Origin: an uncultured Thiodictyon sp. | Lineage (GTDB): Bacteria > Pseudomonadota > Gammaproteobacteria > Chromatiales > Chromatiaceae | Length of the DNA stretch: 64,000 bases | Direction of reading: 5' to 3' | Assembly (NCBI RefSeq): GCF_903946935.1 | Contig: NZ_CAJAXH010000014.1 | Coordinates: forward strand, 133-64,132 | Shown: one piece after another, positions 1-64,000 of the stretch | Numbering within the stretch: the stretch's first letter is position 1 | Layout: every line of letters starts with the position of its first letter | Program-made: the position numbers and the translations under genes | The notes under the pieces: model-generated | What the model saw: only the letters and a program-made list of their open reading frames with translations | The model's database searches: none | Told to the model about the DNA's origin: nothing

Positions 1-106
1 ACCTCGGATAATTTGCTTAACTCTTGCATAAATTATAGACAGTCAACGGAAAAAAAATAAAAAAAATTTATTATAATTCAATTTGTCCAGATGCCATATT
101 ATTCTG

Positions 107-1351
107 CTATAGGTCGTCGACCAACTGCTTCTGGTACTCAATCGAGGGTACTGGAAGGCGTAGCCCGAGCAATGATGGCTTGGAGATGTTTTTCATCGTG
201 GGGGATGTCCCGGTGAGACAACCCTCGATCTGTTCGCGTATCGTCGGCAAACGCATCGCCTCGGCGAGGAATTCCGGTAGCAATAGACTATCTTTTCGAA
301 AACGAACCCGAAAAATCTTGTCGCAAAGCAAAAGTTTCGGGCGCGTGGTTCGGACACAGGCGCACGCACCAACATAGCGGGTTACATTGGCTCGACTGAT
401 GAGAACGTCACCCACCTTTACCTCATAATCGGGTCTAGGCTTAAGCTGCTCTGGCAGCTCCTTATTTTGATCTTGCTCAAAGGTTCCGAACGAAACCGCA
501 CCGACCTTGAGCACTCCCCAGCGATCCGTCCGGGCGGGCTGATCGTGACATTTCGGACTCCAGCCATTCTCCAAATCCGCTATCAGATCGCCCAGCCTGG
601 CCATGGGTGATTGAATGCCACCAGCGGCCATCGGCGGCAGCATCGCACGTAGGACTCCCTCATGGCTCCAGCGGTCGAGATCCTTGAAGCGGGCAATGAA
701 CAATGGCCGATCCGACAAAGGCTGCGCAGGTGTCACCCCCAACGCCGCTTGAAAGGCACGCAAACCGCTGCTTTCGATCTCTCCGGCCTCTGTTTCGAGC
801 GCAGCAGCACGCTCAATGGCATCCGTATAGGCAGCGACCAATGTATCTTGCTCGGCCAGACTTGGAAGTGGAATCTCAAGCGTGAGTAGACCATCCGCGG
901 TGACCCGCTTGCGGCCGCTGGTGCCGGATGCTTGGCGCTGCAATTCCGCATGGAAGTGCTCGGCACGGAGCAGAATGCCCAGATAAGCCGGACTTAGCTG
1001 GATCGGATCTGGGATCAGCACCGGATATTCGCTGGTGACAATCGCCTTGGGGATGCTGGCGGGCAGCATGCCCACGGCCCCGTTACGCGCATCGATCTTA
1101 GAGAAAACCAGGTCGCCAGGGTACGCGGCGAACATGGCACCCTTGAACGGTTCGGCGCGCCCCCGTGGTATGACCTCGCCAGAAAAACGAATGGTGATGG
1201 TCTGCCAGTCTTCAAGCGCGCCGGATAGCGCAATGGTCTCATGACGCTCTCGGAGCAGACCGCTTAATGGTACCAGCGGCCAAGGGCTTAACCGCGTTGC
1301 CTGAGCCTCGGTCTCGATCCACCGCTCAATGTCCCTCCATCTGCGGATCAG
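107..1351 (-). CDS. Restriction-modification specificity (S) subunit, HsdS/BcgIB-like; probably 3'-truncated
   Basis: Two TRD-like halves (GDLVFSKIDARNGA; GDVLISRANVTRYVG, GTSPTMKNISK) with LEIPLPSLAEQ and LPVPSIEYQKQ conserved-region motifs. The frame stays open from the listed ATG (1135) back to a CTG at 1351 that overlaps the upstream stop (CTGA). It stops at the start of the second conserved helix. Confidence 0.8.
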   Translation of the reverse strand: MIRRWRDIERWIETEAQATRLSPWPLVPLSGLLRERHETIALSGALEDWQTITIRFSGEVIPRGRAEPFKGAMFAAYPGDLVFSKIDARNGAVGMLPASIPKAIVTSEYPVLIPDPIQLSPAYLGILLRAEHFHAELQRQASGTSGRKRVTADGLLTLEIPLPSLAEQDTLVAAYTDAIERAAALETEAGEIESSGLRAFQAALGVTPAQPLSDRPLFIARFKDLDRWSHEGVLRAMLPPMAAGGIQSPMARLGDLIADLENGWSPKCHDQPARTDRWGVLKVGAVSFGTFEQDQNKELPEQLKPRPDYEVKVGDVLISRANVTRYVGACACVRTTRPKLLLCDKIFRVRFRKDSLLLPEFLAEAMRLPTIREQIEGCLTGTSPTMKNISKPSLLGLRLPVPSIEYQKQLVDDL

Positions 1352-3576
1352 GCAGTGGAGGGCAGCCGAAAATTTGGCATGTCCTCCGGTTCAGCCCCTT
1401 TCTCCATCCAAGACACAAAGTCGCGCCAGGCGGTCAGGGTGGTCGCGAAGTCATTGGTTACCCCTTCCCCCGTCTCGCCGGTGGACGTGATCCCCACCGC
1501 CTTAGGGGCGGCAACGAAGACGGGATAATCGAATAACTCGCGGACCCGCGCCCAGAGTGCCGTATTATGGGCATCATCAATAGGACGGTAAGCGGCCTTG
1601 AGTGCAGCCAGGGCCGCTGCGGTTGCCCCCTGCGCTTGAGTTAGGGCCGCTTGCGCTTGGCGTTTGAGTTCCGCTGCCTTTTTACTTTCTCCATGCTGTG
1701 GTTTGGCGGTCCAGTATGGTGCGGCCTGGGCCGTCCGGCCAATCCCGCGCGGATAGGGGGGTGGTTCCCCGAGTTGCCAAGGCGGCAATTCCCGCCGCAC
1801 TCGTAAGGTCGCAAGCTCTGACAGCAGGCGCGTGGCTACGGTGTCGCCGCCGGTCAGGATCGCCGGTGCGCTGGCGGCGTGCAGGGCATTGCGTTGTGCG
1901 TCGAAGCCGTTATCCAACTCAGCCTGAGCTTGTGCCCAGGCAGCCTCCCAGGCCGCACTGTCTGCCTCGGTGAAGCGTCGCAGGAAGACCAGGGACGCCT
2001 TGACCGTCGCATCGCTGGAGCGAAAGGTTTCGGGCGGCAGGCTGACCACGGCCATGAGCCGTGCGTGGCCCTCCGCCCAGCGGCGCAGCCAGGCGAGCGA
2101 TGGGTTATTGAGATTGCCGTCGGGCAGGACGATACCCATCCGGCCGCCGGGCTTGAGCAGGTTCAGACAGCGCCCGCCGAAGATGCCGTTGATGTCGAGC
2201 AGTCCGTCATGGTGATGGATGCCGCCATGCCCGTCACCATGCATGATCATATTCATCTTGGCGGTGCGGGCAGCGCGTGGTTCGGCGTCGGTACCATAGA
2301 TGCATTGCCAGGCCAGACGCCCGACTCGGCTATCGATCGGTTGATTTTTGTCGCCGCTCGGGAGCAGTTGTTCATTGAGGTGCGCAAAGGCGGCCTCGAT
2401 CTGCCGCTCTTCTTCCTCTTCAGGCAGGGCTTCCGCCTCGATCAGCGCGCGCGCCTCGTCCTTTTGCGCCTGGATATCGGCGACGATACAGTCGCGGACA
2501 TACTCGAATGCGCGGATGAGAAAACCGCCCGATCCGGCGGCGGGGTCACAAATCAGCTCCCGCTCCCGCGGGTCGATGAGTTGAACCATGAAGTCGACGA
2601 TGGGGCGTGGCGTAAAAAACTGGCCCAGTTCGCCGCGAAAGGTGGTGCCTAGGAAACGCTCGAAGGCCAGGCCTTTGATATCGTCGCCGGTCTTTGAGAG
2701 GTCGAAGCGCTCCAGTTCCTTGACGATACGGCGAAAGGTTTCCTTGGAAATGTCGAGCAGGTCAGTCTCTGAAAACAGGTCGTCTGCCCGATAATGCTGC
2801 TTGGTTAGCTCAAACAGGCCGTCATGCACCAGCGCGTCGTTGGGCATGCGCGAGGCATCGCGCTGATCCAGATAGTCGGTGGTGAAGGTCCCATGCAGAC
2901 CGGTACGCTCGACATACATCTTGATGAACAGGACCTTGGAGATGGTGTCGAATGCCCGTCGCGGGTCCATCTTATGCACATCCCGCAGGATACTGTGGCA
3001 CTTGAACAGGAGGTCCTGAAATTCTTTGCGGTTGAAGGCGCGCAGTGAGTCGCGGATTTCTTGCAGCCGCTTGGCATTGCCCCAGTCCGCCGCCTTCGGG
3101 ATCTCGTTGATGGCGACGAATTCGCCGGGTAGACCAGGCACCAGCCGGAAGGTCGCGGTATGCCGGCTATTGGTCGCGATAAAGAACTCGCACCCCACGG
3201 CGCGGGTGTAGGATTCGCCTTGGTAATAATCGCCCACCTGGATCTCGATGCCGTCGGCTTTGCATTCGATAACCAATACTGGGGTGCGATTCCCCGCCTT
3301 ATCGTCGACCGATTCCCATACTGCGATATCGGCCCGCGGACTGCGATGCCCATGCAGGGTCCGCCGCTCCTGATCCATTTGCTCCAGTGAGTAACCGTAT
3401 TCCTCCACTAGGATGCGAATGAAGCGCTGCCGAACGACCTCCTCCGGTTTGTTGGTGACGTCCCGCCATGCGTTGCGCAGCGGTATCCACAGGCGGTCGC
3501 CGTCGCGATGCAACTCATTGGGTGACGCCGGAAATGGCGTACTGGGGTCCGCCGCGAGGGACTTTTTCTTGGCCAG
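1348..3576 (-). CDS. Fused restriction endonuclease/N6-adenine methyltransferase (type IIB/IIG-like, HSDR_N nuclease domain plus N-6 methylase); catalytic motif IV apparently deleted
   Basis: N-terminal PEEVVRQ...RADIAVW...VIECKA PD-(D/E)xK domain; GELGQFFTPRPIV; motif I CDPAAGSGGFL; AKMNMIMHGDG. No NPP(F/Y) motif anywhere. ORF-track start is TTG 3513; the frame extends to CTG 3576 (MAKKKS) downstream of GAGG. Confidence 0.85.
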   Translation of the reverse strand: MAKKKSLAADPSTPFPASPNELHRDGDRLWIPLRNAWRDVTNKPEEVVRQRFIRILVEEYGYSLEQMDQERRTLHGHRSPRADIAVWESVDDKAGNRTPVLVIECKADGIEIQVGDYYQGESYTRAVGCEFFIATNSRHTATFRLVPGLPGEFVAINEIPKAADWGNAKRLQEIRDSLRAFNRKEFQDLLFKCHSILRDVHKMDPRRAFDTISKVLFIKMYVERTGLHGTFTTDYLDQRDASRMPNDALVHDGLFELTKQHYRADDLFSETDLLDISKETFRRIVKELERFDLSKTGDDIKGLAFERFLGTTFRGELGQFFTPRPIVDFMVQLIDPRERELICDPAAGSGGFLIRAFEYVRDCIVADIQAQKDEARALIEAEALPEEEEERQIEAAFAHLNEQLLPSGDKNQPIDSRVGRLAWQCIYGTDAEPRAARTAKMNMIMHGDGHGGIHHHDGLLDINGIFGGRCLNLLKPGGRMGIVLPDGNLNNPSLAWLRRWAEGHARLMAVVSLPPETFRSSDATVKASLVFLRRFTEADSAAWEAAWAQAQAELDNGFDAQRNALHAASAPAILTGGDTVATRLLSELATLRVRRELPPWQLGEPPPYPRGIGRTAQAAPYWTAKPQHGESKKAAELKRQAQAALTQAQGATAAALAALKAAYRPIDDAHNTALWARVRELFDYPVFVAAPKAVGITSTGETGEGVTNDFATTLTAWRDFVSWMEKGAEPEDMPNFRLPSTA

Positions 3577-3726
3577 CGAGTGGGTGCCTCTTCAGCAATC
3601 AGTGAGCTTGGTCATGCTCGGAACAAAAAACCGCGTAGGAAACCAAGCGGGGCGAATGTCTTGCTTGGCCAGCAAGGTTGCAGTCCTCGGCAATGAACGA
3701 TAGTTCACATCTGTAATGCATTGTTC

Positions 3727-3758
3727 AAAAAAGAAAAAAGCCGCCCGGAGGCGGCTTT
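3727..3758 (-). terminator. Intrinsic terminator-like hairpin
   Basis: Stem AAAGCCGCC-CGGA-GGCGGCTTT followed on the minus strand by TTTTTTCTTTTTT. Confidence 0.6.
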
Positions 3759-4121
3759 CTCACCCGGAGCCAGACGCGAAACCGCGTGCGACAGATGGGT
3801 TTTGTGAAAAAGTATGTGGCGCTGACTGCCGGATTGCAACCTCTCGCCCCTACCCCGCGAGCGGGAGCGGGAGCGGGACCTGAACGATTATCTTGTCATC
3901 GGGCAAGACCGATATCTGGATTTTCCTATGGCGGCGCCCGATTCGGCTGCTACCGCTGGATCGCCCGGACCTCCGCGCTACTTGGTCCGAGAGCAGCGAT
4001 TCGGCGCTTGCCCCTACGCCGCAAGCGGGAGAGGGGCCGAAACGGTTACGATGTGCGCCATCGTTCAGTCCGCACAGCCCCGGGGTCGCCGGCGTCGCTG
4101 TGCCACACGGGGGTTGAGGTC

Positions 4122-4958
4122 ATGAGTTGGTGGGGCAAGGCGGTCGGCGGGACCCTAGGTTTCTTGGTGGGCGGCCCGCTGGGGGCGATGGTTGGCGCCA
4201 CCATGGGTCACGGGGCGGATCGCGGGGCGGAGCGCTTCGCGGGCCTCTTCACGCCGGAGCGGGTCGCCGAACGGGCGCGGAACCAGGAGGCCTTTCTGGA
4301 GACCACCTTCGCGGTCATGGGCTACCTGGCCAAGTCCGACGGGCGGGTGAGCGAGCGCGAGATCGCCCATGCCGAATCGGTCATGTCGCGCATGGCGCTC
4401 AACCGCACGGTGCGGCGCAAGGCCATTGCGGCCTTCAACCAGGGGAAGGCGGACAGCTTCAATCTCGGCGCCGCCTTGGTGGCCTTCCGGCAGGCGAGTG
4501 CCGGCGAGACCCAGTTGCACCACCTGTTCTTGGAGATTCAACTGGCAGCGGCCTACATGGATGGTCCGCCGACACCCGTCAAGCGACTGATTTTGGAACA
4601 GTGCCGCCACGGACTCCAGGTCTCCCTGTCGAGCTTCCGCCGTCTGGAGCAGTTGATTGTGTTCCAGTACCGGATTCTGGGCGCCGCCGCTGGTGCGCGT
4701 GCGGGGGGCGGGCGCAGCAACGGCCCGGGTAGCCGCGCGGCTCAACCCTCGCTGGGCGGGGCTTATGCGATGCTCGGCATCACGCCCCAGGCGAGCGACG
4801 AGGAGGTCAAGCGCGCCTATCGCAAGTTGATGAACCGCCACCACCCGGACAAGCTGATGTCGCGCGGCATGTCCGAGGAGCTGGTCAAGCTGGCCTCCAA
4901 GAAGACCCACGAGATTCGCCGTGCCTACGAAACCGTGACTGCGGCGCGCGGGACGTGA
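4122..4958 (+). CDS. djlA: DnaJ-like membrane co-chaperone DjlA
   Basis: MSWWGKAVGGTLGFLVGGPLGAMVG N-terminal anchor, TerB-like middle, C-terminal J domain with HPDKL. Confidence 0.95.
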   Translation: MSWWGKAVGGTLGFLVGGPLGAMVGATMGHGADRGAERFAGLFTPERVAERARNQEAFLETTFAVMGYLAKSDGRVSEREIAHAESVMSRMALNRTVRRKAIAAFNQGKADSFNLGAALVAFRQASAGETQLHHLFLEIQLAAAYMDGPPTPVKRLILEQCRHGLQVSLSSFRRLEQLIVFQYRILGAAAGARAGGGRSNGPGSRAAQPSLGGAYAMLGITPQASDEEVKRAYRKLMNRHHPDKLMSRGMSEELVKLASKKTHEIRRAYETVTAARGT

Positions 4959-5058
4959 GGCGTGAGTGAAAATCTCCGGCGCTTCGGTTAGAGTTCCGGG
5001 CCTTCCAACAACACACCCGGCCGACACCGTCCGGGGACATCCCGGGGGACCGACTGCC

Positions 5059-5751
5059 ATGGCGCTTGACCTGATCGCACCTTCCATCCTTTCCGCCAAC
5101 TTCGCCCGGCTCGGGGAGGAGGTCGACAACGTGTTGGCCGCCGGGGCGGACATCGTCCACTTCGACGTGATGGACAATCACTATGTCCCCAACCTGACCA
5201 TCGGCCCGCTGGTCTGCGAGGCCCTGCGCAAGCACGGCGTTACCGCCCCCATCGATGTCCATCTGATGGTCAAGCCGGTGGATCGCATCATCCCTGACTT
5301 CGCCGCCGCCGGCGCCACCTATATCACCTTCCACCCGGAGGCGAGCGAGCACATCGACCGCACACTGCAACTCATCCACAACGAGGGGTGTAAGGCCGGA
5401 CTGGTCTTCAATCCGGCTACTCCATTGAGTTATCTGGACTATGTGCTGGACAAGGTGGACATGATCCTGCTGATGTCGGTCAATCCGGGCTTCGGCGGCC
5501 AGGGCTTCATCCCCTCGGCGCTGGACAAGCTGCGGGAGGTGCGCGAGATCATCGACGACTCCGGGCGCGACATCCGGCTCGAGATCGACGGCGGCGTGAA
5601 GGCCGACAACATCGCCGCGATCAAGGCCGCGGGGGCGGACACCTTCGTCTCAGGTTCCGGCATCTTCAGCCAGGCATGCGACACCGACCCCCATCGCTAC
5701 GACAGCATCATCCGCAAGCTGCGTGAGGCGATGGCGGCGGTCAGCCGCTAG
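5059..5751 (+). CDS. rpe: Ribulose-phosphate 3-epimerase
   Basis: [51 protein letters not shown]. Confidence 0.97.
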
Positions 5752-5790
5752 TCTTCCGCCCACTCACCGCTACCCAGGAGGCGCCGCCGC

Positions 5791-6468
5791 ATGCTGCACC
5801 CCAAGATGATCCTGATCGACCTGGATGGGACCCTGATCGACAGTGTCCCGGACCTGACCTACAGCCTGAATGCCATGCTGGCGCGGCTCGGGCGACCGCC
5901 GCAGGGAGAGGCGGCGGTGCGCAACTGGGTCGGCAATGGGGTGGAGCGGCTGGTGGAGCGCGCCCTGATCGGGGCGCTCGACGGCGCGCCGCCGGCAGCC
6001 GACCTGGCGCTGGCCTTGCCGATTTTCATGGAGGTCTATGCGCAGAACACCTCGGGGCGCTCGGTGGTCTATCCCGGGGTGCGCGAGGGTCTGGACTATC
6101 TGCGCACGGCTGGCTATCCGCTCGGTTGTGTCACCAACAAGGCGGCCCAGTTCACCCTGCCGCTGCTGCGCGACCAGGGGCTCGCGGATTATTTCGGCCT
6201 CGTGGTGAGCGGCGACACCTTGCCCGAGAAGAAGCCACACCCGGCGCCGCTGTTGCACGCGGCGGCGTATTTTGGGGTCGCGCCTGCGGACGCGCTGATG
6301 ATCGGCGATTCGGTGAGCGACGTGAGCGCGGCGCGGGCGGCGGGCTTTCACATCATCTGCACGAGCTACGGCTATAACCACGGCCAGGATATACGCGAGT
6401 CCGGTCCCGACGCGGTGATCGACAGTTTCATGGACCTGCGCGCGCTGCTCGCCCCGGCGGCTCAGTGA
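5791..6468 (+). CDS. gph: Phosphoglycolate phosphatase (HAD)
   Basis: DLDGTLIDS HAD motif I, KKPHPAP, IGDSVSD, YGYNHG; rpe-gph-trpE synteny. Confidence 0.93.
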   Translation: MLHPKMILIDLDGTLIDSVPDLTYSLNAMLARLGRPPQGEAAVRNWVGNGVERLVERALIGALDGAPPAADLALALPIFMEVYAQNTSGRSVVYPGVREGLDYLRTAGYPLGCVTNKAAQFTLPLLRDQGLADYFGLVVSGDTLPEKKPHPAPLLHAAAYFGVAPADALMIGDSVSDVSAARAAGFHIICTSYGYNHGQDIRESGPDAVIDSFMDLRALLAPAAQ

Positions 6469-6472
6469 TTAT

Positions 6473-6662
6473 TTGTCCGCAAATAAACGCAAATGAACGC
6501 AAATGGTCAGACCGCTAGCGGTTTCCCAGCTATCATGCGATCGACATTGTGCTGCGCCGATCATCATTCCGGCCAACAATCGACAGAACTGCAGTCCAGT
6601 CCACCTGGCATGCACCTGATCAATCGTTTTGTTTGCGTTCATTTGCGTTCATTTGCGGACAA
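6473..6662. repeat. MITE-like element with triple CGCAAAT inverted ends
   Basis: TTGTCCGCAAATAAACGCAAATGAACGCAAAT (6473-6504) is inverted against TTTGCGTTCATTTGCGTTCATTTGCGGACAA (6632-6662). Confidence 0.8.
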
Positions 6663-6803
6663 CTATTTTTCGCGGGATAACAGAATGGAGCGGTGGTTCG
6701 TGGTGTTCGATTTTGAATTGAGGGTGGCGATGGTGGGTCGGCGATGGCGACGCTGGCCTTGAATCAACCGTCGTCCGTTTGAATCCTCTTGCCGGAGCCT
6801 CCC

Positions 6804-8294
6804 ATGACCCCTGAAGTCTTTGCTGACCTGACCGCCGCAGGGCACAACCGTATCCCACTCGTCTGCGAGGTCCTGGCGGACCTCGACACCCCCTTGAGCG
6901 TTTACCTCAAGCTCGCCGCGGGCCCCTATTCCTATCTGTTTGAATCGGTACAGGGCGGCGAGAAATGGGGCCGTTATTCCATTATCGGGCTGCCCTGCCG
7001 CACCGTGTTGAAGGTCACCGGCCATGCCATCCAGGTGGAGCGCGATGGCGCGCTGATCGAGACCGCCGAGAGCGCCGATCCGCTCGCCTGGATCGATGCC
7101 TTCCAGGCGCGCTTCCGGGTCGCCACCCACCCCGGCCTGCCGCGCTTCACCGGCGGGTTGGTGGGCTATTTCGGCTATGACACCATCCGCTATATCGAGC
7201 CGCGGCTCGCCCACTGCCCCAATCCCGATCAGCAGTGTACCCCGGACATCCTGCTCCTGGTCTCGGACGAGGTGGTGGTATTCGACAATCTCAGTGGGCG
7301 GATGTATATCATCCTGCACCTGGACCCCCATGCCGGCGATACCCTGGAGTCCGGCCGCACGCGCATGCGCGAGCTGATCGGGCGCATGCAACGGGGTGCC
7401 CCGCGGCGGCCCGCGGAGGGTGAGCGCCGCGTCCACGAGGACGACTTTGTCTCCGGCTTCACCCAGCAGGGATTTGAATCGGCGGTCGAGCGGATCAAGG
7501 ACTATATCCTCGCCGGCGACTGTATGCAGGTGGTGCTGTCGCAGCGACTCTCCATCCCCTTCCTGGCCCCGCCGCTCGACCTGTATCGGGCGCTGCGCGG
7601 GCTCAACCCATCGCCCTATATGTACTTTTTGGACCTGGGCGACTTTCAGATCGTCGGCTCATCGCCCGAGATCCTGGTTCGCCTGGAGGATGGCCTGGTC
7701 ACGGTGCGTCCGATCGCTGGCACGCGGCGCCGCGGCGCCACCGAGGCCGAGGACCAGGCGCTGGAGGTCGAGCTGTTGGCCGACCCTAAGGAGTTGGCCG
7801 AGCACCTGATGCTGATCGATCTGGGGCGCAATGACGCCGGGCGCATCGCCCGCACCGGCAGCGTGCGGCTCACCGATCGCATGATCGTGGAGCGCTATTC
7901 ACACGTCATGCACATCGTCTCCAACGTCGTCGGTGAACTGAAGGAGGGGTTGAGCGCCATCGATGTACTGCGCGCCACCTTCCCCGCCGGTACCGTCTCC
8001 GGCGCCCCCAAGATCCGCGCCATGGAGATCATCGACGAACTGGAGCCGGTCAAGCGTGGGGTCTATTCCGGGGCCGTGGGTTATCTCTCGTGGAACGGCA
8101 ATATGGACACGGCCATTGCCATCCGTACCGCCGTCATCCAGGACGGCACCCTGCACATCCAGGCCGGTGCCGGGATCGTGGCCGACTCGGTGCCGCGTCT
8201 GGAATGGGACGAGACCATGAATAAGGGCCGCGCCATCTTCCGCGCCGTGGCCCTGGCCGAGGCCGGGATCGACCGCGGCGGGGTGGATTGCTGA
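6804..8294 (+). CDS. trpE: Anthranilate synthase component I
   Basis: [70 protein letters not shown]. Confidence 0.97.
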
Positions 8295-8298
8295 ATGA

Positions 8299-8469
8299 CC
8301 TAAGCCTGAGCCAGGGAATTACTCACGCCAAGGCGCCAAGCTCGCCAAGAAAGACAATAGGCTATGCGAAGTTACCAGATCATTCGCCGGGTGAATCGCC
8401 AAGCGTCGATAACACACTGAAATTACTTGGCGAGCTTGGCGCCTTGGCGTGACAACTGCTTTTTCTAGG
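8299..8469. mobile_element. CGCCAAG-family MITE-like element, copy 1
   Basis: Core 8323-8452: TCACGCCAAGGCGCCAAGCTCGCCAAG ... CTTGGCGAGCTTGGCGCCTTGGCGTGA, a perfect 27 bp inverted pair; outer ends CCTAA...CTAGG. Confidence 0.8.
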
Positions 8470-8489
8470 ATGATCGACGTCAGGGCGCG

Positions 8490-9296
8490 TCAACTCACTT
8501 CATCCGTCCAAACCCTGAACCCGGTCAGCGTATTGGGGCCGAAGGTGCTGCTGAGTGCCACATCGGCGGCATCCCGGCCGCGGGCGATCAACACCCGACC
8601 GATGCGGGGCACATTGTTGCGGGCGTCGAAGGTATACCATTGACCGCCCAGATAGACATCGAACCAGGCCGAGAAATCCATCGGGCTGTCGGCCGGCGGG
8701 ACGCCGATATCGCCCAGATAGCCGGTGCAGTAACGGGCGGGGATATTCATACAGCGGCAGAAGGTGACGGCAAGGTGTGCGAAATCGCGGCACACCCCGC
8801 GCCGTTCATTGAATACCTCCCAGGCGGTGCGGGTGGCGCGGGCGTGCTCATAGCCGAAGGTGATATGGCGATGCACGAAGTCGCAGATTGCCTGTACCCG
8901 CCCCCAGCCGGTCGGCCCCTTGCCGAACAGGTCCCAGGCGACCTGTGACAGCCGATCGGTCTCGCAATAGCGGCTGCCCAGCAAGAAGACCAGGGTCTCC
9001 TCCGGCAGGTCCTGCACCGCGTGCTGGATCGCCATGGGCACGATGACATCCGGCATCCCCGAATCATTCACCACCGCGTCGGTCGACAGCCGGAACTGAC
9101 CCTTGGGCGCCACGATCCGGCTACACCAATTGCCGAAACCGTCGCGATAGGCGGTGATGGGGACCGATGGCTGGGTGACCAGGTGGTCGGGGACGACCAG
9201 ATCGGACACGCGCGTGAAATGCACGTGCAACGTCAGGATCATCGGCGTCGGCTGGGGACAGTCATAGACCAATTCGTAGCCAACTCGGATCTTCAT
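8490..9296 (-). CDS. Transglutaminase-like family protein
   Basis: MKIRVGYELVY..., FLLGSRYCETD, GVCRDFAHL (Cys), IPARYCTGYLGDI, DFSAWF, WYTFDAR. Confidence 0.9.
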   Translation of the reverse strand: MKIRVGYELVYDCPQPTPMILTLHVHFTRVSDLVVPDHLVTQPSVPITAYRDGFGNWCSRIVAPKGQFRLSTDAVVNDSGMPDVIVPMAIQHAVQDLPEETLVFLLGSRYCETDRLSQVAWDLFGKGPTGWGRVQAICDFVHRHITFGYEHARATRTAWEVFNERRGVCRDFAHLAVTFCRCMNIPARYCTGYLGDIGVPPADSPMDFSAWFDVYLGGQWYTFDARNNVPRIGRVLIARGRDAADVALSSTFGPNTLTGFRVWTDEVS

Positions 9297-9338
9297 AATC
9301 AGTCTCTTGTTGGTGGTCGGCGGCCCCGCGGTCTTGAG

Positions 9339-9502
9339 CCTGACAAGGGCAGTTGTCACGCCAAGACGCCAAGCCGCCAAGATTTTTCAGTGGATTACCG
9401 GTGTTAGCCCATTCCCCCGGCGGATGGTCTGGTGCCTTCGCCTGCCCTATTGCATTTCTTGGCGAGCTTGGCGCCTTGGCGTGAGCAATTGGCTGATCTA
9501 GG
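9339..9502. mobile_element. CGCCAAG-family MITE-like element, copy 2 (inverted relative to copy 1)
   Basis: Core 9356-9484 has the same inverted ends; the internal segment aligns with copy 1 on the minus strand (AAGAAA.CAATAGG...CCAGA...CGCCGGG.GAAT...CACTGAAA). Confidence 0.8.
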
Positions 9503-9503
9503 T

Positions 9504-10538
9504 TCAATGCAGTTGCATCGCCATCGCCATCGCCATCGCCATCGCGATGGCAGCCCGTAAGCTCCCCAGGTCGGCCCGATCGGTGCCGGCCAGGTCGAGC
9601 GCGGTGCCGTGATCCACTGAGGTCCGGATGATCGGCAGCCCGAGGGTGATGTTGACGGCCTGGCCGAACCCCAGGTGTTTGAGTACCGGCAGACCTTGAT
9701 CGTGATACATGGCGAGCACTGCATCCGCAGCGGCCAGACGCTCGTGTACAAAGACGGTATCCGCCGGCAATGGGCCCCGCAGGTCCCAGCCGCGTCCGCG
9801 CAGCCGCTCCAATACCGGTTCGATGATCTCGATCTCCTCGCGCCCCAGGTGTCCGCCTTCCCCGGCGTGGGGGTTGAGTCCGCAGACCAGGATGCGCGGG
9901 GCCGCGATACCGAAGCGCCGCACCAGGTCCTCATGCAGGATCGCGATCACCTGCTCAAGCAGCGGCGCAGTAATCGTCGCGGCGACCTCCTTCAATGGCA
10001 GGTGGGTGGTGACCAGGGCCACCCGCAGGCCCGGCGTAGCGAGCAGCATCACCGGGTGTGCCGTGCAGCGCTCGGCCAGATATTCGGTGTGGCCGGTGAA
10101 CGGCAGACCGGCGTCGTTGACGATGCCCTTATGCACCGGCCCCGTGACCAGTGCGTCGAAGACCCCGGCGCGGGTGCCGTCGCAGGCAATCCGCAGCGTC
10201 TCCAGTACATAGGCCGCATTGGCACGGTCGAGTCGGCCGGGCTGCACCGGTGCGCCCAAAGTCACCGGGAGCACCATCAGAGACCCCGGCGGGTTTGGGC
10301 TTGGCGGACGGTCGGGGGCATACTCTAGGCACCGCAGGGGCAACCCGAGGGCGCGCGCGCGTTCGGTGAGTAAGCCCGGATCGGCTACCGCGACCAACTG
10401 GGCTGCGAGCGGCTCTTGGACCAGTCGCACCAGCAGGTCGGGGCCGATCCCGGCCGGCTCTCCCGGGGTGACCGCGAGCCGCGGCGTGGCCTGGCCGGGT
10501 CCGGCCGTTGGCCACTCAGCGCTTGGTGTCGGCGTCAT
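9504..10538 (-). CDS. pdxA: 4-hydroxythreonine-4-phosphate dehydrogenase
   Basis: [53 protein letters not shown]. Confidence 0.97.
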
Positions 10539-11868
10539 TGGAGCGTATCTGGATATAGGCCTCGTCGCGCAGCCGCTTCGACCAGAGCTGGGCGGCCTCC
10601 TCGCCCTTGCGTCGCTGGATCGCCTCCCGTGCCCGCAGGCGCAGCAGTTCGTCCGCGGTGTCCTGGGTGCGGCGCTCCTGGACCTGCAGAATATGCCAGC
10701 CGAAGGAGGTGTGGAAGGGCTCGCTCACGTCGTTCGGATTGAGCTTGACCATGACTGACTCGAATTCCGGCACCGTATCGCCCGGGCTGACCCAGCCCAG
10801 ATCGCCGCCCTTGAGCGCCGAGCCGGTGTCGTCCGAGTGGGCGCGGGCGAGGGTGGCGAAGTCATCGCCGCCGAGGATGCGCATCCGCAACTGATTGAGC
10901 CGCATCTTGGCGTCGCCATCGGACACCATCTCGTTGGTGCGAATCAGGATGTGGCGCGCCTTGTATTGGGTCACATTGCTCGGTAGCCCGCCCTGGATTT
11001 CTGCCAGGCGAATGATGTTGAAACCGCTGGCGTTGCGGATTGGGTCGGTAATTTCGCCCTTGGCCATGGTTTGCGCCTGGTCCGCGACCAGGCTGGGGAC
11101 CGCGGCCATCTCAAACCATCCCAGGCTCCCGCCCTGCAAGGCGGTGCGCCCATCGGAGTTGGCCGCTGCCACCGCGGCGAAGTCCTCCCCGCCGCGTAGC
11201 CGGGCGACCAGTTGTTTGGCCTTGGCCTCGGCCTGGGCGACCTGGGTCGGGGTGGGTTGATCCGGCAGGGCGATCAGGATGTGCTCCAGGCGCACCTGTT
11301 CGCGGGGTATCAGTTTGCCTTTCTCGCGCTGCAAAAAGCGCTCCACCTCCTGATCCGAGACCTGGATGTTGGCCATGACCTCTTGGCTCTGCAGCCGGCC
11401 CAGGAGGATCTGCATCCGCGTGTCTTCGCGAAAGTCCTGGAAGCGGACATTCCCGTTCTCCAGCGAGGCCTTCAGTTCCTCCACTGACAGGCCATTGCGC
11501 CCCGCGATGGTCTGGATGGCCGCGTTTAGGGCGGCGTCATCGACCGTGATGCCGAGCTGCTTGGCGCGTTGTTGCTGGAGCCGCTTCATGATGAGTCGGT
11601 CGAGCACTTGCTTGCGCAACTGCTCCGGCGGCGGCACCGCCGTGCCCTGCTGTTTGAGTTGGGGCACTGTCAGGTTGATCTCGTTGTTCAAGTCGCTCTG
11701 TACGATCACGTCTTCGTTGACGACCGCGACGATCGAGTCCAGTGCTTCGGTGGCCGCGGCCGGTCGCAGCGCGTACATGCATAAGCACAGCCACAGCAAT
11801 GCGGCGAGGCGCCGCGGCAGCGTCTGCGCGGGGCCGGTCCAGTGCCCGCGGCCTTCAGTTTGAGTCAT
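10516..11868 (-). CDS. surA: Periplasmic chaperone/PPIase SurA
   Basis: Signal peptide, [10 protein letters not shown], two parvulin domains (GGSLGW, GGDLGWV), lptD-surA-pdxA synteny; start codon choice approximate. Confidence 0.93.
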
Positions 11869-14746
11869 CACCATAGCCATAGATTTGCTGTTCCAGAAGT
11901 TTGTCGATCTTGTCGCCAATGGAGCCTAAGCCCGCCAGCTCCAGTTCCAGCATGATGCTGGTCGTGCCAGGGCCGGTGGCGCTGGTGTTGAGATGGCGCC
12001 CGAGGAGACGCAGCCGCCAGCAACAGCGCCCGCCGTACTCGATACCGCCAAAGGCCTCGGTGGTACTGTTCTGCAGGAGCGAATAGAGCCAGCGCCCGAC
12101 CACGCTGATGTTGGAGGTAATCGGCATGCGAAAGGACAGGTCGGTATTCTTGTAGTTGTCGGCCACGGTCGTACCCAGGCTGTAGCGATAGGCCAGGTTG
12201 ATCAGACGATCATCCCCCGGGGCATAGCTCAACTGTAACACCTGCTGTTGCCACCGGTTTCCGGTTCCGTAGTTTGGCCCCCATTGAAAGCTGGCGCGGG
12301 CGGTCAGCCCCGCCAACGGATTCGTCGCCAACTCGCCGGCCAGCGCCGAATATGAGGCATTATCCGGTATCGAGCCCGTGAGTTGGACCCGACGTGAGTC
12401 GAAGTAAAAGACCTCACCCAGGCTGGCCCGCAGCCATTCGCGACCGTCTCGGCCGCCCAGGGTACGGGAGGTCAGCCCGACGCTGAGCCGGTTTTCATCG
12501 CTGATGCGGTCGTAACCGGTGAAGCGATTGGGGCGAAACAGGCTGCTATAGCTGAAGGTCAGCGCCGTGGTGTCGAACAGCGGGTTGTTGGACTGATCTT
12601 GGTATGGTGTGCGGACATAGTAGAGACGGGGTTCCAGGGTCTGTAGTACGTTGTTACCGAACCAGTTGGTGTTGCGATCAAAGATCAAGCCGGCGTCCAG
12701 GATTACGCTGGGAATGAAAAAAGATGGGTGCGACGGCTGGCCTACCGCGGTGTTCGTCAGTTGGTAGCCGGTCGCATAGAGATCCATCCGCGGGATGAAG
12801 TGGCCGAAGCTACGGCGCACGGGCAACTGCACCGTGGAGACGAACACCTCCCGGCTGCCGTTGACCCTGGCCGAATTATCGAAATAGTCGTAACGCGTGT
12901 CAACGCTATAGGTCAGGGGGCCCCAGTGCTGCGTCGGCACGACCAACTGGAGGTGAGGGCTTTGGCCGTAGGGTCGGCTGGCGGCCGGGATCGTCGGGTC
13001 CACGGTCTGGAACTGCTGAACCGAGGCGAGCGCATAATACTTCGTGCCATAATACACGAGGCCCGCGCTCCGGGTCAGATTGACCAGGCTGGTGACTGCC
13101 AGGTTGTTGCCGAAATCGACGAGAAAGGTCTTATCGGATACCGCATTGTAGTTGATGTTGGTGGCCCAATGCCCCCAGTAGCCGCTCTGTGTAAAATGTG
13201 TGTCCCAGCGGGTCCCCAACTCCGGCGCCTTGTCATCATGTGGCAGTATCGCACCATCGAACTCGAGCGTCTGATGGCTCGTGAGGCCACGGACCTGGGC
13301 GCCGAGCATTGCCCCCCGTGTGCTCATGTAGCGCGGAAAGAAGGTCGCGTCCAGGTTGGGGGCGATGTTCCAATAATAGGGTATGGTGACGTCCAGACCG
13401 GTGTTGCTGGTATAGCCGACGAGTGGCGTCAGCACACCGCTGCGACGCCGACTGTCGATTGGAAATTGCAGGTAAGGCGTATAGAACACCGGTATCGGCC
13501 CGAAATTCAGCCGGGCGTGATGGGCGGTGCCCAGCCCCTGTTGCTGGTCGAGTTCCAGCTCGCTGGCACGTAGTGACCAATCGGAGCGCCCCGGTGGGCA
13601 GGTGGTATAGATGGCGTCCCGGTAGCGGGAGATATCTCCGGCCAGGAGTTCCGCCGTGGTGGCGGTGCCGCGAAGGTTCGTGGCACCCGCCAGGCGATAG
13701 TGGACATCGTCCAGGGTGCCCTGTTTCGTCAGCAGGTTGACATCGGCCGTCTTGGCCAGCATCCGTCCCCCCGGGTACGCGTAATACACGTTGCCTCTGG
13801 CCTTGGTTGCGCCCGTCTTTTGATCGTAGCTGGAACGGTCGGCCTCCAGATGCTGGTCGCCCTGGGTCATCTTGACGCCGCCGCGCAGTTGCACGATCTG
13901 GCTCCCTTGGTTGTAGTCGGCACAGTCGGCCGCGGCCGCGACCGGGGTCTTGGGGTCAAGTATGGGCGTGGCGATCTGCCCGAGGCCAGCGGTCGGCTGG
14001 GCGTGGCCAGGACGGCGGGCTTGGGGTCCGCAGTGATCCCACGGCAGCCCGACATAGAGGCGGGATTCGTCGAAGATACGCGGGGCGCGCGCGTCCGCCG
14101 GGCGCGTCTCCCACGGCGGCGGCACCATGCAGGACCAGTCGGCAGCGGCGTCGAGGTGCGCCGGGTCCGGGACCGCAGGGCCGCCGGCGCGGGACCGCCG
14201 ATCGGGTGGCGAACCCGCGGGCAATGGCGGCGGGAGAGGCAGATCCGCAGGGGTCGCAAGTGTCGGCTCGCGTGGCGGGATGGGGTCGGCCACGGGTGCC
14301 CGGACGCTTCCTGGGGCGGGCGTTGCGGTGTCTCCCGGGGCGGGTGGGGGCGCCACGGCGGGCGGCAACGGGGTGTCGCCCGCCGTCACCGTGGGCACGG
14401 TGTCGGGTTCGGTCTTGCGTTCCGGGGCCGGCGGTCCCGCCGGGGCGGGGGCTTCGCTCGCGCCCGCGGGGGGCGCCGGGGCAGCGGGGGCCTCAGGGAT
14501 CGCCGGGGCCATGGGGGGCACGGGGACTGCCGGGAGCGCCGACACCGCGGCGGTCTCTGGGGCCGCAGGAACGGCAGGCGCCAGCGCGGACACCGCATCG
14601 CCGGGGCGCGAGGGCGCGGCGGCGTCGGCGCTGCCCCCTTCGGCGAGTGCCGCAGTCGGCGCTGCGAGTGACAGAATGAGGGCGAGGGCGACTGGACTCA
14701 CGATGCTTAAACGCGTGACCCGCAGTAGTGCCGGTGGGTGGGCCAT
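11855..14746 (-). CDS. lptD: LPS assembly outer-membrane protein LptD with long Pro/Ala-rich N-terminal extension
   Basis: YTTCPPG, PVFYTPY, RRSGVLTP, PYYWNIAPNLD, YSSLFRPNRFTGYDRI, IMLELELAGLG. Confidence 0.95.
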   Translation of the reverse strand: MAHPPALLRVTRLSIVSPVALALILSLAAPTAALAEGGSADAAAPSRPGDAVSALAPAVPAAPETAAVSALPAVPVPPMAPAIPEAPAAPAPPAGASEAPAPAGPPAPERKTEPDTVPTVTAGDTPLPPAVAPPPAPGDTATPAPGSVRAPVADPIPPREPTLATPADLPLPPPLPAGSPPDRRSRAGGPAVPDPAHLDAAADWSCMVPPPWETRPADARAPRIFDESRLYVGLPWDHCGPQARRPGHAQPTAGLGQIATPILDPKTPVAAAADCADYNQGSQIVQLRGGVKMTQGDQHLEADRSSYDQKTGATKARGNVYYAYPGGRMLAKTADVNLLTKQGTLDDVHYRLAGATNLRGTATTAELLAGDISRYRDAIYTTCPPGRSDWSLRASELELDQQQGLGTAHHARLNFGPIPVFYTPYLQFPIDSRRRSGVLTPLVGYTSNTGLDVTIPYYWNIAPNLDATFFPRYMSTRGAMLGAQVRGLTSHQTLEFDGAILPHDDKAPELGTRWDTHFTQSGYWGHWATNINYNAVSDKTFLVDFGNNLAVTSLVNLTRSAGLVYYGTKYYALASVQQFQTVDPTIPAASRPYGQSPHLQLVVPTQHWGPLTYSVDTRYDYFDNSARVNGSREVFVSTVQLPVRRSFGHFIPRMDLYATGYQLTNTAVGQPSHPSFFIPSVILDAGLIFDRNTNWFGNNVLQTLEPRLYYVRTPYQDQSNNPLFDTTALTFSYSSLFRPNRFTGYDRISDENRLSVGLTSRTLGGRDGREWLRASLGEVFYFDSRRVQLTGSIPDNASYSALAGELATNPLAGLTARASFQWGPNYGTGNRWQQQVLQLSYAPGDDRLINLAYRYSLGTTVADNYKNTDLSFRMPITSNISVVGRWLYSLLQNSTTEAFGGIEYGGRCCWRLRLLGRHLNTSATGPGTTSIMLELELAGLGSIGDKIDKLLEQQIYGYGDDSN

Positions 14747-14879
14747 GGAACCTGGTTCCGGGGGGCGGTCGGCATGGGCCGGCTCCTCAAGGGTTGGGAT
14801 TTTGGCGTAACCATGTCACATTCTGCCGGGTCCGGCAATGCGGGGCATTGCCGCCGGCCACCACCACCAGGGGATTCGC

Positions 14880-15875
14880 GTGACGACACGGCACGATTTG
14901 TTGAGGCAATGGGTCGCTTCGGTACTTGGCAAGGACGCTTTCACCCTCGAACCGGCGTCATCCGATGCCAGTTTTCGCCGCTACTGGCGTGTGCGCCAAG
15001 GCGACAATACCTTGATTATCATGGATGCGCCGCCCGCGCAGGAGGACTGCGGCCGCTTTGTCGACCTGGCGCGGCGCCTGCGTGCCATCGGTCTGCATAC
15101 CCCCGAGGTCCACGCGCAGGACCTGGCCAACGGTTTCCTCGCACTCTCCGACCTGGGCGACCGGCTCTATCTGGCGGAGCTCGACGCCGCGCGCGCCGAC
15201 CGGCTCTACGCCGATGCGCTGGCCGCCTTGGCCATCATCCAGGCGCGCGGACCCCAGGAGGGTCTGCCGCGCTACGACGCCCCCTTCCTGGGGCGCGAAT
15301 TGGAGATTTTCCGCGACTGGTTCCTCGGCCGCCATCTGGGCCTTACGCTCAACGCGGCCGAGGCTGCCGGTTGGGATCGCGCCGGCGAGGCCCTGATCGC
15401 CAGCGCACTGGAGCAGCCCCAGGTCTGCGTCCACCGCGACTATCACTCGCGTAACCTGATGATCACCGAACCGGCGGGCCCGGGTATCCTGGACTTCCAG
15501 GACGCGGTGGTCGGCCCGGTCACCTACGACCTGGTCTCACTGCTCAGGGACTGCTATATCCAATGGCCGGCCGCGCGGGTCACCGGTTGGGCGCTAGGCT
15601 ACCGGCAGTTGGCGATCGACTCCGGCGTGCTGCCGGCCGTGGACGCCGCGCGCTTCCTGCGCTGGTTCGACCTCATGGGGGTCCAGCGGCACCTGAAGGC
15701 GTGCGGCATCTTCGCCCGCCTGCACCATCGCGATGGCAAGCCCAATTATCTCAACGACATTCCGCGCACCCTGGGCTATGTCCGGGAGGTCGCCACGCGC
15801 TACCCGGAGCTGGGCGACCTGGAGCGACTGTTGGCCGAGCGGATTGCCCCGGCGCTGGCCGGTGGCGGGGTGTGA
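14880..15875 (+). CDS. amgK: N-acetylmuramate/N-acetylglucosamine kinase (APH-fold), AmgK-like
   Basis: ASSDASFRRYWR, VHRDYHSRNLM, LDFQDAVVGPVTYDLVSLLRDCY, MGVQRHLKACGIFARL; divergent from lptD as in other gammaproteobacteria. Confidence 0.85.
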   Translation: MTTRHDLLRQWVASVLGKDAFTLEPASSDASFRRYWRVRQGDNTLIIMDAPPAQEDCGRFVDLARRLRAIGLHTPEVHAQDLANGFLALSDLGDRLYLAELDAARADRLYADALAALAIIQARGPQEGLPRYDAPFLGRELEIFRDWFLGRHLGLTLNAAEAAGWDRAGEALIASALEQPQVCVHRDYHSRNLMITEPAGPGILDFQDAVVGPVTYDLVSLLRDCYIQWPAARVTGWALGYRQLAIDSGVLPAVDAARFLRWFDLMGVQRHLKACGIFARLHHRDGKPNYLNDIPRTLGYVREVATRYPELGDLERLLAERIAPALAGGGV

Positions 15876-16034
15876 CGGCGCCGACGTCGCAGCCCACTTG
15901 GCCCTGGGGTGCCCAGCGCGCTATACTACCCGACTTTTGGCGGCTGGGCGGCGCGTGCCTGCCCGGTCATCGAACAACCATTTTGGACGGCGTCGGGGTC
16001 GCGCCCGGCCCTGCTGACGCGGGAGACGAGAAGC

Positions 16035-17345
16035 ATGCAAGTATCGGTGGAGACGGGCGAAGGTCTGGAGCGTCGGATGCGCATCGAGCTGCCATTCGAG
16101 CAGGTGCGGGGCGAGGTCGAAAAGCGGCTGCAGAAGCTCGTGCGCACCGTGAGGCTCCCGGGGTTCCGGCCGGGCAAGGTGCCGCTCGCGCTGTTGCGCC
16201 AGCGCTTCGGCGGACATGTGGAGCAGGAGGTCCTGGGCGAACTGATCCAGTCGAGCTTCGCCACGGCGGTCTCTGAGCGTTCACTGCATCTGGCCGGTGC
16301 GCCGCAGATCGAGCCCGACGTCGACCCGGCCGCGCAACGCTATGGCTTTACCGCGACCTTCGAGGTGATGCCCGAGGTCGCAATCGCCTCCTTGAGCGGT
16401 CAGGTCGTCAAGCGCCCGGTGGCGGAGGTCACCGACGCCGATCTGGAGATGGTGATCGAGCGGTTGCGCGAGCAACACAAGACCTGGGGCCCGGTCGAGC
16501 GTCCGGCGCAGACTGGCGACCGCCTGACGGTGTCCTTCGTCGGCACCTTGGATGGCGTGCCCTTCGAGGGCGGCTCGGCCACCGCGATCCCGGTGGAGCT
16601 CGGCACCGGTCGCATGCTCCCGGGATTCGAGGACGGGCTCGTCGGGGCCAGCGCCGGGGAGGCGCGCGCGCTGGACCTGAGTTTCCCTGAGGGTTACCAC
16701 CGCGCCGACCTGGCGGGGCAGCCGGTGCGCTTCGACGTCACGGTCGAGGTCGTGGCCGAACCGGTCCTGCCGACGGTGGACGCGGAGTTCGTCAGCGGCT
16801 TCGGGGTACCCGACGGCGATCTGGAGCGCTTCCGCACCGAGGTCCGGGCGAACATGGATCGTGAATTGAAACAGCGCATCGATGCCCGCACAAAGGAGGC
16901 TGTGATGGACCTGCTGGTCGCCGTTCACGGCCTCGCGGTCCCCGCGGTCCTGGTGGCGGAGGAGGTCCAGGGCCTCAAGGGCCAGATGCGGGAGCGCATC
17001 GGTGCGGCCGGCGCCGTGGACCTGCCCGACGTCCTGTTCGAGGAGCAGGCCCGGCGGCGGGTCGCCCTGGGCCTGATCATCGGCGAGATCATGAAGCGCC
17101 ACAGCATCAAGGCGGAGCCGGCGCGGGTCCGCGCCGCGATCGACGCCATGGCCGCCACCTACGAGGACCCCCAGGAGGTCATCGACTACTACTACGCCGA
17201 TCGTCAGCGGTTGGCCCCGTTCGAGTCCATGGTCATGGAAGAGCGGGTGGTCGAGTGGGTCCTGGAGCAGGTGAGCGTCGAGGACGAACAGATGAGCTTC
17301 GCGCAGTTGACCGACCCGGCGTCGGTGGCTGGCGCGGGGAGTTAG
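16035..17345 (+). CDS. tig: Trigger factor
   Basis: MQVSVETGEGLERR, LPGFRPGKVP, FKBP-like domain (GRMLPGFEDGL). Confidence 0.96.
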   Translation: MQVSVETGEGLERRMRIELPFEQVRGEVEKRLQKLVRTVRLPGFRPGKVPLALLRQRFGGHVEQEVLGELIQSSFATAVSERSLHLAGAPQIEPDVDPAAQRYGFTATFEVMPEVAIASLSGQVVKRPVAEVTDADLEMVIERLREQHKTWGPVERPAQTGDRLTVSFVGTLDGVPFEGGSATAIPVELGTGRMLPGFEDGLVGASAGEARALDLSFPEGYHRADLAGQPVRFDVTVEVVAEPVLPTVDAEFVSGFGVPDGDLERFRTEVRANMDRELKQRIDARTKEAVMDLLVAVHGLAVPAVLVAEEVQGLKGQMRERIGAAGAVDLPDVLFEEQARRRVALGLIIGEIMKRHSIKAEPARVRAAIDAMAATYEDPQEVIDYYYADRQRLAPFESMVMEERVVEWVLEQVSVEDEQMSFAQLTDPASVAGAGS

Positions 17346-17414
17346 CCCGATGGTGGCGGCGTCCCGGACGCCCGCACGGTTGGATCGACAGCGCAGATGA
17401 GAGAAGCAGATAGC

Positions 17415-18059
17415 ATGATCAAGCCCGTGAGTGGCACGCAGTGGAGGCCCGAGGGGCTGGGACTGGTGCCGATCGTCATTGAGCAGACGGCGCGCGGCGA
17501 GCGCTCTTTCGACATTTACTCGCGTCTCCTGAAAGAGCGGGTCATCTTCCTGGTAGGGCCGGTCGAGGACTACATGGCCAATCTGGTGGTGGCCCAGATG
17601 CTTTTTCTGGAGTCCGAAAACCCGGACAAGGACATCCACCTCTATATCAACTCGCCCGGCGGTTCGGTCACGGCCGGGTTGGCGATCTACGACACCATGT
17701 GCTTCGTTCGTCCGGACGTCAGCACCTTGTGTATCGGTCAGGCGGCGAGCATGGGCGCGCTCCTGTTGGCCGGCGGGACGGCGGGCAAGCGCCACTGCCT
17801 GCCCAACTCGCGCATGATGATCCATCAGCCGTTGGGCGGTTTTCAGGGCCAGGCGACCGATATCGATATCCATGCCCGCGAGATCCTCCTGCTGCGCGAT
17901 CGACTCAACGGCATCCTGGCCCATCACACCGGTCAGCCGATCGAGAAGATCGCCGACGACACCGAACGTGACCGCTTCCTGGGCGGTGACGAGGCCCAGG
18001 CCTATGGTCTGATCGACAAGGTGTTGACCGAGCGGGGTCCCGCGCTGGGCAAGGCCTGA
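17415..18059 (+). CDS. clpP: ATP-dependent Clp protease proteolytic subunit
   Basis: [42 protein letters not shown]. Confidence 0.98.
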
Positions 18060-18258
18060 TTCGACCTAGCGTCCAGCCCGGCCCGGCTTGAGGGATTGCG
18101 GGGGGGGGCGGCGTCGCGCCGTGTTCCCGGCGCGGTCCGATATCCGATCGCCGCTGCTCCCCGCCTTGCCATCCCGGCGCAAACCGTTATGATTGATACA
18201 GCTTCGACAGGCCCCCCCTGGTTCCTGTCGCCAACTGACCCCCGGAGTGTCATTCCCG

Positions 18259-19533
18259 ATGAGTGGAAGTAACCACGGTAAGAGCGACGAGGGCAAACTC
18301 CTCTATTGCTCGTTCTGCGGCAAGAGCCAGCATGAAGTCCGCAAACTCATCGCCGGCCCCTCCGTGTTTATCTGCGACGAGTGTGTCGAGCTCTGCAACG
18401 ACATCATCCGCGAGGAGATGCAGGAAGGGGTGGGCGATGCCACCAGCAAGTTGCCCAAGCCGCGCGAGATCAAGGAGAGCTTAGACGAGTTCGTCATCGG
18501 TCAGGAATACGCCAAGCGTGTACTTGCGGTCGCAGTCTATAACCATTACAAGCGTTTGGAGGTCTCGGAGGCCAAGGAAGAGATCGAGATCGCCAAGAGC
18601 AACATCCTGCTCATCGGTCCCACCGGCTCCGGCAAGACCCTGTTGGCCGAAACCCTGGCCCGCCTGCTGAATGTCCCCTTCACCATCGCCGACGCCACCA
18701 CCCTCACCGAGGCCGGTTATGTCGGGGAGGACGTCGAGAACATCATCCAGAAGTTGCTCCAGAAGTGCGACTACGATGTGGAGAAGGCGCAGAGCGGGAT
18801 TGTCTATATCGACGAGATCGACAAGATCTCGCGCAAATCGGACAACCCGTCGATCACGCGCGACGTCTCAGGTGAGGGTGTACAGCAGGCCCTGCTCAAG
18901 CTGATCGAGGGGACCGTCGCCTCGGTGCCGCCTCAGGGTGGGCGCAAGCATCCGCAACAGGAGTTCCTGCAGGTCGATACCTCGAACATCCTGTTTATTG
19001 TCGGTGGCGCCTTTGCCGGGCTCGATAAGGTCATCCAGCAACGCTCCCGCAAGGGCGGGATCGGCTTCAACGCCGATGTCCACAGCAAGGACGACAAGCG
19101 CCAGATTGGTGAGTTGCTGGCCGCGGTAGAGCCCGAGGACCTGATCCGTTATGGCCTCATCCCGGAGTTCGTCGGCCGTCTGCCGGTGATGGCGACGCTG
19201 GAGGAGCTCGACGAGGCGGCCCTCATGCGCATCCTCACCGAGCCCAAGAACGCCTTGGTTAAGCAGTACGCACGCCTGTTCGAGATGGAGGGTGTGGAAC
19301 TGGAGTTGCGCGATGACGCCATGCGCTGTATCGCCAAAAAGGCCATGGAGCGTAAGACCGGGGCGCGCGGCCTGCGCACTATCATGGAGCAGGTGCTGTT
19401 GGACACCATGTATGACCTGCCGTCAATGAAGAGCGTCTGCAAGGTGGTCTTGGACGGCTCGGTCATCATGGGTGAGAACCGGCCCTTCCTCATCTACGAA
19501 GGCCTCGAAAAGCAAGTTGCCTCCGGAGATTGA
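18259..19533 (+). CDS. clpX: Clp protease ATP-binding subunit ClpX
   Basis: CSFCGK zinc finger, [19 protein letters not shown] loop (KGGIGF). Confidence 0.98.
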
Positions 19534-19765
19534 TTCCTGATCTATCCCTGGCCGAGGCGACCGCCATGGGCTGGCCAGCCCATGGCGGTTGCACCAGTGG
19601 TGAGCTGGTTGAGGCCAAGCCATTGAATCCGGCTCGCTCAGCCCCGATTCTTTAGCGATCCAATCAGCCGCGGATCGCTCTGCCGGCAACTTGCCCAGGG
19701 ACTTGACGCGCACTCCGCGGTCTGGTCGCCTACCCCCCACGAGCGTTCCAGCACAGAGAGTGTCA

Positions 19766-22219
<2,454 letters not shown>

Positions 22220-22411
22220 GGTTTTTTGACGATTTGTGCGCCCGACGGGGAAAAACCCGGTTGCCCCGCCGCGCACTCCGCTTTAGCATTCGGGGTCGCG
22301 GCAATCGCGCCCGGTGGGGTCGCCGGCTCGCCTGAGGGCGGCCGGGGTAACCGACGGCGCTGCCGGTAATTGTGTACTCGCGGAACAGTGGCCAGGATAG
22401 TTGGGGGAAAA

Positions 22412-22684
22412 ATGAACAAATCGGATCTGATCGAGGTGATGGCGGACGCGGGTGATATCCCAAAGGCGGCTGCCGGGCGGGCGTTGGATGCCTTCACCGA
22501 CGCCATCGCGCTGGCCCTGAAGAACGGCGACACGGTCTCCGTGATCGGCTTCGGGACCTTCTCAGTCAAGGAGCGGGCGGCCCGCACTGGGCGCAATCCC
22601 CAGACGGGCGCGGCGATTGAGATCGGGGCATCGAAAACTCCGGGTTTCAAGGCTGGCAAAGCGCTCAAAGACGCGATACAATAG
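22412..22684 (+). CDS. hupB: DNA-binding protein HU
   Basis: [28 protein letters not shown]; follows lon. Confidence 0.93.
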
Positions 22685-22766
22685 CGGTTCGTTGTTAGGG
22701 CGCCCCCTAAAGGGCACCCAACAACGAGTGGTCCTAGAGTCAATGACCGCAACAGGTGCCCAATCA

Positions 22767-22842
22767 GGGTGCTTAGCTCAGCTGGGAGAGCATCGCCCTT
22801 ACAAGGCGAGGGTCGCAGGTTCGATCCCTGCAGCACCCACCA
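22767..22842 (+). tRNA. tRNA-Val(TAC)
   Basis: GGGTGCTTAGCTCAGCTGGGAGAGC...CCCTTACAAGGCG...GGTTCGATCC...CACCCACCA, 76 nt. Confidence 0.97.
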
Positions 22843-22908
22843 AGCGTCTGCCCCACGTCATTGCGACCTGTGGCAATTAACAGGGAAGCGCAATTCAGTG
22901 CGCATTCT

Positions 22909-22985
22909 GGAGCGGTAGTTCAGTTGGTTAGAATACCGGCCTGTCACGCCGGGGGTCGCGGGTTCGAGCCCCGTCCGCTCCGCCA
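22909..22985 (+). tRNA. tRNA-Asp(GTC)
   Basis: GGAGCGGTAGTTCAGTTGGTTAGAATACCGGCCTGTCACGCCGG...TTCGAGCCCCGTCCGCTCCGCCA, 77 nt. Confidence 0.97.
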
Positions 22986-22996
22986 ATCCGCAGAAG

Positions 22997-23030
22997 CGGG
23001 GTATCCGTTAAGGGTACCCCGTTTTTGTTT
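22997..23030 (+). terminator. Intrinsic terminator after tRNA pair
   Basis: CGGGGTATCC-GTTAA-GGGTACCCCG stem-loop followed by TTTTTGTTT. Confidence 0.7.
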
Positions 23031-23076
23031 GTGCGTTAGAATCCTCTTTTACTGAATCCCGTTCGAGTATCGAGTC

Positions 23077-24993
23077 ATGCTGCAGCAAATTCACGATCGC
23101 GCTAAGGGGTGGTTCGCCTGGCTGATTATCATCATGATCAGTATACCGTTCGCGCTCTGGGGCATTCAGTCCTATATCGGCGGGGGGAGTGAGCCGGTGG
23201 CGGGCCTGGTCAATGGACATGAGATCAGTGAGCGTGAACTCGATCACCGGGTACAGACCGAGCGTATCCAATTGCGCGAGCAAATGGGGGCGGCCTATGA
23301 TCCGGCGCAGTTCGATGACAAGCGCCTGCGCCAGGAGGCGTTGGATGCGATGATCCGAGAGGCCTTGGTGGTCGATGCCGCCAATCGTATGGGTCTGCGG
23401 GTCGCCGACCCGGTGTTACGTGGCCAGATCCTGGCCGAGCCAGCCTTCCAGCAGGATGGGCATTTCGACAACGCGGCATACGAGCAGGCCCTTAAGTATC
23501 AAGGGCTCTCGCCCTCGCAGTTCGAGGCGCAACTGCGCCAGCGCCTGGTCGGCAGCCAACTGGTGCGGGCGGTCGCCGGCAGCGAATTGGTGACCAAGAC
23601 CGAGCGCGAACAATACCAGCGGCTGACCGGCCAACGGCGCGAATTGAGTTGGTTGCGGGTGCCGATCGCCGGGTTCTTGGGCGACGCGCCTATCGATGAT
23701 CAGGCGATCGCCGCCTATTACGAGGCCAATCCCAAGCGCTTTCAGGTCCCGGAACAGGTCAAGCTCGACTATCTGGTCCTCGACGTGGCCGGTCTTGCGG
23801 CCAAGACGAGCGTCTCCGACGAGGATATTCGCCGCGCCTATGAGTCCGATCAGGCCCGTTTTGGTCGGCCCGAGCGGCGCTCAGTCAGGCACATACTGAT
23901 CACCGTGCCCCCGGAGGCCGATGCGGCGGCCAACCAGGCGGCGCTGGCCGAGATTGAAGGGGTCCGCAAGCGCATCGAAGGCGGCGAGGCCTTCGACGCG
24001 GTCGCCAAGGCCGTCTCGAAGGACCCCGGGAGCGCGAGCCAGGGTGGGTCTCTGGGTGAGATCGAAAAGGGCATCTGGGACCCCGCGTTCGAGCAGTCCG
24101 CCTTCAGCTTGCCGGTGGGCCAAATCAGCGAGCCGGTGCGCAGCAAGTTCGGTTATCACCTGATCCAGGTGCAGTCCATCACCCCCGCGGCGGTCAAACC
24201 ACTGGGTGAGGTGCGCGAGCAATTGCGCGGCGAATTGGCCAAGCAAAAGGCCGAGTCACTCTTCTACGATCAGGGTGAGCGCCTGGCCAATCTGGTCTAT
24301 GAGTCCTCCGACAGCCTGGTGCCGGCGGCTCAGGAGCTTGGCATGGAGATCCAGCACAGCGACTGGATCAGTCGCGCGGGCGGCGAGGGCGTGTTGCGAC
24401 AACCCAAGGTGACTGCGGCCGCCTTCAGCGACGAGGTGCTGAACGAGCACCGCAACAGCGACCTGATCGAGCCCGAGAAGGAGGTCTTGCAGTCCGTGGT
24501 GCTGCGCGTGGTTGACCACCGCGAGGCGTCCACCCGGCCACTGGATGAGGTGCGCCCCGAGATCGTCACCGCGTTGCGCAAGGAGCAGGCGCAGCGGGCC
24601 GCGGCGGCGGCGGCGAGCGCCGACGCGGACAAGCTGCGCGGCGGCGCCGACTGGGCGGCGGTCGCCGGTGACGCGAAGGTGGAGGAGGCCGGGCTGGTGG
24701 GCCGCAATGACCCCAAGGTCCCCGCCGCCGTGTTGAGCGTGGCCTTCACCCTGCCGGTCCCGGCGACCGGCTCGGCCAGCGTCGGTACTGCCACCCTGGA
24801 GGACGGTGACGCCGCCGTCGTGCGTGTCACCAAGATTGAGGACGGTGAGGTGAAGCCTGCCGCCAAGCCCGGCACCCCGGACCCGGCGGTGTACATGCTC
24901 GGTCAAATGCTCGGCCGCCACTCCTATGACGCGGTGCTCAACGACATGGAGTCGCGGGCCAAGGTCGAGCGCAAGGCGGCCCCGGCGCGCTGA
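23077..24993 (+). CDS. ppiD: Periplasmic folding chaperone/PPIase D
   Basis: N-terminal membrane anchor (MLQQIHDRAKGWFAWLII...PFALWGI), SurA-N domain, parvulin domain (DPGSASQGGSLG); lon-hupB-ppiD synteny. Confidence 0.92.
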   Translation: MLQQIHDRAKGWFAWLIIIMISIPFALWGIQSYIGGGSEPVAGLVNGHEISERELDHRVQTERIQLREQMGAAYDPAQFDDKRLRQEALDAMIREALVVDAANRMGLRVADPVLRGQILAEPAFQQDGHFDNAAYEQALKYQGLSPSQFEAQLRQRLVGSQLVRAVAGSELVTKTEREQYQRLTGQRRELSWLRVPIAGFLGDAPIDDQAIAAYYEANPKRFQVPEQVKLDYLVLDVAGLAAKTSVSDEDIRRAYESDQARFGRPERRSVRHILITVPPEADAAANQAALAEIEGVRKRIEGGEAFDAVAKAVSKDPGSASQGGSLGEIEKGIWDPAFEQSAFSLPVGQISEPVRSKFGYHLIQVQSITPAAVKPLGEVREQLRGELAKQKAESLFYDQGERLANLVYESSDSLVPAAQELGMEIQHSDWISRAGGEGVLRQPKVTAAAFSDEVLNEHRNSDLIEPEKEVLQSVVLRVVDHREASTRPLDEVRPEIVTALRKEQAQRAAAAAASADADKLRGGADWAAVAGDAKVEEAGLVGRNDPKVPAAVLSVAFTLPVPATGSASVGTATLEDGDAAVVRVTKIEDGEVKPAAKPGTPDPAVYMLGQMLGRHSYDAVLNDMESRAKVERKAAPAR

Positions 24994-24995
24994 TC

Positions 24996-25030
24996 CTTGG
25001 CGAGCTTGGCGCCTTGGCGTGACAACTGCT
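24996..25030. repeat. Solitary right end of the CGCCAAG-family element
   Basis: CTTGGCGAGCTTGGCGCCTTGGCGTGACAACTGCT is identical to the copy-1 right end; no left end nearby. Confidence 0.8.
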
Positions 25031-25058
25031 CTTCATACACTCAAGCACGGACCCCGAC

Positions 25059-26291
25059 ATGACCCCAGCCGCCGCCTTAACCGACCTGCTCACCGTCTCA
25101 CCTGGTGGCACGCCCCTGCTGAACGCGGGCGTCCATCCCATGCCGGACCTGCTTAACCTCGATGCCGAGGCCGTGCTGGCGGGCTTCAAGACCAGCCAGC
25201 AGCGGGACTTCTCGGCAATCGTCGGCCAGTTGGAGCACGCGGACAACCCACTCAACGCCCTGCTGACCGAGTTGCGCACCATCGCGGCGAAGGACCCGGG
25301 CAACCGCTTCCCCACGCTGGACCTGTTCCAGCCCCAGGGATTGCAGACGCTGTTCGAGGACCTGCACGACCACGTCATGGACCACCCGGTGTGGCGCCAT
25401 CCCTTCTTCGTGCGGGTGTTCGAGGGCGACTTCGACCAGGCACAGCTCACCGCCTTCGCCCTGCACTACTTCAACCAGATCAAGAACACCCGCCAGTGCG
25501 TGTCGCTCGCCCTGGGTCGCTTCTCCGGCCTGATGCCCCTGCCCTACGGCTGCCTGAACGAGCGCATTTCCGAACTGGCCCAGATCGTCCTGGCCCAGCT
25601 CTTGGCGGACGAATACGGCGTCGGCACCCATGCCATCGCCGACTACCCGGCCCTGCACGACCTGCTACTGTCCACCACCCACATCGGCATGTACCGCCAA
25701 CTGTTCGAGGGCCTGGCCGTGCCCTTCGAGGAACAGGACGTGCCCATGCTGCCCGGCGTGGCCGACAACGTGCTCACCCAGCGCCTGCTCTCCGGCCATC
25801 CTGACTTCACGCTGGTGGAATCCCTGGCGTCCGTGGGTCTGGGCATGGAATGGGGCGTGCCCGAGTTCTTCAGCCTGCTGTTGGGCGGCACGATCCGTTG
25901 GGCGTGGAAGAATGATGTGCCGCTCACCCAGCGCCACCTGTTCGTGTTCATCGCCCACGTCCAGTACGACGTGCTGCATGCCATCTCCGTGATGCTGGTC
26001 ACCAGCTTCTTCAACCACGACCGCGACGGCTTGCGCCAGATCAAACAGGCCACCAACACCCTGATGGCGGCCCGCTATGGCATGATGAGCGAGCTCTACC
26101 GCCACATCTTCCGCGACGATTGCCCGGACGCGCGCGGCATCGCCCTGCCCGAGCGCTACCGTCTGCACGACCGGCGCATCGCGGACGCCCTGCTCGAGGC
26201 CCGCCGGGGCATCGCGCCGGAGCGGGTGGTGGGCGGCGCGGCCTACCGGGAAAGCACCAGCCTGCCCTTCGTGTTCGCGAACGGGGTGTGA
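25059..26291 (+). CDS. Heme-oxygenase-like di-iron (HDO/PqqC/CADD-like) enzyme, function unknown
   Basis: HPFF...G...QL..FA.HYF start of fold; candidate metal ligands in LADEYG, THIGMY, MEWG and AHVQYDVLH. Confidence 0.55.
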   Translation: MTPAAALTDLLTVSPGGTPLLNAGVHPMPDLLNLDAEAVLAGFKTSQQRDFSAIVGQLEHADNPLNALLTELRTIAAKDPGNRFPTLDLFQPQGLQTLFEDLHDHVMDHPVWRHPFFVRVFEGDFDQAQLTAFALHYFNQIKNTRQCVSLALGRFSGLMPLPYGCLNERISELAQIVLAQLLADEYGVGTHAIADYPALHDLLLSTTHIGMYRQLFEGLAVPFEEQDVPMLPGVADNVLTQRLLSGHPDFTLVESLASVGLGMEWGVPEFFSLLLGGTIRWAWKNDVPLTQRHLFVFIAHVQYDVLHAISVMLVTSFFNHDRDGLRQIKQATNTLMAARYGMMSELYRHIFRDDCPDARGIALPERYRLHDRRIADALLEARRGIAPERVVGGAAYRESTSLPFVFANGV

Positions 26292-26357
26292 CAGGCCGCG
26301 AGCCCGAGGCCCTCAGCCAGGGCCTTGCTCGATCTTCATCAGCGGCAAAACAATAGC

Positions 26358-26750
26358 CTAGTTACCGGCGCCAGGACCACCGCCCATGCCAGGTCCCATA
26401 CCCATGCCGGGTCCCATACCCATCCCCGGGCGGCCCTGCATCCGTGCCTGACGCCCGGCGTCGAACTCGGCCGGGGTCATCTTGCCGTCACCATTCTGAT
26501 CGAAGTCGGCGAAGCTCGGGGCGTTGGCCGCGCCGCGCATGGGGGCGCCCTGGGCCGCGCGGGCCGCCATCCGCTCGCTGTGGGCGGTGGCGAACTCCTG
26601 CGCGGTCACGGAACCGTCGCCGTTCTTGTCCATATCGGAGAAGCTCATGGGGCCCGGCGGTGCGGCCTGCGCCGCCACCCCCCCGGACCAGGCGGCACAC
26701 GCCATGACCAGGGTCGCGCTGAGTGAAAGGGTACGGATGTGGTGTGTCAT
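26358..26750 (-). CDS. Secreted EF-hand protein
   Basis: Signal peptide; two EF-hand loops DKNGDGSVTAQEF and DQNGDGKMTPAEF; GMGMGP tail. Confidence 0.8.
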   Translation of the reverse strand: MTHHIRTLSLSATLVMACAAWSGGVAAQAAPPGPMSFSDMDKNGDGSVTAQEFATAHSERMAARAAQGAPMRGAANAPSFADFDQNGDGKMTPAEFDAGRQARMQGRPGMGMGPGMGMGPGMGGGPGAGN

Positions 26751-26924
26751 CGTCTAACTCCGGGATCTTGCTATGGTCAGTCATGCGACCGTGCCCCGCC
26801 AGCGTGGCCGGCGGCGGCGCGGCTAAGAGGCAGTCTTCAAGCACCGCCACGACAGACTAAACACAAGGGCGGGCGCACTCCGTGCGGCATCGTACAGAGG
26901 GCGGTCGCTGGGAAAACGTCTTGA

Positions 26925-27844
26925 GAGCAGCTTCATGGCACTCAACGACATTGCCGCCGCGATCATCGCGTTCGCCGATCTCGGTGAGGAGGGGCCATTG
27001 GTCGTCGAGGTTCCCGTACGCGCAGCGCGGCGCGCCGACAGCCGCCCGAGTCATTTCGCCGGCAGGGCGAAAGTGGTCGGGCACGCAGCCGCGTGGGCTC
27101 GAGTATTGGCAGCGTGTCCAGGAGGCGATCGACAGCGAACCCGTGGCCGAGCGCGACCGCTTGTTCATGGGCATGTTGAAGTCGATCGGCATCGAGAAGG
27201 GCAAGCCGTTCGACCCCAAGCCCGAGCAGAAGAAGGTTCTTGAAGAAGCGGTCGTCGCAGGCGAGGCGATGGCCAAGGCCAACACCTTCGACAAACGCAT
27301 CGCCGAGCCTTTCTGGCCGGGCCGCCACTGGAAGCTCGCGATGCACCTCGATCCATCGCAGCACGTCGAGAATTATGACCAGTTGGACGAGCGCGCCGCG
27401 TGGTTCTACGAAGCCGTGACCGCCTCGGACGACACGACGGGCCGGCACCCCGGCGCGGGATCGACCTACCGCGAAGCTCAAGAACTGGATTCCGACCGTC
27501 CCTGGCAAGGCCTGGTTCACGTATCTGCGCCTCTACGGCCCCCCGCAGGGCTACTACGACAAGACGTGGGTGCTGCCGGATATCGATGCCGTGGCGGCCT
27601 GGGAGTAGTCGTCGACAATCCGATCGATCGCTACTCGGTCGGCAGCAACAGCACACACATCAAGTACGCCGCGGACGGTTCGCTGACCATCTACGTGCAG
27701 CGCGTTTCACCGGGACCGGAACGAGAATCGAACTGGCTGCCGACGCCGCCGGGACCATTCTCGATCATCACCCGCCTGTACGGACCGAAGCCTGAAGTGC
27801 TGAACGGCGTTTGGAAGCAACCTGATATTCGCATCGTCGACTGA
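26925..27844 (+). pseudogene. Fused fragments of DUF1254/DUF1214 family genes
   Basis: IIAFADLGEEGPLVVEVP (DUF1254-like), MLKSIGIEKGKPF, WFYEAV, GKAWFTYLRLYGP in a shifted frame, then a second DUF1214 C-terminus (DRYSVGS...NWLPTP...RLYGP). No intact start; frames change. Confidence 0.7.
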
Positions 27845-27959
27845 ACATGGAGTCCGTGCGTCGTTCACGTCAGGTCGGGCCAGGATGTCACGCCGTGCCG
27901 GGCCGGGCCGACCGGGGCCGGCGGCCTTGATCATTCTTCCGGCCACTTGGTCTCGCCAG

Positions 27960-28019
27960 GTGCGTAGTCAGGCCATCTTGGCCTGACCCCGTCAGGGCTG
28001 GAAGCCCTGACTACGCACA
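27960..28019. repeat. REP-like doublet (GTAG class)
   Basis: GTGCGTAGTCAGG...CCTGACTACGCAC inverted ends enclosing two short hairpins. Confidence 0.6.
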
Positions 28020-28140
28020 CCGCTGGCCGGGATTATGATCGACGCCGGGCCGGCGACGGCCCATCGACGCGTCGCCGCATCCGCGCGAAGCGCGGCGCGA
28101 CGACCGTGTTCGCATCACCTTCGCGGTTGCCAAAAGAGCG

Positions 28141-29138
28141 TCAATTGCCGCTGCCTTGCGGCTTGGAAACCTCTTCCATCGCGCGGTCGAGGTTGAAACT
28201 GCCGGGTTTCTGGCGCGGGGGAAACTCACGGAAGCTTTGCAGCCACTGCCCGATATACGCAGCCGCAGGGGCGATCAAATTTGTAGGTCTTGGCGCCCAC
28301 CGTCTCTCCCTCGAGCAATTTGGCCGTCACCTCCGGCTCTCCGGCAGCCGCGAGCAACGTCGGCAGCATGTCTTCGAGGTTGGCGATGTCGTTGTTGATG
28401 GTGCCGGGTTTGATGGTGCCGGGCCAGCGGATCGCAAAAGGAACGCGATAGCCGCCCTCCCAGTTGGTATTCTTTTCGCCGCGAAACATCGTGGTGCCGC
28501 CGTCAGGCCAGGAGTAGGACTCGGCCCCGTTGTCGGTGGTGTAAATGACGATGGTGTTGTCCTCGATGCCGAGCTCTTTGAGCTTGGCGAGTAACTGCCC
28601 GACCATCCCATCGTGTTCGACCATCCCGTCGGCATAGATGCCGTGGCCAGTCTTACCGGCCGAGGCGGGTTTCAAATGGGTGTTGATATGCATGCGGGTG
28701 GAGTTCCACCACAGGAAGAACGGCTTGCCGCTCTTCTGCGCTTTTTCCATCCAAGCCAGCGCCGCCGCCGTGGTTTCCTCGTCCACTGTTTCCATGCGCT
28801 TCTTGGTGAGCGGACCGGTATCCTCGATCTGTTGCGTGCCGTCGGCATTCAACCATGAGTGGATCACGCCACGCGGACCAAACTTCTTTCTGAACTCCGG
28901 GTCTTTCGGATAGTCCTCGTTTTCAGGCTCCTCCTCGGCATTCAGGTGATAGAGATTGCCGAAAAACTCATCGAATCCGTGTTGCGTGGGCATCATCTCG
29001 TCGCGGTCGCCGAGGTGGTTCTTGCCAAATTGTGCGGTGACGTATGTTAGGTTTCTTGGCGTCCGCCGCCTGTGAGGAGGTCGCCCCGATGAGCGCCAGC
29101 CCGAGGGCCAGCGCGAGCAGATGTCTGGTTCGTTTCAT
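28141..29138 (-). pseudogene. Arylsulfatase pseudogene with two internal deletions
   Basis: Signal peptide plus KKPNI (29138-29045), then out-of-frame YVTAQFGKNHLGD...HGFDEFFGNLYHLNAEEEP...GEKNTNWEGGYRVP, then out-of-frame C-terminus FREFPPRQKPGSFN. The CxxxR active-site segment is absent. Confidence 0.85.
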
Positions 29139-29171
29139 GTTAGTAATGCTTCTCAAAAAGTATTATTCATG

Positions 29172-29602
29172 TCAGAACTTGGCGACCACGTCTCCCTTGC
29201 TGGACAGCGTCAGTTCGTCGCCGGTGACCTGAAAGCCGTCAACGGACGCGAGTGCCTTCGCCAGAGCATGCCGCCCTTTTGGATGTTGCGCTCGGTGGCG
29301 CATTTTTTCAGCTCGGCGATGATGCTGGGTACGTCCTTGCCGACGCCGGACGGCGGCGCATAGAGCTTGCACTGGTTGGCGACGAGGAGCGAATTGATGT
29401 AATGGCTGTGCGCGTCGAGAAAGCCGGGCAGCAGCGCCTTGCCGCCGAGGTCCACGACCTTGGTCGCGTCACCCTTCATCTTGAGCGCGGCATCCATACT
29501 GCCCGCAAGCGCGATCTCCCCGTCCTTTACCGCGAGCGCCTCGACGTAGACAGGCGCTTTCCCCGCCATGGTGAGAATGGAGCCGTTCGACAAGCTCACC
29601 AC
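29172..29602 (-). pseudogene. Amidohydrolase (YtcJ-like) 5' fragment joined to a META/HslJ-like 3' fragment
   Basis: VEALAVKDGEI...VVDLGGKALLPGFLDAHSH, then in another frame ALAKALASVDGFQVTGDELTL...VAKF*. Confidence 0.65.
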
Positions 29603-29614
29603 GAACGGCTTAAC

Positions 29615-30982
29615 TTAACGGCATTGGTAGCCAGGCGGCGTGCGCCGGTGCAATCGCAGCGGCATGCCCCCTTTGGGCCCAAGCGTGATCTGAGGCTCCA
29701 GTTCAAGTTGTTGACTCGGATGCCGGAGCTCGAATCGGTAGCGCTGCCCGATGGTCGCCAGGATCAGCGGGCCTTCGACCAGCGCGAACTGGTTCCCGAT
29801 ACAGATGTGCGGGCCACCCCCGAAGGGAAAATATTTGAACTTGTGCCAGCCACTCTCGGCATCCTTGGCAAAGCGCTCCGGATCGAAGCGCTCCGGGTCC
29901 TCCCAGAGGTCGGGGTGACGATGCATGGCATAGGCGCTCATCATGAGGACGCTGTTGACCGGAATCGGGTGCCCGCCGAGTTCGAGCGGCTCGGCCACGG
30001 CGCGCACGATGAAATAGGCGGGCGGGTAGAGACGTAATGCCTCCTTGAAGACCATCCGCGTATAGGGCAGGCGCTCCAGGTCATCGAATCCGGGCGCGCG
30101 CCCGCCCAAGACGGTATCGATCTCCTCATGGAAACGCGCCGCGATCTCCGGCTGGCGCGCCAGCTGATACCAAACATAGGTGAGCGTCAGGGCCGTGGTG
30201 TCGTAGCCGGCGAGATAGAGTGTGAGCACCTCGGCGCGGATCTCCTCGTCGGACATGCGCGCGCCGGTTTCGGGGTCGGTTCGATGCACCATCATGGTCA
30301 GGAGGTCGTCGCCCTCCGCGCCGCTCGCGCGACGCTGGCGGATTGCGCCCAAGACGATGCGGTTGAGGTCGTCGCAGAGCGCCCGCTGGCGGCGATGTTC
30401 CGGGGTCGGGAGCCAATCCGGGACCTGGATGAGGCGGTCGAACTGGCGCGTGGCGATAGCCTGCAAGGCCGGAACCGTGGCGGCAATCGTCTCCGCGTGG
30501 GCGGCGCTGTCGACCCTGAAGAGCGCCGCGGTGACGATGGACAGCGTGAGCCCGTCCATCTCCTGTTCCACATCGGCCTCCTGTCCGTCTTGCCAGCACT
30601 CGGTCAGGGCGCGCGCCTGGCGCACCATGATGTCGGTATAGCCGCGCACCTGCTGGAGGTGCAGGGCGGGCGCGATCATGCGGCGATGGCGCTTCCACTC
30701 CTCGCCCTCGCTGGTCAGCAGACCCACCCCCAGGGTCTTCTCAAGGATTTTGCGCACGAGTGGATCCCGCGCCAGATGCCGCTGCTGGGTTACCAGTAGG
30801 TCGCGGATCAGGTCCGGATGCGACACCAGATAGACGCGCCGGTGGCCGAGCCGGAACTTGACGATGGGCGCGAGCTGCGCGCTCTCAGCGAGGAAGGCAA
30901 GGCGATTATCGCGAAAGGCGCCCAGAACGCCGGTGAGCCAATGGCCCTTGCGCTCAAACAGTGCATAGGTCGAGGTGCTCAT
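29615..30982 (-). CDS. Cytochrome P450
   Basis: I-helix AGYDTT, ExxR (EALRLYPP), PERF, heme-binding FGGGPHICIG. Confidence 0.95.
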   Translation of the reverse strand: MSTSTYALFERKGHWLTGVLGAFRDNRLAFLAESAQLAPIVKFRLGHRRVYLVSHPDLIRDLLVTQQRHLARDPLVRKILEKTLGVGLLTSEGEEWKRHRRMIAPALHLQQVRGYTDIMVRQARALTECWQDGQEADVEQEMDGLTLSIVTAALFRVDSAAHAETIAATVPALQAIATRQFDRLIQVPDWLPTPEHRRQRALCDDLNRIVLGAIRQRRASGAEGDDLLTMMVHRTDPETGARMSDEEIRAEVLTLYLAGYDTTALTLTYVWYQLARQPEIAARFHEEIDTVLGGRAPGFDDLERLPYTRMVFKEALRLYPPAYFIVRAVAEPLELGGHPIPVNSVLMMSAYAMHRHPDLWEDPERFDPERFAKDAESGWHKFKYFPFGGGPHICIGNQFALVEGPLILATIGQRYRFELRHPSQQLELEPQITLGPKGGMPLRLHRRTPPGYQCR

Positions 30983-31259
30983 GGCAGCGTTTACTCCAGT
31001 GTCCAGGCCGTCTCGTCTTCAGCGCCTCGAATGGCAGTGGCTGAGGGTATTGGCGAGAACCGCCTTTTCAAGCGGTCGGTTGCTGTAGCGGTCCACAAAC
31101 GTCAAAACCTCCAGCGCCCCGCCGCGCTGGACCTCACGACTGAACGGCTGGAGTCGGCACCGCCGGAGGCTGGGGGAGAGGGTCCGCGGAACCGCCATCC
31201 GGCTAACGGCCATGGCGCCCGCACCACCCCGCAAGATGAAAGTTGCGGGCGCCGGCCGG

Positions 31260-31333
31260 CCCCCCACCCCGCCCTCCCCCACGAGGGGGGAGAGCGCATT
31301 GGAGCGCGCTCCCGGCGCGACTTCCACGGTAAA
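31260..31333. repeat. Dispersed intergenic repeat (CCCCACCCCG...GGGGGAGAG...GGAGCGCGCTCCCGGCGCGACTT.CACGGTAA)
   Basis: Near-identical copy at ~50896-50968; a partial inverted copy (TTACCGTGAAAGTCGCGC) at ~57960-57978. Confidence 0.7.
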
Positions 31334-31347
31334 AGACCAAGGTGGGC

Positions 31348-34300
31348 TCAGGTCTCGGCTGCCGCATTCAGGCCCCGCGTGGCACGCCGGGCCAGCCGGT
31401 CGAAGGCAAGATAGATCACCGGGGTGGTGAAGAGCGTCAGCACCTGGCTCAACAGCAGGCCCCCGACCATCGCCAGCCCCAGGGGCCGGCGCAGTTCGGC
31501 CCCCATCCCGGTGGCAAACATCAGGGGTAGCGCGCTCAGCAGGGCGGCAAAGGTGGTCATCAGGATCGGTCGCAGACGCAGCAGGCAGGCCTGGTAGATC
31601 GCCTCGCGCGGCGTCTTGCCCTCGCGCCGTTCGGCGTCCAGCGCGAAGTCGATCATCATGATCGCATTCTTCTTGACGATGCCGATCAGCAGCACGATAC
31701 CGATGATGGCCACCACCCCCAGGTCCTGGCCGGCGAGCATGAGCGCCAACAAGGCGCCGACCCCGGCCGAGGGCAGGGTCGAGAGGATGGTGATCGGGTG
31801 GATGTAGCTCTCATAGAGCACGCCCAGCACGATATACATGGTCGCGACCGCCGCCAGCAGCAGGAACACCTGATTGCCCAGCGAGGCGCGAAAGGCCAGG
31901 GCCGCGCCCTGAAAGCCGGTCTGCACACTGGCCGGCATCCCAAGCTCCTGCTGGGCCGCCTCGATCGCCGCGACCGCATTGCCGAGCGAGGCACCGGGCG
32001 CCAGGTTGAATGAGATGGTGGCCGCCGGGAACTGGCTCAGGTGGTTGACCACCAAGGGCCCGGCCCGCTCGCTGAAACGGGCGACGACCGCCAGCGGTAC
32101 CTGGACCCCGCCGCTGGTCGGCACATAAATCTGCTTGAGCGCCTCCGGCCCGATCTGGAACCGCGGCTCGACCCCCAGGACCACCCGATACTGATTGGAC
32201 TGGGTGAAGATGGTGGATACCAGCCGCTGACCGAAGGCGTCATAAAGCGCATTGTCGATGGCTGCCACCGTGACGCCCAGCCGCCCGGCCGCCTCGCGGT
32301 CGATGTCGATCGAGGCCCGCAGCCCCTCGCTTTGCAGGTCGCTCGTCACCTCGGTGAGGTCGGGTAGCCGACTCAGCCGCTCCACCAGCCGGCCAACCCA
32401 CAGCCGCAGTTCGGCCGCATCCGCGTCCTGGACCGAGAGCTGATACTGGGTGCGGCTCACGCGGCTCTCGATGGTCAGGTCCTGCACCGGCTGCATATAC
32501 AGCGTCATGCCGGGGACCTCGGCCAGCCTGGGCTGGAGCCGGCGGATGACCGCGGATGCGCTCGGGCGCTGTGCGCGGGGCTTCAGATCGATGAGCAGCC
32601 GGCCGCTGTTGAGCGTGGTGTTGGTGCCGTCCACGCCGATGAAGGAGGATACGCCCGCGACCGCCGGGTCTTGGAGTACCGCCCGCGCCAGCGCCTGCTG
32701 GCGCTCCGCCATCGCCTGGAACGAGATCGACTGCGACGCCTCCGAGATGCCCTGGATCAGGCCGGTGTCCTGGACTGGAAAGAATCCCTTCGGGATGACG
32801 ATATAGAGCACCACCGTCAGCACCAGGGTCGCGACTGCCACCACCAGGGTCGCGCCCTGATGCTCCAGCACCCACCCGAGCATCCGGGCGTAGCCGCGCA
32901 GTATGGCAGCGAAGAACCGGCCGCCGGACGGATGGTCCTGGGAGGAGGAGTTTTCACGCCAAGGCGCCAAGACGCCAAGGGCATTTGCTGTGTCATCAAC
33001 GGCGGGTGATGTATCTGGCGGCTGCTTGGAGGAATCCAGGGATTGCGTTTGCTTTCTTGGCGCCTTGGCGTCTTGGCGTGAGCAATTACCGGCCCCGGGA
33101 GCGGCCGTCGGCCGCTGGCGTAACCACTTGGCGCACAGCATCGGGGTCAGGGTGAGCGAGACGACGGCCGAGATCAGGATCGCGACCGCCAGCGTAATCG
33201 CAAACTCGCGGAACAGCCGCCCCACCACCTCGCCCATGAAGAGCAGCGGGATCAGCACCGCGATCAGCGACAAGGTGAGCGAGATGATGGTGAAGCCGAT
33301 CTGCTCGGCGCCCTTGAGCGCGGCCGTGAGCGGCGGGTCGCCCCGCTCGATATAGCGCGAGATGTTTTCGATCATTACGATGGCGTCGTCCACCACAAAA
33401 CCGGTGGCGATGGTCAGCGCCATCAGGGTCAGATTGTTGATGCTGAACCCGGCCAGATAGATGACGCCGAAGGTGCCCACCAGCGACAGCGGCACCGCGA
33501 TGCTGGGGATGAGGGTCGCCGGGATGCTGCGCAGGAACAGAAAGATCACCAGCACCACCAGGGCCACCGCGAGCATCAGCTCGAACTGCACATCGCGCAC
33601 CGAGGCGCGGATGGTGAGCGTGCGGTCGGTCAGTGCCCGCACCGTCACCGTGGCCGGCAGGGTCGCTTGCAGCTCCGGGAGCAGGTCCTTGATGCGGTCG
33701 ACCACCTCGATCACGTTGGCACCGGGCTGGCGGCGGATATTGACGATCACCGCGGCCGACTCATCCGCCCAGGCCGCCAATCGCTGGTTCTCCGCGCCCT
33801 CTTCCACCGTGGCCAGGGCCGAGAGACGGATCGGCGCACCGTTCTTATAGGCGACGATGAGCGGGCGATAGTCGGCGGCCGAGCCGATCTGGTCATTGGC
33901 GTCGATGGTGGAGGCACGGGTGGGTCCGTCGAAGCCGCCCTTGGGCTGATTCACATTGGCATTGCCCAGTGCCGTGCGCAGGTCCTCCAGCCCCAGCCCA
34001 TAGGATGCGAGCACCCCCGGGTTCACCCGCACCCGCACCGCCGGGCGCTGACCGCCGCTCAGGCTGACCTGGCCGACCCCGGGAAGCTGGGAGATCTTCT
34101 GCGCCAGCCGGGTCTCGGCCAGGTCCTCGACCTGATACAGGGGCATCGTGTCCGAGGTCAGTGCCAGGGTCAGGATCGGGGTGTCCGCCGGATTGACCTT
34201 GCTGTAGATCGGCGGGCTCGGCAGGTCGGTGGGCAGCAGGGTGCCGGCCGCATTGATCCCCGCCTGCACCTCCTGCTCGGCCACGTCGAGGCTGAGATCG

Positions 34301-34590
34301 AGGACGAACTGGAGGGTGATCACCGAGGCCCCGCCGGAGCTGGTGGACGACATCTGATTGAGGCCCGGCATCTGCCCGAACTGACGCTCCAGGGGGGCGG
34401 TGACGGACGAGGTCATCACGTCCGGGCTCGCGCCTGGATAGAGCGTGACCACCTGAATGGTCGGATAATCGACCTCGGGCAGGGCCGAGAGCGGCAGCAG
34501 GTGATAGGCCAGCAGACCGGTGAGAAAGATGGCGACCATCAGCAGCGAGGTCGCCACCGGCCGCTCGATGAATGGGCGGGAGGGGTTCAT
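31348..34590 (-). CDS. mdtB: RND efflux transporter permease MdtB/MuxB, with in-frame repeat-element insertion
   Basis: [68 protein letters not shown]. Confidence 0.93.
32937..33100. mobile_element. CGCCAAG-family element, copy 3, translated in frame inside mdtB
   Basis: Core 32954-33081 with both triple-CGCCAAG ends; reads [12 protein letters not shown]...[12 protein letters not shown] in the MdtB frame. Confidence 0.85.
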
Positions 34591-34754
34591 CCTAAGTCCG
34601 GGAATTGCTCACGCCAAGGCGCCAAGCTCGCCAAGAAAACAGCAAGATAGGCCACGCATCCAGATCGCCTGGCGGGTGAATGGCCCAGCATTGAGAACAC
34701 ACTGAAAAACCTTGGCGAGCTTGGCGCCTTGGCGTGATAACTCTTTTTTCCAGG
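34591..34754. mobile_element. CGCCAAG-family element, copy 4, between mdtA and mdtB
   Basis: Core 34609-34737 with perfect 27 bp inverted ends; outer CCTAAG abuts the mdtB start codon. Confidence 0.85.
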
Positions 34755-34781
34755 TTCATCGGTCGCGTCCGCGCACCGGGC

Positions 34782-36056
34782 TCAAGGCGCGGATCGGCGG
34801 TGACGGCGCTCCGGGGCCGCGGCCTGTCCCGGGGGCGCGTCGGCCGCCGGGCCGGAGGCGGGACCTTTGGCCTGGCCCGCGGCGGGGCCGTCGCGGCTGC
34901 CCAGTTCCACCTTGGCCCCCTCGCGCAGCTTATCGGTGCCGTCTACCACCACCAGCTCGCCGGGCTTGAGCCCGTCCGCCACCGCGGCCAACTCGCCCTC
35001 GGTCGGGCCGAGCTTGACCGGCCGGACGCTGACCCTTTGGTCCGCCCCGACCACATAGACAAAGGTGCCCTGCACCCCGCGCTGGACCGCCGCGGTCGGG
35101 ACCAAGGTGGCGTCGTGCAGTGAGTCGATCAGCAGCCGGACATTGACAAACTGATTGGGAAACAGCGCCCCGTCCTCGTTGGCAAACTCCGCCTTGAGCC
35201 GGATGGTGCCGGTGGTGGGGTCGATCTGGTTGTCCAGGGTGACCAGTTCGCCGCTGGCGAGCTTGGTCGTCTGGTTGCGGTCGTAGACATCCACTGGGGG
35301 CCGCTCGCCCGCGCGGACCTGGCGCAGGATGGCCGAGAGGTTGTCCTCGGGCAGGGTGAAGACCGCCAGGATGGGCTGCATCTGGTTGATGACCACCAGC
35401 CCGGCCGGGTCGGTGGCATGCACGACATTGCCCGCGTCGACCTGGCGCAGGCCCAGCCGCCCGCTGAATGGCGCGGTGATCCGGCAATAGGTGAGTTGGA
35501 GCTTGGCGCTGTCGATCTGCGACTGGTCCGACTTGATCGCCCCTTCGTACTGACCGACCAGAGACTTTTGGGTATCCCATTGCTGCTTGGAGCCCGAGTC
35601 CTGCTGGTAGAGTGTGCGGTAGCGCTCCAGGTCCACCCGCGCATTCTCCAGCAGTGCCTGATCGCGCGCCAGCGCGCCCTGCGCCAGGAGCAGTTGCATT
35701 TGCGAGGGTCGGGGGTCGATCTCGGCCAGCAGGTCGCCCGCCTGGACGTATTGACCCTCCTCAAAGGCGATCCGCATCAGTTGGCCGTCCACCCGGGTGC
35801 GGATCGTCACCGTATTGCGCGGCGTGACCGTGCCGGTGCCGCTCAAGTACACCTGCAAGTCACCGCTGCGCACCGGCTGGGCGACCACCGGCACCGGCCG
35901 CTCCTTGCCACCGCCGCCCGGCCCGCCCTGGCCGCTCGCCACCTCGGCGCCGCCGGGCCAATACAGCCAGGCGAGCACCGCCGCGACGCCGGCCAGGCTG
36001 AGTGCCAACAGTGGCAGATACCGGCGCCGCGGGGCGGCCTTGGGGTCCGAACTCAT
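34782..36056 (-). CDS. mdtA: RND efflux periplasmic adaptor MdtA/MuxA
   Basis: N-terminal membrane anchor, VTIRTRVDGQL, ITAPFSGRLGLRQVDAGN, DNQIDPTTGTIRLKAEF, LFPNQFVNV. Confidence 0.92.
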   Translation of the reverse strand: MSSDPKAAPRRRYLPLLALSLAGVAAVLAWLYWPGGAEVASGQGGPGGGGKERPVPVVAQPVRSGDLQVYLSGTGTVTPRNTVTIRTRVDGQLMRIAFEEGQYVQAGDLLAEIDPRPSQMQLLLAQGALARDQALLENARVDLERYRTLYQQDSGSKQQWDTQKSLVGQYEGAIKSDQSQIDSAKLQLTYCRITAPFSGRLGLRQVDAGNVVHATDPAGLVVINQMQPILAVFTLPEDNLSAILRQVRAGERPPVDVYDRNQTTKLASGELVTLDNQIDPTTGTIRLKAEFANEDGALFPNQFVNVRLLIDSLHDATLVPTAAVQRGVQGTFVYVVGADQRVSVRPVKLGPTEGELAAVADGLKPGELVVVDGTDKLREGAKVELGSRDGPAAGQAKGPASGPAADAPPGQAAAPERRHRRSAP

Positions 36057-36219
36057 TGGTCGATCACTGCCTGATGGTGCCGACGGGGGCGGCGCGCGAG
36101 CGGGTGGACAAGGTTTAAGCCGATATTATGCGGTGCTGGCGCTTGAGAAGTGTGGAAACATAGCGGCAATCGCCGTGCGCCGGTGCTTGGGGACACCGGC
36201 GCATGGCGAGCGGGTTGCG

Positions 36220-36843
36220 CTAGCGCCGATCGGGTCCGTCGTGCGGGCCGCCGTCATCCGGTCCATCGGTGGGGTCGCCGTCGGGTCCGCCACGCTGGCC
36301 ACGCGGGCCGTCACGCTTGGGGTCGCCACCCGGGCGGCCATGCTGCTGGTCGCGCGAGCGCATGGACTGGAGCTGCTCGCGTTGCTCCGGGGTCAGGACG
36401 GCGGCGATGCGCTGCTTGACCGCGGCGCGGTCCAGGTCCGGGTTGGTCTGGCGCTCAACCAGGATCGCGCGCACCTGCGCGGTCTGCTCGGGGGTCAGGT
36501 TCAGGCGCTTGGTCAGGCGCTCCAGATGCCGAGCCATCCGCTTGTCCATCCGCGCGGCTTGCTCTGCACGCTGGGCATCGGTGAGGACCGCGTCGATCCG
36601 CTTGCGGCTATCCGCCCGCAGACGCTGGGCGGCGGCGTGCTCCTCCTCGATGATGGTCTTGATCTGGGCCTGCTGCTCCGGGGTGAGGTTGAGCCGCTCG
36701 GTGAGCTGGGCGAGGTGCTTATCGGGGCGCCCGCCGTTATCGCCGTGCGGCCCGCCCTGGTCGCAGAAGGCCGCGGTGGCGCCGGTGGCGGCGGCGATGC
36801 CGATGGCGAGTGCGAGCAGGGTCCTGGGGGTGGTGAGTCTCAT
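36220..36843 (-). CDS. Spy/CpxP-like periplasmic helical protein
   Basis: Signal peptide and repeated L(N)LTPEQ / LTDAQ motifs. Confidence 0.75.
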   Translation of the reverse strand: MRLTTPRTLLALAIGIAAATGATAAFCDQGGPHGDNGGRPDKHLAQLTERLNLTPEQQAQIKTIIEEEHAAAQRLRADSRKRIDAVLTDAQRAEQAARMDKRMARHLERLTKRLNLTPEQTAQVRAILVERQTNPDLDRAAVKQRIAAVLTPEQREQLQSMRSRDQQHGRPGGDPKRDGPRGQRGGPDGDPTDGPDDGGPHDGPDRR

Positions 36844-37047
36844 GGTGTTAAGTCTCTCATTGCTGATGGGTCTGCCGATGGGGGCCGACGTGCCGGTGTA
36901 CCCCCGTGGCAACGAAGACTACGCCGGGCGGATGCAGCCGGGGTGCAAGCAATGCGTAAGAAGCGGGGAAGCCGGGACTTGGCATCGTGGGCCTGGACCA
37001 ACATCTTAGATGGAGAAGAGAAGCCGACGCCGCAAGGGGAATGATCC

Positions 37048-38094
37048 ATGTTCGATTTGACCGAGACCGCCATCCGCTGGGTGGAGCAGGGGGTGGTGCC
37101 AGACGCCGTGATCCGCGGTGGCATCCGCACCTTGCTGCGCCAACGCCTGGCCACGCTGCCCACGGACGACGTGGCCGCCGCCGCCGCACACACCAGCGAC
37201 TTCGTCGCCATGATGGACGCAGCCCCCATCGCCGAGGTGCCGGAGCTGGCCAATGCCCAGCACTATGAGTTGCCCCCGGAGTTCTTCGTCGCGGTCCTGG
37301 GGCCGCGGCGCAAGTACAGTTCCTGTCTGTGGTCCCCGGGGGTGGAGACCCTGGCCGAGGCGGAGGACGAGTCATTGCAGGTGACGGCGCACCGTGCCGG
37401 CATCGCCGACGGCATGGAGGTACTGGAGCTGGGCTGCGGCTGGGGCGCCTTCAGCCTCTATGTGGCCGAGCGCTACCCCGCCTGTCGCGTCACCGCCGTC
37501 TCCAACTCACACGGCCAGCGCGGTTTCATCGAGGCCGAGGCGCAGCGGCGCGGTATCGGCAACCTCAGCGTCATCACCGCGGACATGAACGCCTTTGCCG
37601 CCCCCGGGCGCTTCGACCGCATCGTGTCGATCGAGATGTTCGAGCACATGCGCAACCACCGCAGACTGTTCGCCCGGGTCCACGACTGGCTCAAGCCCCA
37701 GGGCCGGTTCCTGATGCACATCTTCTGTCACCGCGCCCACCCCTATGCCTTCGAGGATCAGGGCCCGAGCGACTGGATGAGCCACCATTTCTTCTCCGGC
37801 GGCATCATGCCGAGCGACGAGCTGCCGCTCTGGTTCCAGGACCATCTGAAAATTCTGGATCGCTGGCGCTGGGACGGCCGCCACTACGAGCGCACACTCA
37901 ACACCTGGCTGGAGCAGATGGACGCCGCCCGCGCCGAGGTCTGGCCCATCTTGGATGCCACCTACGGCGCCGACCAGGCCGCCACCTGGTGGACGCGCTG
38001 GCGCCTCTTCTTCATGGCCTGCGCCGAGCTCTTCGGCTATCGCGACGGTCAGGAGTGGTGGGTCAGCCACTACCTGTTCGAGCGGCGGGGATAG
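37048..38094 (+). CDS. SAM-dependent methyltransferase, cyclopropane-fatty-acyl synthase (CMAS) family
   Basis: ANAQHYELPPEFF, KYSSCLW, LELGCGWG, FDRIVSIEMFEHMRN, FFSGGIMPS, FFMACAELFG. Confidence 0.88.
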   Translation: MFDLTETAIRWVEQGVVPDAVIRGGIRTLLRQRLATLPTDDVAAAAAHTSDFVAMMDAAPIAEVPELANAQHYELPPEFFVAVLGPRRKYSSCLWSPGVETLAEAEDESLQVTAHRAGIADGMEVLELGCGWGAFSLYVAERYPACRVTAVSNSHGQRGFIEAEAQRRGIGNLSVITADMNAFAAPGRFDRIVSIEMFEHMRNHRRLFARVHDWLKPQGRFLMHIFCHRAHPYAFEDQGPSDWMSHHFFSGGIMPSDELPLWFQDHLKILDRWRWDGRHYERTLNTWLEQMDAARAEVWPILDATYGADQAATWWTRWRLFFMACAELFGYRDGQEWWVSHYLFERRG

Positions 38095-38290
38095 GCGCAA
38101 GGGCGGGCCACTCCTGCCTCGTAGGAGCGGCCCCCAGGCCGCGACGGGTCGCCCGTGAACCTCGCGGCCAGAGCCGGTCGCGGACCACCGACCTCGCTGC
38201 CCTCGCTCATCGCCCCAGCCGCCGCCAGCCCGCCAAAACTGGAGGTCGAGGCTTCAGCCGGTGGCGCCTCCCAGGTCCGCCGACGCCGCA

Positions 38291-41147
38291 TCACGCAGCA
38301 GGCAGCAAGGCGCGGCCGAAATATTGATAGAAGGCGTCAGCGGGGTCTTCCACCAGGTTCTCCCACATACCGCGGACCTGCGCTTGGGACGGCGCCTCCG
38401 GCCGGTGGGCGCAGTGGTTACGCAGGTCCAGCATAGCGTTCAGTGCCTTGCCACGCCGTTGACGCACCTCGGACGCGCTCCGCAATAGATGCGCACCGAA
38501 GCGATTCAACAGCAGGCGCTCGATCGGGTCCACGGTCCCGGCGCCATGGTGTAAGGCCCGCTTCAAGGTGATCGCCATGGGTCCCAACATCAGGTGGTCC
38601 CGCTTGCCGTCGAGGAACGCCGCTACCTGGGCGCCCATCCGGTCTTTACCCACGTCCGTTCCCGTGCGCCAGTCCTGGCGCAGCGGCTGGAAGACCTGCT
38701 CCACCAGGGTCCGCTCGAGCGCCAACCCGAGGTTGAGCCCGGCATACCGGGACAGCCATTCATGCTCCAGACAGTGCAGCCCGCAAGCCAGGAAACGCTG
38801 CTCCTGCGCGCCCAGCACCTGGGTCCAGACCGGATCGAGCAGCGCCTGGAGCTGGAGCCGGGCCGCCGCCAGTTCGCCGTCGCACACCGCCTGGCTCGCA
38901 TCCGCCACCGCCCGGTTGAGTGCGGCGGCGATCTTCGCTTCGATGTCCTCGCGCCTGCCCGCGTCGGCGCTGGCCCAGTCCGCGGCATATTGCCTCTGGA
39001 CCTCGACCCAGGCGTGGATCAGCGCCTCGCCAAAACCCTGCCAGCGGATCGGGAGCCCCTGCACCAGGTGCGATGCCATGGTTCGGCTCAACGATTTGAG
39101 GTCTTCCCAGGCCTTGGTCCGCTCCTCCGTGCGGGCCTGGTCAGTAGCCGCGGCGTTCCACTGCTTCAGGGTCGCCAGCCGCTGCGCCGCGAAGGGTTCC
39201 CAAACGGCTTTGAGTTCAGGCTCGAGCCATTTGCGCCAGTCGTTGGTCGCCGCGAGGTCAAGTCCCCGGGCCGGGTTGCCAGCGGCATCCTCGAAGAGCC
39301 CGTTCACAAATGTGACGTCGAGCAACCTCTGCAGCGTGTCGCTGCGCCGCAAGAGGGCCTCGATGTCCATGTCCGAGGACGGCGCGAAGCCCAGGTCGAT
39401 CAGCTCCAGTTTCAGCATCAGGCCCGCCACCTTTGCGACTCGTTGGGCGATATCGGCGCGATCGGCAGCGACCGGCGCCTGCTGGACCAGCACCGCCGCG
39501 GCGCGCTGATAGCTCTCCACCGCCGCCGATGCCGCCTCGCGCCGCACCTGGAACTCGGCCAGGACGAGATAGCCAGCGGGGTCTGAGGGACAGGCCGCCA
39601 CATAGTCGCGCAGCATCGCTTCCGCCTGGGCCGGATCGCCGCGGGTCTCCAGGTCGGCGGCCTGGAGGCGGGCGGACTCGGCGGTGCCGCCGAAATAGAG
39701 TAGGCGCCAGTCGGTCAGGCGCTGCATCATAAGCACCAGCCCCGCGATCCCCTCGGCCGCCAGCCCGGTTTCAACAAGCAGCGCCATCGCCTCGCGTAGC
39801 GCCTCCTGCGCCGCCCAATGCATTGCCGTCGAGGCCGGGGCGCTCCCCGGCTCGGCCGGGTCCAGGTGCTCGCGGATGATCTCGGCGATGAACTGCGGCT
39901 GGCGGGCGGCCAGGTAATATTTGAGGGTCAGATCGAACAGCCGCTCGCGCAGACCGCGCAGGAGATGGACCCCGGCGCGCTCCAGGTCGCGCAGGCGGCC
40001 CAGGCCCTCGTGGGCCGTATCCGCGGCGCTCATGGGGTCGCCCTGCTGCGACAGTGTGATGGCCTTGTTGCCGTAGGCCTTGGCCTCGGTATCGGCGCGT
40101 TCGAGCCAGAGTTCCTCCCCGGGTCGTGCCGTGGCCAGCCCGATCGCCTCGTCACAGGCCTCCACTGCCGCCGCCAGAGTGGCCGCGGTGCCTTGGTCCG
40201 AGAGGGCATTGCCCTTGTTCATGTGGGCCATGGCCAGGCCGTTGCGGTACTCGGCCACGCCGAGGTCGAGCTCTTGCCGCAGCCGGATCGCCTCGTCATA
40301 GGCCGCCACCGCCGCCGCCAGGGTGGCCGGGGTGCCCTGGGCCTGGAGGGCATTGCCCTTGTTCATGTGGGCCATGGCCAGGTCGTTGCGGTACTGGGCC
40401 ACGCTGAGGTCGAGTCCCTGCCCCAGCCGGATCGCCTCGTCGTAGGCCCCCACCGCCGCCGCCAGGGCGGCCGGGGTGCCCTGGGTCTGGAGGGTAAGGC
40501 CCTTGTTGTAGTGGGCCATGGCTAGCAGCCTGTCGGACTTGATGGCGTAACCGATTGATTAAAAAGGAAAACGACTTTTTGGCGCAAAAGAGGAAACTCT
40601 TTGCATTCAATCGGTTGCATCACTAAGTCCGACAGCCTGCTAGGCCGTTGCGGTACTCGGCCACGCCGAGGTCGAGCTCTTGCCGCAGCCGGATCGCCTC
40701 GTCACAGGCCGCCACCGCCGCCGCCAAGGTGGCCGGGGTTCCCTGGGCCGCGAGGACAACGCCCTTGTTCATGTGGGCGTTGGCCAGGTGTTTGCGGTAC
40801 TCGACCACGCCGAGGTCGAGCCCCTGGTACAGGCGTATCGCCTCGTCATAGGCCGCCACCGCCGCCGTCAGAGCGGCCGGGGTGCCCTGGGACTGAAGGG
40901 CATTGCCCTTGTTGAAGTGAGCACTGCCCAGGTCTTTGCGGTACTCGGCCACGCCGATGTCCAGCCCCTGCCATAGCCGGATCGCCTCGTCATAGGCAGC
41001 CACCGCAGCCGCCAGGGCGGCCGGGGTCCGCTGGGCCAGGAGGGCATTGCCCTTCTCGACAAGGTCCGAGCCACGTTGAGTGGGGTCCAGCGGATTGCCC
41101 CAACTACTCGCGCTCGACACCTGCCCGAGGTTATAGCTGATGTCCAT
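38291..41147 (-). pseudogene. TPR-repeat protein with C-terminal HEPN-like domain, interrupted by a 118 bp MITE
   Basis: Six near-identical 48-aa repeats (AHMNKGNALQAQGTPATLAAAVAAYDEAIRLRQELDLGVAEYRN). Removing one CTAG plus the MITE restores a single 912-aa frame (..RNGLAMAHYNKG..). LRNHCAH (RxxxxH) lies near the C-terminus. Confidence 0.8.
40522..40643. mobile_element. 118 bp MITE with CTAG target duplication, copy A
   Basis: CTAG-CAGCCTGTCGGACTT ... AAGTCCGACAGCCTG-CTAG; AT-rich interior. Confidence 0.9.
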
Positions 41148-41443
41148 GATCCGCTCACTCAAACCGCCCCCATCGCCCCATTGCAATTGCGGCAGATTCT
41201 ACCCGCGCCCCCGGCGACGGGGAATCGCTCAGGCCCCGCGATAGACCCGCAATCCCAGGCACCGCTGCATGCCGTGGCGTTGATCATCGCCCCCGTCAGC
41301 GGCGGTCCGTCTACAACCGGAGGTCGAGGCTTCAGCCGGTGGCGGCCCCAGAGGTAGCGAAGGGAAATCAGCGGCGCTTGCACGCCGGACCGCCTAACAG
41401 CCGTGGCCACAAGACCAGTCACCCAGGACGATGAAGGTCCCCC

Positions 41444-41517
41444 GTGGGAGCGGCTTCAGCCGCGACGAGGCCGCTCTGCGGCTTGCGAGGTCGCGTCGCG
41501 GCTGAAGCCGCTCCCAC
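41444..41517. repeat. REPIN-like doublet (GTGG class REP)
   Basis: GTGGGAGCGGCTTCAGCCGCGA ... TCGCGGCTGAAGCCGCTCCCAC. Confidence 0.85.
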
Positions 41518-41666
41518 CGGGCGCCAGCCTGACTTTCTCGGAAAAGCATCGGCATCCGGTGGTGGGAACGCTGATCGCGGCAGCCCCGGTCATGGCGCCA
41601 CCCTTGCGCCTGCCGCCGCGTCGGTCTATGTTCGGCTGATCCGTTCTGCAAGATTGAAAACCGACG

Positions 41667-41954
41667 ATGCAACACTTCTCCACCCAGGATGCGGCGGCGA
41701 GTTTCGGGCAGGTGCTCGATGCCGCCTGCCGCGAGCCCGTGGCCATCGAACGCAACGGGCACCCCGTGGCGGTGCTTATGTCCAAGGGGGTCTTCGATGA
41801 GTTCGAGGCACTGAAGCTGGAGCGGCTGCGCGCCGCGGTCGACCAGGGAATCGCGGCCATCGAGCGTGGCGATTACACCGAACTCGATGAGGGCGAGCTG
41901 GCCGGTTTCGCGGACCGCATCAAGACGGCGGGGCGCCGGCGCCGACCGGAATGA
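41667..41954 (+). CDS. Phd/YefM-family antitoxin with ParD-like C-terminus
   Basis: FSTQDAAASFGQVLDAACREPVAIERNGHPVAVLMS; LRAAVDQGIAAIERGDY; ATGA overlap with the toxin. Confidence 0.88.
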   Translation: MQHFSTQDAAASFGQVLDAACREPVAIERNGHPVAVLMSKGVFDEFEALKLERLRAAVDQGIAAIERGDYTELDEGELAGFADRIKTAGRRRRPE

Positions 41955-42238
41955 ATTATCGGATCTCGTCGCAGGCCGCGAGTGACTTGGAGTCCATCTG
42001 GGATTTTACGGCGGATCGCTGGAATGCTGACCAGGCAGACCGGTATATCGATGCCTTGATGGCGCGCGTGTCCTGGCTGACCCGTAACCAAGCGCTCTGG
42101 CAGGACCGCCCGGATATCCGTTCCGGGATGTACGCCTACCCTGAGCAAAGCCACATGATCTTTTTCCGCGCGTCAGGTGCATGCATCGAAATCCTGCGGG
42201 TGCTGCATCGGCGCATGGATGTTAAACGCCATCTGTAA
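41951..42238 (+). CDS. ParE/RelE-family toxin
   Basis: YRISSQAASDLESIWDFTADRWNADQADRY...HMIFFR...IEILRVLHRRMD. Confidence 0.9.
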   Translation: MNYRISSQAASDLESIWDFTADRWNADQADRYIDALMARVSWLTRNQALWQDRPDIRSGMYAYPEQSHMIFFRASGACIEILRVLHRRMDVKRHL

Positions 42239-42249
42239 ACCCGCAAAGC

Positions 42250-43810
42250 GTGACCGGAGCGGTTCAATTGGATCAGCAGTCAGAGTCGGACACCGGCATC
42301 TATCCCTTTTCCACACTGCTCGCGGCGGACCCGGACGCGGGCGATGCGGGCGGTTACAGCATCCTGCTGGCGGGGCTGCGCCACCGCGTTCACCTGCGCC
42401 AGGCGACCCCGCTGCCTGGGCTCTACCGGCGGCAGTTGCGTAAGTTGCGGCTGGACTGGTGCCGGGACTTCACGGACCACGGATGGAACCTGCATCCTTA
42501 TCTGAACACCCCACCAGGCGATGCGTTGCCGGGGCGCTGCTTTGCGCCCGCGCATGCGCTCTGCCCGAGCGCGCATGAGGCGCTATTCGGCAAGAGCTTT
42601 CCGCGCGCGGGCGCGCCGACGACTGATGCGGACCTGGTCTATCGGCGGCTGGATGCGCGGGACCAGGGGTGCCGACACGAGGAGCCGCTGCTGCTATCGC
42701 TGGGCACCGGGGCGCATTGGCTGGGGAGCGAGTTACAGGTGGCCGTGCCGGACGGCGACGGTCCACCCGAGACCCTGGGGTTTCGGGTGGAGTGGGCGGA
42801 TCTGTGGCTGTTCCCTGACAGCCACGCGCTGCACCCGCTGTGCAATGCCGTCCTGGCCTGCAAGCTGGTGCCGACGCGGGTCACGGACCTGAGCGGCGCG
42901 ACCCGGTCCTATGGGGTGGGCGACCTGGCGCTGTTGAATCGCCTGCTGCGTGACCTGGACCACAGCGAGCGGGGCGGGGCCTGGTTGAACGCCGCCGGCG
43001 GTGGGCCGCAGGAGCACTTCTGGGGCGGGGTGCTGCGGCACTGGCTCGGGCTCACCATGGACGGGCCTCGGGTCGCCGCCGGGCCGGAAAACGTGCTGCG
43101 CCTGGAGTCCGGGGATGAGGTCTGGGCCGATCACCGCAGCCACTATGTGAAGGTATTGACCGTCGCGCGCATCGCCCCGCCGCCCGCCGACGGGGGCTTC
43201 TCCTGCCCGCGGGTGGAACCGCCGCTTGCGCCCGCGCGTATGGCCCGGGAGCAGGCCGCCGGCATCTGGTCCCCGGAGCAGTCGGCCTGCCTTCAGGCGC
43301 AGTCACTGGGCTATCCGGGCCTGGGCGAGGCGTTGCTCTACGAGCTAGCGAGTATCTCGCGTGAGGGTAGTGCGCTCGGGCTCAACGGGGACCCGTCCTG
43401 GCAGGCGAATCTGGAGTATCTGCGGGGGCAGTCCGGGGTGGCGATCTGGGAGCACTGGCGGGGGCTGGCGCTGCGCGATACCTGCGCCTTTCTCGCCTGG
43501 CATCCGCGGATGCCGATCCTGGGGCAGGCGGAGTCACGTTACTACCCGCTCTATCTCTGTGGACCAGCGCTCCAACGCCGGGCGTCAGCAGGCCATGCTG
43601 CTGGTGGCCTTGATCTATCCGGCGGGGTTTCTGTGGGACCTCAAGAAAGACCCGATCCTCAAGTATCTGGGGGCCTGGGATACCTGGTGGCTGGCGGCCG
43701 GGACTGGCGCACTGGTGGTCCTGGTCATCGCGCTCTATTTGGTGCTCGGGCCGCGCGTCAGCCGGTGGCTGGGGCGATTGGCGGATTGGGTGAGGCGGCG
43801 GGGATGGTAG
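42250..43810 (+). pseudogene. CorA-like membrane effector (large soluble domain plus 2 TM), frameshifted near 43557
   Basis: Soluble domain (LHPYL, FRVEWADLWLFPD, VLACKL, DLALLNRLLR, YYPLYL) in the 42250 frame; two hydrophobic helices (MLLVALIYPAGFLW; WWLAAGTGALVVLVIALYLVL) in the +1 frame ending at TAG 43810. Family call is by recalled resemblance, not by search. Confidence 0.55.
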
Positions 43811-43901
43811 GCCATCGGCGGGCTCGGTGCGGTGCGCCCAGCACCGGTGACACCGTGAAGACGCTGGGCAGGTATCGGTGCGGGGGCAAAGACGCTTGCG
43901 T

Positions 43902-44035
43902 CTGGGAGCGCCGACATTCTGTCGGCCAACCGCCGCAGGCGGTTCGCAGTTTCGAGGTTAATCCCATAGGGCGTTGTTTGCGCGATGACCCAACGGCGCT
44001 GCGCGCCGTGGCCGACAGAATGTCGGCGCTCCCAG
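43902..44035. repeat. REPIN/MITE-like element with 25-27 bp inverted ends
   Basis: CTGGGAGCGCCGACATTCTGTCGGC ... GCCGACAGAATGTCGGCGCTCCCAG. Confidence 0.85.
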
Positions 44036-44112
44036 GCGCCGCCTGACGGCGGTGGGGTGCCTGCGAATACCTCGCCAGTCTCAAAGCGGTGTCGCAAGCC
44101 TATGGTCCTATC

Positions 44113-45198
44113 ATGACCGATCTTCTCTATCGCTTCGTCCCCATGGGTGCGACCGCCGCGCCGGACCCGCGCCGGCTGTGGCTCGACGTGGGCAACCGCT
44201 TCGGCCCTGGTCTGATCGATCACCATCAGCCCGACGGCCCAGACCGCTGCACGGCGGCCCTGGTGCTGGAACAGGAGGCGACCATTCTGGCCCAGGCGCA
44301 GGCGCTGCCGGCGGGTGAACCGCTGGAGATCGTCACCCACCGCCAGCCGGATCTGGACGCCATCACCGCGACCTATTTTGTGGAGTCGCTGCTCCACGGG
44401 ACCCTGTCCCGCCCGGCGGCGGATCGGTGGGCGGCGGCGGTCTGCGCCGTCGACCGCGGGCATACCCGCCTGGAGCCGGACCGGCCGATTACCCCCTATG
44501 CCGTCTTTCTCGCCTGCCTGGAACTGGCGCGGCAGGACGCGGATCCGGACCCGGCCCAACCCGATGGGACCAGCCTGGCCGCGGTGCGGGCCGGCCAGCG
44601 GTTCGTCGCCTGGGTGGTCGGGCAGTTGGCGGCGGGGGTCGGGCTGGACCAGTTGGGCGCGCGGCTGGCGGCCGAGCCCGCCTGGGCGGCGCCGCTCGAC
44701 CTGGTCCGCGCGGATCAGGGGCGCTACCGGCGTGACCTGGCGCGTGCCGAGCGCCTGACGGTCGCCTTGCCGCGTGCGACGGGCGAAGGGGGCGAGCGGG
44801 TGCCGGGGCTCTGGATTGCGGCCCCCGAGTCGCTGTTGTTCAAGGCCTGGGCGCGGGGCGACCGTGCGGGTGCCGAGGACCCCCGGGGCTTCGTCTTCAC
44901 TGCGGTCGAGTTGTCGCCGACCCGGGTCATCCTGAGTGTTGCGCCCGGACTGGGGCTCTGGCTCAACGGGCTGGGCGAGGCCCTGGAGGCGGCGGAGACC
45001 GCGCAGCGGCGGCGCCTCGGCCGCCCGCGCCGGGGTGAGCCGCGCCCTGGCTATGCCGGCCCGGACCCCTGGTATGACGGCCGCTCCCCGCTGCATGGCT
45101 ATACCATCGTGGACGCACCGCACGGCGGCACCCTGCTCGCCCCGGCGCAGGTCCGGGCGGTCTTTGCGCAGTGGCTCGCCGGGGCGTCGCCGAACTGA
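44113..45198 (+). CDS. DHH-superfamily phosphoesterase, apparently circularly permuted
   Basis: LWLDVGN, IDHHQ, then VTHRQPDLDA. Confidence 0.65.
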   Translation: MTDLLYRFVPMGATAAPDPRRLWLDVGNRFGPGLIDHHQPDGPDRCTAALVLEQEATILAQAQALPAGEPLEIVTHRQPDLDAITATYFVESLLHGTLSRPAADRWAAAVCAVDRGHTRLEPDRPITPYAVFLACLELARQDADPDPAQPDGTSLAAVRAGQRFVAWVVGQLAAGVGLDQLGARLAAEPAWAAPLDLVRADQGRYRRDLARAERLTVALPRATGEGGERVPGLWIAAPESLLFKAWARGDRAGAEDPRGFVFTAVELSPTRVILSVAPGLGLWLNGLGEALEAAETAQRRRLGRPRRGEPRPGYAGPDPWYDGRSPLHGYTIVDAPHGGTLLAPAQVRAVFAQWLAGASPN

Positions 45199-45519
45199 TG
45201 GTTAAATCCCCCTGCATCAAGGTCTGCCGGCTGGACCCCGCGCTCGGCCTATGCCTCGGCTGTTTTCGCACGCGCGACGAAATCGCCGTTTGGCAGCGGG
45301 CGAGCGATGGCGTTAGGCTAGCAGGCTGTCGGACTTAGTGATGCAACCGATTGAATGCAAAGAGTTTCATCTTTTGCGCCAAAAAGTCGTTTTCCTGTTT
45401 AATCAATCGGTTACGCCATCAAGTCCGACAGGCTGCTAGGGATACTGGCCACGGTGGCCCGTCGCCGCGAGGAACACGATCCCTGGCAGGGCGATTTTCG
45501 ATGCGATTGCGAGGACTAA
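45198..45519 (+). pseudogene. DUF1289-family Fe-S/Cys-rich protein interrupted by the 118 bp MITE
   Basis: Removing the MITE gives MVKSPCIKVCRLDPALGLCLGCFRTRDEIAVWQRASDGVRLGILATVARRREEHDPWQGDFRCDCED*. Confidence 0.85.
45318..45439. mobile_element. 118 bp MITE with CTAG target duplication, copy B (inverted relative to A)
   Basis: Reverse complement matches copy A except at about 2 positions; CTAG at 45318-21 and 45436-39. Confidence 0.9.
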
Positions 45520-45717
45520 ATGAGCGATTTTGAAAAATATCCCTGTGTCGGCGTGTGTGAGGACGACCCGGTGTCCGGCTATTGCCAGGGCTGCGGCCGA
45601 CCGCCGATCGAATTTCCAGCGGAGACGCCCGAGCAGGTGCCGCCGGCAACGGCCGCCGCCGGCTCTTCACCAGTGGCGGCCACGGCCATCAAGGGCGATT
45701 GGCCGCCGCTGAACTAG
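45520..45717 (+). CDS. Second DUF1289-like small Cys-rich protein
   Basis: YPCVGVCEDDPVSGYCQGCGRP; TAAATG junction with the upstream gene. Confidence 0.65.
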   Translation: MSDFEKYPCVGVCEDDPVSGYCQGCGRPPIEFPAETPEQVPPATAAAGSSPVAATAIKGDWPPLN

Positions 45718-45727
45718 CCCGCATCGC

Positions 45728-46882
45728 TCACCGCGCCAAGGCGGTGCGCGCCAGCGTCACCCAGTAGCTGACACCGATCGGTAACACCGCGTCGTTGAAG
45801 TCGTAGTGTGGGTTGTGCAGGCCGCCGCCGTCCGGGCCGTTGCCCAGCCACACATAGCAGCCAGGTTTCACCGCCAGCATGTAGGCAAAATCCTCTCCGC
45901 CCATTGAGGGTTCGACGTCGGTCATCAGTCGCTCCTCGCCACAGACCGCTGCGGCCACCCCGCGGCAGAAGGCGCTGGCCGCCCGATCGTTGATCGTCGG
46001 CGGAAATCGCTGGTCGTAGGTGACGGCGATGTGTGCGCCCTGGGCGGCAGCGATGCCGCTGCACAGTCGCTCAATGCTCGCCTCGACCGCGGCCTGCACC
46101 TCGGCCTTGAAGGTGCGGATGGTGCCGCGCAGGATGACCTCCTCGGGGATGATGTTCCAGGCCTCGCCGGCATGGATCTGGGTGACGCTCAACACCGCCG
46201 GGTCGCAGGGATCGAGGCGCCGGCTGACGACCGTCTGTAACGCCTGCACCAATTGTGCGGCGGTCACGATCGCGTCCACGCCCTGTTGCGGCATGGCGGC
46301 GTGGCAGCCGTCGCCCTGCACCCGGATCTCGAAGGCGCAGGTGCCGGCCATCACCGGCCCCGGCAGCGCCGCCATACAGCCCACCGGGACCCCGGGCCAG
46401 TTGTGCAGCCCATAGACCGCGTCGACCGGAAAGCGCTCGAACAGGCCGTCCGCAATCATCAAGGGCGCGCCGCCGTCGGCCTCTTCGGCCGGCTGGAAGA
46501 TGAAGACGACCGTGCCGTCGAACTCGCGATGGTCCGCCAGATAGCGGGCCGCGCCGAGCAGCATGGCGGTGTGGCCGTCATGACCGCAGGCGTGCATCCG
46601 CCCGGGGTAGCGCGAGCGGTGCGCCACGGTGTTGAGTTCTGCCATCGGCAGGGCGTCCATATCGGCGCGCAGACCGATGGCGCGCGGCGATTCGCCGGCG
46701 CGCAACACGGCGACGACACCGGTTTTCGCCAGGCCGCCGTGTACTTCAAGCCCATAGGCGGTCAGCTCGCGCGCCACCACCTCGGCGGTGCGCTCTTCCG
46801 CAAAGGCCAGTTCGGGATGGGCATGCAGGTCGCGGCGCAGGGCCGTGAGTTCAGCGATGAAAGGCAGGTCGATCAAGGGCAT
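45728..46882 (-). CDS. M20D amidohydrolase (hippurate hydrolase-like)
   Basis: LHAHPELAFAE, LRADMDALP, MHACGHDGHTAMLL, FQPAEE, GGEDFAY, LHNPHYDFND. Confidence 0.92.
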   Translation of the reverse strand: MPLIDLPFIAELTALRRDLHAHPELAFAEERTAEVVARELTAYGLEVHGGLAKTGVVAVLRAGESPRAIGLRADMDALPMAELNTVAHRSRYPGRMHACGHDGHTAMLLGAARYLADHREFDGTVVFIFQPAEEADGGAPLMIADGLFERFPVDAVYGLHNWPGVPVGCMAALPGPVMAGTCAFEIRVQGDGCHAAMPQQGVDAIVTAAQLVQALQTVVSRRLDPCDPAVLSVTQIHAGEAWNIIPEEVILRGTIRTFKAEVQAAVEASIERLCSGIAAAQGAHIAVTYDQRFPPTINDRAASAFCRGVAAAVCGEERLMTDVEPSMGGEDFAYMLAVKPGCYVWLGNGPDGGGLHNPHYDFNDAVLPIGVSYWVTLARTALAR

Positions 46883-47176
46883 GTTGAGACTCCTTTGCGT
46901 TGATCTAAGACACCGGGGTGAATCGCTACCCGACGTGCGCAGCCGAGTCCGATGGCACCTTCCTGGCCCGTTGCGCCCTGTGGCCCGAGTTCGACGGCCG
47001 CACCCTAAAGGCCGCCGACCAAACTGAGAGTTGCAAGTATAGGCCCGCCCTGTGCAAGGCGGCGCCTAATTCGGTCAATTCAGTGACCGGGTCAACACGG
47101 CTTATTCGCCATCGTTCGGGTTGCGCGTGGCAGCGTGCCGTTCGGCACTGCCCGACCAGTGCCAGTCCATGTTCGT

Positions 47177-47731
47177 TCAGCGTTCATTGCGGTGTCTGAA
47201 TGCCCAAGGCGTTTGCTGCTCCCCCGGCCGCGACCAGATCCCCAATCGCGCCTGCCGTGCCGCCTGCTCGGCACGGTCGAAACCTGGGTCTTTGCAATAG
47301 TGACGATAGACTGCCGCCTGGCCGCTCGCCACCTGTTGCAGATTGAGCAGCGGGCGTCCCGGGCCAGTGCCGTAGACCTTCCCGACGATTCGCCCAAAGC
47401 GGTCGGTGTCGAGCGGCTCAAGTTCGACCCGGTGCGGGGCGATCGCCTCCAGGTGTCGCAGCGACCGCTTGCCCCAGGGGTCCTGTTCCCACTCCGGGGC
47501 ATCGATGCAATACAGCCGGACCTCGAGGGTCCGGCCGTTACACCGCAGTTCCAGCGAGTCCCCGTCGAAGACGCGCACCAGGGTGCAACTCAGGGGTGGC
47601 GTGTCTGCCGGCGATTCCTTGGCCCAGGGTGTCGACGCCCCCTGAGCGCCGACCAAGGTCAGGACCAAGGCGAGGCATCCGCGCCAGCGCGCGCGGGTTA
47701 GTGCGCTGTTCCGGGGGCCTGAGTTGGACAT
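47177..47731 (-). CDS. Thermonuclease (SNase-like) family protein with signal/TM segment
   Basis: VFDGDSL, VRLYCIDAPE, DRFGRIVG, ARQARLGIWS. Confidence 0.9.
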   Translation of the reverse strand: MSNSGPRNSALTRARWRGCLALVLTLVGAQGASTPWAKESPADTPPLSCTLVRVFDGDSLELRCNGRTLEVRLYCIDAPEWEQDPWGKRSLRHLEAIAPHRVELEPLDTDRFGRIVGKVYGTGPGRPLLNLQQVASGQAAVYRHYCKDPGFDRAEQAARQARLGIWSRPGEQQTPWAFRHRNER

Positions 47732-47833
47732 GGTTCGACCCTCCCGGGCCTGCTGCACCTGACGGATAAGCGCGCTACCATAACCCGCGGCACCCGCGGC
47801 GTCGCGGGCGGCCCGCTGGCCGAGACTTTTGCA

Positions 47834-47965
47834 ATGAGGCCGATCCGATGTTGGGATGACGCCACCGCCCAGGCAGCGGAAGAGACCGGGCTCTCCGATT
47901 TCCCGGATACCTGTCCCTGGGACAAGCACGAGGTGCTGGATCAAGACTGGCTGCCCGAGGAGTGA
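47834..47965 (+). pseudogene. 3' remnant of a DUF29-family gene
   Basis: WDDATAQAAEETGLSDFPDTCPWDKHEVLDQDWLPEE* matches the typical DUF29 C-terminus; no N-terminal part. Confidence 0.6.
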
Positions 47966-48002
47966 CTGGCGCGTCTTACCTTGCAAGTCAGCCCGGCACC
48001 CG

Positions 48003-48124
48003 GTGGGAGCGGCTTCAGCCGCGACGCGATCTCACAAGCTGCCGTGGCCTCGTCGCGGCTGAAGCCGCTCCCACGGGGGGACTTTCATCGTTCGCTGCCG
48101 TAGGAGCGGCCCCCAGGCCGCGAC
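48003..48124. repeat. REPIN-like doublet plus GTAG-class REP
   Basis: GTGGGAGCGGCTTCAGCCGCGA...TCGCGGCTGAAGCCGCTCCCAC (48003-48074); CGTAGGAGCGGCCCCCAGGCCGCGAC (48099-48124), identical to 38120-38145. Confidence 0.85.
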
Positions 48125-48178
48125 CGGTTGCACGAGGGCGCGGGGCCGCAGCGACGACCAAGGACAAACCGGGCCGAC

Positions 48179-49414
48179 TTATCGGATAACCCCTTGGGTG
48201 CGCGCGGCGCGCAGCCATTGCGGAAACTCCGCAAGCAAACGGTCATAGAGTTGCTCATCGGTCAGGTCGTGGAGATCGTCGATGGCAAAAAATCCGCAGT
48301 TGTCGACCAACCGACCGGGCATGGTGTCCAGCCGTTCCAGCGCGCCATAGTTGCGCCCGCCAAGCCCCATGAATTGCCAGAAGATCGGGTAGCGGGCGGC
48401 CTCGATCGTCAGCTCGACGATTTCTTTGTTCCGATGAATCCCGCCGTCGGTCACGAACAGCACATAGGCCGGCGGTGCATCCGGCGTGGCGCGGTAGTGG
48501 TCGATCGCCAGACGCATGACCTTGGGTTCGTCGTTGGCGCCACCGTACCAGGCCCGCCAGCCGCCCCCGGCCGTTTCGGTATAGCCGGCAATGTTGTGGA
48601 CGGTCGCCGGCGGCAGGGTCTTGGGGGTATCGTCGAAGGCCCAGACATCCAGTGCGCCGTCATCGTCGAAGTGCAGGGCCAGGGGCAGGGCGCGGTCCAG
48701 CAGTTCTTGGACCCGCCCGGTCTTGTATTGCCGGTTCATCGAGCGGCTGGCATCCAGGACCACACCGACTCGGGCCAGGGTCTCCTGCAAGCCCTGCTTT
48801 TTCAGACTGATGGTCGCTTGTTTAGCGAGGTCGATCAGCTGCGGTGCGTCTTTTTCGAGGCGCTTTTCCAAAGACAGTCGGGGCGGCGGCAAGGGCGGGG
48901 CCGCGGCCACCTCGCCGCCGAAGTGCCGCACCAGTGCGTCCATGCCGCCGTTGAAACCGGCGCCGGTGGCCGCGACTCGCCAGGCCCCGCCCTTGCGGTA
49001 GAGTTCGATCAGCATCAGTGCCCGCTCCTGCGCGAAGTCATCCCCGGTGAACGCAAAGACCGCACGCCGTTCGCCGGCCGCGAGCGCCACCTGACCGCTC
49101 ACCAAGGTACTCATGGTGCCTGGCCCGTCGATGGCGGCGACGAACACCAGCCGCTCGATCATGTCGGGTAGCCGGTCGAGCGCGAGGTCGAATCCAGCCG
49201 CGGCACCCGCGGCATTGGCGATCCGCACGCCGCCGCAGGGGGTCGCTGGCTGGTTGAAGAAGACCAGGTAGCGGTCGTCCGAGAGTTGGCTGTTGGCGTC
49301 GAGACCGAAACACGAGACATCGACCGCCACGCCCCGCAGATCGATCTCGATCCGCAAGGTGGTCGAGCCGATCAACTCCGCGAGGGACAGGCGTTGGCCG
49401 CGGGCAAGCTGCAT
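48179..49414 (-). CDS. TerD-domain plus vWA-domain protein (TerF-like)
   Basis: VDVSCFGLDA...DDRYLVFFNQ, ELYRKGGAWRV.A.GAGFNGG; vWA VVLDASRSM, LFVTDGG, IFWQFMGLG. Confidence 0.85.
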   Translation of the reverse strand: MQLARGQRLSLAELIGSTTLRIEIDLRGVAVDVSCFGLDANSQLSDDRYLVFFNQPATPCGGVRIANAAGAAAGFDLALDRLPDMIERLVFVAAIDGPGTMSTLVSGQVALAAGERRAVFAFTGDDFAQERALMLIELYRKGGAWRVAATGAGFNGGMDALVRHFGGEVAAAPPLPPPRLSLEKRLEKDAPQLIDLAKQATISLKKQGLQETLARVGVVLDASRSMNRQYKTGRVQELLDRALPLALHFDDDGALDVWAFDDTPKTLPPATVHNIAGYTETAGGGWRAWYGGANDEPKVMRLAIDHYRATPDAPPAYVLFVTDGGIHRNKEIVELTIEAARYPIFWQFMGLGGRNYGALERLDTMPGRLVDNCGFFAIDDLHDLTDEQLYDRLLAEFPQWLRAARTQGVIR

Positions 49415-49550
49415 AATGAACCTCATTCTTGGGGCCGGATGTCATGCCCAGGCAGGGCTTGAGGAAACGTCGCGCTATCTCTAACATGGCTGGGGCGACG
49501 GCGCCGCCGCTTGCATATTAACGACTATTCGACCAATAGGGAGGTATTTC

Positions 49551-49826
49551 ATGACGGCTGAACAACCGAAAAATCCATTGCACGGAGTGACTCTGGAAGC
49601 TGTCTTAGCGACGCTGGTCGATCATTACGGCTGGGAGGGTCTCGCGGACAAGATCGACATCAATTGTTTCAAGAATGATCCTTCGGTGAAATCCAGTTTG
49701 AAATTTCTGCGAAAAACCCCCTGGGCCAGGGCGCAAGTGGAGGGTTTGTATATTGCTACAGTCACCACGCCAAGCACCGTATGGGGGAGGCTGCCTGGCG
49801 CGAGCCAAGGATCATCATCTGCATGA
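49551..49826 (+). CDS. VF530/DUF2132 family small protein
   Basis: [37 protein letters not shown]. Confidence 0.88.
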
Positions 49827-49995
49827 ACAGGCCAAAAGCCCTTGGCCTTGGTCATCATTGTGGTCCCCGGCACTCCCGGCGCGGAGCGCCTGACACCGGC
49901 GTGACACCGCTGGAGCGGTGTCGCGAGGGCGAGCGGTGTCGCGGACGCGGGCTTGTGCTATCCATCATAACCGCTCTTGAGCAATGGGTGGGGCA

Positions 49996-50871
49996 ATGCA
50001 CTGGCTACCACTGTCGCTGATCTGCGCGCTGAGCCTCGCGAGTGCGGACGCTGCCACCAAGGCATGGCTGCAAGGATTCTCCGCGCGTGAATTGGCGGTC
50101 GTGCGGTTCGGCCTGACCGGGCTGCTCATGACCCCGCTGCTCGCGGGTTTGCCATCCCTGACCGCCCTGCCGGTGCAATTCTGGTGGACCCTGGCCGTGC
50201 TGGTGCCGTTGGAGGTCCTGGCCATACTGCTCTATATGGCGGCGATCCGCGACCATCCGCTCTCGCTCACCCTGCCTTATCTCGCATTCACCCCGGTCTT
50301 CGTGATCGGTATTGCCTGGGTGCTGCTGGGAGAGCGGGTCAGTGCCAGGGGCGCGGTCGGGGTGCTATTGGTGGTGGCCGGGGCCTGGCTGCTCAATGGC
50401 GACCAGGCGCGGGCGCTTGACTGGCGCACTTGGGGGCGGCCATTGCGGGCCATCCTCTATGAGCGGGGCTCGCGGATGATGCTCGCGGTGGCGCTCATCT
50501 ATGCCCTGACCGCCACCCTGGGCAAAGGGGCCATGCGCTATCTGGGGCCTGAGCGGTTCGGGCCCTTCTATTTCGGGGCGCTGGGTCTTGCGGTCATCCT
50601 GGTCTTCGCCGTGCCGCGCCCACGACTCCTGCTCAAACTCGCCTCGCGGCCCCTGCCGGTGCTGGCAGTCGCGGCGCTCAGCGGCATGATGGCCTATACC
50701 CATTTTCTCGCCATCCAGCAGGTCGAGGTGGCCTACATGATCGCGGTCAAGCGCACCAGTCTGCTCTTCGGTATCCTCTATGGCGTCCTGTGGTTCAAAG
50801 AACGGGGGCTCCTGCGGCGTCTGCCGGCCGGGGGGCTGATGGTGGCCGGGGTGGTCTTGATACTGATTTGA
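49996..50871 (+). CDS. EamA/DMT family transporter
   Basis: About 10 hydrophobic helices in two repeats; LSLTLPYLAFTPVF, LLGERVS, YMIAVKRTS. Confidence 0.85.
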   Translation: MHWLPLSLICALSLASADAATKAWLQGFSARELAVVRFGLTGLLMTPLLAGLPSLTALPVQFWWTLAVLVPLEVLAILLYMAAIRDHPLSLTLPYLAFTPVFVIGIAWVLLGERVSARGAVGVLLVVAGAWLLNGDQARALDWRTWGRPLRAILYERGSRMMLAVALIYALTATLGKGAMRYLGPERFGPFYFGALGLAVILVFAVPRPRLLLKLASRPLPVLAVAALSGMMAYTHFLAIQQVEVAYMIAVKRTSLLFGILYGVLWFKERGLLRRLPAGGLMVAGVVLILI

Positions 50872-51026
50872 TGGTGTCGGCGGCGGCTGGCCGTTCCCCC
50901 ACCCCGCCCGCCCCCACGAGGGGGGGAGGGAGAGTTGGAGCGCGCTCCCGGCGCGACTTTCACGGTAAGCTGCACCTTCGCCATGGTGCCGGGTCATCGG
51001 CGTCCCTACAATGAAGAGGCTGTGCA

Positions 51027-52079
51027 TTGAACGAGCAAGACACCTCAGGCGCGTGGCGCCTGATCCGCCCCCTGGCCTTTCGGCTCGATGCCGAACTGAC
51101 CCACCGGCTCACCCTGGCACTGCTGGCGCGTTGGTCGGCCGTGTTCGCTGGGCGGTTGCCGGCCACGGACCCGGCGCGTCGCGCGGACCTGGGGCGCCGG
51201 TTGATGGGGCTCACCTTTCCCAATCCCATCGGGCTGGCCGCCGGACTCGACAAGGAGGCGGCGGCGGTCCCGGTCTGGCAGCGGCTGGGCTTCGGCTTCA
51301 TTGAGGTGGGTACAGTCACCGCGCTGCCCCAGCCCGGGAACCCGCGCCCGCGGCTCTTTCGCCTGCCGGTCGATGGCGCCATCGTCAATCGTATGGGCTT
51401 CAACAACGGTGGCGCGGCGGCCATGCAGGTGCGCCTCACACGGCTGCGTGAGCGTGAGGTGTTGCAGGTGCCGCTTGGCGTGAACCTGGGTAAGTCGAAG
51501 GTGACCCCGGCGGCGGCGGCGGCGGCCGACTATCGGGCGAGCTTTGAGCGCCTGGGCGCACTGGCGGACTATGTGGTGGTCAATATCTCCAGCCCGAATA
51601 CCCCGGGTCTACGTGACCTCCAGACGGTGGATGAGGTGCAGCGTATCGTCGACGCCATCCAGGTACCCAATCAGCGCCTGGCGCAGCCCCGGCCGCTGTT
51701 GTTGAAGCTGGCGCCGGACCTCGCCGACAGCGATGCCATCGACTGTGCCCGGGCGGCGCTGGAGGCGGGCTGTGCTGGGCTCATCCTCACCAATACCACG
51801 ATCCGCTTTGCTGGACTCAAAAGCCCCACCGAGGGTCTGAGCGGCGGGCTCTCGGGTCGGCCGTTGTTCGCGCGCAGTACCCAATTGCTGAAGACTGTGC
51901 GCGAGGCGCTGGGCGCTGGGCCGGTGCTGATCGGGGTGGGCGGGGTCATGGACGCCGCGGGGGCGCGGGCCAAGCTTGCCGCCGGGGCCGACCTGGTGCA
52001 GGTCTATACCGGGCTCATCTATGGGGGGGCGGGGTGGGTGCGGCGACTGCTGCGGGGGTTGGAGTCGCCGCCGGGCTAG
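51027..52079 (+). CDS. pyrD: Quinone-dependent dihydroorotate dehydrogenase (class 2)
   Basis: NPIGLAAGLDK, GNPRPRLFRL, NRMGFNN, NISSPNTPGLR, KLAPDL, GGLSG. Confidence 0.95.
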   Translation: MNEQDTSGAWRLIRPLAFRLDAELTHRLTLALLARWSAVFAGRLPATDPARRADLGRRLMGLTFPNPIGLAAGLDKEAAAVPVWQRLGFGFIEVGTVTALPQPGNPRPRLFRLPVDGAIVNRMGFNNGGAAAMQVRLTRLREREVLQVPLGVNLGKSKVTPAAAAAADYRASFERLGALADYVVVNISSPNTPGLRDLQTVDEVQRIVDAIQVPNQRLAQPRPLLLKLAPDLADSDAIDCARAALEAGCAGLILTNTTIRFAGLKSPTEGLSGGLSGRPLFARSTQLLKTVREALGAGPVLIGVGGVMDAAGARAKLAAGADLVQVYTGLIYGGAGWVRRLLRGLESPPG

Positions 52080-52132
52080 TCATCCATCTGCGACCGTCCA
52101 TGCTCTGCCAGGATGTCGGTCGCCGGTGTGCC

Positions 52133-52573
52133 TCAGTCGTTGCCTTCCCCCTGGCGACCGCTGCGGTTGAGTGAGGGGTAGGGGAAGCGCACATGGCCGA
52201 AGCGGACCACCAACACCGCCACCGCGAGGATGAGTACGGCGAAGGCGGAGGAGGCGATGCCCCATTCGGTCATCTCCTTCATATCCAGGATGATGTGCCG
52301 GGCGAGTGCCACCATGGCAATGTAGAGCGGGATGCGCACGGGCAGGGCGCCGGAATCCAGATAGACCGCCACCATGGAGAGTACTTCGAGATAGATGAAG
52401 AGCAGCAGCAGATCGGCCAGGGCGACCTCGCCCCGCCCGGCCATCGCAAACATCTCCTGAACGCTGGCGATCAGGGTCGCGATGGCGATCACCGCCAGAA
52501 AGACCACCTCAAGCCCGCCGAGTATGCGGCCTGAAATGGTGAGGACACGGGGATTGAGTTCTGTTTTTGACAT
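52133..52573 (-). CDS. Phosphate-starvation-inducible PsiE-family membrane protein
   Basis: DLLLLFIYLEVLSMV, LPVRIPLYIAMVALARHIIL. Confidence 0.85.
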   Translation of the reverse strand: MSKTELNPRVLTISGRILGGLEVVFLAVIAIATLIASVQEMFAMAGRGEVALADLLLLFIYLEVLSMVAVYLDSGALPVRIPLYIAMVALARHIILDMKEMTEWGIASSAFAVLILAVAVLVVRFGHVRFPYPSLNRSGRQGEGND

Positions 52574-52651
52574 GGGCCTAAATCATATCCGAAGGCCGCC
52601 GGAGCGGCCAGGGGCGGGCCCACCGGGGGCCTTGTGTTCGCGCGGGGGCGC

Positions 52652-52924
52652 TCAACCGACTGGCGGGACATAGCCCTCCGGCAGGTCGGCCCCGTCGCCG
52701 AAAAAGTAGCGCTCCATCTGCTCTTCCAGGAACTTGCGGGCCTTTGGGTCCATCGGGCTCAAGCGGTTTTCGTTGATCAGCATGGTCTGATGGCGTAGCC
52801 ACTGCGCCCACGCCGGCTTGGAGACCTGCTCGAAGATGCGCTTGCCCAATTCGCCCGGGTAGGGCTGGCGGTCCAGTCCCTCGGCCTCCTGGCCGAGCTT
52901 GATGCAGTGAACGGTGTGGCTCAT
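52652..52924 (-). CDS. yggX: Fe(II)-trafficking/oxidative damage protection protein YggX
   Basis: [37 protein letters not shown]; mutY-yggX synteny. Confidence 0.95.
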
Positions 52925-52948
52925 TTCGGTTCTCAACCTCAGCAGGAT

Positions 52949-53114
52949 ACTAGAAGAAGCGTTTGTTTCACGCCAAGGCGCCAAGCTCGCCAAGTTTTTC
53001 GGTGCGTTATCGGCGGCGGGTCGTTGACTCGGTGGGCGATCGGGTTTCTTTGCCTAGCCTATTGTATTTCTTGGCGAGCTTGGCGCCTTGGCGTGAGTCA
53101 TTTCTGGGTTTAGG
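52949..53114. mobile_element. CGCCAAG-family element, copy 5, between mutY and yggX
   Basis: Core 52968-53096 with perfect 27 bp inverted ends. Confidence 0.85.
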
Positions 53115-54183
53115 GTGATGGGTCCGGGTCTGGCGGGGCCAGATCGGCGAGGATGGAGCGCACCGGCGCCGGCAGACCCAGGTCGGCCACGGCCCCGGGA
53201 CTGAACCACAGTTCCCGATCCGCCTCGGCGATCCGTTGGGTGGCGACGCGCGGGACCCAGACCTGCGCGATCCGCATGGCGAGCGCGAAGTGGCTGAATG
53301 CGTGGCGGCGCGCCGGGTGCATTTCAAGCCGCAGGGGGGCGGCGCCCGTGTACTCCAGGCACCAATCGGCTGGGTCGCGCGCGGGCGCGATCTCCGGCAG
53401 GCTCCACAGCCCACCCCAGATACCGCTGGGTGGACGGCGCTCCAGCAGGACCGCGCCGGTCGGGTCGCGGGCGAGGATCATCAGGGTCTCACGCTCCGGC
53501 AGGCGTTTGGCCGGCCGCGGCTGCGGGAACTGCGCCTGGCGTCCCTGGCGAGCGGCAACACAGGACGACGCCACCGGGCAGCGGTCGCAGGCCGGTCGGG
53601 TACGGGTGCAGAGGGTGGCGCCTAAGTCCATCATCGCCTGGTTGTAGGCGTCCACCCGGTCGTGGGGCGTGAGCCGCTCCGCGAGCCGCCACAACTCGGC
53701 CTGCACCGCCGTCTGTCCGGGCCAGCCGCTGACTGCGAAGCAGCGGGCCAGTACCCGCTTGACGTTGCCGTCCAGGATGGGGTGACGCTGGCCCAGCGCG
53801 AGTGAGAGCACGGCCCCGGCGGTGGAGCGACCGATCCCGGGCAGGGCCTCGACGCTCGCCAGTGCCGTCGGGAAGTCCCCGCCGTGGCGCGCCCCAATCA
53901 GCACCGCCGCCTGGTGCAGGTGGCGGGCACGGGCGTAATAGCCGAGCCCCGACCAGAGTGCCAGGACCGCATCGGCCGGTGCTGCCGCGAGGTCAGCGAG
54001 GGTCGGGAAGCGCGCCATGAAGCGCTCGAAATAGGGGACGACGACGGCCACCTGGGTCTGCTGGAGCATGATCTCGGAGACCCAGACCCGATAGGGCGTG
54101 GGGTCGCGCTGCCAGGGCAGGTCTTTGCGCCCGTGGCGGTCGAACCAGTCGAGCAGTGCTTGCGAGAAGGCGGCGGTAGGCAA
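53110..54183 (-). CDS. mutY: A/G-specific adenine glycosylase
   Basis: [42 protein letters not shown], CxxxxxxCxxCxxxxxC Fe-S motif; start approximate (TTG). Confidence 0.96.
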
Positions 54184-54248
54184 GCTCGATCCGATTCCCG
54201 GCCTGGTAAAAACGCTGCATGGCCGGGGGAGGTGAGGCGAGGGGAAGT

Positions 54249-54322
54249 TGGAGCGGGTGATGGGAATCGAACCCACGCTATCAGCTTGGGAAGCTGAAGT
54301 TCTACCATTGAACTACACCCGC
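54249..54322 (-). tRNA. tRNA-Gly(CCC)
   Basis: Reverse complement GCGGGTGTAGTTCAATGGTAGAAC...CTTCCCAAG...GGTTCGATTCCCATCACCCGCTCCA, 74 nt. Confidence 0.97.
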
Positions 54323-54406
54323 GAGAGGGAGCGATTCTAGGCACTCCGGAGGCGTTGTGCAACACCTCGATGCATTTGAATCGCAGCCACCGAGCTGCGG
54401 AGCCCG

Positions 54407-54478
54407 GTGGGAGCGGCTTGCGCCGCGACGAGCCCACGGCAGCTTGCGATGTCGCGTCGCGGCTGAAGCCGCTCCCAC
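54407..54478. repeat. REPIN-like doublet (GTGG class)
   Basis: GTGGGAGCGGCTTGCGCCGCGA ... TCGCGGCTGAAGCCGCTCCCAC. Confidence 0.85.
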
Positions 54479-54488
54479 GGGCGGCGTC

Positions 54489-56024
54489 TCACGCCGCTGC
54501 CGGCTGCGTGGCCTGAGCGCCGGCCAGCCGCCGCTCGGCGATGGCGTCGGCATAGAGTTGCAGGTAGGAGCGCGCGCTGGCCTCCCAACTGAAGTCGCGC
54601 GCCATGCCGGTCACCGCCAGCCGCCGCCACCCCTCGGGGTCCCCGCGATACAGGCCCAGCGCCTGCTGGACGCCATGCCAGAGCGAGTCCGCGGTGGGCG
54701 CATCGAACAGGAACCCGGTCGCCCGGCCCTCGGCCAGGGCCGCGGGCGAGGCATGGACCACGGTGTCCGCCAGTCCGCCGGTGCGGTGGACGATCGGCGG
54801 GGTACCGTAGCGCAGGCTGTAGAGCTGATTGAGCCCGCAGGGCTCGAAGCGCGAGGGCATCAGGAAGGCGTCGCAGCCGGCCTCGATGCGGTGGGCGCGG
54901 GTCTCGTCATAGCCGAAGGACACCCCCACCTGCCGTGGGTGTGCGGCCGCCAGGGTCTGGATCGCCAGCTCCAACGAGCGCTCGCCCGAGGCCTGGATGA
55001 CGCACTGCACATCCGGGTCCCGGAGCAGTCCGGGCAGGATGCCGAGGATCAGGTCCATCCCCTTCTGCTCCACCAGGCGCCCGACATAGCCGAGCAGGAA
55101 GGCGCCCTCGTTGCGCGTGAGCCCGAACTCGCGCTGGAGGTCCAGCTTGTTCTCGGCCTTCAGCCCGAAGTTGCCCTGGTCGTAGGGCTGGAGGATCAGG
55201 GGGTCGATGGCCGGGTCCCAGTCGCGGTAATCGATGCCGTTTAAGATGCCGCTGAAGCGGGTGCCGATCTGGCGCAGCAGGCCGTCCAGCCCGCAACCGT
55301 GCGCCGGGGTGCGCACCTCCTCGGCATAGGTTGGGCTGACGGTGTTCACCCGATCGGAGAACACGATGCCGCCCTTGATAAAGGACAGGCGCTGATGGAA
55401 CTCGAGCCCGACCATGCCCCACAGGGACCCCGGCAGGCCGATCCGGTCGAAGGTGGCGCGGTCGAAGAGCCCCTGGTAGGCCAGGTTGTGGATGGTGAAG
55501 ACGGTGGCCGGGCGCCCCGGCACGCCCTGCAACAAGGCCGGGGCGAGCCCGGTCTGCCAGTCGTTGGTGTGCAACACCTCCGGCCGCCAACCCAGGGCCG
55601 GCAGACCCTGGGCGAGTTGGGCCACGACCCGGGAGAAGAGCAGGAAGCGCTCGGCGTTGTCGCCCCAGTCGCGCCCGGAGAGATCCGTGTAGGGGTTACC
55701 CTCGCGAGCGAAGTGCTCCGGGGCGTCGACCAGATAGACCGGCAGGTCGTGATCGGGGAGACTGCCGCCCAGGATGCGCACACCGGTGCGGGCGCCCGGC
55801 ACCTTGATCTCGCACAGGGTGCGGGGTTCACGCAACTGTCTGGCGGCGCGCGGATAGGCGGGTAGGATCAGGCGCGCGTCCTGGCCCAGTTCGCGCAGCG
55901 CCAGCGGCAGGCTGCCGGCCACATCGGCGAGCCCGCCGGTCTTGATCAGCGGGTGCGCCTCGCTGCTGGCCAACAGGACGCGCAGTCCGTCCGGGCTCGG
56001 GTAGCGATGCACTGATTGATCCAT
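54489..56024 (-). CDS. glgA: Glycogen synthase
   Basis: KTGGLADV, HTNDWQTG, FTIHNLAYQG, GRLVEQKG, MPSRFEPCGLNQLYSLRYGT. Confidence 0.97.
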   Translation of the reverse strand: MDQSVHRYPSPDGLRVLLASSEAHPLIKTGGLADVAGSLPLALRELGQDARLILPAYPRAARQLREPRTLCEIKVPGARTGVRILGGSLPDHDLPVYLVDAPEHFAREGNPYTDLSGRDWGDNAERFLLFSRVVAQLAQGLPALGWRPEVLHTNDWQTGLAPALLQGVPGRPATVFTIHNLAYQGLFDRATFDRIGLPGSLWGMVGLEFHQRLSFIKGGIVFSDRVNTVSPTYAEEVRTPAHGCGLDGLLRQIGTRFSGILNGIDYRDWDPAIDPLILQPYDQGNFGLKAENKLDLQREFGLTRNEGAFLLGYVGRLVEQKGMDLILGILPGLLRDPDVQCVIQASGERSLELAIQTLAAAHPRQVGVSFGYDETRAHRIEAGCDAFLMPSRFEPCGLNQLYSLRYGTPPIVHRTGGLADTVVHASPAALAEGRATGFLFDAPTADSLWHGVQQALGLYRGDPEGWRRLAVTGMARDFSWEASARSYLQLYADAIAERRLAGAQATQPAAA

Positions 56025-56270
56025 AGCGGGTCCTAAAGAGGTCGATCGGACGCCCCGGCGCCCTTGATTTAGATTAACATCGCCACAGATGTGACAGTTT
56101 TGTTTATGGCCGCCACGTTAGCACATTTTGCCCTGGTCGGATGGGCGTCCGTGATGCAAGACTGTGCCGCACCCTTGGTCGGGCGGCCCGCCCCGCGGCA
56201 GGTGCTGGCGCTCCAGCCGAATTGGCCTCGTTCAAGCCCGCTTACCCACTCATCCGCAGGAGAAGACCCG

Positions 56271-57914
56271 ATGTCGCTCGTCACTCAGACCCCCCAATGG
56301 CAGGCCCTGGAGCGGCATTGGCAGCAACTCAAGGACACCCGGATGGGTGACCTGTTCGCCGCCGATCCCCAGCGCGCCGAGCGCATGACCCTATCGGCGG
56401 CGGGGCTGCGGGTGGATTATTCCAAGAACCGGATCACCCAGGAGACCCTCGACCTGTTGTGCGACCTGGCCGGCGCGGTCGACCTGCCGGGCTGGACGCG
56501 GCGCATGTTCGCCGGCGAGCCGATCAACAACACCGAGCAGCGCTCCGTGCTGCATGTGGCCCTGCGCAACCGCTCCAACCGGCCGATCTTGGTGGACGGC
56601 ACGGACGTGATGCCCGCAGTCAATGCGGTTTTGGACCGCATGGAGACCTTTGTCGAGCAGGTCCGGGCCGGCGACTGGAAGGGCTATACCGGACGGCCCA
56701 TCACCGATGTGGTCAACATCGGCATCGGCGGCTCCAACCTGGGGCCCAAGATGGTCTGCACCGCGCTCGGCCCCTACCTTAGCGACCGGCTGCGGGTACA
56801 CTTCGTCTCCAACGTGGATGGCACCCACCTGGTGGAGACCGTCCGCGGGCTCGATCCCGCCACCACCCTGTTCGTCGTTGCCTCCAAGACCTTCACTACC
56901 CAGGAGACCATGACCAACGCCGAGAGCGCCCGTGCCTGGGCGCTGGCCTCGCTCGGGGATTCGGCCGCGGTGGCCCGTCACTTTGTCGCAGTGTCCACCA
57001 ATGGGCAGAAGGTGGCCGAATTCGGCATCGACACCGCCAATATGTTCGGCTTCTGGGATTGGGTGGGCGGGCGCTATTCGCTCTGGTCGGCCATCGGCCT
57101 GCCCATTGCGCTCGCGGTCGGTTTCGATCGCTTTAAGGAATTGTTGGAAGGTGCCCATGCCATGGATGAGCACTTCAGCACCGCCGACATCCGCGAGAAC
57201 ATCCCCGCGCTGCTGGGTCTGTTGGGGATCTGGTATGCCAACTTTGCCGGCGCCCGCACCCATGCCGTCCTGCCCTATGACCAATACCTGCGCTATCTGC
57301 CGGCCTATCTGCAACAGGGCGATATGGAGAGCAACGGTAAGCGGGTTACCCGCGAGGGTGTGGCGGTCGACTATACCACCGGCCCGGTGGTCTGGGGTGA
57401 GGCCGGCACCGATGGCCAGCACGCCTTCTACCAGCTCATCCATCAGGGTACCCAACTGATCCCGGCCGACTTCATCGGGGCCATTCACAGCCAGAATGAG
57501 CTGGGCGATCATCACCTCAAGTTCATGGCCAATTATTTCGCCCAGACCGAGGCCCTGATGCGCGGGCGCACCTATGATGAGGCCCTGGCCGAGATGCTTG
57601 CCGCCGGCATGCCCGACGAGCGTGCCCGCTTCCTTGCCAACCACCGCACCTTCCCCGGTAACAAGCCCACCAACAGCATACTCATGGAGCGCCTAACGCC
57701 CTATACCCTGGGCGCGCTGATTGCGATGTATGAGCACCGCATCTTCACTCAGGGCGTGGTGTGGGGCGTCAACTCATTCGATCAGTGGGGGGTGGAGTTG
57801 GGCAAGCAGCTCGCCGGGGTCATTCTCAAGGAGCTGGAGGCGGGGGCGGTGAGTGGGGAGCATGACGGTTCCACGGCGGCGCTATTGGAGCACTTCATGC
57901 AGCGGCGGACCTGA
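56271..57914 (+). CDS. pgi: Glucose-6-phosphate isomerase
   Basis: [56 protein letters not shown]. Confidence 0.98.
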
Positions 57915-57978
57915 TCATCGTCGTGGCCGCGGCCCCAATGTTCTGTTGGAGGTCGAGGCTTTACCGTGAAAGTCGCGC

Positions 57979-58049
57979 GTGGGAGCGGCTTCAGCCGCGA
58001 TCAGGCCAAGGCAGTTTGTGAGGTCGCGTCGCGGCTGATGCCGCTCCCG
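57979..58049. repeat. REPIN-like doublet upstream of the cas operon
   Basis: GTGGGAGCGGCTTCAGCCGCGA ... TCGCGGCTGATGCCGCTCCC. Confidence 0.8.
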
Positions 58050-58152
58050 CCGGCCAGCGGCCAGAGCCATGATCGCGGCGCACGTTTGCGCCGCAGGACA
58101 AACCGCGTCCGTTCTGTTTTAATGACGGCTGGGTTTCGGCCGGACGCAGCAA

Positions 58153-59928
58153 ATGTTTCATTTTCTTTACGAACTGAGCCAATGCCTGCCGGAGCGGGCG
58201 GCCTGGGAACGCCTCAACGAAGGCATGCCCGCCAACTACGACCGCGGACTGGCGTTGTGCTTCGGCCCGGGGGGCGAGTGGTGCGCAGTCAAGACCTACA
58301 GCGGCAACCAAGGCGTGGTCTACCGCTCCGGGCCGCCCAATGGCACCGATTTCACCCCCTGCTGCAAACTGGCAGGCAACACCGCCAACCGCTTGGCCGC
58401 AAGCGTCAAGGAACTCGCCGACCATCCCAGCCTGCCGGGCGAAAAGCGCCAGTGGCTGGTCGACAGTCTCACCTGCTTCAACGACGCGCAAGCGGCGATC
58501 TGGGCCGAGGTTGAGACGGCACAAAAGGCGGCCGGCATCGACGGCAAGGAGCATCGCGGCTATGTCTACTGGGCCGATGACCAGATGCAGTCGGTGTATG
58601 CCTGGCCGGAAGTTCAGTCCTTTCTGGTCGAGCGGGCCTTGTCCGCCTTTGCCGACAAGGGCGGGGAGCGGGCGAGCGGCAGTTGTGCGGTTTGCGGTCG
58701 CTCGGCGGTCAAGGTCTTTGGCAACTATGCCGTCGTGGCCTGCTACAACCTTAATAATCCTGGCGCCATCGCCGGCGGCTTCCAGGCCGGCAAGGCGCAT
58801 CGCAATTTCCCCGTGTGCGGCGACTGCGCCCTGTCCATCGCCGAGACCTTCACCTTCGCCGAGACCTACCTGTCCAGCAGCATGGCCGGGCAGAGCTATC
58901 TGGTTCTGCCCTACAGCAACAACCCAGAGGTACGCGAAGAGCTGCGCGCCCGTCTGGGTCAGCGTCCCGATCGCTATCAATTGGGCAAGGCCCGCGATCT
59001 ACTCGCCGATGAACTGGCCCTGACGGAAGAATTTGCCGGTGTGGGCGATCAACTCGCCTTCGCGTTGATCTTTTTCAAACAACAAAACGCGGCCTGGCGC
59101 GTACAGGCCGAGGTGCAACAATTGCTGCCCAGCCGTCTGCACCTGTTGCATCGCGCCGGCCGGACCATTGCCAATGCCCTCGACTTGACGGCCGAGAGCA
59201 AGACCGACAGCAAGCCGGTCCAGATCAACGCCATGACCTTCAAAAACTTCTCCAGCGCCAGTGACAAGGCCAGTGAGGATACCCTGCGCGGCTGGCTGGC
59301 GGCCCTGTTTGATGGGCAGACAGTGAACCCGAGCCATTTTCTGCACTGCCTGGTCGGCAAATTGCTCAGTACCGGCAAGCGTGAGCCCAAGTTTTTGCAC
59401 TGGATGACGCTCCAGGCCTGGGGCCTCTACCGCTATGCCCGATTGACCAAACTCATCGTCCCCGCCCCCGTGATGGAGCATCGCGCCATGTCCGAAGTCA
59501 TCCCCAATAGCCCCTATGGGCGCTATACCCAGGAGCACGCCGATTTCTTTCGCCGCCCGGAATTGGTCGTGGCCTTTCTGACCGGCTGCTATGCCTCGCA
59601 GGTGGCCTCGGTACAGCGGCAGGTCCGCGGCGCCGATCCATTCACCAAGAAATTCATCGGCCGGCTGCTGGGTCGCCCGCAGTTGCAACGACTCTACCGC
59701 GAAGGTCACGGCAAGCTGGCCCAATACGGCAAGCTTGGCTATGTCATCACCGGACTCGACCCGGACCTGGCCAATGCCTGGGTGGCCTGTGGCGAGGATT
59801 GGGCCATCGGCGATGAAGAGACAACCTTTGCCTTTACGATCGGTTATAGCCTGGCCTACCGGATCGGACAGCTCGATAAGGCCGCTACCGGCGTCACTGA
59901 AGCGGCACCCACAGACCTCCATGATTGA
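58153..59928 (+). CDS. cas8b: CRISPR-associated Cas8b (TM1802/Csh1-like), type I-B large subunit
   Basis: First gene of a cas7-cas5-cas3 operon; zinc ribbon CAVCG...FPVCGDCA; helical C-terminus with FAFTIGY. Confidence 0.75.
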   Translation: MFHFLYELSQCLPERAAWERLNEGMPANYDRGLALCFGPGGEWCAVKTYSGNQGVVYRSGPPNGTDFTPCCKLAGNTANRLAASVKELADHPSLPGEKRQWLVDSLTCFNDAQAAIWAEVETAQKAAGIDGKEHRGYVYWADDQMQSVYAWPEVQSFLVERALSAFADKGGERASGSCAVCGRSAVKVFGNYAVVACYNLNNPGAIAGGFQAGKAHRNFPVCGDCALSIAETFTFAETYLSSSMAGQSYLVLPYSNNPEVREELRARLGQRPDRYQLGKARDLLADELALTEEFAGVGDQLAFALIFFKQQNAAWRVQAEVQQLLPSRLHLLHRAGRTIANALDLTAESKTDSKPVQINAMTFKNFSSASDKASEDTLRGWLAALFDGQTVNPSHFLHCLVGKLLSTGKREPKFLHWMTLQAWGLYRYARLTKLIVPAPVMEHRAMSEVIPNSPYGRYTQEHADFFRRPELVVAFLTGCYASQVASVQRQVRGADPFTKKFIGRLLGRPQLQRLYREGHGKLAQYGKLGYVITGLDPDLANAWVACGEDWAIGDEETTFAFTIGYSLAYRIGQLDKAATGVTEAAPTDLHD

Positions 59929-59965
59929 CCGTCGCGACGTTCAACAATTCTTCAGGAGCACACCC

Positions 59966-60952
59966 ATGACCGCGATCACCAGCCGCTACGAAATTCTCTT
60001 CATCTACGAGGCCAAGGACTGCAACCCCAATGGCGACCCACTCGATGAGAACCGCCCGCGTACCGATCCCGAGACCGGCGAGGCGACCATCAGCGATGTG
60101 CGCATCAAGCGCACCGTGCGCGATTGGTTCCTGAGCCTGGAGCCGGATGTCGAACAGCGCCTGGCCGCTGGCCGTGAGGTATTGATTCGCGACACCCTCA
60201 AGGCCGACGGATTTCTGTCAGAGGGCAAGGACCGCGCCGAGCAGTTTTTGGCCGAGGCCGCCAAGGGCAAGAAGGGCGAGGCCAAGCGTCAGGCCCTGGA
60301 GGCCGCGGTCTTGCGCGGTTGTATCGATGCGCGCCTGTTCGGCGCCACCCTGCCGCTCGGCAAGAACGAGCCCTCGCTGCAACTGACCGGGCCGGTGCAG
60401 TTCTCCGCCTTCAACCGCTCACTGCATCGCGTCAGCCCGACCCTGGTGCAGCAGACCGCCGCCTACGCGGGCAGCGACAAGGGCAACCAAAAATCGTTCG
60501 CCGAACGCTGGCTGTTGCCCTACGCACTGGTCGCCGCCTACGGGGTGGCCAACGAAACCGCCGCGCAGACCACCGGACTCAGCGAGGCCGACCTCGACCT
60601 GCTGCTGCAAGGTCTATGGCGCGGCACCGCGGCGCTCAACACCCATTCTAAGATCGGCCATGACCCGCTGCTCCTGGTGGTGGCTCAGTATCGCCCCGGC
60701 TACCGGCTGGGCGCCCTGCCGCGCCGCATCAGTCTCGCCAACCAGGGCGTCGAAGACACCGCCCTGCGCTCGACCCGCGATTTTTGTCTGGAGGTCGGCG
60801 AGCTGTTGAGCGCCCTGCACCACTATCCGCAACTGACCGGCCTGCGGGTGATGCAAGACCCGCGTCTGCGCTGCCAATCCGGCGCTCAGGCCGGACTCTT
60901 TGCCGAGTTGGCCGCAGCGGCAGGATTGCCGGTCACCGCCTTGGAACTGTAG
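59966..60952 (+). CDS. cas7: CRISPR-associated Cas7 (Csh2/Csd2 family)
   Basis: YEAKDCNPNGDPLDENRPR, SDVRIKRTVRD, IDARLFGA, TGPVQF; AGGAG RBS upstream. Confidence 0.93.
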   Translation: MTAITSRYEILFIYEAKDCNPNGDPLDENRPRTDPETGEATISDVRIKRTVRDWFLSLEPDVEQRLAAGREVLIRDTLKADGFLSEGKDRAEQFLAEAAKGKKGEAKRQALEAAVLRGCIDARLFGATLPLGKNEPSLQLTGPVQFSAFNRSLHRVSPTLVQQTAAYAGSDKGNQKSFAERWLLPYALVAAYGVANETAAQTTGLSEADLDLLLQGLWRGTAALNTHSKIGHDPLLLVVAQYRPGYRLGALPRRISLANQGVEDTALRSTRDFCLEVGELLSALHHYPQLTGLRVMQDPRLRCQSGAQAGLFAELAAAAGLPVTALEL

Positions 60953-60954
60953 CC

Positions 60955-61671
60955 ATGCGGACCCTGGTCTTCGACATCGCCGGCGAATACGGCCAGTTCA
61001 AAAAGCCCTATTCGCCGATGAGCCCCGTGAGTTACCCGCTGCCGCCGCCACCGGCGGTATTGGGAATGCTCGGCGCCGTGCTCGGCTACCGCAAGGACAT
61101 CTATCACCAGCAACTGGGCTGGGACCGGTTACGCATCGCCGTGGGGCTGCGCGCCCCGCTGCGGGTCTTCCGGGCGGCGCTCAATCTGTTGCAAACCAAG
61201 GACGGCACCGATGGCTTTTTCCGCCCGCGCGCCGGTCAGAACACCCACACCCAAGTCCCCTTCGAGTTTCTGCACCATCCGCACTTTCGCATCTATGTCG
61301 CCGGGCTGGCCGACCCAGTGGCCGATGAACTGGGAGAGCGGCTGCGCACCGGCCGTAGTGCCTACACCGTCGCGCTGGGGCTCGCGCCCTGTCTCGCCGA
61401 TCTGACCTGGATCGGGGAGTGGCCGGCCCAACCCCTGGCCGATCCCCAATGGCAGACCATTACGGCGGTGCCGCTGCGCGACGGTATTCAGGTGCATTAT
61501 GAGGACCGCCGACGCTACCACCGGCTGCGGGTTCCCGCCGCCATGGACGGCGAACGCATCGTGCATCGCTATCAGGAAATCGTACTGGCCGAAGACGGAC
61601 AACCGATCCGCGGCCAGGGTGGAACCGGAGTCTTACATGCCATCGGCCCCGACCGCGTCGCTTTTCTCTAA
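60955..61671 (+). CDS. cas5: CRISPR-associated Cas5 (Cas5h-like)
   Basis: LVFDIAGEYGQFKKPYS, YPLPPPPAVLGMLGAVLG, LGLAPCLA. Confidence 0.9.
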   Translation: MRTLVFDIAGEYGQFKKPYSPMSPVSYPLPPPPAVLGMLGAVLGYRKDIYHQQLGWDRLRIAVGLRAPLRVFRAALNLLQTKDGTDGFFRPRAGQNTHTQVPFEFLHHPHFRIYVAGLADPVADELGERLRTGRSAYTVALGLAPCLADLTWIGEWPAQPLADPQWQTITAVPLRDGIQVHYEDRRRYHRLRVPAAMDGERIVHRYQEIVLAEDGQPIRGQGGTGVLHAIGPDRVAFL

Positions 61672-64000
61672 CGCCTTCGCCCATCCGGGCGATCCCTTGC
61701 CGGCCCATCTGGAGCGGGTCGCGCAACGGGCCGCCGCCGGCATCGCCCCAACGGCGCGCGCTGAAATCCGCGCCATTGCCTTGGTGGCCGGCCTCTTTCA
61801 CGACCTCGGCAAGGCCACCCCCTGGTTTCAGGAGTATCTGCTGCGGGCCGGTCGGCGCTCAGAACTCAGTCATCACGCCGAGACGGGCGCGCTGCTCCTG
61901 TGGTGGTACAGCGCTGGACTCGATTGGCCACTCTGGCAACGCCTTGCAGCCTTCATTGCGGTGCGCCGTCATCACGGGCCGCTGACCTTCCAGGAATGGC
62001 CGATGCTCCTGGAGCAGATGCGTGCGCAGTGGAGCGAGCCAGATTGTCCGTTGCGCATTCAACTCGCGGCCATGGACCTGGCGGGCATCCACCAGTGGCT
62101 GACCGAGGTCGCCGCACGCCACCCCGGGCAGGGCCTGGCCGCCGCGCCGGAACCATTGACCCTGGCCGCCATTGAGGCGCGGCTGCGCGACCGCCAGACC
62201 CTCGGTTCGAAACTGCGCAAGGCCTTCGGTCCGGTCGACGACGCCCTCGCCCTGCTTGCAGGATTCGGCGCCTTGCTCGCCGTCGACAAGACCGATGCCG
62301 CCCTGCAGGGCAGACAGATCGAACGCCAGCGGCTGCCCGCCGACGCGGTGACGATGCACAAGCAACGACTCTGGGGCGGGGCAGACACCCACCGCCAGGC
62401 GGCCGGTTGCGCCCTGGATCAGCGTCGCGAACAGATTGCGCAGACGGTCGCCCGGACCTGGCTCGCCCACCTGGATCAGCCCCTGCTGACCCTCACCGCG
62501 CCGACCGGGGCCGGCAAGACCCTGGCCGTGCTCCACGCCGCCTTGCAGGTCCGCGCCGGGCTGGAGTCGCGTCTCGGCAGTGCCCCGCGCATCATCTATT
62601 GCCTGCCCTTCACTTCGGTCATCGACCAGAACCATGCCGTATTCCGCGCCGTGCTGCGCAGCAATGGCCTGCCCGATCGCGAAGACCTACTGCTCAAGCA
62701 CCATCACCTGACCGAGGCCACCTTCCGCACCGAGGGCGCGGAATATCAAGCGGACGGTGCCGGCCAGCTACTCACCGAAACCTGGCAGAGTGAACTGGTG
62801 GTAACGACCTTTCATCAACTGCTGCACTCACTGCTCAGTCCACGCAACGCCAATCTCAAGCGGGCCGGTCAGTTGACCGGGGCACTGGTCCTGTTAGACG
62901 AGGTCCAATCACTGCCCTTGCGCTACTGGGAGGCCCTGCGGCAATTGTTCATCGCCGCCGCCCGGACCCTTGGCACCCGCTTCGTCCTGCTGACCGCCAC
63001 CCGACCGCTCATCTTCCAGCCGGGCGACGCGGTGGAATTGCTGCCGGATCACGCCACGCATTTCCGCGCCATGACCCGTACCCGGCTGTTGGCTCATCAT
63101 CGCGAACCCATCACGCTGGAGGCCTTCGCCCAGCACCTGATCGCGCAACTGCACCAGCACCCGCGGGCCGCACTCATCATCGTCAATCGACGGCGGGCGG
63201 TGCGCACATTGTTTGAAGCACTGCGTGCCGCCTTCCCGGAGCGCCCCCTGGTCGCACTCTCCACCGACCTGACGCCGCTTGATCGACGGGCACGGATCAG
63301 GCTGATTCAGCGCCTGTTGCGACAGGGCCAGCCGGTCATTGCAGTCACCACCCAATTGGTCGAGGCTGGGGTCGATTTCAGCTTTCCGGTGGTTCATCGC
63401 GACCTGGCACCGCTCGATTCAATCATCCAGGCGGCCGGGCGCTGCAATCGCCACGGCGAGGCCGGCGCGGTGCCGGGTGAGGTCAACCTCTGGCACTTGA
63501 AGACCTCCAAACCGGATGGCAGCCCTGGCGAATCGCTCTGGCGCCGGGTCTATGACAGCGCCCTGATCGAGGTGACACAGGAGACGCTGGGCACGGCGGA
63601 CGGCTGGGATGAATGCGACTTTCTGGAGTTGAGCCAAGACTATTTTCGCGGCTGCCGGGCGCGCCACGACCAGCTGCGAGTCGATGAGCAACTGGCGCGC
63701 GGCGATCTGCTGGCCGTTGAGCACAACTTTCAACTCATCGAGGAGCGGCCAACGGTCTCACTCTTCGTGGTACGCAAACCACCGGACGCGGCACTGTGGG
63801 AAGATTACCGCGCCCTGCGGGACGACCCGCAACTCATGCCCGCCGAACAGGACCAGCGGTTTCGCCCATTCAAGCGGGCCTTTTACGAACGGGTCATCCA
63901 GATTAGCGCCCACGCCGCGCATGGCCTGGACCGCAACGAGGTCAATCGGCTCGACACCGGCCCGGAAACCTATGATCGTCACGCCGGTTTTATCGGCCTG
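61637..64000 (+). CDS. cas3: CRISPR-associated helicase/nuclease Cas3 (partial, runs off window)
   Basis: HD domain (AHLERV, FHDLGK, HH, RHHG); helicase LTAPTGAGKT, YCLPFTSVIDQN, LDEVQ, LTAT, TTQLVEAGVD, QAAGRCNRHG. Confidence 0.95.
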   Translation, partial: MPSAPTASLFSNAFAHPGDPLPAHLERVAQRAAAGIAPTARAEIRAIALVAGLFHDLGKATPWFQEYLLRAGRRSELSHHAETGALLLWWYSAGLDWPLWQRLAAFIAVRRHHGPLTFQEWPMLLEQMRAQWSEPDCPLRIQLAAMDLAGIHQWLTEVAARHPGQGLAAAPEPLTLAAIEARLRDRQTLGSKLRKAFGPVDDALALLAGFGALLAVDKTDAALQGRQIERQRLPADAVTMHKQRLWGGADTHRQAAGCALDQRREQIAQTVARTWLAHLDQPLLTLTAPTGAGKTLAVLHAALQVRAGLESRLGSAPRIIYCLPFTSVIDQNHAVFRAVLRSNGLPDREDLLLKHHHLTEATFRTEGAEYQADGAGQLLTETWQSELVVTTFHQLLHSLLSPRNANLKRAGQLTGALVLLDEVQSLPLRYWEALRQLFIAAARTLGTRFVLLTATRPLIFQPGDAVELLPDHATHFRAMTRTRLLAHHREPITLEAFAQHLIAQLHQHPRAALIIVNRRRAVRTLFEALRAAFPERPLVALSTDLTPLDRRARIRLIQRLLRQGQPVIAVTTQLVEAGVDFSFPVVHRDLAPLDSIIQAAGRCNRHGEAGAVPGEVNLWHLKTSKPDGSPGESLWRRVYDSALIEVTQETLGTADGWDECDFLELSQDYFRGCRARHDQLRVDEQLARGDLLAVEHNFQLIEERPTVSLFVVRKPPDAALWEDYRALRDDPQLMPAEQDQRFRPFKRAFYERVIQISAHAAHGLDRNEVNRLDTGPETYDRHAGFIGL

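Follow-up and report, generated by a model that had tools for sequence, protein, structure and literature searches.

Mobile hairpin elements of Chromatiaceae share their heptad arms with cassettes that carry GxxExxY nuclease genes

The repeats in the window analysed here, a stretch of 64,000 nucleotides (64 kb) from an uncultured Thiodictyon sp., are a MITE family of Chromatiaceae (purple sulfur bacteria), non-coding and ~163-171 bp in length. The family is mobile, and its insertions land beside or within genes. The explanation that we favour, at somewhat better than even confidence, is that of MITEs with a co-varying hairpin that are moved in trans and are part of a class of hairpin cassettes found across phyla, with GxxExxY proteins as the likeliest enzyme and cleavage of transcripts by RNase III as probable.

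Results

A family of short, non-coding elements in the window

The heptad CGCCAAG occurs 58 times in the window, compared to 16.9 +/- 4.2 times in shuffled sequences (largest shuffle 26), and 33 of these 58 words fall within the six places at which a sequence-only reading of this DNA had claimed five full copies and one half copy of a repeat. Searching the window with a family profile (nhmmer) returned exactly this set of five full copies and one partial copy, with inverted arms at the cores that had been claimed. The coordinates given earlier stand, with the corrections that three of the copies (9356, 32954 and 52968) lie in the opposite orientation, and that a seventh, related element had been missed. 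The features are:

6470-6676, no strand assigned: sister element, arms of three CGCAAAT with a 10-nt period, 94% complementary; spacer 128 nt
8299-8469, plus strand: full copy 1, core hairpin 8323-8452; profile match from 8305, E 6.6e-42
9339-9502, minus strand: full copy 2, core 9356-9484; profile match from 9340, E 4.2e-35
24993-25035, plus strand: partial copy, profile positions 119-160, E 5.4e-10
32937-33099, minus strand: full copy 3, core 32954-33081; profile match to 33095, the most diverged copy, in frame within mdtB
34586-34590, no strand assigned: target-site duplication TTCAT, left of full copy 4; its complement contains the mdtB ATG
34591-34754, plus strand: full copy 4, core 34609-34737; arms 100% complementary; profile E 3.7e-41
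34755-34759, no strand assigned: target-site duplication TTCAT, right of full copy 4
52951-53114, minus strand: full copy 5, core 52968-53096; arms 100% complementary; profile E 1.8e-32

At ~163-171 bp and with no ORF across the copies, the elements are within the size range of MITEs (<~300 bp). In each, the 18-nt outer end CCTRAATCCGGNAATTGC is followed by three tandem CGCCAAG heptads, a spacer of ~76 nt, the mirrored heptads and an outer end finishing in CCAGG. The opposite outer termini of the family are CCTRAATCCGGNAATTGC at one end and GAACTGCTCTTTCCAGG at the other, and the outer ends of the window-type element can also be written CCTGAATCCGGCAATTGC. Each end is an imperfect terminal inverted repeat of ~45 nt (the outer 18-nt terminus plus three heptads at 8-9-nt spacing), and terminal inverted repeats of the form CCTGRAA..CA.TT.C-TCACGCCAAGGCGCCAAGCTCGCCAAG stand on both sides, as in MITEs. 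Inverted arms are 92-100% complementary at cores 8323-8452, 32954-33081, 34609-34737 and 52968-53096; at core 9356-9484 they were detected over 19 nt with 95% complementarity. Spacers are 60% alike between copies, and the conservation of the arms above that of the spacer is inflated because the copies were collected by their arms. The outer motifs, read earlier as CCTAR...YYAGG, do mark the termini: the element truly terminates in CCTRA...CCAGG, and the 5-bp target duplication lies beyond these ends. The 64 kb contain five and a half copies, metagenome loci number at least 120, and the depth of the arm words in the source pond metagenome is 100-250x that of unique flanks.

The copies had been described as abutting stop or start codons, which is correct for trpE, pdxA, ppiD, mutY and the start of mdtB; the copy at 32954 is instead within the mdtB frame. 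Full copy 1 lies between the convergent stops of trpE (8294) and of a gene for a 268-aa protein (8490), and either CCTAAG at 8299 or CCTGAG at 8305 may be its left end. This protein is transglutaminase-like as read from sequence and has no NCBIfam match at E<=1e-10. Full copy 2 begins one base past the pdxA stop codon (9504-9506) and is 43 nt upstream of the start of the 268-aa gene (9296), and its flanking 5-mers, TTGAG and TTCAA, are alike at 3/5 positions. The partial copy, directly past the ppiD stop (24991-24993), consists of a right arm CTTGGCGAGCTTGGCGCCTTGGCGTGA and a truncated outer end ACAACTGCTCTT. Full copy 4 is placed between the mdtA stop (34782-34784) and the mdtB start with a perfect 5-bp target duplication, and full copy 5 is at the 3' end of mutY (53110-54276, minus strand), the stop codon of which falls within the first bases of the element (CCTAA). 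The sister element, between the phosphoglycolate phosphatase stop (6468) and trpE, has a right outer flank CAACTATTTTTCGCGGG resembling that of the family, and gave no match to the family profile in the nhmmer search of the window. Ordinary REP hairpins are present in the window too.

The elements have moved

Exact 5-bp duplications flank 12 of 39 distinct copies, compared to a permutation mean of 1.1 and maximum of 6 (5000 permutations). This is a target-site duplication of fixed length, as MITEs make, and the target pattern is NTNAN. One copy splits a REP hairpin, with duplication of TTCAG, and in a nested insertion a CGCCAAG element sits inside a CACAAAG element with flanks ATCAT/ATCAC. The empty-site comparison that the sequence-only reading had proposed could be made with a relative whose genes are 84-89% identical (locus L132): both insertions around the 268-aa gene, on the trpE and the pdxA sides, are absent there, and a different element is present upstream of trpE, so that three sites differ from the window in all and the copies are not static. 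Many copies occupy non-orthologous sites, again as expected of MITEs. The earlier view of a non-autonomous, mobile, multi-copy family is thus borne out by the 5-bp duplications, by insertions in a REP, a sister element and mdtB, and by the empty or different sites in the relative. Since no transposase is present in the window, as had also been noted, mobilisation in trans is a sensible reading, in which the elements would depend on an enzyme supplied from elsewhere.

Two insertions into mdtB

Full copy 3 lies in sense orientation and in frame in mdtB (31348-34590, minus strand), at the linker that joins the two halves of this RND pump in the cytoplasm, where it adds ~51-56 residues to MdtB (...[10 protein letters not shown]...LGVLAPWRE...). 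MdtB 9lyq_B aligns over 2-493 and 557-1068, i.e., on either side of the insert, which E. coli MdtB does not have; the insert was found in 0 of 120 homologues. One insertion has been tolerated in frame within mdtB. Full copy 4 hit the start codon of this gene, where the ATG was restored through the target duplication.

The arms co-vary and are predicted to pair

Behind common outer ends we found five arm variants: CGCCAAG, CACAAAG, CGCAAAG, CGCGAAA and CGCAAAT. Left and right arms always change together, with scores of 20-23 within types against 4-21 between them (mostly 4-17), and one CG-to-AU compensatory pair was seen within type A. Stem complementarity (the hairpin), rather than one fixed heptad sequence, has thus been maintained across the five variants. 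The suggestion that the heptads are protein-binding iterons is not supported as it was put, given that the heptads differ among the variants while complementarity is kept, though a protein may still bind them. In folding models (full copy 1 as RNA -74.9 kcal/mol, z -7.0; the hairpin as DNA -47.3, z -7.9), the two heptad blocks are predicted to pair as a 27-bp stem in single-stranded DNA or RNA. No conserved RNA structure was found in the spacer among the copies. With Rfam 15 at the gathering score the repeats were unmatched and three tRNAs were the sole matches in the window; the best Rfam match for the repeats was an unrelated sRNA at E 0.23.

GxxExxY genes stand beside the same arms in other phyla

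Triple-heptad arms were found in >93 genome loci from Verrucomicrobia, Planctomycetes, Acidobacteria, Chloroflexi, Bacteroidota and the alpha, gamma and delta Proteobacteria, and GxxExxY genes adjoin the arms in at least 6 of 93 loci. The function of GxxExxY proteins (TIGR04256 / PF13366 PDDEXK_3) is listed as unknown (PMC3424549); the family comprises 25,971 clusters at 50% identity and retains the catalytic residues D67, E77 and K79. In one locus (L025) the TIGR04256/PF13366 gene comes directly after an arm, and tandem, ORF-less copies with internal deletions lie beside it. The window arms, TCA-(CRCNNAG)x3 ... (CTNNGYG)x3-TGA, equal those at the GxxExxY genes of L025 and two further loci (L066 and L214), and differ by one base per heptad from the cassette arms of a fourth (L237). 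The translated arm (LGVLASWRE or LGVLA*) forms the C-terminal end in 84 of the 120 nearest GxxExxY protein clusters, and arm-derived peptides are present in diverse representatives of the family. Cassettes with GxxExxY genes were also found in cultured Sphingomonas and Bernardetia, with the fabD-fabG site empty in a sister species.

Several observations speak against GxxExxY as the enzyme of the window elements. In Chromatiaceae, a six-frame profile search of the window and of 1.65 Mb of loci (120 picked by the window-type arm) gave no GxxExxY gene, and a scan found no window-type arm that leads into sequence coding for GPGLLE. The outer 18-nt ends of Chromatiaceae were not seen at the GxxExxY cassettes examined in other phyla, only the inner heptad arms being common to both, and the window spacer has no detectable likeness to the ends of GxxExxY genes (p 0.3-0.9). 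No ORF-bearing cassette gave a demonstrated target duplication. The search for an ORF-containing copy, another check that had been named at the outset, gave none with the family outer ends in 1.65 Mb, and 0 of 44 outer-end occurrences lead into a long ORF-bearing element. In the window and these 1.65 Mb of loci we did not find the enzyme that moves the window-type element. To our knowledge, PD-(D/E)XK nucleases do not carry out strand transfer on their own. GxxExxY is the leading candidate enzyme, with an IS1380-like transposase as its rival.

Alternative explanations

Somewhat unlikely, in our estimate, is that an IS1380-type DDE insertion sequence is both the parent and the mover of these MITEs and acts on their outer ends, in which case the hairpin would be an internal module without a role in transposition, e.g., an RNA-processing or insulating stem. 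IS1380 members, as the family is known from ISfinder, have CC ends and make 4-5-bp duplications, and the CCTRA ends and 5-bp duplication of our elements agree with this; the outer terminus starts CCTAGAT, CCTAAAT or CCTGAAT, and the left end of the IS1380-like ISEcp1, ~150 nt upstream of its transposase gene, is CCTAGATTCTACG. Five heptad blocks behind the same outer ends are also what one would predict of an enzyme that recognises nothing but those ends. However, this likeness of the extreme end to ISEcp1 extends over 7 nt only, and no match to an already described IS-derived MITE was found; tblastn with the ISEcp1 transposase gave no match in the window or the 1.65 Mb of loci, the 44 outer ends lead into no long ORF-bearing element, and no recurrent transposase family lies inward of 93 solo arms. 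The heptad arms around GxxExxY genes in phyla with other outer ends would also be left unexplained. Should an ordinary DDE transposase prove to be responsible, what remained would be a new MITE family, notable for an unusual subterminal hairpin that co-varies.

Far less probable is that these are regulatory hairpins selected by the host (terminators, mRNA stabilisers or processing sites), which recombination would have spread without their being mobile elements. Their sites at gene ends and between cistrons, and a very stable stem followed in some copies by a T-rich stretch CTGCTTTTTC, would fit such a role, but the target duplications, the insertion within a coding frame, the nested insertions and the presence of copies in both orientations relative to transcription (that at 34591 antisense to mdtAB, that at 9339 sense) argue against it, as do a spacer without conserved RNA structure and the lack of an Rfam family match. 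A regulatory origin is thus disfavoured; a secondary regulatory effect on neighbouring genes is possible. REP/REPIN-type palindromes spread by a RAYT (IS200/IS605-like Y1) transposase are the least credible reading: small size, intergenic sites, a hairpin fold and a high copy number are in its favour, and REP hairpins do occur in the window, but we know of no target duplications made by REPINs, so the 5-bp duplication already disfavours it, and our elements have 45-nt terminal inverted repeats around a 76-nt spacer, include a copy inserted into a REP, and have no RAYT or recurrent Y1 transposase inward of or near the arms.

Discussion

In the explanation that we favour, MITEs moved in trans by a GxxExxY enzyme, the window elements would be members of a class of hairpin cassettes, found across phyla, whose ends are TCA-(CRCNNAG)x3 and whose ORF-bearing members encode a GxxExxY PD-(D/E)XK nuclease of ~125 aa that is the likeliest trans-acting enzyme. 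[quoted passage not shown] Such cleavage would release the cassette ORF from host transcripts and lessen the harm to the host. More tentatively, we suggest as a possible wider reading that GxxExxY cassettes may be undescribed minimal autonomous mobile elements of most bacterial phyla, consisting of a ~125-aa nuclease gene and triple-heptad hairpin ends, with S23p-type IVSs and the ORF-less Chromatiaceae elements as relatives or derivatives; the hairpin would be both the nuclease site and an RNase III excision signal, which would make insertions in operons, rRNA and coding frames tolerable. In the literature we found no paper that describes these elements.

A very large protein family, PF13366/TIGR04256, would thereby gain a concrete candidate function and a candidate substrate, the triple-heptad hairpin that flanks its own genes. 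An early proposal regarded the IVS as mobile, with its ORF serving that mobility (PMC4990558), and this idea becomes directly testable if 23S rRNA intervening sequences are tied to a general hairpin-cassette class in ordinary intergenic DNA. The elements also mislead annotation. They give proteins spurious N- and C-terminal extensions (SRQDAKTPR..., ...LGVLASWRE), join ORFs together or make them longer, may be present in frame within real genes (mdtB) and break metagenome assemblies at the arms.

Comparison with known systems

Like the bacterial MITEs Correia/NEMIS, RUP and Nezha, the window family is small and non-coding, with terminal inverted repeats, a short target-site duplication, high copy number, sites at gene boundaries and a long hairpin in the transcript. 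Unlike them, it has three tandem heptads per terminal repeat and a single outer terminus for its co-varying arms, of which there are at least five variants, a parent IS with a standard transposase was not found in 1.65 Mb, and the inner arms are common to GxxExxY cassettes. The IS1380 family (ISEcp1) has in common the extreme terminus CCTAGAT/CCTRAAT (7 nt only) and the 5-bp duplication, whereas its ends are without a triple-heptad block. Rickettsia palindromic elements (RPE) are palindromic repeats inserted in frame in protein-coding genes, which are left open; the in-frame copy at 32937-33099 in mdtB is alike in this mode of insertion, and only 1 of 5 window copies is in a gene.

The S23p-type IVSs of Coxiella and Leptospira (four-helix-bundle protein, PF05635) similarly have an inverted-repeat stem with three tandem heptamers, the number of which varies between strains (PMC4990558). 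The window elements differ in being intergenic or in mdtB rather than in rRNA (there is none in the window), in having no ORF, in the heptad (CGCCAAG, against GACAGAT in the IVS), and in their outer terminal repeats and 5-bp duplication. Compared to the GxxExxY cassettes, the window copies have no ORF or recognisable ORF remnant and have outer ends specific to Chromatiaceae; the two are alike in their identical or near-identical arms, TCA-CGCCAAG x3 ... CTTGGCG x3-TGA, in their intergenic sites in housekeeping operons and in their tandem clusters.

The CGCCAAG family in the window

The window contains the heptad CGCCAAG 58 times, compared with 16.9 ± 4.2 expected from dinucleotide-preserving shuffles (largest 26), and 33 of these occurrences fall inside the six places where the sequence-only reading had located a repeat family. 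At the cores it had named, an inverted-repeat scan found arms that are 92–100% complementary and 70–76 nt apart; for the core at 9356–9484, the stretches detected are 19 nt long at 95% and lie 91 nt apart. A family profile built from 30 elements, two of them window copies, recovered five full copies, one partial copy and no others, three window copies being reversed relative to the first. The family is real at those positions. No Rfam family matches the element.

Repeat elements in the window (family copies from the family profile)
8305–8469, + strand, full copy
9340–9502, – strand, full copy
24993–25035, + strand, partial copy
32937–33095, – strand, full copy
34591–34754, + strand, full copy
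52951–53114, – strand, full copy
6470–6676, sister hairpin element, CGCAAAT three times per arm, 10-nt period, 128-nt spacer
41440–41521, 47999–48078, 54404–54481 and 57981–58048, REP-like palindromes GGGAGCGGCTTCAGCCGCGACG, paired as hairpins
40522–40643 and 45318–45439, two copies in opposite orientations of a ~120-bp inverted-repeat element, CTAGCAGCCTGTCGGACTT...TCAATCGGTT...
43898–44039, long palindrome, 31-nt arms, 97%, 80 nt between
27960–28018, long palindrome, 28-nt arms, 3 nt between, in a region matching comparison locus L060 at 90%

The REP-like palindromes are a separate repeat family. Immediately ahead of one element, within the 3' end of pdxA, lies (CATCGC)x5 (9516–9545), whose minus-strand reading would be a tail of Ala-Met repeats. 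At five comparison loci (L119 11100–12340, L146, L188, L195 and L196) a CGCCAAG arm leads directly into CRISPR-like repeats CTTCAATGAGGCCGCGGCGAATTCGCCGCGGAAAC, whose spacers are ~37 nt long, and at L119 the arm plus two such repeats recurs every ~570 nt.

Anatomy of the element and co-variation of its arms

In an alignment of 39–40 distinct copies, conservation continues for ~19 nt beyond the arms on both sides, past which it is at background level. The element is usually 163–165 bp long, its two ends forming an imperfect 45-nt inverted repeat, and the window-type outer ends read CCTGAATCCGGCAATTGC.

Parts of the element
Left outer end: CCTRAATCCGGNAATTGC
Left arm heptads: TCACGCCAAG-GCGCCAAG-CTCGCCAAG
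Spacer: ~76 nt
Right arm heptads: CTTGGCGAG-CTTGGCGC-CTTGGCGTGA
Right outer end: GAACTGCTCTTTCCAGG

Other spacer size classes (48–56, 83–85, 137, 189, 222–252 and 347 nt) are also found, some with nested repeats; the window-type element with a 347-nt spacer at two loci (L154 380–820 and L194) contains a REP-like palindrome and nested hairpins of other triple-repeat types, TCTCACGGAGACACGGAGACAC...GTGTCTCCGTGTCTCCGTGAGAGA. The predicted fold, a 27-bp stem, has an energy of –74.9 kcal/mol (z –7.0) for RNA and –47.3 (z –7.9) for DNA. RNAalifold on 40 copies predicted only the arms and no conserved RNA structure in the spacer.

The same outer ends, with a recognisably related spacer, also occur with other triple repeats as arms: TCACACAAAGACACAAAGAACACAAAG; TCACGCAAAGACGCCAAGAACGCAAAG; GTCCGCGAAAAACGCGAAAAACGCGAAAT. 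The sister element at 6470–6676, located between the phosphoglycolate phosphatase gene and trpE, has a right outer flank resembling that of the family, and a left outer end unlike it. When left and right arms were scored against each other, scores were 20–23 within a variant and mostly 4–17 across variants, the exception being the D and E arm types (cross-score 14–21). Since arms match within variants and mostly not across them, what is kept is the capacity of left and right arm to pair with each other. The earlier interpretation of the arms as protein-binding iterons is weakened by this co-variation, although heptad positions C1, C3, A6 and G7 recur in most variants. The three-unit tandem form is retained in every one. 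Arms are 88–91% alike and spacers 60%, a contrast that is inflated because the copies were collected by their arms.

Target duplications and insertion sites

The 5 nt flanking the left and right ends match exactly in 12 of 39 copies, whereas pairing left flanks with the right flanks of other copies gave a mean of 1.1 and a maximum of 6 matches in 5000 permutations. Most of the duplicated 5-mers (ATTAA, ATTAC, ATGAA, CTGAT, CTTCA, ATGAC, TTGAG, TGGAA, TTCAT, TTGAC, TTCAG and TTCAT) fit the pattern NTNAN. Individual insertions can be read at several sites. At L180 the target was a REP hairpin of the kind present in the window, split by the element as GGGAGCGGCTTCAG / element / TTCAGCCGCGACG. At L147 a CGCCAAG element is nested within a CACAAAG sister element with flanks ATCAT/ATCAC, and intact CACAAAG sister elements have GATCACC at this point.

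Two copies in the window involve mdtB. The copy at 34591–34754 has a perfect TTCAT duplication whose left copy supplies the mdtB start codon; the insertion thus hit the ATG, which was restored by the duplication. The copy at 32937–33099 lies in frame inside the gene: the window MdtB aligns with E. coli MdtB over residues 2–493 and 557–1068, with 63 residues against 12 in MdtB, and none of 120 homologues (52–65% identity) carries the insert. The 163-bp element and 5-bp duplication make 168 bp, or 56 codons, which fits an in-frame insertion.

A metagenome relative, L132, has genes 84–89% identical to those of the window and lacks the two elements that in the window flank a 268-aa gene, which we take from its sequence to be transglutaminase-like (no NCBIfam match at E ≤ 1e-10). 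Upstream of trpE it carries half a CGCCAAG element, in the intergenic site that a different element, at 6470–6676, occupies in the window. The duplications, the insertions into REP, sister element and mdtB, and the site differences in L132 bear out the mobility that had been proposed; we consider the elements very probably to be MITEs with a demonstrated 5-bp target duplication, whose movement is ongoing or recent.

In the interval between trpE and the 268-aa gene, where the window has its first copy, L132 has a ~970-bp segment (7914–8886) with an unidentified ORF.

Host range and copy number

The host of the window is a purple sulfur bacterium of the Chromatiaceae. Lamprocystis purpurea DNA is 76% identical to one window gene, Thiodictyon and Lamprocystis genomes carry elements whose arms are the same and whose spacer is homologous (72–83% identity), and the window sequence is present in pond and lake metagenome runs. 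It was found in no RNA run. Metagenome contigs contain the exact arm at 120 loci or more. In the source metagenome, arm words reach a depth of ~4000–7600 compared with ~30 for unique flanks, which implies at least 100 element copies in that community; its Logan contigs break at the arms and showed no empty allele. The plasmid collection gave one weak arm match only, in a Thiodictyon syntrophicum plasmid.

GxxExxY genes between triple-heptad arms

When one genome per species was searched, triple-heptad arms were found at no fewer than 93 loci, spanning Verrucomicrobia, Planctomycetes, Acidobacteria, Chloroflexi, Bacteroidota and Alpha-, Gamma- and Deltaproteobacteria. Genes of the GxxExxY family adjoin arms in at least six loci among the 93 matches listed, including Methylobacter (Gammaproteobacteria). 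In a Verrucomicrobia MAG (L025), the left arm directly abuts the ATG of a 125-aa GxxExxY protein (TIGR04256, 6.5e-42; PF13366, 2.6e-42), whose reading frame extends across the right arm. Adjoining this gene are three to four ORF-less units in tandem that retain its first 10 nt and last ~45 nt and are thus internal-deletion derivatives. At L216–L225, which are this locus in different samples, GxxExxY and the gene after it are separated by either 93 or 241 nt, a difference of one tandem ORF-less unit that may reflect copy-number variation or an assembly effect.

Arms are also read into the proteins themselves. C-termini of the form ...L[GC]V[LF]AS[WL]RE, the translation of CTTGGCGTCTTGGCGTCTTGGCGTGAG, occur in 68 of the 120 nearest GxxExxY clusters; in another 16 the protein ends in LGVLA, the TGA of the arm being the stop codon. 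Arm-derived heads or tails (SHAKPQ..., SRQDA..., HRGTEGTEDTE, ...SASPRLRVN) occur in many of 150 diverse representatives. Such cassettes are also present in cultured organisms: Sphingomonas parapaucimobilis has one with CGCGAAG arms between fabD and fabG, a site that is empty in S. paeninsulae, and the arms of a Bernardetia cassette are CACAGAG/CTCTGTG. Some representatives (P0242, P0243, P0248, P0249 and others) are 270–295 aa long with two matched domains, the product either of read-through from one cassette into a second or of a genuine tandem fusion.

The family comprises 25,971 clusters at 50% identity (E ≤ 0.001) and retains the PD-(D/E)XK residues D67, E77 and K79; its function is listed as unknown (PMC3424549). 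A sequence search of the PDB gave no match, and an AlphaFold model built on a shallow alignment was of low quality (pLDDT 65; C-terminal 40 residues <50); Foldseek against the PDB returned only noise.

Because the arms are shared, the window elements likely fall within a class of triple-heptad hairpin cassettes that spans phyla and in which the members with an ORF encode GxxExxY. In the mechanism we propose, the GxxExxY nuclease would be the mobilising enzyme and RNase III would cut the stem in transcripts. The assignment of GxxExxY to this role is tentative; the combined account, of class membership and GxxExxY mobilisation with RNase III cutting, we regard as somewhat favoured.

Search for the mobilising enzyme

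The sequence-only reading had suggested looking for a copy containing an ORF, and the following searches turned up none. A metagenome scan for an arm with GPGLLE coding found none, the inward ORFs of 93 solo arms included no recurrent transposase, and outer ends without CGCCAAG arms led to sister arm types and to no IS. GxxExxY genes are absent from the window and from 1.65 Mb of compared loci, including 120 exact-arm loci; the plasmid collection holds three, none in Chromatiaceae.

By eye, IIRRVN / ITRRVN in the spacer resembles the GIxRVVN C-terminus of GxxExxY, as a remnant of the coding end might. Local alignment of the spacer consensus to the two ends of three cassettes (first 45 nt, last 60 nt) was no better than with shuffles (p 0.3–0.9), and no profile matched, leaving this reading unsupported. 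At L126 565–1100 (also L095 and L211), a DUF29 (PF01724) gene begins 29 nt downstream of a CACAAAG-type left end. This gene could be cargo or coincidence, and was not counted as cargo as the right arm is absent after it.

Comparison with known systems

No paper was found on the arm sequence, the mobility of GxxExxY or the function of PF13366, nor any describing the Chromatiaceae family or the GxxExxY-arm association; most subscription journals lay outside the search, and the association may already be known to database curators. The outer ends of the window element (CCTAGAT...) and its 5-bp duplication are reminiscent of IS1380-type elements. The confirmed start of ISEcp1, CCTAGATTCTACG, has only 7 nt in common with the end of the window element, and tblastn of the ISEcp1 transposase against the window and the 1.65 Mb of compared loci gave no match. 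[quoted passage not shown] The same paper recalls that the IVS was proposed long ago to be a mobile element, with its ORF serving mobility. The Coxiella IVS and the cassettes thus share one plan, a small ORF within a triple-heptad stem.

Follow-up and report, generated by a model that had tools for sequence, protein, structure and literature searches.

How does a pump gene with a complete mobile palindrome in its middle stay open, and is that palindrome translated? The question is raised by an mdtB/muxB-type gene in the 64,000-nt window, i.e., the whole stretch of DNA analysed in this study. The reading that we consider likely is that a non-autonomous MITE inserted in the TM6-TM7 linker region of the gene and is a tolerated, translated passenger. 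The host gene and the gene upstream of it are as follows:

31348..34590, minus strand: mdtB/muxB-type RND permease gene, an intact, uninterrupted ORF of 1080 aa that hosts the element copy
34782..36056, minus strand: membrane-fusion (MdtA-type) gene, upstream of mdtB, with Pfam HlyD_3 and HlyD_D23

The pump matches Pfam ACR_tran (E = 0) in two stretches, so that both pseudo-repeats of the full-length architecture are present, and it aligns end-to-end over both halves with the solved structure of E. coli MdtB (PDB 9lyq; E = 0). It is 94% identical to an insert-free orthologue, the MdtB/MuxB of an uncultured Thiodictyon (P0002). Residues D401, D402, K974, R1005, and T1012 occupy invariant columns in the homologue alignment, and we take them to be the equivalents of the AcrB proton relay. 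At otherwise invariant columns the pump has 1 private substitution, compared with a median of 2, and relaxed constraint is absent; judged from these features, the pump looks functional. In the matching contig, the MdtA-type counterpart belongs to BSH_RND and related families. No mdtC-like second permease was found downstream of mdtB, where a P450 gene is located instead.

The copy within mdtB consists of the following parts:

32938..33097, plus strand ('A' orientation): heptamer-arm MITE within mdtB, full-length (~160 bp) but diverged; the gene reads the reverse complement
32957..32979, plus strand: left arm CGCCAAG-G-CGCCAAG-A-CGCCAAG, with heptamers at 32957, 32965, and 32973
33056..33078, plus strand: right arm CTTGGCG-C-CTTGGCG-T-CTTGGCG, the complement of the left arm, with heptamers at 33056, 33064, and 33072
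32935..33096, minus strand: inserted peptide GAGNCSRQ...ENSSSQD, pump codons 499-552

A family profile made from the four intergenic copies of the window matches this copy over its full length (nhmmer; 32935-33095, 76 bits, E = 6e-22). This match, the arms, and the intact ORF bear out the preliminary description, which had placed a full CGCCAAG element at 32937-33100 of mdtB without a break in the frame; its location between the RND halves, in the linker that directly follows TM6, is likewise correct. The arms (32954-32979 and 33056-33081; 26 nt each) are 92% complementary, and all six heptamers are perfect. The outer segments agree with the family consensus at 14/18 and 14/20 positions (by eye), and the identity of the whole copy to the consensus is 71%; in the interior, which is single-copy at a likeness of at least 93%, it is 59%, compared with 75-80% for the interiors of the intergenic copies. 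The GC contents at the three codon positions are 0.61/0.57/0.59 in the insert and 0.67/0.45/0.89 in the rest of mdtB; the composition of the insert is of the non-coding type, and the insert is neither codon-adapted nor evidently adaptive. The element is entered in one frame and left in another, which implies net indels, and the copy needed them to stay open.

Two observations on this copy stand apart. Its flanks match at 5/8 positions, which is the null level; i.e., the copy has no recognisable target duplication, a point against the MITE-passenger view. In addition, simple neutral decay does not account for a diverged interior next to six perfect heptamers, and one has to invoke either another subfamily as the source or selection that acts on the arms.

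Alignment with 9lyq pairs pump residues 2-493 with 11-502 and 557-1068 with 515-1027, which leaves 63 residues between them in the pump and 12 in E. coli MdtB. At 69 aa, the TM6-TM7 loop (L490 to F560) exceeds its counterparts: 44 of 47 homologues have 18 aa, and the two closest homologues, among them the Thiodictyon orthologue with 94% identity, have 24 aa; the element is lacking in this closest orthologue and in the 46 other homologues. The alignment of MdtB homologues that had been proposed for sizing the insert therefore gives element-free loops of 18-24 aa, much shorter than 69 aa, and the equally long loop that would have refuted the description is not seen in them. The extra residues claimed in the preliminary description are real, but their number was put at ~55, and the net gain is ~45-51. 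Taking out 56 codons would shorten the loop to 13 aa, below the 18-24 aa of the relatives, and one therefore has to postulate either a deletion in the flank or some other way of entry. In an AlphaFold model of the pump obtained with 48 close homologues (mean pLDDT 57), residues 490-557 are coil with a pLDDT of ~26-29; as this model is poor, the description of the insert as a disordered loop is based mainly on composition and position. The case indicates that ~50 extra residues can be accommodated in the TM6-TM7 linker of an RND pump.

The window contains the repeat at six places, five of them with a full copy and one with a half copy. The places other than the mdtB copy, with the features attached to them, are the following:

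8301..8473, minus strand: intergenic copy in the interval between a trpE-like and a transglutaminase-like gene; nhmmer 187 bits
9335..9506, plus strand: intergenic copy abutting the stop codon of pdxA (9504-10538, minus strand); nhmmer 172 bits
24993..25043, minus strand: solo half-element (one arm and outer segment), the arm beginning two bases past the stop codon of a ppiD-like gene
34592..34752, minus strand: spacer copy between mdtA and mdtB; nhmmer 178 bits
34753..34760, minus strand: upstream copy of the 8-bp target duplication GATGAACC, with the ancestral mdtB ATG, 22 nt past the mdtA stop
34584-34591: downstream copy of the target duplication GATGAACC, holding the working mdtB ATG at 34590
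34592..34759, minus strand: 55-codon ORF through the spacer copy, starting at the ancestral ATG and ending in LGVSNSRT and a TAG one base ahead of the mdtB ATG
52946..53118, plus strand: intergenic copy whose final bases give the TAA stop of a mutY-like gene; nhmmer 166 bits
53110-54276, minus strand: mutY-like ORF, the stop of which comes from the copy at 52946-53118

The copies of the family are 159-170 bp long, contain neither a transposase gene nor a long ORF, and have inverted arms of 26-27 bp. Each terminal inverted repeat is composed of three CGCCAAG heptamers, separated by spacers of 1-2 nt, and an outer segment of ~20 nt, so that the ends read TGGAAAGAGCAGTTCTCA-(CGCCAAG)x3. A helix of ~27 bp is almost invariant over 13 copies, the interiors vary, and only 2/36 pairs covary. 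The motif CGCCAAGRCGCCAAG has 14 matches in the window at no more than one mismatch (13 of them exact), compared with 0.10 expected from shuffled sequences. A division into two subfamilies with different interiors was considered and rejected, as there is one family in two orientations.

Dozens of copies are present in contigs of Thiodictyon MAGs. Relative to single-copy depth, the depth of the left arm is ~30x and that of the right arm 110-170x in four metagenome runs, and the genome of this purple sulfur bacterium contains about 100 copies. Target duplications of ~8 bp are indicated by 10/62 copies whose flanks match at 7/8 positions or better, compared with 1.9% in mismatched pairs (binomial P = 2e-7), and the flanks suggest nnT(C/G)A(A/T)CC as the preferred target. 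The T(C/G)A part of this motif is not due to the stop codons of neighbouring genes, since TCA and TGA are equally frequent on the same side, which points to a target or terminal preference. The repeat thus behaves as a MITE, being small, with inverted arms, target duplications, and a high copy number; copies, arm depth, and duplications confirm that the repeat is, as claimed earlier, mobile and multi-copy.

An autonomous parent with the same ends was looked for in ~1 Mb of related loci and not found; in none of the 173 loci, nor in the window, do two arms at a kb-scale distance flank a transposase. We liken the motif CTCACGYYAAG to the inner end of Tn3-family repeats. A Tn3-type inverted repeat was nevertheless rejected, since the GGGG outer end is missing and the duplications are of 8 bp rather than 5 bp. 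The element has no match in Rfam at gathering or permissive thresholds, viral contigs have 0 matches, and plasmids have a single partial arm, on a plasmid of Ca. Thiodictyon syntrophicum. A literature search returned nothing on the sequence or on Thiodictyon repeats, and the family seems to be undescribed.

The preliminary description had further held that the length and open frame of the element let it colonise proteins. This view finds no support, because the family consensus has stops in 5/6 frames, two of them in the frame in which mdtB enters it, and 2/110 hairpin copies are in frame in genes with coding-type flanks. These two are the mdtB copy and a copy in hsdS of a related genome (L035), which is located in the central region of HsdS, an inter-domain linker; L035 hsdS has two paralogous sites, in which the arms are kept and the interiors are different. 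The length of a typical copy plus a duplication of 8-9 bp is not in general a multiple of three. Comparison of the consensus in six frames with a protein database yielded six junk ORFs only, and other candidate translated copies, long spanning ORFs in GC-rich loci, were rejected as off-frame artefacts with the exception of hsdS. Together, the mdtB and hsdS cases suggest that permissive inter-domain linkers are marked by the rare copies of the family that survive in frame.

The assembly of the locus was compared with metagenome contigs. In each of four separate runs, contigs extend across the gene-element junction (32900 to ~33082), and overlapping contigs carry on from 33058 with 0 differences. 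In a fifth run (X5), one contig of 764 nt corresponds to 32904-33667 and includes the whole element and both junctions, again with 0 differences. No element-free contig at a likeness of at least 93% was found in the four runs, and the insert is fixed in the sampled populations and identical across the five runs. More distant runs (Logan contigs) have remote homologues only, one of which has a joint that skips 168 nt and contains 27 other letters.

In the reading that we prefer, a MITE-type repeat would have entered the linker-coding segment of the mdtB/muxB-like gene. The copy plus an 8-bp duplication would add 168 nt, i.e., 56 codons, free of stops in the reading frame, and with no stop over this length the insert would be translated as a polar loop extension, for which no structure is predicted and which leaves the pump intact. 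The 26-bp arm helix would be unwound in the mRNA by ribosomes and may lower expression. Since the pump is without relaxed constraint, the insert is most probably a passenger that is translated and tolerated in a permissive linker, and we infer from the sequence that the pump is still working.

Alternatively, mdtB may be silenced or strongly attenuated, because the mRNA hairpin is cut (e.g., by RNase III) or blocks ribosomes, or because the loop bars folding or trimer assembly; the ORF would then be intact only because the insertion is recent. We regard this as unlikely. It would agree with the strong fold of the mRNA strand, which pairs both arms (MFE -74.7 kcal/mol over 178 nt, z = -5.4); no intrinsic terminator was found within the element in the sense of the gene. 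The absence of codon-position GC structure, by which the insert is not shaped as coding sequence, and the second insertion in the same operon, at the start codon of mdtB, are also in line with silencing. However, the ORF is open over 56 codons where the consensus path has stops, the private changes in the pump are not above background, and fixation of the allele extends over five separate metagenome runs, none of which showed an insert-free allele. The spacer insertion is missing from the orthologous Thiodictyon contig, in which the mdtA-mdtB spacer is 22 nt; both mdtAB insertions are missing from the 94%-identical relative. The GATGAACC duplication of the spacer copy is perfect (8/8), and its upstream copy retains the 22-nt spacing of the relative. 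The spacer insertion has remade the ATG, and the upstream ORF, which stops 1 nt before it, is compatible with continued coupled translation.

A broader view, which we hold to be distinctly unlikely, is that the repeat belongs to one cross-phylum hairpin superfamily, the arms of which are kept by a trans-acting protein (a widespread transposase or possibly Rpn/YhgA-like nucleases) and are conserved even in coding sequence while the interiors turn over. Arms of three heptamers (CGCCAAG and its relatives CGCAAAG and CACAAAG) occur in Chromatiaceae, Thiohalobacterales, Bradymonadales, Planctomycetota, Verrucomicrobiota, Acidobacteriota, Lentisphaerota, and Bacteroidota, i.e., in at least seven phyla. 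In a contig of Planctomycetota type, Rpn/YhgA-like genes are bracketed by arms, which is the only lead to an autonomous partner. If this view is true, the mdtB and hsdS copies would be working sites, at which DNA is rearranged or RNA is processed in inter-domain linkers, rather than inert passengers.

It is improbable that the insert has been co-opted, either as a docking or regulatory peptide in the linker or as a hairpin kept as a regulatory site of the operon at the RNA or DNA level. The six perfect heptamers despite 59% interior likeness to the consensus, the paralogous hsdS sites of L035 that keep the arms and differ inside, and the conservation of arms across phyla would all fit such a role; however, a MITE family mobilised by its ends would likewise have conserved arms and variable interiors. 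Co-option is further opposed by the non-coding type of composition, by the closest orthologue and 46 other homologues that manage without the insert, and by the absence of covariation (2/36 pairs, with the arms invariant). Finally, an assembly or binning artefact in which a repeat was misjoined into mdtB is extremely improbable, since, although short-read assemblers break at this repeat and many contigs do stop at the arms, contigs of five runs cross the gene-element junctions at 0 differences (one of them holding the complete element), the depth of the interior exactly equals that of the single-copy flanks in four runs, and the reading frame is preserved with mdtB on both sides.

The passenger MITE and its family resemble several known repeat systems. 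Similar to the classical bacterial MITEs Correia/NEMIS, ERIC, and Nezha, the copies are small, with terminal inverted repeats, a target duplication, many copies, and a long transcribed hairpin, and are found in operon spacers. The target duplication of Correia elements is TA, whereas the heptamer-arm family duplicates ~8 bp, and its inverted repeats consist of three direct heptamers with spacers of 1-2 nt. Such three-heptamer arms, the ~8-bp duplications, and the cross-phylum motif might make the mobiliser of the family worth a dedicated study.

The cyanobacterial STRR repeats are also heptamer repeats, and in both TAACTGA and STRR repeats 7-nt units follow one another in tandem, without gaps and in variable number. 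Direct and indirect repeats of the TAACTGA heptamer are described from Beggiatoaceae, a few Cyanobacteria, and Bacteroidetes (MacGregor 2015, cited in PMC4853749). The likeness lies in a given heptamer that occurs in short arrays, direct and inverted, intergenic, and common to distant phyla; on the other hand, the arms of the present family have three units in 313/337 at a spacing of 8-9 nt, and two such arrays face each other as the inverted arms of an element that has defined ends and target duplications.

REPINs, to our knowledge, produce no target duplication. REP elements are 20-40 bp long and carry a GTAG or CGTC tag, according to the abstract of PMC3733652. The RAYT-mobilised REP/REPIN systems are similar in that they are palindromes abundant outside genes and frequently located at gene ends and in the spacers of operons, whereas the heptamer-arm unit of ~160 bp has arms of CGCCAAG triplets and has duplications, and it does not qualify as a REP element.

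The in-frame translation of a repeat is a rare event that is already known in other bacteria. As the preliminary description stated, in-frame insertions are described for the Rickettsia RPEs (PMC10969869), and they are also described for the QMITEs (PMC5896051). QMITE1 and QMITE2 of Coxiella burnetii have tens of copies, mostly intergenic, some of which lie in frame, either inside ORFs or at their ends, and give residues or stops, and copies are documented as sources of sRNA (PMC5896051). The stop that the copy at 52946-53118 gives to the mutY-like gene parallels the stops supplied by QMITEs; host, sequence, and ends are different. The RPEs (Ogata et al. 2000, reviewed in PMC10969869) resemble the mdtB copy as palindromes of ~150-160 bp that are in frame in a housekeeping-type gene, with the peptide at a fold-compatible site and the ORF intact. 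In RPE families the encoded peptide is open and conserved, and almost half of the copies are within ORFs, whereas the heptamer-arm family has consensus stops in 5/6 frames, 2/110 genic copies, and arms made of heptamer arrays. The mdtB copy is thus a well-bounded case, beyond the obligate intracellular bacteria, of a mobile palindrome that would be read through in a large, conserved membrane transporter.

The pump encoded on the minus strand of the window is of the MdtB/MuxB type (Pfam ACR_tran, E = 0; E. coli MdtB structure, PDB 9lyq, E = 0). As the preliminary description stated, a copy of the repeat lies at 32937-33100 within mdtB without breaking the frame, i.e., the surrounding ORF is open. 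The best explanation, and a likely one, is that a MITE entered the part of mdtB that encodes a permissive linker, and that the insert is read through and tolerated by the pump.

31348-34590, minus strand: mdtB/muxB-type RND permease gene, unbroken ORF of 1080 aa
32935-33096, minus strand: inserted codons 499-552 of the pump, from alignment to the element consensus

The pump aligns with 9lyq in two pieces (query residues 2-493 and 557-1068), and the unaligned gap between them comprises 63 residues in the pump versus 12 in 9lyq. The insert was sized against MdtB orthologues, as had been proposed: in an alignment of 48 homologues, the stretch from L490 to F560 spans 69 aa in the pump, whereas 44 sequences have 18 aa there and the two closest, among them a 94%-identical protein of uncultured Thiodictyon, have 24 aa. 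Taking out the element together with its duplication (56 codons) would shorten the loop to 13 aa, less than in every relative; either a small deletion came with the insertion, or the loop had already been altered. Another database homologue, labelled MdtB/MuxB in an E. coli record and 54% identical to the pump across 91% of the query, is, at 1597 aa, unusually long for this family. Downstream of the pump gene, at 29615-31348, is a cytochrome P450 gene and no mdtC-like second permease; therefore, the pump probably acts outside any MdtBC-style heteromer.

In the mdtB copy, the arms (26 nt each, 92% complementary) contain only perfect heptamers, separated by single bases: three of CGCCAAG in the left arm (32954-32979) and three of CTTGGCG in the right arm (33056-33081). 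The copy is atypical, though full length, and scores 76 bits in a profile search, versus 166-187 bits for the intergenic copies of the window; its identity to the consensus is 71% overall and 59% in the interior, compared with 75-80% for the interiors of other copies. Its heptamers are spaced 8/8 nt rather than the 8/9 nt seen elsewhere, and its interior is single-copy at ≥93% likeness in four metagenome runs. The element is read by the pump gene as its reverse complement. In the frame of entry the consensus contains two stops, and the exit is in a different frame, so that the openness of this copy is owed to several small indels. The GC content by codon position is flat in the insert (0.61/0.57/0.59) versus the gene (0.67/0.45/0.89); the insert has not been shaped as coding sequence.

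The double-heptamer pattern has 14 matches in the window at ≤1 mismatch (13 exact), versus 0.1 expected, and the following further copies were delimited.

8301-8473: intergenic full copy
9335-9506: intergenic full copy
34587-34758: intergenic full copy in the mdtA-mdtB spacer
52946-53118: intergenic full copy
about 24993-25043 (within 24991-25043): solo half copy, one arm with its outer segment, the other half absent

The arm of the half copy starts two bases past the TGA stop of a ppiD-like gene. The last bases of the copy at 52946-53118 make the TAA stop (53110-53112) of a mutY-like gene, and the pdxA stop (9504-9506) falls within the bases immediately flanking the copy at 9335-9506; these two copies occupy nearly the whole intergenic space. 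A division into two subfamilies with different interiors was considered and rejected, as the window copies are one family in two orientations. The consensus of ~160 bp reads CCTGGAAAGAGCAGTTCTCA-(CGCCAAG G CGCCAAG CT CGCCAAG)-G, a 75-nt interior, and C-(CTTGGCG AG CTTGGCG C CTTGGCG)-TGAGCAATTGCCGGATTTAGG. In a comparison of 13 copies, the ~27-bp helix of the arms is nearly invariant and the interior is variable, with no covariation in the interior. Stops occur in five of the six consensus frames, and the element thus lacks coding capacity. Relative to single-copy depth, the right arm reached ~110-170x and the left ~30x in contigs of four metagenome runs. No Rfam family matched the element, and a literature search found no published description.

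The copy in the mdtA-mdtB spacer (34592-34752) is bordered by a perfect 8-bp direct repeat, GATGAACC in the gene sense. The upstream repeat lies exactly 22 nt past the mdtA stop, as does mdtB in the contig of the 94%-identical relative, whose 22-nt spacer has no element; the insertion therefore duplicated the mdtB start codon, the ATG being regenerated downstream by the 8-bp duplication (34584-34760 with both repeats). From the old ATG, a 55-codon ORF now runs through the copy and ends at a TAG one base upstream of the working ATG; in this layout, translation could be coupled. Among near-full-length copies from related loci, flanks matched at ≥7/8 in 10 of 62, versus 1.9% for mismatched left/right flank pairs (binomial P = 2e-7); the flanks of the mdtB copy match at 5/8, the null level. 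The loose flank consensus, nnT(C/G)A(A/T)CC, suggests a target preference. By the usual criteria the element is a MITE: it is small and present in many copies, has inverted ends, makes duplications, and carries no gene. A parent insertion sequence, the one hallmark missing, was not found in ~1 Mb of related loci.

In the main rival explanation, which we consider improbable, the pump has been silenced or weakened, by the hairpin or by the loop, too recently for decay to show. On the mRNA strand the arms pair in a long helix (-74.7 kcal/mol for 178 nt, z = -5.4), with no terminator-like tail in the gene sense. Both pump halves align fully with MdtB, and the columns equated with the AcrB proton relay, whose residues in the pump we take to be those of the relay, are invariant among homologues. 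The pump has one private change at otherwise invariant columns; across the 48 homologues the median is 2 and the maximum 8. The insert-bearing allele is identical in contigs of five separate metagenome runs, and no insert-free allele was found in contigs of the runs examined. We infer from the sequence that the insert is translated. AlphaFold placed residues 490-557 as coil between the TM6 helix and the next helix (pLDDT ~26-29), in a model too poor to weigh (mean pLDDT 57).

When 110 hairpin copies with 240 nt of flank per side were screened for a frame open across the element and both flanks, eight frames qualified, and coding-type GC patterns on both sides were seen in only two, mdtB and hsdS. 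The latter gene, in a Thiodictyon MAG contig (L035), encodes a type I restriction specificity subunit; a short variant of the element lies in frame in the part for the central linker and adds peptide sequence to it.

L035:1060-2679, minus strand: hsdS with the in-frame short element variant and two Methylase_S domains
L035:794-1063, minus strand: truncated hsdS fragment with an element, just downstream

The element in the fragment shares site and frame with the one in hsdS and differs from it in the interior; the arms are thus retained as interiors are replaced. A protein-database search with all six consensus frames returned six nonsense ORFs and nothing else. In-frame survival is therefore rare (~2%), and the survivors occur at inter-domain linkers. 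The preliminary description is confirmed as to the mobile repeat in frame, and its interpretation holds in part; its view that length and an open frame let the element colonise proteins is not supported, given 2/110 copies in a coding frame and the consensus stops. The capacity to survive in frame is not inherent in the element.

The exact arm 24-mer CGCCAAGGCGCCAAGCTCGCCAAG was found in genomes assigned to at least seven phyla (genome contigs L001-L053; metagenome contigs L054-L173). By chance, ~0.004 matches would be expected in the genome collection (our arithmetic: ~1.2e12 positions, both strands, divided by 4^24). It occurs in Gammaproteobacteria (Chromatiaceae, including the isolate Lamprocystis purpurea DSM 4197, and Thiohalobacterales) and in Bradymonadales, Planctomycetota, Verrucomicrobiota, Acidobacteriota, Lentisphaerota, and Chitinophagaceae, with the caveat that the matches outside Gammaproteobacteria are MAGs throughout. 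Mis-binned Thiodictyon contigs fail to explain this spread, because interior and GC content (0.51-0.70) differ from lineage to lineage. Exactly three units are present in 313 of 337 arms. Sister arms of CGCAAAG/CTTTGCG occur in other phyla (L002, L017, L028), and in Thiodictyon contigs some CGCCAAG elements are directly adjoined or enclosed by a sister family with CACAAAG/CTTTGTG triplet arms. One lineage of Planctomycetota type (GC 0.53-0.55), whose outer segment beside the heptamers resembles that of Thiodictyon (15/21), has arm pairs 90-115 nt upstream of paralogous genes for Rpn/YhgA-like nucleases (Transposase_31-type), and in L094 arms bracket units of 1-2 kb; the nuclease as a candidate partner protein of the arms is only a lead.

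L007:2201-2265, L024:134-200, L033:2386-2450, L038:3736-3800: CACAAAG/CTTTGTG sister family
L094:444-3811, L011:2175-3293, L053:4566-5395, L165:1924-2500: arm pairs near Rpn/YhgA-like genes

In the neighbourhood of element copies, type I restriction-modification genes turn up repeatedly (HsdM-like at 13 loci, HsdR-like at 8), as do STAND/NACHT-type ATPases and TIR/CHAT-type proteins (e.g., L089, L115, L108, and the window), which suggests that the repeats pile up in variable defence islands.

This type of event is already known; what merits note is the host protein, the pair of insertions in a single operon, and the arm motif spread across phyla. In-frame insertions of palindromic elements are established for Rickettsia RPEs (PMC10969869) and occasional for ERIC, BOX, Anabaena MITEs, and Coxiella QMITEs (PMC10969869; PMC5896051), and the mdtB insertion works as these cases do. 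The Thiodictyon element lacks the feature specific to RPEs, i.e., an open, conserved peptide with many intragenic copies, and it does not belong to REP/REPIN. The nearest described parallel to the cross-phylum CGCCAAG arms is the TAACTGA heptamer repeats common to Beggiatoaceae and some Cyanobacteria and Bacteroidetes (PMC4853749).

What the first reader, a model, noticed from the sequence alone, without database searches (positions are those of the whole stretch)
38291..41147. Tandem 48-aa TPR array fused to a C-terminal HEPN-like RNase: candidate sensor-effector defence protein
Seen: six near-identical 144 bp repeats with variable positions concentrated in the first helix (AH[FMY]NKG[NVL]), then a further TPR, a coiled-coil region and a terminal domain with LERTL...LRNHCAH. 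Known: RxxxxH is the HEPN RNase signature, and TPR sensors fused to nucleases occur in anti-phage systems. Inference: a recombination-diversifiable sensor coupled to an abortive RNase, currently switched off by a MITE.
Basis: partly seen in the sequence, partly recalled or inferred. Interest (0 to 1): 0.68.

Follow-up and report, generated by a model that had tools for sequence, protein, structure and literature searches.

The report
MITE-broken TPR–HEPN-like defence gene
A bacterial gene for a repeat-rich sensor protein ending in a probable RNA-cutting (HEPN-like) domain has been split by a tiny mobile element; it belongs to a rare, unannotated family that usually sits beside CorA-like membrane proteins and DHH-like phosphoesterases, the pair known from type III CRISPR signalling.

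Summary
A minus-strand gene (41147→38291) encodes a 912-aa protein once a 114-bp MITE and one CTAG duplication are removed. It has six 48-aa repeats, 78–94% identical in DNA for units 1–5, so "near-identical" is overstated. Variable residues line one face of helix A.

The C-terminal domain carries E602…R700-N-H-C-A-H705, and E, R and H are ≥90% conserved across the family. A profile search of 1.84 billion representative proteins found only 81.

HEPN identity is likely but unproven:
- For: 20 of 52 members give DUF4145 hits, and others hit RiboL-PSP, Abi_2, KEN and Swt1.
- For: the pLDDT-95 model places the motifs where HEPN domains carry them.
- Against: every Pfam hit is below threshold.
- Against: Foldseek found no HEPN match in PDB or BFVD.
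- Neutral: PADLOC, NCBIfam and source annotations do not recognise the family.

New context: 8 of 12 family loci have CorA-like and/or DHH-like neighbours. This window does too. Its CorA-like gene also carries a deletion and frameshift, so the module looks dead rather than switched off.

Verdict: a new HEPN-like family fused to a diversifying TPR sensor, probably part of a CorA/DHH-linked conflict system. Function is untested.

The parts
40640..41147 (-). 5' part of the gene: N-terminal 27 aa, repeat units 1-2 (40923-41066, 40779-40922) and most of unit 3 (40641-40778), ending at the upstream CTAG
40522..40643 (.). MITE insertion: 114-bp core (40526-40639) flanked by a CTAG target duplication. 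It has 45-nt terminal inverted repeats, an AT-rich centre and no ORF
   Evidence: Inverted repeats. Hairpin of -62.4 kcal/mol, z = -8.8. Second copy 98% identical. Depth about 55-90x the flanks and many different flanking sequences.
40085..40521 (-). Last 5 nt of unit 3, then repeat units 4-6 (40373-40516, 40229-40372, 40085-40228). Unit 6 diverges in its second half
38909..40084 (-). Central helical region of about 390 aa, conserved across the family (LDPxxxGSAPxS, YFxGTA motifs). It contains canonical 34-aa TPRs; the rest is unannotated
   Evidence: Pfam TPR_14, E 1.2e-4. PDB profile hit to OGT TPRs, E 7e-6. Conservation.
38294..38908 (-). C-terminal helical domain of 205 aa, read as a divergent HEPN-like domain. 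Predicted catalytic residues: E602 (38714-38716) and R700-N-H-C-A-H705 (38405-38422)
   Evidence: Conservation. HEPN-clan sub-threshold hits. AF2 model with pLDDT 95.2. Coordinates.
41667..42238 (+). Phd/YefM antitoxin (41667-41954) and ParE toxin (41951-42238), divergent from the gene. The same pair sits beside the ortholog P0002
42250..43810 (+). Homolog of a CorA-like membrane protein, broken here. Residues 2-488 read in one frame (42292-43581). About 74 aa are deleted. The C-terminal TM part reads in another frame (43559-43804)
   Evidence: tblastn against L016 650-aa protein, E 6e-106 and 3e-14. L016 protein matches PADLOC CorA-like at E 7e-14. The window copy gives no PADLOC hit. Identical sequence in 4 runs.
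44089..45198 (+). DHH-like putative phosphoesterase of 369 aa, apparently intact. Its DHH motif lies N-terminal of the HxxPDxD motif
   Evidence: 58% identical to L016 353-aa gene. Pfam DHH E 0.0065 and 0.0018, below cut-off. The only PDB profile hits are DHH phosphodiesterases, E 0.01. Invariant D22, D33, H35, H73, D77, D79, D110; H34 is at least 90% conserved.
45318..45439 (.). Second copy of the same MITE, also flanked by CTAG

Best explanation
**What is shown.** The locus is a single gene for a 912-aa cytoplasmic protein, now a pseudogene. A 114-bp MITE inserted at a CTAG inside repeat unit 3 and stops translation after residue about 170.

**Architecture of the intact protein.**
- An N-terminal array of six 48-aa TPR-like helical hairpins. 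Their conserved scaffold carries a hypervariable stripe along helix A.
- About 390 aa of further helical and TPR structure.
- A C-terminal helical domain with a near-invariant Glu in one helix and R-N-x-C-A-H at the end of a later helix. I read this as a divergent, so far unannotated HEPN ribonuclease family, closest to Pfam DUF4145.

**Proposed mechanism (inferred, not shown).** The variable TPR surface binds a protein from an invading phage or mobile element. Binding relieves autoinhibition or drives dimerisation of the HEPN domains into a composite active site. Non-specific RNA cleavage then arrests the infected cell.

**Partners.** The protein probably does not act alone. Across the family it is typically encoded beside a CorA-like membrane protein and/or a DHH-like phosphoesterase. 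These are the same two protein types that act as effector and signal-degrading enzyme in type III CRISPR SAM-AMP signalling. No type III (cas10) gene was seen beside them, though this check was incomplete.

**State in this genome.** The CorA-like partner carries a deletion plus frameshift, so the whole module is decaying.
For: **Gene structure and MITE**
- Structure, frame restoration and second copy.
- The disrupted allele is the only one seen: 12 contigs.
- The junction contig has the same depth as its flanks in 4 runs, and no contig skips the MITE.
- No intact 912-aa allele exists among homologs.

**Repeats**
- copy number is 5, 6, 9 and 9. Entropy peaks at positions 45, 48, 2/3, 7 and 10/11, spaced i+3/4. 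At these codons there are 0 synonymous and 31 non-synonymous differences.

**Family**
- The search of 1.84 billion representative proteins returned 81.
- Members have N-terminal TPRs of many Pfam types, including TPR-S.

**HEPN-like domain**
- E602, R700 and H705 are at least 90% conserved.
- Of 52 domains scanned at E<=1, 20 hit DUF4145, 7 HEPN_RiboL-PSP, 3 Abi_2, 3 Ribonuc_2-5A and 2 HEPN_Swt1. Of the other 20 families listed, only SrfA (3) is hit by more than one member.
- These hits always cover the RNxxAH helix and the profile's C-terminal motif region.
- The AF2 model has pLDDT 95.2 and pTM 0.92. It puts E65 in a long helix, then a 65-aa poorly conserved insert, then R163..H168 at the end of the next core helix.
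- PMC3710099 describes HEPN this way: acidic residue in helix 2, insert between helices 2 and 3, Rx4-6H at the end of helix 3.
- DUF4145 is an experimentally active HEPN RNase in RAZR (PMC13017515).

**Partners**
- CorA-like neighbours: L009, L012, L014, L016, plus the window and L001.
- DHH-like neighbours: window, L001, L016.
- DHH-like domain fused to TM helices: L005, L012, L013.
- The CorA plus DHH (NrN) pairing is documented for type III CRISPR (PMC10600005; 10.1101/270033).
- CorA also co-occurs and fuses with a HEPN effector, Csm6-2 (PMC11229360).
Against: - No HEPN Pfam model reaches its curated cut-off. The best is DUF4145 at 18.8 bits against 23.1, E 0.0017.
- The similarity covers only about 40 residues around the motif.
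- Foldseek with a pLDDT-95 model finds nothing with E<1 in PDB or BFVD, and no HEPN structure ranks high.
- PDB sequence and profile searches are empty.
- PADLOC and NCBIfam give no match.
- No experiment or transcript data exist.
- From the DHH-like side the association is weak. Of 80 metagenomic DHH-like loci, only 2, both relatives of L001, have a TPR-HEPN gene within 9 kb.
- Four of 12 TPR-HEPN loci show neither partner.
- The 48-aa units themselves match no Pfam TPR model or PDB sequence.
Confidence: 0.55

Rival explanations
1. This is a stand-alone single-protein abortive-infection system. The TPR sensor and HEPN RNase suffice, and the CorA-like/DHH-like neighbours are merely co-residents of variable or defence islands.
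For: - Four of 12 loci lack both partner types.
- Most CorA-like/DHH-like cassettes lack a TPR-HEPN gene.
- Single-protein HEPN defence systems exist: RAZR and DS-11 CBS-HEPN.
- In the window and L001 the partner genes are divergent and separated by a Phd/ParE pair.
Against: - Adjacency recurs in 8 of 12 loci, among members that share only 23-36% identity in the C-terminal domain.
- Gene orders differ, and some arrangements look like tight operons: a 21-bp gap in L016, a 28-bp gap in L012 and a 14-bp gap in L013.
Confidence: 0.25
2. The C-terminal domain is not a nuclease. The RNxCAH and Glu residues serve ligand binding or folding in a novel helical domain. The protein would then be a TPR scaffold or regulator, for example of the CorA-like channel.
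For: - No fold match to any HEPN structure.
- All HEPN profile hits are sub-threshold and limited to the motif helix.
- Some members replace N with I or K, or shorten the motif, and one lacks the His.
Against: - E, R and H are the most conserved polar residues of the whole protein.
- The weak hits fall on at least six different HEPN families (DUF4145, RiboL-PSP, Abi_2, Ribonuc_2-5A, Swt1, MAE_28990) out of 24,736 Pfam models, which is hard to get by chance.
- The motif positions fit the published HEPN description.
Confidence: 0.2
3. The gene is still partly functional. The 742-aa ORF that starts at the native Met codon just after the MITE (40519) is expressed. It would give a shorter protein with three repeats and the complete effector.
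For: - The ORF starts with ATG two bases after the downstream CTAG of the MITE.
- Gene callers annotate it on 12 contigs.
Against: - No sigma-70-like promoter was found in 38000-41700.
- No evident Shine-Dalgarno sequence lies upstream (sequence).
- The MITE forms a -62 kcal/mol hairpin immediately upstream.
- The partner CorA-like gene is also broken.
- No RNA runs hold the sequence.
Confidence: 0.1

Closest known systems
DUF4145 (PF13643) HEPN family, e.g. RAZR / PD-T7-4 (zinc finger + DUF4145 RNase)
   Same: - It is the closest profile match: 20 of 52 members hit it, on the motif helix.
- It has an R...H catalytic pair.
- An N-terminal sensing module is fused to a C-terminal HEPN.
- RAZR is activated by phage proteins and acts by abortive infection (PMC13017515).
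   Different: - No member reaches the Pfam cut-off, and the PADLOC PD-T7-4 models do not match.
- The sensor is a TPR array of 300 to over 700 aa, not a zinc ribbon.
- A 65-aa insert lies between the Glu helix and the motif helix.
- The motif is R-N-x3-H (Rx4H), whereas RAZR uses R146...H154.
TPR-fused HEPN families catalogued by Anantharaman et al. 2013 (LA2681, C6orf70/DUF4209, STAND-TPR-S1-HEPN, DZIP3)
   Same: The architectural logic is the same: TPR repeats are joined to an Rx4-6H HEPN domain in predicted conflict systems (PMC3710099).
   Different: - None of the corresponding Pfam models (HEPN_LA2681, DUF4209) appears among the families listed for the hits.
- There is no STAND NTPase.
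- The CorA-like/DHH-like neighbourhood is not described for those families.
Type III CRISPR ancillary module CorA + NrN (DHH phosphodiesterase), with Csm6-2 (CARF-HEPN) co-occurrence and fusion
   Same: - The neighbours are a CorA-like membrane protein, matched by PADLOC CorA-like models at E 1e-11 to 1e-14, and a DHH-like protein.
- In three loci the DHH-like domain is fused to TM helices. This echoes the nrn-corA fusions reported in PMC10600005.
- A HEPN protein accompanies CorA, as reported in PMC11229360.
   Different: - No cas10 or CRISPR array lies beside them in the loci examined. The window's cas genes are type I and 15 kb away.
- The HEPN protein has TPRs rather than CARF.
- The DHH-like domain has a permuted motif order and only sub-threshold DHH scores.
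- The signal, if there is one, is unknown.
Avs / bacterial NLR-like proteins and fungal NLRs with highly conserved, hypervariable TPR/WD/ANK repeats
   Same: - C-terminal-type repeat sensors are fused to nuclease effectors.
- The repeats have high internal identity and hypervariable surface positions.
- Copy number varies, which suggests recombinational diversification (from my own knowledge).
   Different: - There is no STAND/NACHT ATPase.
- The repeats are N-terminal and the effector C-terminal.
- The repeat unit is 48 aa.

Membership tests
HEPN superfamily | Conserved Rx4-6H motif | tested here: met
   - L-R-N-[HQD]-C-A-H is invariant in R, N, C, A and H in 5 of 5 close homologs.
- R is invariant and H at least 90% conserved in 52 domains. 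A few members have R-I/K or a one-residue shorter spacing, and one lacks H.
HEPN superfamily | Motif at the end of core helix 3. Conserved acidic residue in helix 2. Variable insert between helices 2 and 3. | tested here: met
   - In the AF2 model (pLDDT 95.2), H50-79 carries E65, the insert spans 80-145, and H146-168 ends with R163..H168. H175-187 follows.
- This matches the description in PMC3710099.
HEPN superfamily | Significant profile match to an established HEPN family | tested here: inconclusive
   - The best score is DUF4145, E 0.0017, 18.8 bits against a 23.1-bit cut-off.
- However, 35 sub-threshold hits fall on five HEPN-clan families, and of the other 20 listed only SrfA is hit more than once. 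A sixth, MAE_28990, appears.
HEPN superfamily | Structural similarity to solved HEPN domains | tested here: not met
   - Foldseek found no hit with E<1 against PDB for either model, or against BFVD for the better one.
- The only HEPN-containing chains listed were 8y7f_B, rank 13 at E 2.4, and 4txa, rank 26 at E 5.2.
HEPN superfamily | Metal-independent RNase activity dependent on R and H | not testable with these tools
   Needs biochemistry.
TPR repeats | Match to TPR profiles or structures | tested here: inconclusive
   - The 48-aa units of this protein give no Pfam TPR hit and no PDB sequence hit.
- The central region does: TPR_14 at 22.9 bits against 23.5, and the OGT TPR profile at E 7e-6.
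- N-terminal arrays of other family members hit TPR_1, TPR_2, TPR_10, TPR_12 and TPR-S strongly.
MITE (non-autonomous IS-derived element) | Short, no ORF, terminal inverted repeats, target-site duplication, many copies | tested here: met
   - 114-bp core, 45-nt imperfect TIRs and a CTAG duplication at both copies.
- Hairpin with z = -8.8.
- Depth about 55-90x the flanks, with many different flanking sequences.
- The parent IS family was not identified. A CTAG target suggests the IS5 group (from memory).
Known anti-phage systems (PADLOC-DB v2) | HMM match to a catalogued defence protein | tested here: not met
   0 families at E<=1 for both the full protein and the C-terminal domain.
Type III CRISPR CorA/NrN ancillary module | CorA-like membrane protein next to a DHH (NrN) phosphodiesterase | tested here: inconclusive
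   - CorA-like: L016 E 7e-14, L014 5e-14, L009 2e-11, L012 5e-4. The window copy is broken and gives no hit.
- DHH: Pfam E 0.0018 and 0.0065, below cut-off.
- The only PDB hits are DHH phosphodiesterases, E 0.01.
- Two homologs carry precomputed PF01368.
Type III CRISPR CorA/NrN ancillary module | Located in a cas10-containing type III locus | tested here: not met
   - No CRISPR array is present in the window.
- The cas genes detected are type I Cas7/Cas8b at about 58-61 kb.
- No cas genes were called in L009, L012, L014 or L016.
- Caveat: only the first 25 of 67 PADLOC families were listed.

The most novel reading that the evidence does not exclude
TPR-HEPN, the CorA-like membrane protein and the DHH-like phosphoesterase may form a CRISPR-independent signalling defence module. 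The TPR array would sense an invader protein. The activated HEPN RNase, or the unannotated central region, would generate a small nucleotide or oligoribonucleotide signal, for example fragments ending in 2',3'-cyclic phosphate. That signal would open the CorA-like channel, and the DHH-like enzyme would degrade it. This would be a Cas10-free counterpart of SAM-AMP/CorA/NrN signalling.
Probability: 0.15. Interest if true: 0.85.

Novelty: new variant of a known kind. Interest (0 to 1): 0.6.

Why it matters
- **An unrecognised HEPN family.** If the C-terminal domain is a HEPN RNase, this family is missed by Pfam, NCBIfam, PADLOC and the source annotations, which call it 'hypothetical' or 'tetratricopeptide repeat protein'. 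It would add a TPR-sensor/HEPN-effector architecture without a STAND ATPase.
- **A natural example of diversification.** The repeat array, with one hypervariable helix face and variable copy number, shows how such sensors may change specificity.
- **CorA and DHH outside CRISPR.** CorA-like channels and DHH-like enzymes have so far been studied as type III CRISPR ancillaries. Their recurrent neighbourhood here suggests they also work in CRISPR-free contexts. That raises the testable question of what activates them there.
- **Turnover of such modules.** This window shows how they decay: a MITE that has spread to tens of copies in one gene, and a deletion plus frameshift in the next.

Tried and rejected
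**Fold searches**
- Foldseek against PDB with the shallow-alignment model and the deep-alignment model, and against BFVD, gave no meaningful hit.

**Sequence and family searches**
- PDB sequence and profile searches with the C-terminal domain matched only designed helical proteins.
- PADLOC and NCBIfam on the protein gave nothing.
- The search for homologous proteins with the 52-sequence domain alignment returned nothing, although the family exists. Low-complexity words probably swamped the candidate list.
With A1 it found only Thiorhodococcus drewsii.

**Attempt at a profile-profile HEPN test**
- I looked for a bona fide DUF4145 sequence to use. The RAZR paper has no held supplements, and the HEPN paper's supplement is only an index page.

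**Tests of the neighbours**
- The ~700-aa TM neighbours are not CorA-like by hhalign. They do contain the DHH-like domain.
- PDB searches with the 3-sequence DHH-like alignment and with the CorA-like protein gave no useful hit. The deeper alignment was needed.

**Other**
- No promoter-like site was found that could drive the 742-aa ORF.
- No RNA-seq run holds the sequence.
- A literature search for 'TPR-HEPN' and for CorA-like plus DHH plus anti-phage found no prior description.
Full report
**1. The observation**

The finding's coordinates hold one minus-strand gene, seen as two ORFs: 40623..41186 and 38291..40519. The 122 bases between them (40522-40643) have 45-nt terminal inverted repeats and begin and end with CTAG. 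Deleting 118 bases, the element plus one CTAG, gives a continuous 912-aa frame that reads ...EYRNGLA|MAHYNKG....

The inserted element behaves as a MITE:
- It folds into a -62.4 kcal/mol hairpin, z = -8.8.
- A second copy, 98% identical and also flanked by CTAG, lies at 45318-45439.
- In four independent pond-metagenome runs its depth is about 1,700-10,000, against 30-130 for the flanks. That is roughly 55-90 copies.
- Many different flanking sequences are attached to it.
- The gene-to-MITE junction contig has the same depth as the flanks, and no contig skips the element.

The same split gene is called on 12 contigs. No intact allele appears among the homologs.

**2. The repeats**

TRF finds the 144-bp period on both sides of the MITE. 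Six 48-aa units lie in register. Units 1-5 are 78-94% identical in DNA, and unit 6 matches only in its first half.

Repeat number differs among relatives: 5 in P0002, 9 in P0005 and 9 in P0006.

Entropy over 24 units from 5 proteins peaks at positions 48, 3, 10, 45, 11, 2, 7 and 32. The unit's helix A runs from about position 41 through position 11 of the next unit. The variable residues therefore follow an i+3/4 stripe on one helical face. At those codons, units 2-5 differ by 0 synonymous and 31 non-synonymous changes, against 29 and 34 elsewhere.

The 48-aa units themselves match no Pfam TPR model and no PDB sequence. 'TPR' rests on three things:
- the residue pattern;
- canonical TPRs further downstream (TPR_14 at E 1.2e-4; OGT TPR profile at E 7e-6);
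- the N-terminal arrays of other family members, which hit TPR_1, TPR_2, TPR_10, TPR_12 and TPR-S.

**3. The family**

A word-indexed search with the non-repeat part found only five relatives, from Thiodictyon, Thiorhodococcus drewsii and metagenomes.

A full HMMER search of 1.84 billion representatives with the C-terminal profile found 81 proteins. Most are 650-1270 aa with the domain at the C-terminus. Sources name them 'hypothetical' or 'tetratricopeptide repeat protein'. Examples include Azospirillum lipoferum 4B WP_014248286.1 and an Anaerolineae MAG.

**4. Is the C-terminal domain HEPN?**

Evidence for:
- LRN[HQD]CAH is invariant in the close homologs.
- Across the 52-61 members aligned, the most conserved polar residues of the whole protein are E602, R700 and H705.
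- Scanning 52 domains against Pfam at E<=1 gives DUF4145 in 20, HEPN_RiboL-PSP in 7, Abi_2 in 3, Ribonuc_2-5A (KEN) in 3 and HEPN_Swt1 in 2. Of the other 20 families listed, only SrfA (3) is hit more than once. MAE_28990-HEPN also appears.
- All these hits cover the motif helix and the following helix, and they map to the C-terminal motif region of each profile.
- With the 52-sequence alignment, AlphaFold2 gives pLDDT 95.2 and pTM 0.92. E65 sits in a long helix (50-79). A poorly conserved insert follows (80-145). R163...H168 close the next long helix (146-168), and a further helix follows.
- This is how Anantharaman et al. describe HEPN: acidic residue in helix 2, insert between helices 2 and 3, and Rx4-6H at the end of helix 3 (PMC3710099).
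- DUF4145 is a proven HEPN RNase in RAZR (PMC13017515).

Evidence against:
- No hit reaches a curated threshold. The best is 18.8 bits against 23.1.
- Foldseek finds no structure with E<1 in PDB or BFVD for either model.
- PDB sequence and profile searches are empty.

I rate HEPN identity at about 0.7. The domain is not a member of any existing Pfam HEPN family by that family's own cut-off.

**5. Context, which changes the picture**

Upstream and divergent lies a Phd/ParE pair, as in the ortholog locus L001. Beyond it are two ORFs, 42250-44046 and 44089-45198, with no Pfam hit at E<=0.001.

These two ORFs are homologous to the two genes that directly precede a distant family member in locus L016. 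The matches are 44% identity (E 8e-83) and 58% identity (E 1e-103). The L016 member is P0025, 31% identical in the C-terminal domain. All three L016 genes are on one strand, with a 21-bp gap before the TPR-HEPN gene.

*The first gene is CorA-like.* The L016 protein (650 aa) matches PADLOC 'CorA-like' models at E 7e-14 and 4e-13. CorA-like neighbours also occur in L009 (E 2e-11; Pfam CorA 2e-5), L012 and L014.

*The second gene belongs to a DHH-like family:*
- Pfam DHH scores are E 0.0018 and 0.0065, below cut-off.
- The family has 102 homologs. Two carry precomputed PF01368, and others are fused to TIR_2 or protein-kinase domains.
- D22, D33, H35, H73, P76, D77, D79 and D110 are invariant; H34 is at least 90% conserved.
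- The only PDB profile hits are DHH phosphodiesterases: GdpP-type at E 0.01 and 'DHH family' at E 0.22. The DHH motif lies N-terminal of HxxPDxD, which is a permuted order.

*The ~700-aa neighbours contain the same domain.* These proteins in T. drewsii (L005), L012 and Azospirillum (L013) are mutually homologous. Their N-terminal half is homologous to the DHH-like family (hhalign probability 99.1%, E 1.3e-18), and they end in TM helices. Their catalytic motifs look degenerate. They are not CorA-like.

*Counts.* Eight of 12 distinct TPR-HEPN loci carry CorA-like and/or DHH-like neighbours. Conversely, a metagenome scan with the DHH-like profile returned 80 loci. The closest ones all have a CorA-like gene directly upstream on the same strand. 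Only two loci, both relatives of L001, have a TPR-HEPN gene within 9 kb. The CorA-like/DHH-like cassette is therefore the wider unit, and TPR-HEPN is one of its variable companions.

*Precedent.* CorA next to a DHH nuclease (NrN), sometimes fused to it, is the known SAM-AMP-responsive ancillary module of type III CRISPR (PMC10600005; 10.1101/270033). CorA also co-occurs and fuses with the HEPN effector Csm6-2 (PMC11229360).

*No type III system is nearby.* I found no cas10 and no CRISPR array beside these genes. The window's only cas genes are type I Cas8b/Cas7 at about 58-61 kb. Only the first 25 of 67 PADLOC families were listed.

**6. State of the module in this genome**

- The CorA-like gene is broken. 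Residues 2-488 read in one frame (42292-43581). About 74 residues are missing. The TM part reads in another frame (43559-43804). The sequence is identical in four independent runs.
- The DHH-like gene looks intact.
- In the related locus L001 the lesions are different. The CorA-like gene is reduced to a 111-aa remnant and the DHH-like gene has an internal deletion, but TPR-HEPN is intact.
- This pattern fits repeated decay of a dispensable or costly module, not a reversible switch.

**7. Mechanism**

Shown: the architecture, the conservation, the insertion and the neighbourhood.

Inferred:
- The hypervariable TPR face binds an invader protein.
- Binding activates the HEPN RNase. HEPN domains typically work as dimers (from my own knowledge).
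- RNA cleavage arrests the cell.
- A CorA-like membrane protein and a DHH-like enzyme cooperate in most lineages.

How they are coupled is unknown. One speculative option is that a nucleotide or oligoribonucleotide signal links them.

**8. Novelty**

TPR-HEPN fusions as a class were catalogued in 2013, and single-protein HEPN defence systems are known. This family, its HEPN-like domain and its link to CorA-like/DHH-like genes outside CRISPR loci were not found in the libraries or papers searched. I class it as a new variant of a known kind.

Overall confidence by claim:
- one gene broken by a MITE: 0.95;
- HEPN-like domain: about 0.7;
- defence or conflict function: about 0.5;
- functional link to the CorA-like/DHH-like genes: about 0.5.

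Noticed in passing
window 45318-45439: A second copy of the 114-bp MITE, 98% identical and flanked by CTAG, lies just downstream of the DHH-like gene. In four metagenome runs the element's depth is about 55-90 times that of single-copy flanks, so it has proliferated strongly in this organism or community.
   Followed up: partly
window 43894-44055: Another high-copy short repeat lies between the CorA-like remnant and the DHH-like gene. Contig depth reaches about 11,000 against about 115 for the flanks. It includes the sequence that translates as 'WERRHSVG' in overlapping ORFs on both strands.
   Followed up: no
window 41428-41535; also 47985-48091, 54399-54483, 57948-58053: REP-like palindromic elements (GGGAGCGGCTTCAGCCGCGAC...GTCGCGGCTGAAGCCGCTCCC) recur in intergenic regions, including the region upstream of the TPR-HEPN gene.
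   Followed up: no
window 38207-38274 and 41284-41351: A 69-bp sequence, 81% identical and in the same orientation, lies on both flanks of the TPR-HEPN gene. It could be another dispersed repeat or a trace of the gene's insertion.
   Followed up: no
window 42250-43810: The CorA-like gene is a pseudogene: an in-gene deletion of about 74 aa plus a frameshift near 43555-43581. The lesion is identical in four independent runs.
   Followed up: yes
window 44089-45198 and alignment A11: The DHH-like family has its DHH motif N-terminal of the HxxPDxD motif, a permuted order relative to canonical DHH enzymes. Some members are fused to TIR_2 or protein-kinase domains. In metagenomes it forms a tight two-gene cassette with a CorA-like gene, without visible cas genes.
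   Followed up: partly
L005 (Thiorhodococcus drewsii AZ1, 4482-8841) and L015 (1-3594): A three-gene cassette of about 750 aa (weak CHAT hit, E 0.004), about 400 aa and about 300 aa is conserved next to TPR-HEPN genes in two distant loci. Its function is unknown.
   Followed up: partly
window 1348-3513 (-), about 58153-59928 (+), about 59966-60952 (+): An adenine DNA methyltransferase of type I/IIG kind lies at one end of the window. Type I CRISPR-Cas effector genes lie at the other: PADLOC reports a Cas8b match among the window's ORFs (provisionally the 58153-59928 ORF, position not confirmed), followed by Cas7 of the Csh2 family (PDB match). No CRISPR array lies within the window.
   Followed up: partly
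window 41667-42238: A Phd/YefM-ParE toxin-antitoxin pair lies between the TPR-HEPN gene and the CorA-like/DHH-like genes. It is conserved in the ortholog locus L001.
   Followed up: partly
window 22767-22839, 22909-22982, 54252-54322: Three tRNA genes. These are the only Rfam matches in the window.
   Followed up: no

Follow-up and report, generated by a model that had tools for sequence, protein, structure and literature searches.

The region at positions 41667-45717 of the window (the whole stretch of DNA analysed, 64,000 nucleotides) raised the question of whether a CorA-like membrane protein and a DHH phosphoesterase, encoded next to a phd-parE toxin-antitoxin (TA) pair, form a system of their own or belong to a known one. 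The ORF listing gave six ORFs, all on one strand (Table 1), and much of the tight gene packing described in an earlier, sequence-only reading was recovered: the end of phd and the start of parE share an ATGA at 41951-41954, 11 nt separate the parE stop (42238) from the GTG at 42250, and the DHH-like gene ends in a TGATG at 45196-45200 that also contains the ATG of the first DUF1289 ORF. The TAAATG ascribed to the DUF1289 pair is not a junction of coupled genes, because a 125-bp hairpin element parts the two ORFs.

Table 1. Features in and beside the region, in order along the window.
Feature	Position	Strand	Remarks
TPR protein gene, RNxCAH (HEPN-like) motif at end	38291..41186	-	split into 742-aa and 187-aa ORFs
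phd/yefM-family antitoxin gene	41667..41954	+	95 aa, intact; Pfam PF02604 (PhdYeFM)
parE toxin gene	41951..42238	+	95 aa, intact; Pfam PF05016
pseudo-corA 5' part, frame 1, N-terminal cytoplasmic (sensor) domain	42250..43557	+	corresponds to P0034 residues 12-443
pseudo-corA deletion/frameshift junction	43555..43571	+	blastn against L002; protein mapping; alignment A2
pseudo-corA 3' part, other frame: stalk end and two hydrophobic helices	43574..43810	+	corresponds to P0034 residues 517-609
REP-like inverted repeat	43898..44039		repeat search; sequence
nrn-like gene, putative divergent DHH-type phosphoesterase	44113..45198	+	361 aa, apparently intact
small DUF1289 ORF	45198..45338	+	Pfam PF06945, 58 bits; 3' end enters hairpin element
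hairpin (MITE-like) element, 125 bp	45314..45439		inverted second copy at 40522-40643
Cys-rich ORF, DUF1289-like, sub-threshold	45520..45717	+	65 aa; Pfam 24.3 bits

By comparison with its relatives, the protein encoded from 42250 belongs to the CRISPR-associated CorA-like effector family, as had been proposed. All 40 intact relatives matched the PADLOC CRISPR 'CorA-like' model PDLC01043 (best E 4e-18) and 39 of the 40 matched PDLC01174 (best E 4e-23). By hhalign the family's stalk and first TM helix aligned with CorA-1, the SAM-AMP-responsive B. fragilis clade described by Chi et al. (2023) (96% probability, E 2.7e-9), and the family also aligned with the PADLOC-typical CorA paralog of locus L002 (90% probability). 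An AF2 model of the CorA-like protein (pLDDT 88.9, pTM 0.87) has two long C-terminal helices, and a fold search with it returned CorA first (top PDB matches in Foldseek: CorA 8tmc, CmaX 7nh9 and C. jejuni CorA). A match to PF01544 was seen in only one of 31 family members, and weakly (E 8e-4); the GMN motif of CorA-1 is missing from the family. Between the N-terminal domain and its counterpart in the SAM-AMP-binding clade no similarity was detectable (hhalign E 0.07), so this family may respond to another ligand.

The window copy of corA is a pseudogene. The ORF at 42250-44046 had been read as one protein with a large soluble domain followed by two TM helices; both parts are present, but they do not form a single protein, as frame 1 matches intact relatives only until 43557 and the remainder (43558-44046) is out-of-frame read-through. 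The 5' part is 52% identical to the corresponding stretch of P0034 and 29% identical to a Parabeggiatoa protein, and matched 48 representatives by phmmer (best 3e-133). The 3' part (42% identity to P0034) carries hydrophobic helices at about 43592-43636 and 43691-43747, hydropathy peaking at 2.55 in the latter. At the junction, about 262 bp of the Thiodictyon-like ortholog (L002) have been exchanged for 17 bp, a net loss of about 245 bp; P0034 residues 444-516 (73 residues), including the FRNQFWF..FQG signature, are absent, and the 2-TM segment is out of frame with the sensor part. The effector is dead here, because with those stalk residues and the frame lost the sensor domain can no longer join the pore, and the window copy gave no match to the PADLOC CorA models. 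An independent assembly (L008) is 100% identical to the window over 40500-46000 (5.5 kb), and the identical 592-aa miscalled corA ORF occurs in three further sample records. Since the true corA end, in the 2-TM part, lies at 43810, the spacing to the DHH-like gene at 44113 is about 302 nt, whereas in intact relatives the two genes overlap or lie <=161 nt apart; the abnormal gap contains the REP-like hairpin (31-nt arms, 97% complementary). The sister lineage (L010-L012) has larger deletions in both genes, with most of the corA sensor domain deleted and the nrn-like gene 80 codons short in the L010 lineage. Thus the earlier suspicion that this CorA copy is broken was correct, and the stand-alone effector and eraser module proposed alongside it fails on the loss of the signature core and reading frame.

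The gene at 44113 is the usual partner of this CorA family and is predicted to encode a very divergent DHH-like phosphoesterase. If translation began at the in-frame GTG (44089) and not at the ATG (44113), the protein would have 369 aa; all invariant family residues are present (D33, D44-H45-H46, H84, D88, D90, D122). The AF2 model (pLDDT 95.2) has two domains, and the catalytic domain of GdpP was the top PDB fold match (about 300 columns aligned, Foldseek E 0.06). In profile searches GdpP motif I aligned, and motifs II/III aligned more weakly; the Pfam DHH score was 17 bits, under the cut-off of 28, with weak matches in 24 of the 32 family members. In this family the DHH motif precedes the DxD motif along the chain; artificial re-ordering of the motif segments brought no gain in Pfam score, and no DHHA1 GGGH motif was identified. 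Each single measure of the DHH assignment is weak, and the phosphoesterase named earlier is backed by motif and fold likeness to GdpP, with Pfam scores below threshold. The pairing itself held up: wherever a close-family locus still has its upstream DNA, the gene directly preceding the nrn-like gene is corA. P0087 (969 aa) is a fusion of the two, and in L086 a CorA-type C-terminus comes after the DHH-like domain. Neither outcome that the earlier reading had named as refuting it, a protein without the CorA fold or two genes that do not co-occur in other genomes, was seen.

Five further lineages have the pair next to one or more of the following: cas10/RAMP genes, cas1/cas2 (RT-linked in three lineages) and CRISPR arrays. 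The surroundings comprise ClpP, a HerA-like ATPase, Cas10 (PADLOC 8.6e-65) and RAMPs in L004/L005; a RAMP, Cas10, RT-Cas1, Cas2 and a 21-repeat array next to corA in L006; two corA genes, the nrn-like gene, a 20-repeat array, cas2, cas1 and an RT in L002; RT-Cas1 fragments and a 24-repeat array in L029; and cas2 with a degenerate array in L098. Because same-family relatives keep this company, the module is of a known type III accessory kind and not, as had been proposed, a candidate for an undescribed system. About two-thirds of the close-family loci showed no cas gene or array in the available flanks (2-10 kb), where detection used a few seed sequences and precomputed Pfam calls; these loci are L003, L013/L017, L014, L015, L019, L021, L024, L073, L096 and L097. 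Some contigs of the relatives are short and may hide cas genes. Within the 64-kb window, neither the scanned long ORFs nor the precomputed Pfam calls for a window-identical contig included cas10, a cyclase or a CD-NTase, and the window's cas genes, 12 kb off, are type I (Cas8b/TM1802, Cas7 and Cas5 at 58153-61671). A type III system may still lie elsewhere in the genome. In our view 42250-45198 is very probably a degenerating copy of a type III two-gene accessory module, consisting of a CorA-like effector and a DHH-type phosphodiesterase.

The genes on either side bear on how far this module extends. Both DUF1289 ORFs are local neighbours outside the conserved module: the first was found in loci of the same strain only, the second (against a Pfam cut-off of 27) is missing from other loci, and homology of the window to L002 and L010 stops near 45178. 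Of the two DUF1289 assignments only the first has an above-threshold Pfam score, and neither ORF, though earlier counted in the operon, is part of the module, being conserved with the pair nowhere. The hairpin has a 99% identical copy in L002 at 12845-12970, and its left copy in the window breaks the TPR gene, which in L010 is one 862-aa gene. A full-length homolog of the TPR protein (33% identity, 1e-76 to 1e-90) is encoded in L014, on the same strand, beginning 20 nt past the end of the nrn-like gene; the C-terminal RNxCAH motif is shared by the window, L010 and L014 proteins, and the TPR/HEPN-like protein is possibly a third partner of the pair. This suggested that the CorA/DHH-like clade might also serve a CRISPR-free defence system, with the neighbouring repeat protein as sensor or second effector, and that the window is a relic of such a three-gene system, a combination we consider improbable. 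In its favour, L096 comprises corA, the nrn-like gene, a 314-aa gene and a 967-aa TPR gene, and L097 comprises corA, the nrn-like gene, a Peptidase_C14 gene and a P-loop protein, so that the repeat-protein neighbour is TPR, caspase or STAND-like; remoter DHH-like domains also occur in fusions with other modules, membrane or soluble, and beside STAND-WD40 giants. However, the TPR/HEPN-like link comes from only two independent lineages, the HEPN call was made from the motif with no PDB or profile matches, jackhmmer gave no link from this protein to the other neighbours, and no signal-making enzyme was identified; moreover, defence genes form islands whatever their function, and truncated flanks could conceal cas genes.

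The phd-parE pair is intact (PF02604 37.3 bits against a cut-off of 29.8, with a match to NCBIfam TIGR01552; PF05016 63.9 bits, a full-length match to 1-88 of 89), and both genes are under purifying selection (dN/dS against L010 of 0.17 for phd and 0.15 for parE). Of about 100 loci compared, those of the window/L008 and L010 types are the only ones in which it adjoins the corA/nrn-like pair; since this adjacency is limited to the window lineage and its sister, phd-parE is a neighbour and not wiring, contrary to the earlier proposal. This type II TA pair came to lie beside the module in an ancestor that both lineages share; its probable role is to stabilise the island, outside the signalling pathway. 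A functional stand-alone effector and eraser, co-regulated with phd-parE and responding to a signal from elsewhere or to an unknown messenger, would fit the window's want of cas10 or a cyclase, the short same-strand gap between parE and corA, the TA-corA-nrn arrangement kept in the sister lineage and the many relatives with no cas genes in visible flanks. We nevertheless regard it as very unlikely: the corA deletion, with its frameshift and missing core, largely refutes it here, the sister lineage is more eroded still, the TA pair is missing from all other loci, and five lineages carry the family inside type III loci. We give just as little weight to the idea that the break arose in assembly, or is tolerated as a split, and that the products still work (for example the 436-aa soluble sensor domain as a signal sponge and the DHH-like enzyme as a house-keeping nanoRNase), for although the frame-1 ORF is open over 598 codons, the corA 5' part is not neutral (dN/dS 0.34 against L010) and the DHH-like gene is intact, a 245-bp deletion is atypical of sequencing error and recurs identically in an independent assembly, pairwise dN/dS mostly reflects the time preceding inactivation, removal of the TM domain ended immunity in B. 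fragilis (PMC10600005), and the L010 lineage is without most of the sensor domain.

Intact relatives most probably work as in B. fragilis: a Cas10/Cmr complex would recognise foreign RNA and make a nucleotide signal (SAM-AMP in B. fragilis), which would bind the CorA-like protein at its large N-terminal domain in the cytoplasm; the long stalk helices would pass the signal to the 2-TM pore, so that the membrane would be compromised and the infected cell stopped, and the neighbouring DHH-like enzyme would hydrolyse the signal. SAM-AMP as ligand, channel opening and the enzyme substrate are all assumed by analogy only. The window's DHH-like gene, still intact, either encodes a signal-degrading enzyme left without its effector or will be the next part of the locus to decay, as has happened in the sister lineage. 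Three features remain of interest: the clade's N-terminal domain, which is of unrecognised type; the unusual order of the DHH motifs; and those pairs that lack cas genes nearby.

Compared with Phd/YefM-ParE pairs, the window pair is ordinary in its above-threshold Pfam domains, its 95 + 95 aa and its ATGA overlap, and its tie to the CorA pair is restricted to one clade. The canonical CorA Mg2+ channel (PF01544; T. maritima, 8tmc) is the top structural match, with two C-terminal TM helices after long helices, but TM-scores are low and the window family has no GMN and a much larger, different N-terminal domain. Relative to GdpP/NrnA/PggH, motif order along the chain differs and all sequence scores fall under thresholds, yet HxxPDxDA (motif I) and LD...DHH (motifs II/III) align to GdpP. 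In III-B loci corA has been described next to a DHH nuclease gene or fused with it (Shmakov et al. 2018, 10.1101/270033; for example EDN71418.1 of Beggiatoa sp. PS); although the window locus is degraded with no CRISPR alongside, its family has the same architecture (fusion P0087) and taxonomic neighbourhood, being found in Ca. Parabeggiatoa, Thiotrichaceae and Thiodictyon. In the SAM-AMP signalling type III-B CorA + NrN module of Bacteroides fragilis (Chi et al. 2023, PMC10600005), GdpP was the reported structural match of NrN, and immunity was lost on removal of the CorA TM domain. The window family differs from it in an N-terminal domain that is not detectably homologous, and in a partner that is sub-threshold in Pfam with DHH N-terminal to DxD; the window copy is, in addition, a pseudogene, and the 64 kb around it contain no type III genes. 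Both families nevertheless have a large cytoplasmic N-terminal domain, a C-terminal stalk and a 2-TM module, with the signature FRNQ(F/Y)WF.E.T..FQG.EV in the window family against IRFVNQIYFREVTAQDQGIELY in B. fragilis CorA (hhalign 96%), and both have an adjacent or fused DHH-type enzyme with GdpP as best structural match and occur beside cas10/RAMP, RT-cas1, cas2 and arrays.

An exhaustive phmmer search with the product of the large gene at 42250 (the corA gene; Table) against 1.84 billion cluster representatives returned only 48 relatives, mostly of 550-650 aa. Singly, these relatives lacked a Pfam domain, the CorA family (PF01544) giving one weak match in 31 (E 8e-4). The PADLOC models for CRISPR 'CorA-like' proteins recognised every full-length relative, PDLC01043 matching 40/40 (best 4e-18) and PDLC01174 39/40 (best 4e-23). 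On P0034, the closest intact relative of the window protein (609 aa), the PADLOC match covered approximately residues 378-581, a span that takes in the segment deleted from the window gene, and hence the window copy went unmatched. For P0034, AlphaFold2 run on a 40-sequence alignment gave a confident model (pLDDT 88.9, pTM 0.87), in which the N-terminal half is mixed alpha/beta and long helices then occupy residues 430-461, 508-563 and 568-606. The first Foldseek match to this model in the PDB was T. maritima CorA (8tmc; E 0.012, prob 0.85), with CmaX and C. jejuni CorA also in the list, the E-values and TM-scores being weak. By model and fold search, the family has a large cytoplasmic N-domain, stalk helices, two C-terminal TM helices and a CorA-like fold; PDB sequence and profile searches with the CorA protein gave nothing useful.

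The family was then compared with the CorA-1 clade, the SAM-AMP-responsive group that includes the B. fragilis protein (Chi et al., 2023), using eight sequences reconstructed from Supplementary Fig. 10 of that paper as read by OCR, errors included. hhalign joined the two with 96% probability (E 2.7e-9) across the stalk and first TM helix, and both carry a common signature, FRNQ(F/Y)WF.E.T..FQG.EV in the window's family and IRFVNQIYFREVTAQDQGIELY in the CorA-1 clade. The N-domain alignment with this SAM-AMP-binding clade was not significant (E 0.07, prob 0.8%, the CorA-1 sequences being OCR-derived with errors); it was co-linear and placed the near-invariant NRxLR of the family on R152/R153 of the B. 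fragilis protein. When set against canonical CorA Mg2+ transporters, the family did not match PF01544 above threshold and has no GMN motif, with P..FLW at the position of the CorA-1 GMN. The family of the big protein is thus a divergent clade of CRISPR-associated CorA-like effectors, and the CorA-like identity proposed in the sequence-only reading was upheld, in each case (PADLOC, CorA-1 and Foldseek) by way of intact relatives. Judged by sequence comparison, the clade shares the stalk and pore module with those effectors, and not, detectably, the sensor domain. In the Thiodictyon-like contig L002, two different CorA-like genes lie in tandem, followed by a single DHH-like gene and a CRISPR array; one encodes a 524-aa PADLOC-typical CorA (PDLC01175, 1e-27), the other a 607-aa member of the clade studied here, and the two proteins have only the stalk region in common (hhalign 90%).

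The forward-strand ORFs described for 41667-45717 were all present, and 11 nt past parE, the gap previously noted, a GTG start opens a 598-codon ORF that matched nothing in Pfam, NCBIfam, PADLOC or PDB sequences. Three-frame translation put the two hydrophobic helices and the N-terminal 436 residues in different frames; frame 1 corresponds to residues 12-443 of P0034 and a second frame to residues 517-609, residues 444-516 having no counterpart in the window. At the DNA level, approximately 262 bp of the L002 ortholog correspond to 17 bp of the window (43555-43571), a net loss of about 245 bp that shifts the frame, and because of this deletion and shift the ORF beyond 43557 is wrong-frame read-through. 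The suspicion that this CorA copy is broken was therefore borne out; it is neither full length nor matched by the CorA profiles of PADLOC, Pfam or NCBIfam. Between the end of the corA remnant (43810) and the DHH-like gene lie approximately 302 nt with a REP-like hairpin inside; the intact pairs of relatives either overlap or are separated by no more than 161 nt. The break is not an assembly accident, as L008, an independent assembly from another sample, was 100% identical to the window over 40500-46000 without gaps, and the miscalled 592-aa ORF was also present in three further sample records. A 462-aa antisense ORF was taken to be a high-GC artefact; conserved antisense ORFs merely mirror conserved sense genes.

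For the DHH-like gene the best start was ATG 44113, giving 361 aa (369 aa from an in-frame GTG at 44089). In a 5.8-billion-protein index the 361-aa protein had 33 relatives, none with a Pfam domain; those with names were all called 'hypothetical', the closest named source being an uncultured Thiodictyon (70%) and others Ca. Parabeggiatoa and Thiotrichaceae. The window protein was sub-threshold for Pfam DHH (PF01368; 17.2 bits, cut-off 28.1), and 24 of 32 family members matched it weakly (best E 3.8e-4). In the alignment H84, D88, D90 and D122 were invariant and D33, D44, H45 and H46 were kept by 90% or more of the members, the catalytic motifs (DxD, D, DHH, D) being conserved; further motifs (FKAWARGD, PDPWYDGR and TIVDAP) lay downstream, and the window protein retained every conserved motif and residue. 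The best PDB fold matches of its AlphaFold2 model (pLDDT 95.2) were to the GdpP catalytic domain (5xt3 and 5xsp; E 0.06-0.1, ∼300 columns, TM ∼0.2). GdpP has also been reported as a structural neighbour of NrN, the DHH partner of CorA in B. fragilis (PMC10600005), and is thus common to both proteins. Matches in BFVD were to unnamed giant-virus proteins (1.5e-4), the best named being a phage 'exopolyphosphatase' (E 0.019) and a DHH phosphohydrolase (E 0.55). PDB sequence and profile searches with the family profile gave a marginal GdpP match only; against GdpP, HxxPDLDA fell on motif I and, more weakly, LD..N...IDHH on LVLDEN..VIDHHRR (motifs II/III). In this family the DHH segment (II/III) precedes the DxD segment (I), the reverse of the canonical order, and the domain may be circularly permuted; crude in silico re-ordering of the segments of 10 members brought no gain in Pfam DHH score (17.4 bits, from 17.2). 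Several weak, concordant lines of evidence, together with context, make a DHH-type metal-dependent phosphoesterase the best reading of the partner.

More distant DHH-like domains (24-40% identity) were found fused to other modules (L033, L035, L036, L038-L041, L044-L047, L049-L054, L056, L058, L059, L063-L066, L069, L071, L072, L080 and L086). On the N-terminal side these are soluble extensions of 320-1090 aa; C-terminal partners comprise ∼950 aa with 6-8 predicted TM helices, ∼400 aa with 2 TM helices (one CorA-HMM match) and soluble tails of ∼180 aa. Several of them adjoin giant P-loop (STAND-like) WD40 proteins.

In the genome collection a Ca. Parabeggiatoa contig was the single relative, with an intact pair of 564 and 351 aa overlapping at ATGA. 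About 100 loci were gathered from contig look-ups and a metagenome scan, and by local HMMs the DHH-like gene was immediately preceded by corA in every close-family locus that retained upstream DNA. The two are fused in P0087 (969 aa), and in L086 a DHH-like domain is followed by a CorA-type C-terminus. Co-occurrence in other genomes, on which the sequence-only reading depended, was thus established, and by gene position the effector has, in the window also, an adjacent partner that is a putative signal-degrading enzyme (of the NrN, DEDD or lyase kind). The pair lay in a CRISPR locus in five lineages and was not seen in one in about ten others with short flanks. In L004/L005 it is accompanied by ClpP, a HerA/TrwB-like ATPase, Cas10 (PADLOC 8.6e-65) and RAMPs. 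L006 has the order RAMP, Cas10, RT-Cas1, Cas2, a 21-repeat array and corA, and in L002 the PADLOC-typical corA paralog, corA and the DHH-like gene are followed by a 20-repeat array, cas2, cas1 and RT. L029 carries RT-Cas1 fragments, a 24-repeat array and the pair; L098 has cas2, a degenerate array and the pair. L002, L006 and L098 share a CRISPR repeat end, GCTGTTGAAAC or its complement, which fits a single repeat and Cas6 family moving together with the module.

A HerA/TrwB-like ATPase is found with the pair in both L004 and L002 (35% identical), and in L004 the ATPase and a ClpP-family protease sit between the DHH-like gene and cas10. In the Parabeggiatoa-like loci L013 and L017 a Cas-associated PD-(D/E)xK protein follows the pair, no other cas gene being seen in their flanks. 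Plasmid (tblastn) and viral-contig searches returned no relatives, so that nothing points to an origin in mobile elements or anti-CRISPRs.

Coordinates of the features of the window and of related loci
Sequence	Feature	Position	Strand	Match or remark
Window	phd	41667-41954	+	PF02604 PhdYeFM, 37.3 bits (cut-off 29.8)
Window	parE	41951-42238	+	PF05016 ParE, 63.9 bits (cut-off 23)
Window	corA (598-codon ORF)	42250-44046	+	
Window	DHH-like gene	44113-45198	+	
Window	DUF1289 ORF 1	45198-45338	+	46 aa; PF06945, 58.3 bits (cut-off 27)
Window	DUF1289-like ORF 2	45520-45717	+	PF06945, 24.3 bits (under cut-off 27)
Window	Antisense ORF	43735-45123		462 aa
Window	TPR/HEPN-like gene	38291-40519, 40623-41186	-	
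L010	TPR/HEPN-like gene	4558-7146		
L014	TPR/HEPN-like gene	3626-6856		
Window	125-bp hairpin, left copy	40522-40643		
Window	125-bp hairpin, right copy	45314-45439		
L002	125-bp hairpin, third copy	12845-12970		
Window	REP-like palindromes	41440-41521		
Window	REP-like hairpin, inverted repeat	43898-44039		31-nt arms
Window	cas8b(TM1802)-cas7-cas5	58153-61671		type I
Window	Scattered defence/stress genes	107-3513, 3786-4958, 47177-49426, 58153-61671		
L002	Tandem CorA-like genes	4499-6073, 6137-7960		
L004	HerA/TrwB-like ATPase	3432-6679		
L002	HerA/TrwB-like ATPase	746-3247		
L013	PD-(D/E)xK protein	4128-4733		PADLOC PDLC01472, 2e-50
L017	PD-(D/E)xK protein	11111-11737		PADLOC PDLC01472, 2e-50
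L002	CRISPR repeats with the shared end	9579-10922		
L006	CRISPR repeats with the shared end	8195-9676		
L098	CRISPR repeats with the shared end	∼1900-2400		

The phd-parE and DUF1289 genes of the window do not belong to the module. Both phd and parE exceeded their Pfam cut-offs and are small genes overlapping at ATGA, as expected for the toxin-antitoxin (TA) pair that they had been called. Among the ∼100 loci, phd-parE lay beside the pair only in the window (with the identical L008) and in the L010-type loci (L010-12, the sister lineage, and L026-27; ∼80% DNA identity to the window), which argues against the proposal that the pair is wired to the TA genes. The TGATG junction, in which the TGA of the DHH-like gene overlaps the DUF1289 ATG (45196-45200), was as described; of the two DUF1289 assignments only the first scored above the cut-off. 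Outside loci of the strain that carries the window the DUF1289 ORFs were absent, and homology with L002 and L010 breaks off near 45178, short of the end of the DHH-like gene. The idea that the two ORFs represent the two parts of a single gene interrupted by the 125-bp hairpin element was ruled out by the N-terminal Cys motif in both.

The absence of cas10 from the window was confirmed, neither cas10 nor RAMP genes being found among the scanned ORFs or the precomputed Pfam calls for an identical contig. The scanned ORFs were housekeeping and other genes (tig, clpP, clpX, lon, surA, lptD, an RND pump, an M20 peptidase, TerD and pgi among others). The window module thus lies neither within nor beside a type III (cas10) locus; the cas genes there are of type I only, and no CRISPR array was found in 52-64 kb. 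Other defence or stress genes are scattered through the window: type I R-M subunits (HsdS and an HsdR_N/N6_Mtase protein), TerB-DnaJ, an SNase-like nuclease, TerD/vWA-TerF and cas8b-cas7-cas5.

A 125-bp, MITE-like hairpin element has no more than two copies in the window, inverted relative to each other and flanking the TA/corA/nrn-like region; the left copy splits the adjacent TPR gene and the right one abuts the first DUF1289 ORF, further erosion around the module. A third copy, between cas1 and RT in L002, is 99% identical, whereas L002 coding DNA is only ∼70% identical, and this suggests an element that was recently mobile and shared among these bacteria. A reading in which the inverted copies bound a composite mobile unit carrying the module was rejected because the sister lineage (L010) has the same gene order with neither copy. 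Rfam gave only sub-threshold hairpin matches over 40000-46500, and the 125-bp element corresponds to no known RNA. Upstream of phd are REP-like palindromes (GGGAGCGGCTTCAGCCGCGAC-type hairpins), and near 48000 similar sequence yields REP-like ORF translations; the abnormal corA-nrn gap holds a different inverted repeat.

Decay was also seen in the sister lineage. In L010-12 phd-parE is intact, corA has no equivalent of window 42592-43630, and the DHH-like gene has lost the equivalent of 44443-44682 (240 bp or 80 codons, D122 included). The dN/dS values between the two lineages were 0.17 for phd, 0.15 for parE, 0.21 for the 5' part of the DHH-like gene and 0.34 for the 5' part of corA. By these values the TA pair is clearly under selection, and since the module genes diverged mostly under constraint, their inactivation is comparatively recent. 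The locus is a clear example of the decay of an accessory module once separated from Cas10, in which the effector decays before the eraser does, and the neighbouring TA pair stays under selection.

Taken together, these results indicate that the locus is most probably the relic of a type III accessory module. It is unlikely, on present evidence, that the clade also serves a non-CRISPR signalling defence system as its output and eraser, with an adjacent TPR/HEPN-like protein, or a caspase or STAND protein, as sensor or second effector, and perhaps a messenger other than SAM-AMP; the window and the sister lineage would then be the wreck of a three-gene system kept in place by the TA pair. The clade has an N-terminal domain recognised by no profile and an atypical DHH-like partner. 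The approximately ten lineages without cas genes in their (short) flanks speak for such a system, as do the TPR, caspase and P-loop neighbours in L096 and L097. The TPR protein beside the window module ends in RNxCAH, resembling the HEPN Rx4H motif, and a full-length homolog in L014 begins 20 nt after the DHH-like gene; the window gene comprises ORFs of 742 and 187 aa, split by the left hairpin, against one 862-aa gene in L010. However, this link was found in only two independent lineages, with HEPN called by motif only, and neither a signal-making enzyme nor a statistical link to other neighbours was found. The TPR/HEPN-like protein had no Pfam match beyond TPR and no PDB match, a PDB profile search was uninformative, and jackhmmer found no link between its C-terminus and the N-terminal parts of the STAND-WD40 proteins that adjoin distant DHH-like genes. 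The stand-alone, TA-wired system first proposed now seems most improbable, given a broken corA, TA and DUF1289 genes that are not conserved with the pair, and decay in both lineages. Of the sequence-only reading the family assignment therefore survives, and the claim of an undescribed stand-alone system does not, the family being known as a type III accessory. There is very little chance that the truncated sensor domain or the orphan enzyme keeps a residual function.

The window itself carries little weight, its effector gene being dead and the module type having been catalogued since 2018 and described mechanistically since 2023. The survey does define a CorA/DHH-like clade in Chromatiaceae-like and Beggiatoa-like gammaproteobacteria, of which every member looked up is a 'hypothetical protein' at NCBI and neither protein is recognised by Pfam. 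The CorA clades have the stalk and first TM helix with FRNQxWF..QG in common and sensor domains that have diverged past recognition, which is relevant to a question raised in PMC11229360, namely whether the messenger that is read differs between CorA clades. As a mobile module, the DHH-like 'eraser' domain has at least four other kinds of fusion partner, 6-8-TM proteins among them. The locus is a decayed copy of a known module, and attention is due to the sensor domain, the atypical DHH enzyme, its many fusions and the cas-less occurrences of the pair, which are worth a proper survey.

The relic reading has its model in B. fragilis, where SAM-AMP is made by Cas10, bound by CorA and hydrolysed by NrN (PMC10600005). 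By analogy, in the intact form of the present module a signal made by Cas10 would open or perturb the CorA-like pore and the DHH-like enzyme would remove that signal, the steps from ligand to pore being likewise drawn from that system. Genes for CorA and a DHH nuclease (NrN) are likewise on record from type III-B loci, one example being a Beggiatoa fusion (10.1101/270033), and it is this arrangement, together with that of B. fragilis, that the five CRISPR-linked lineages match.
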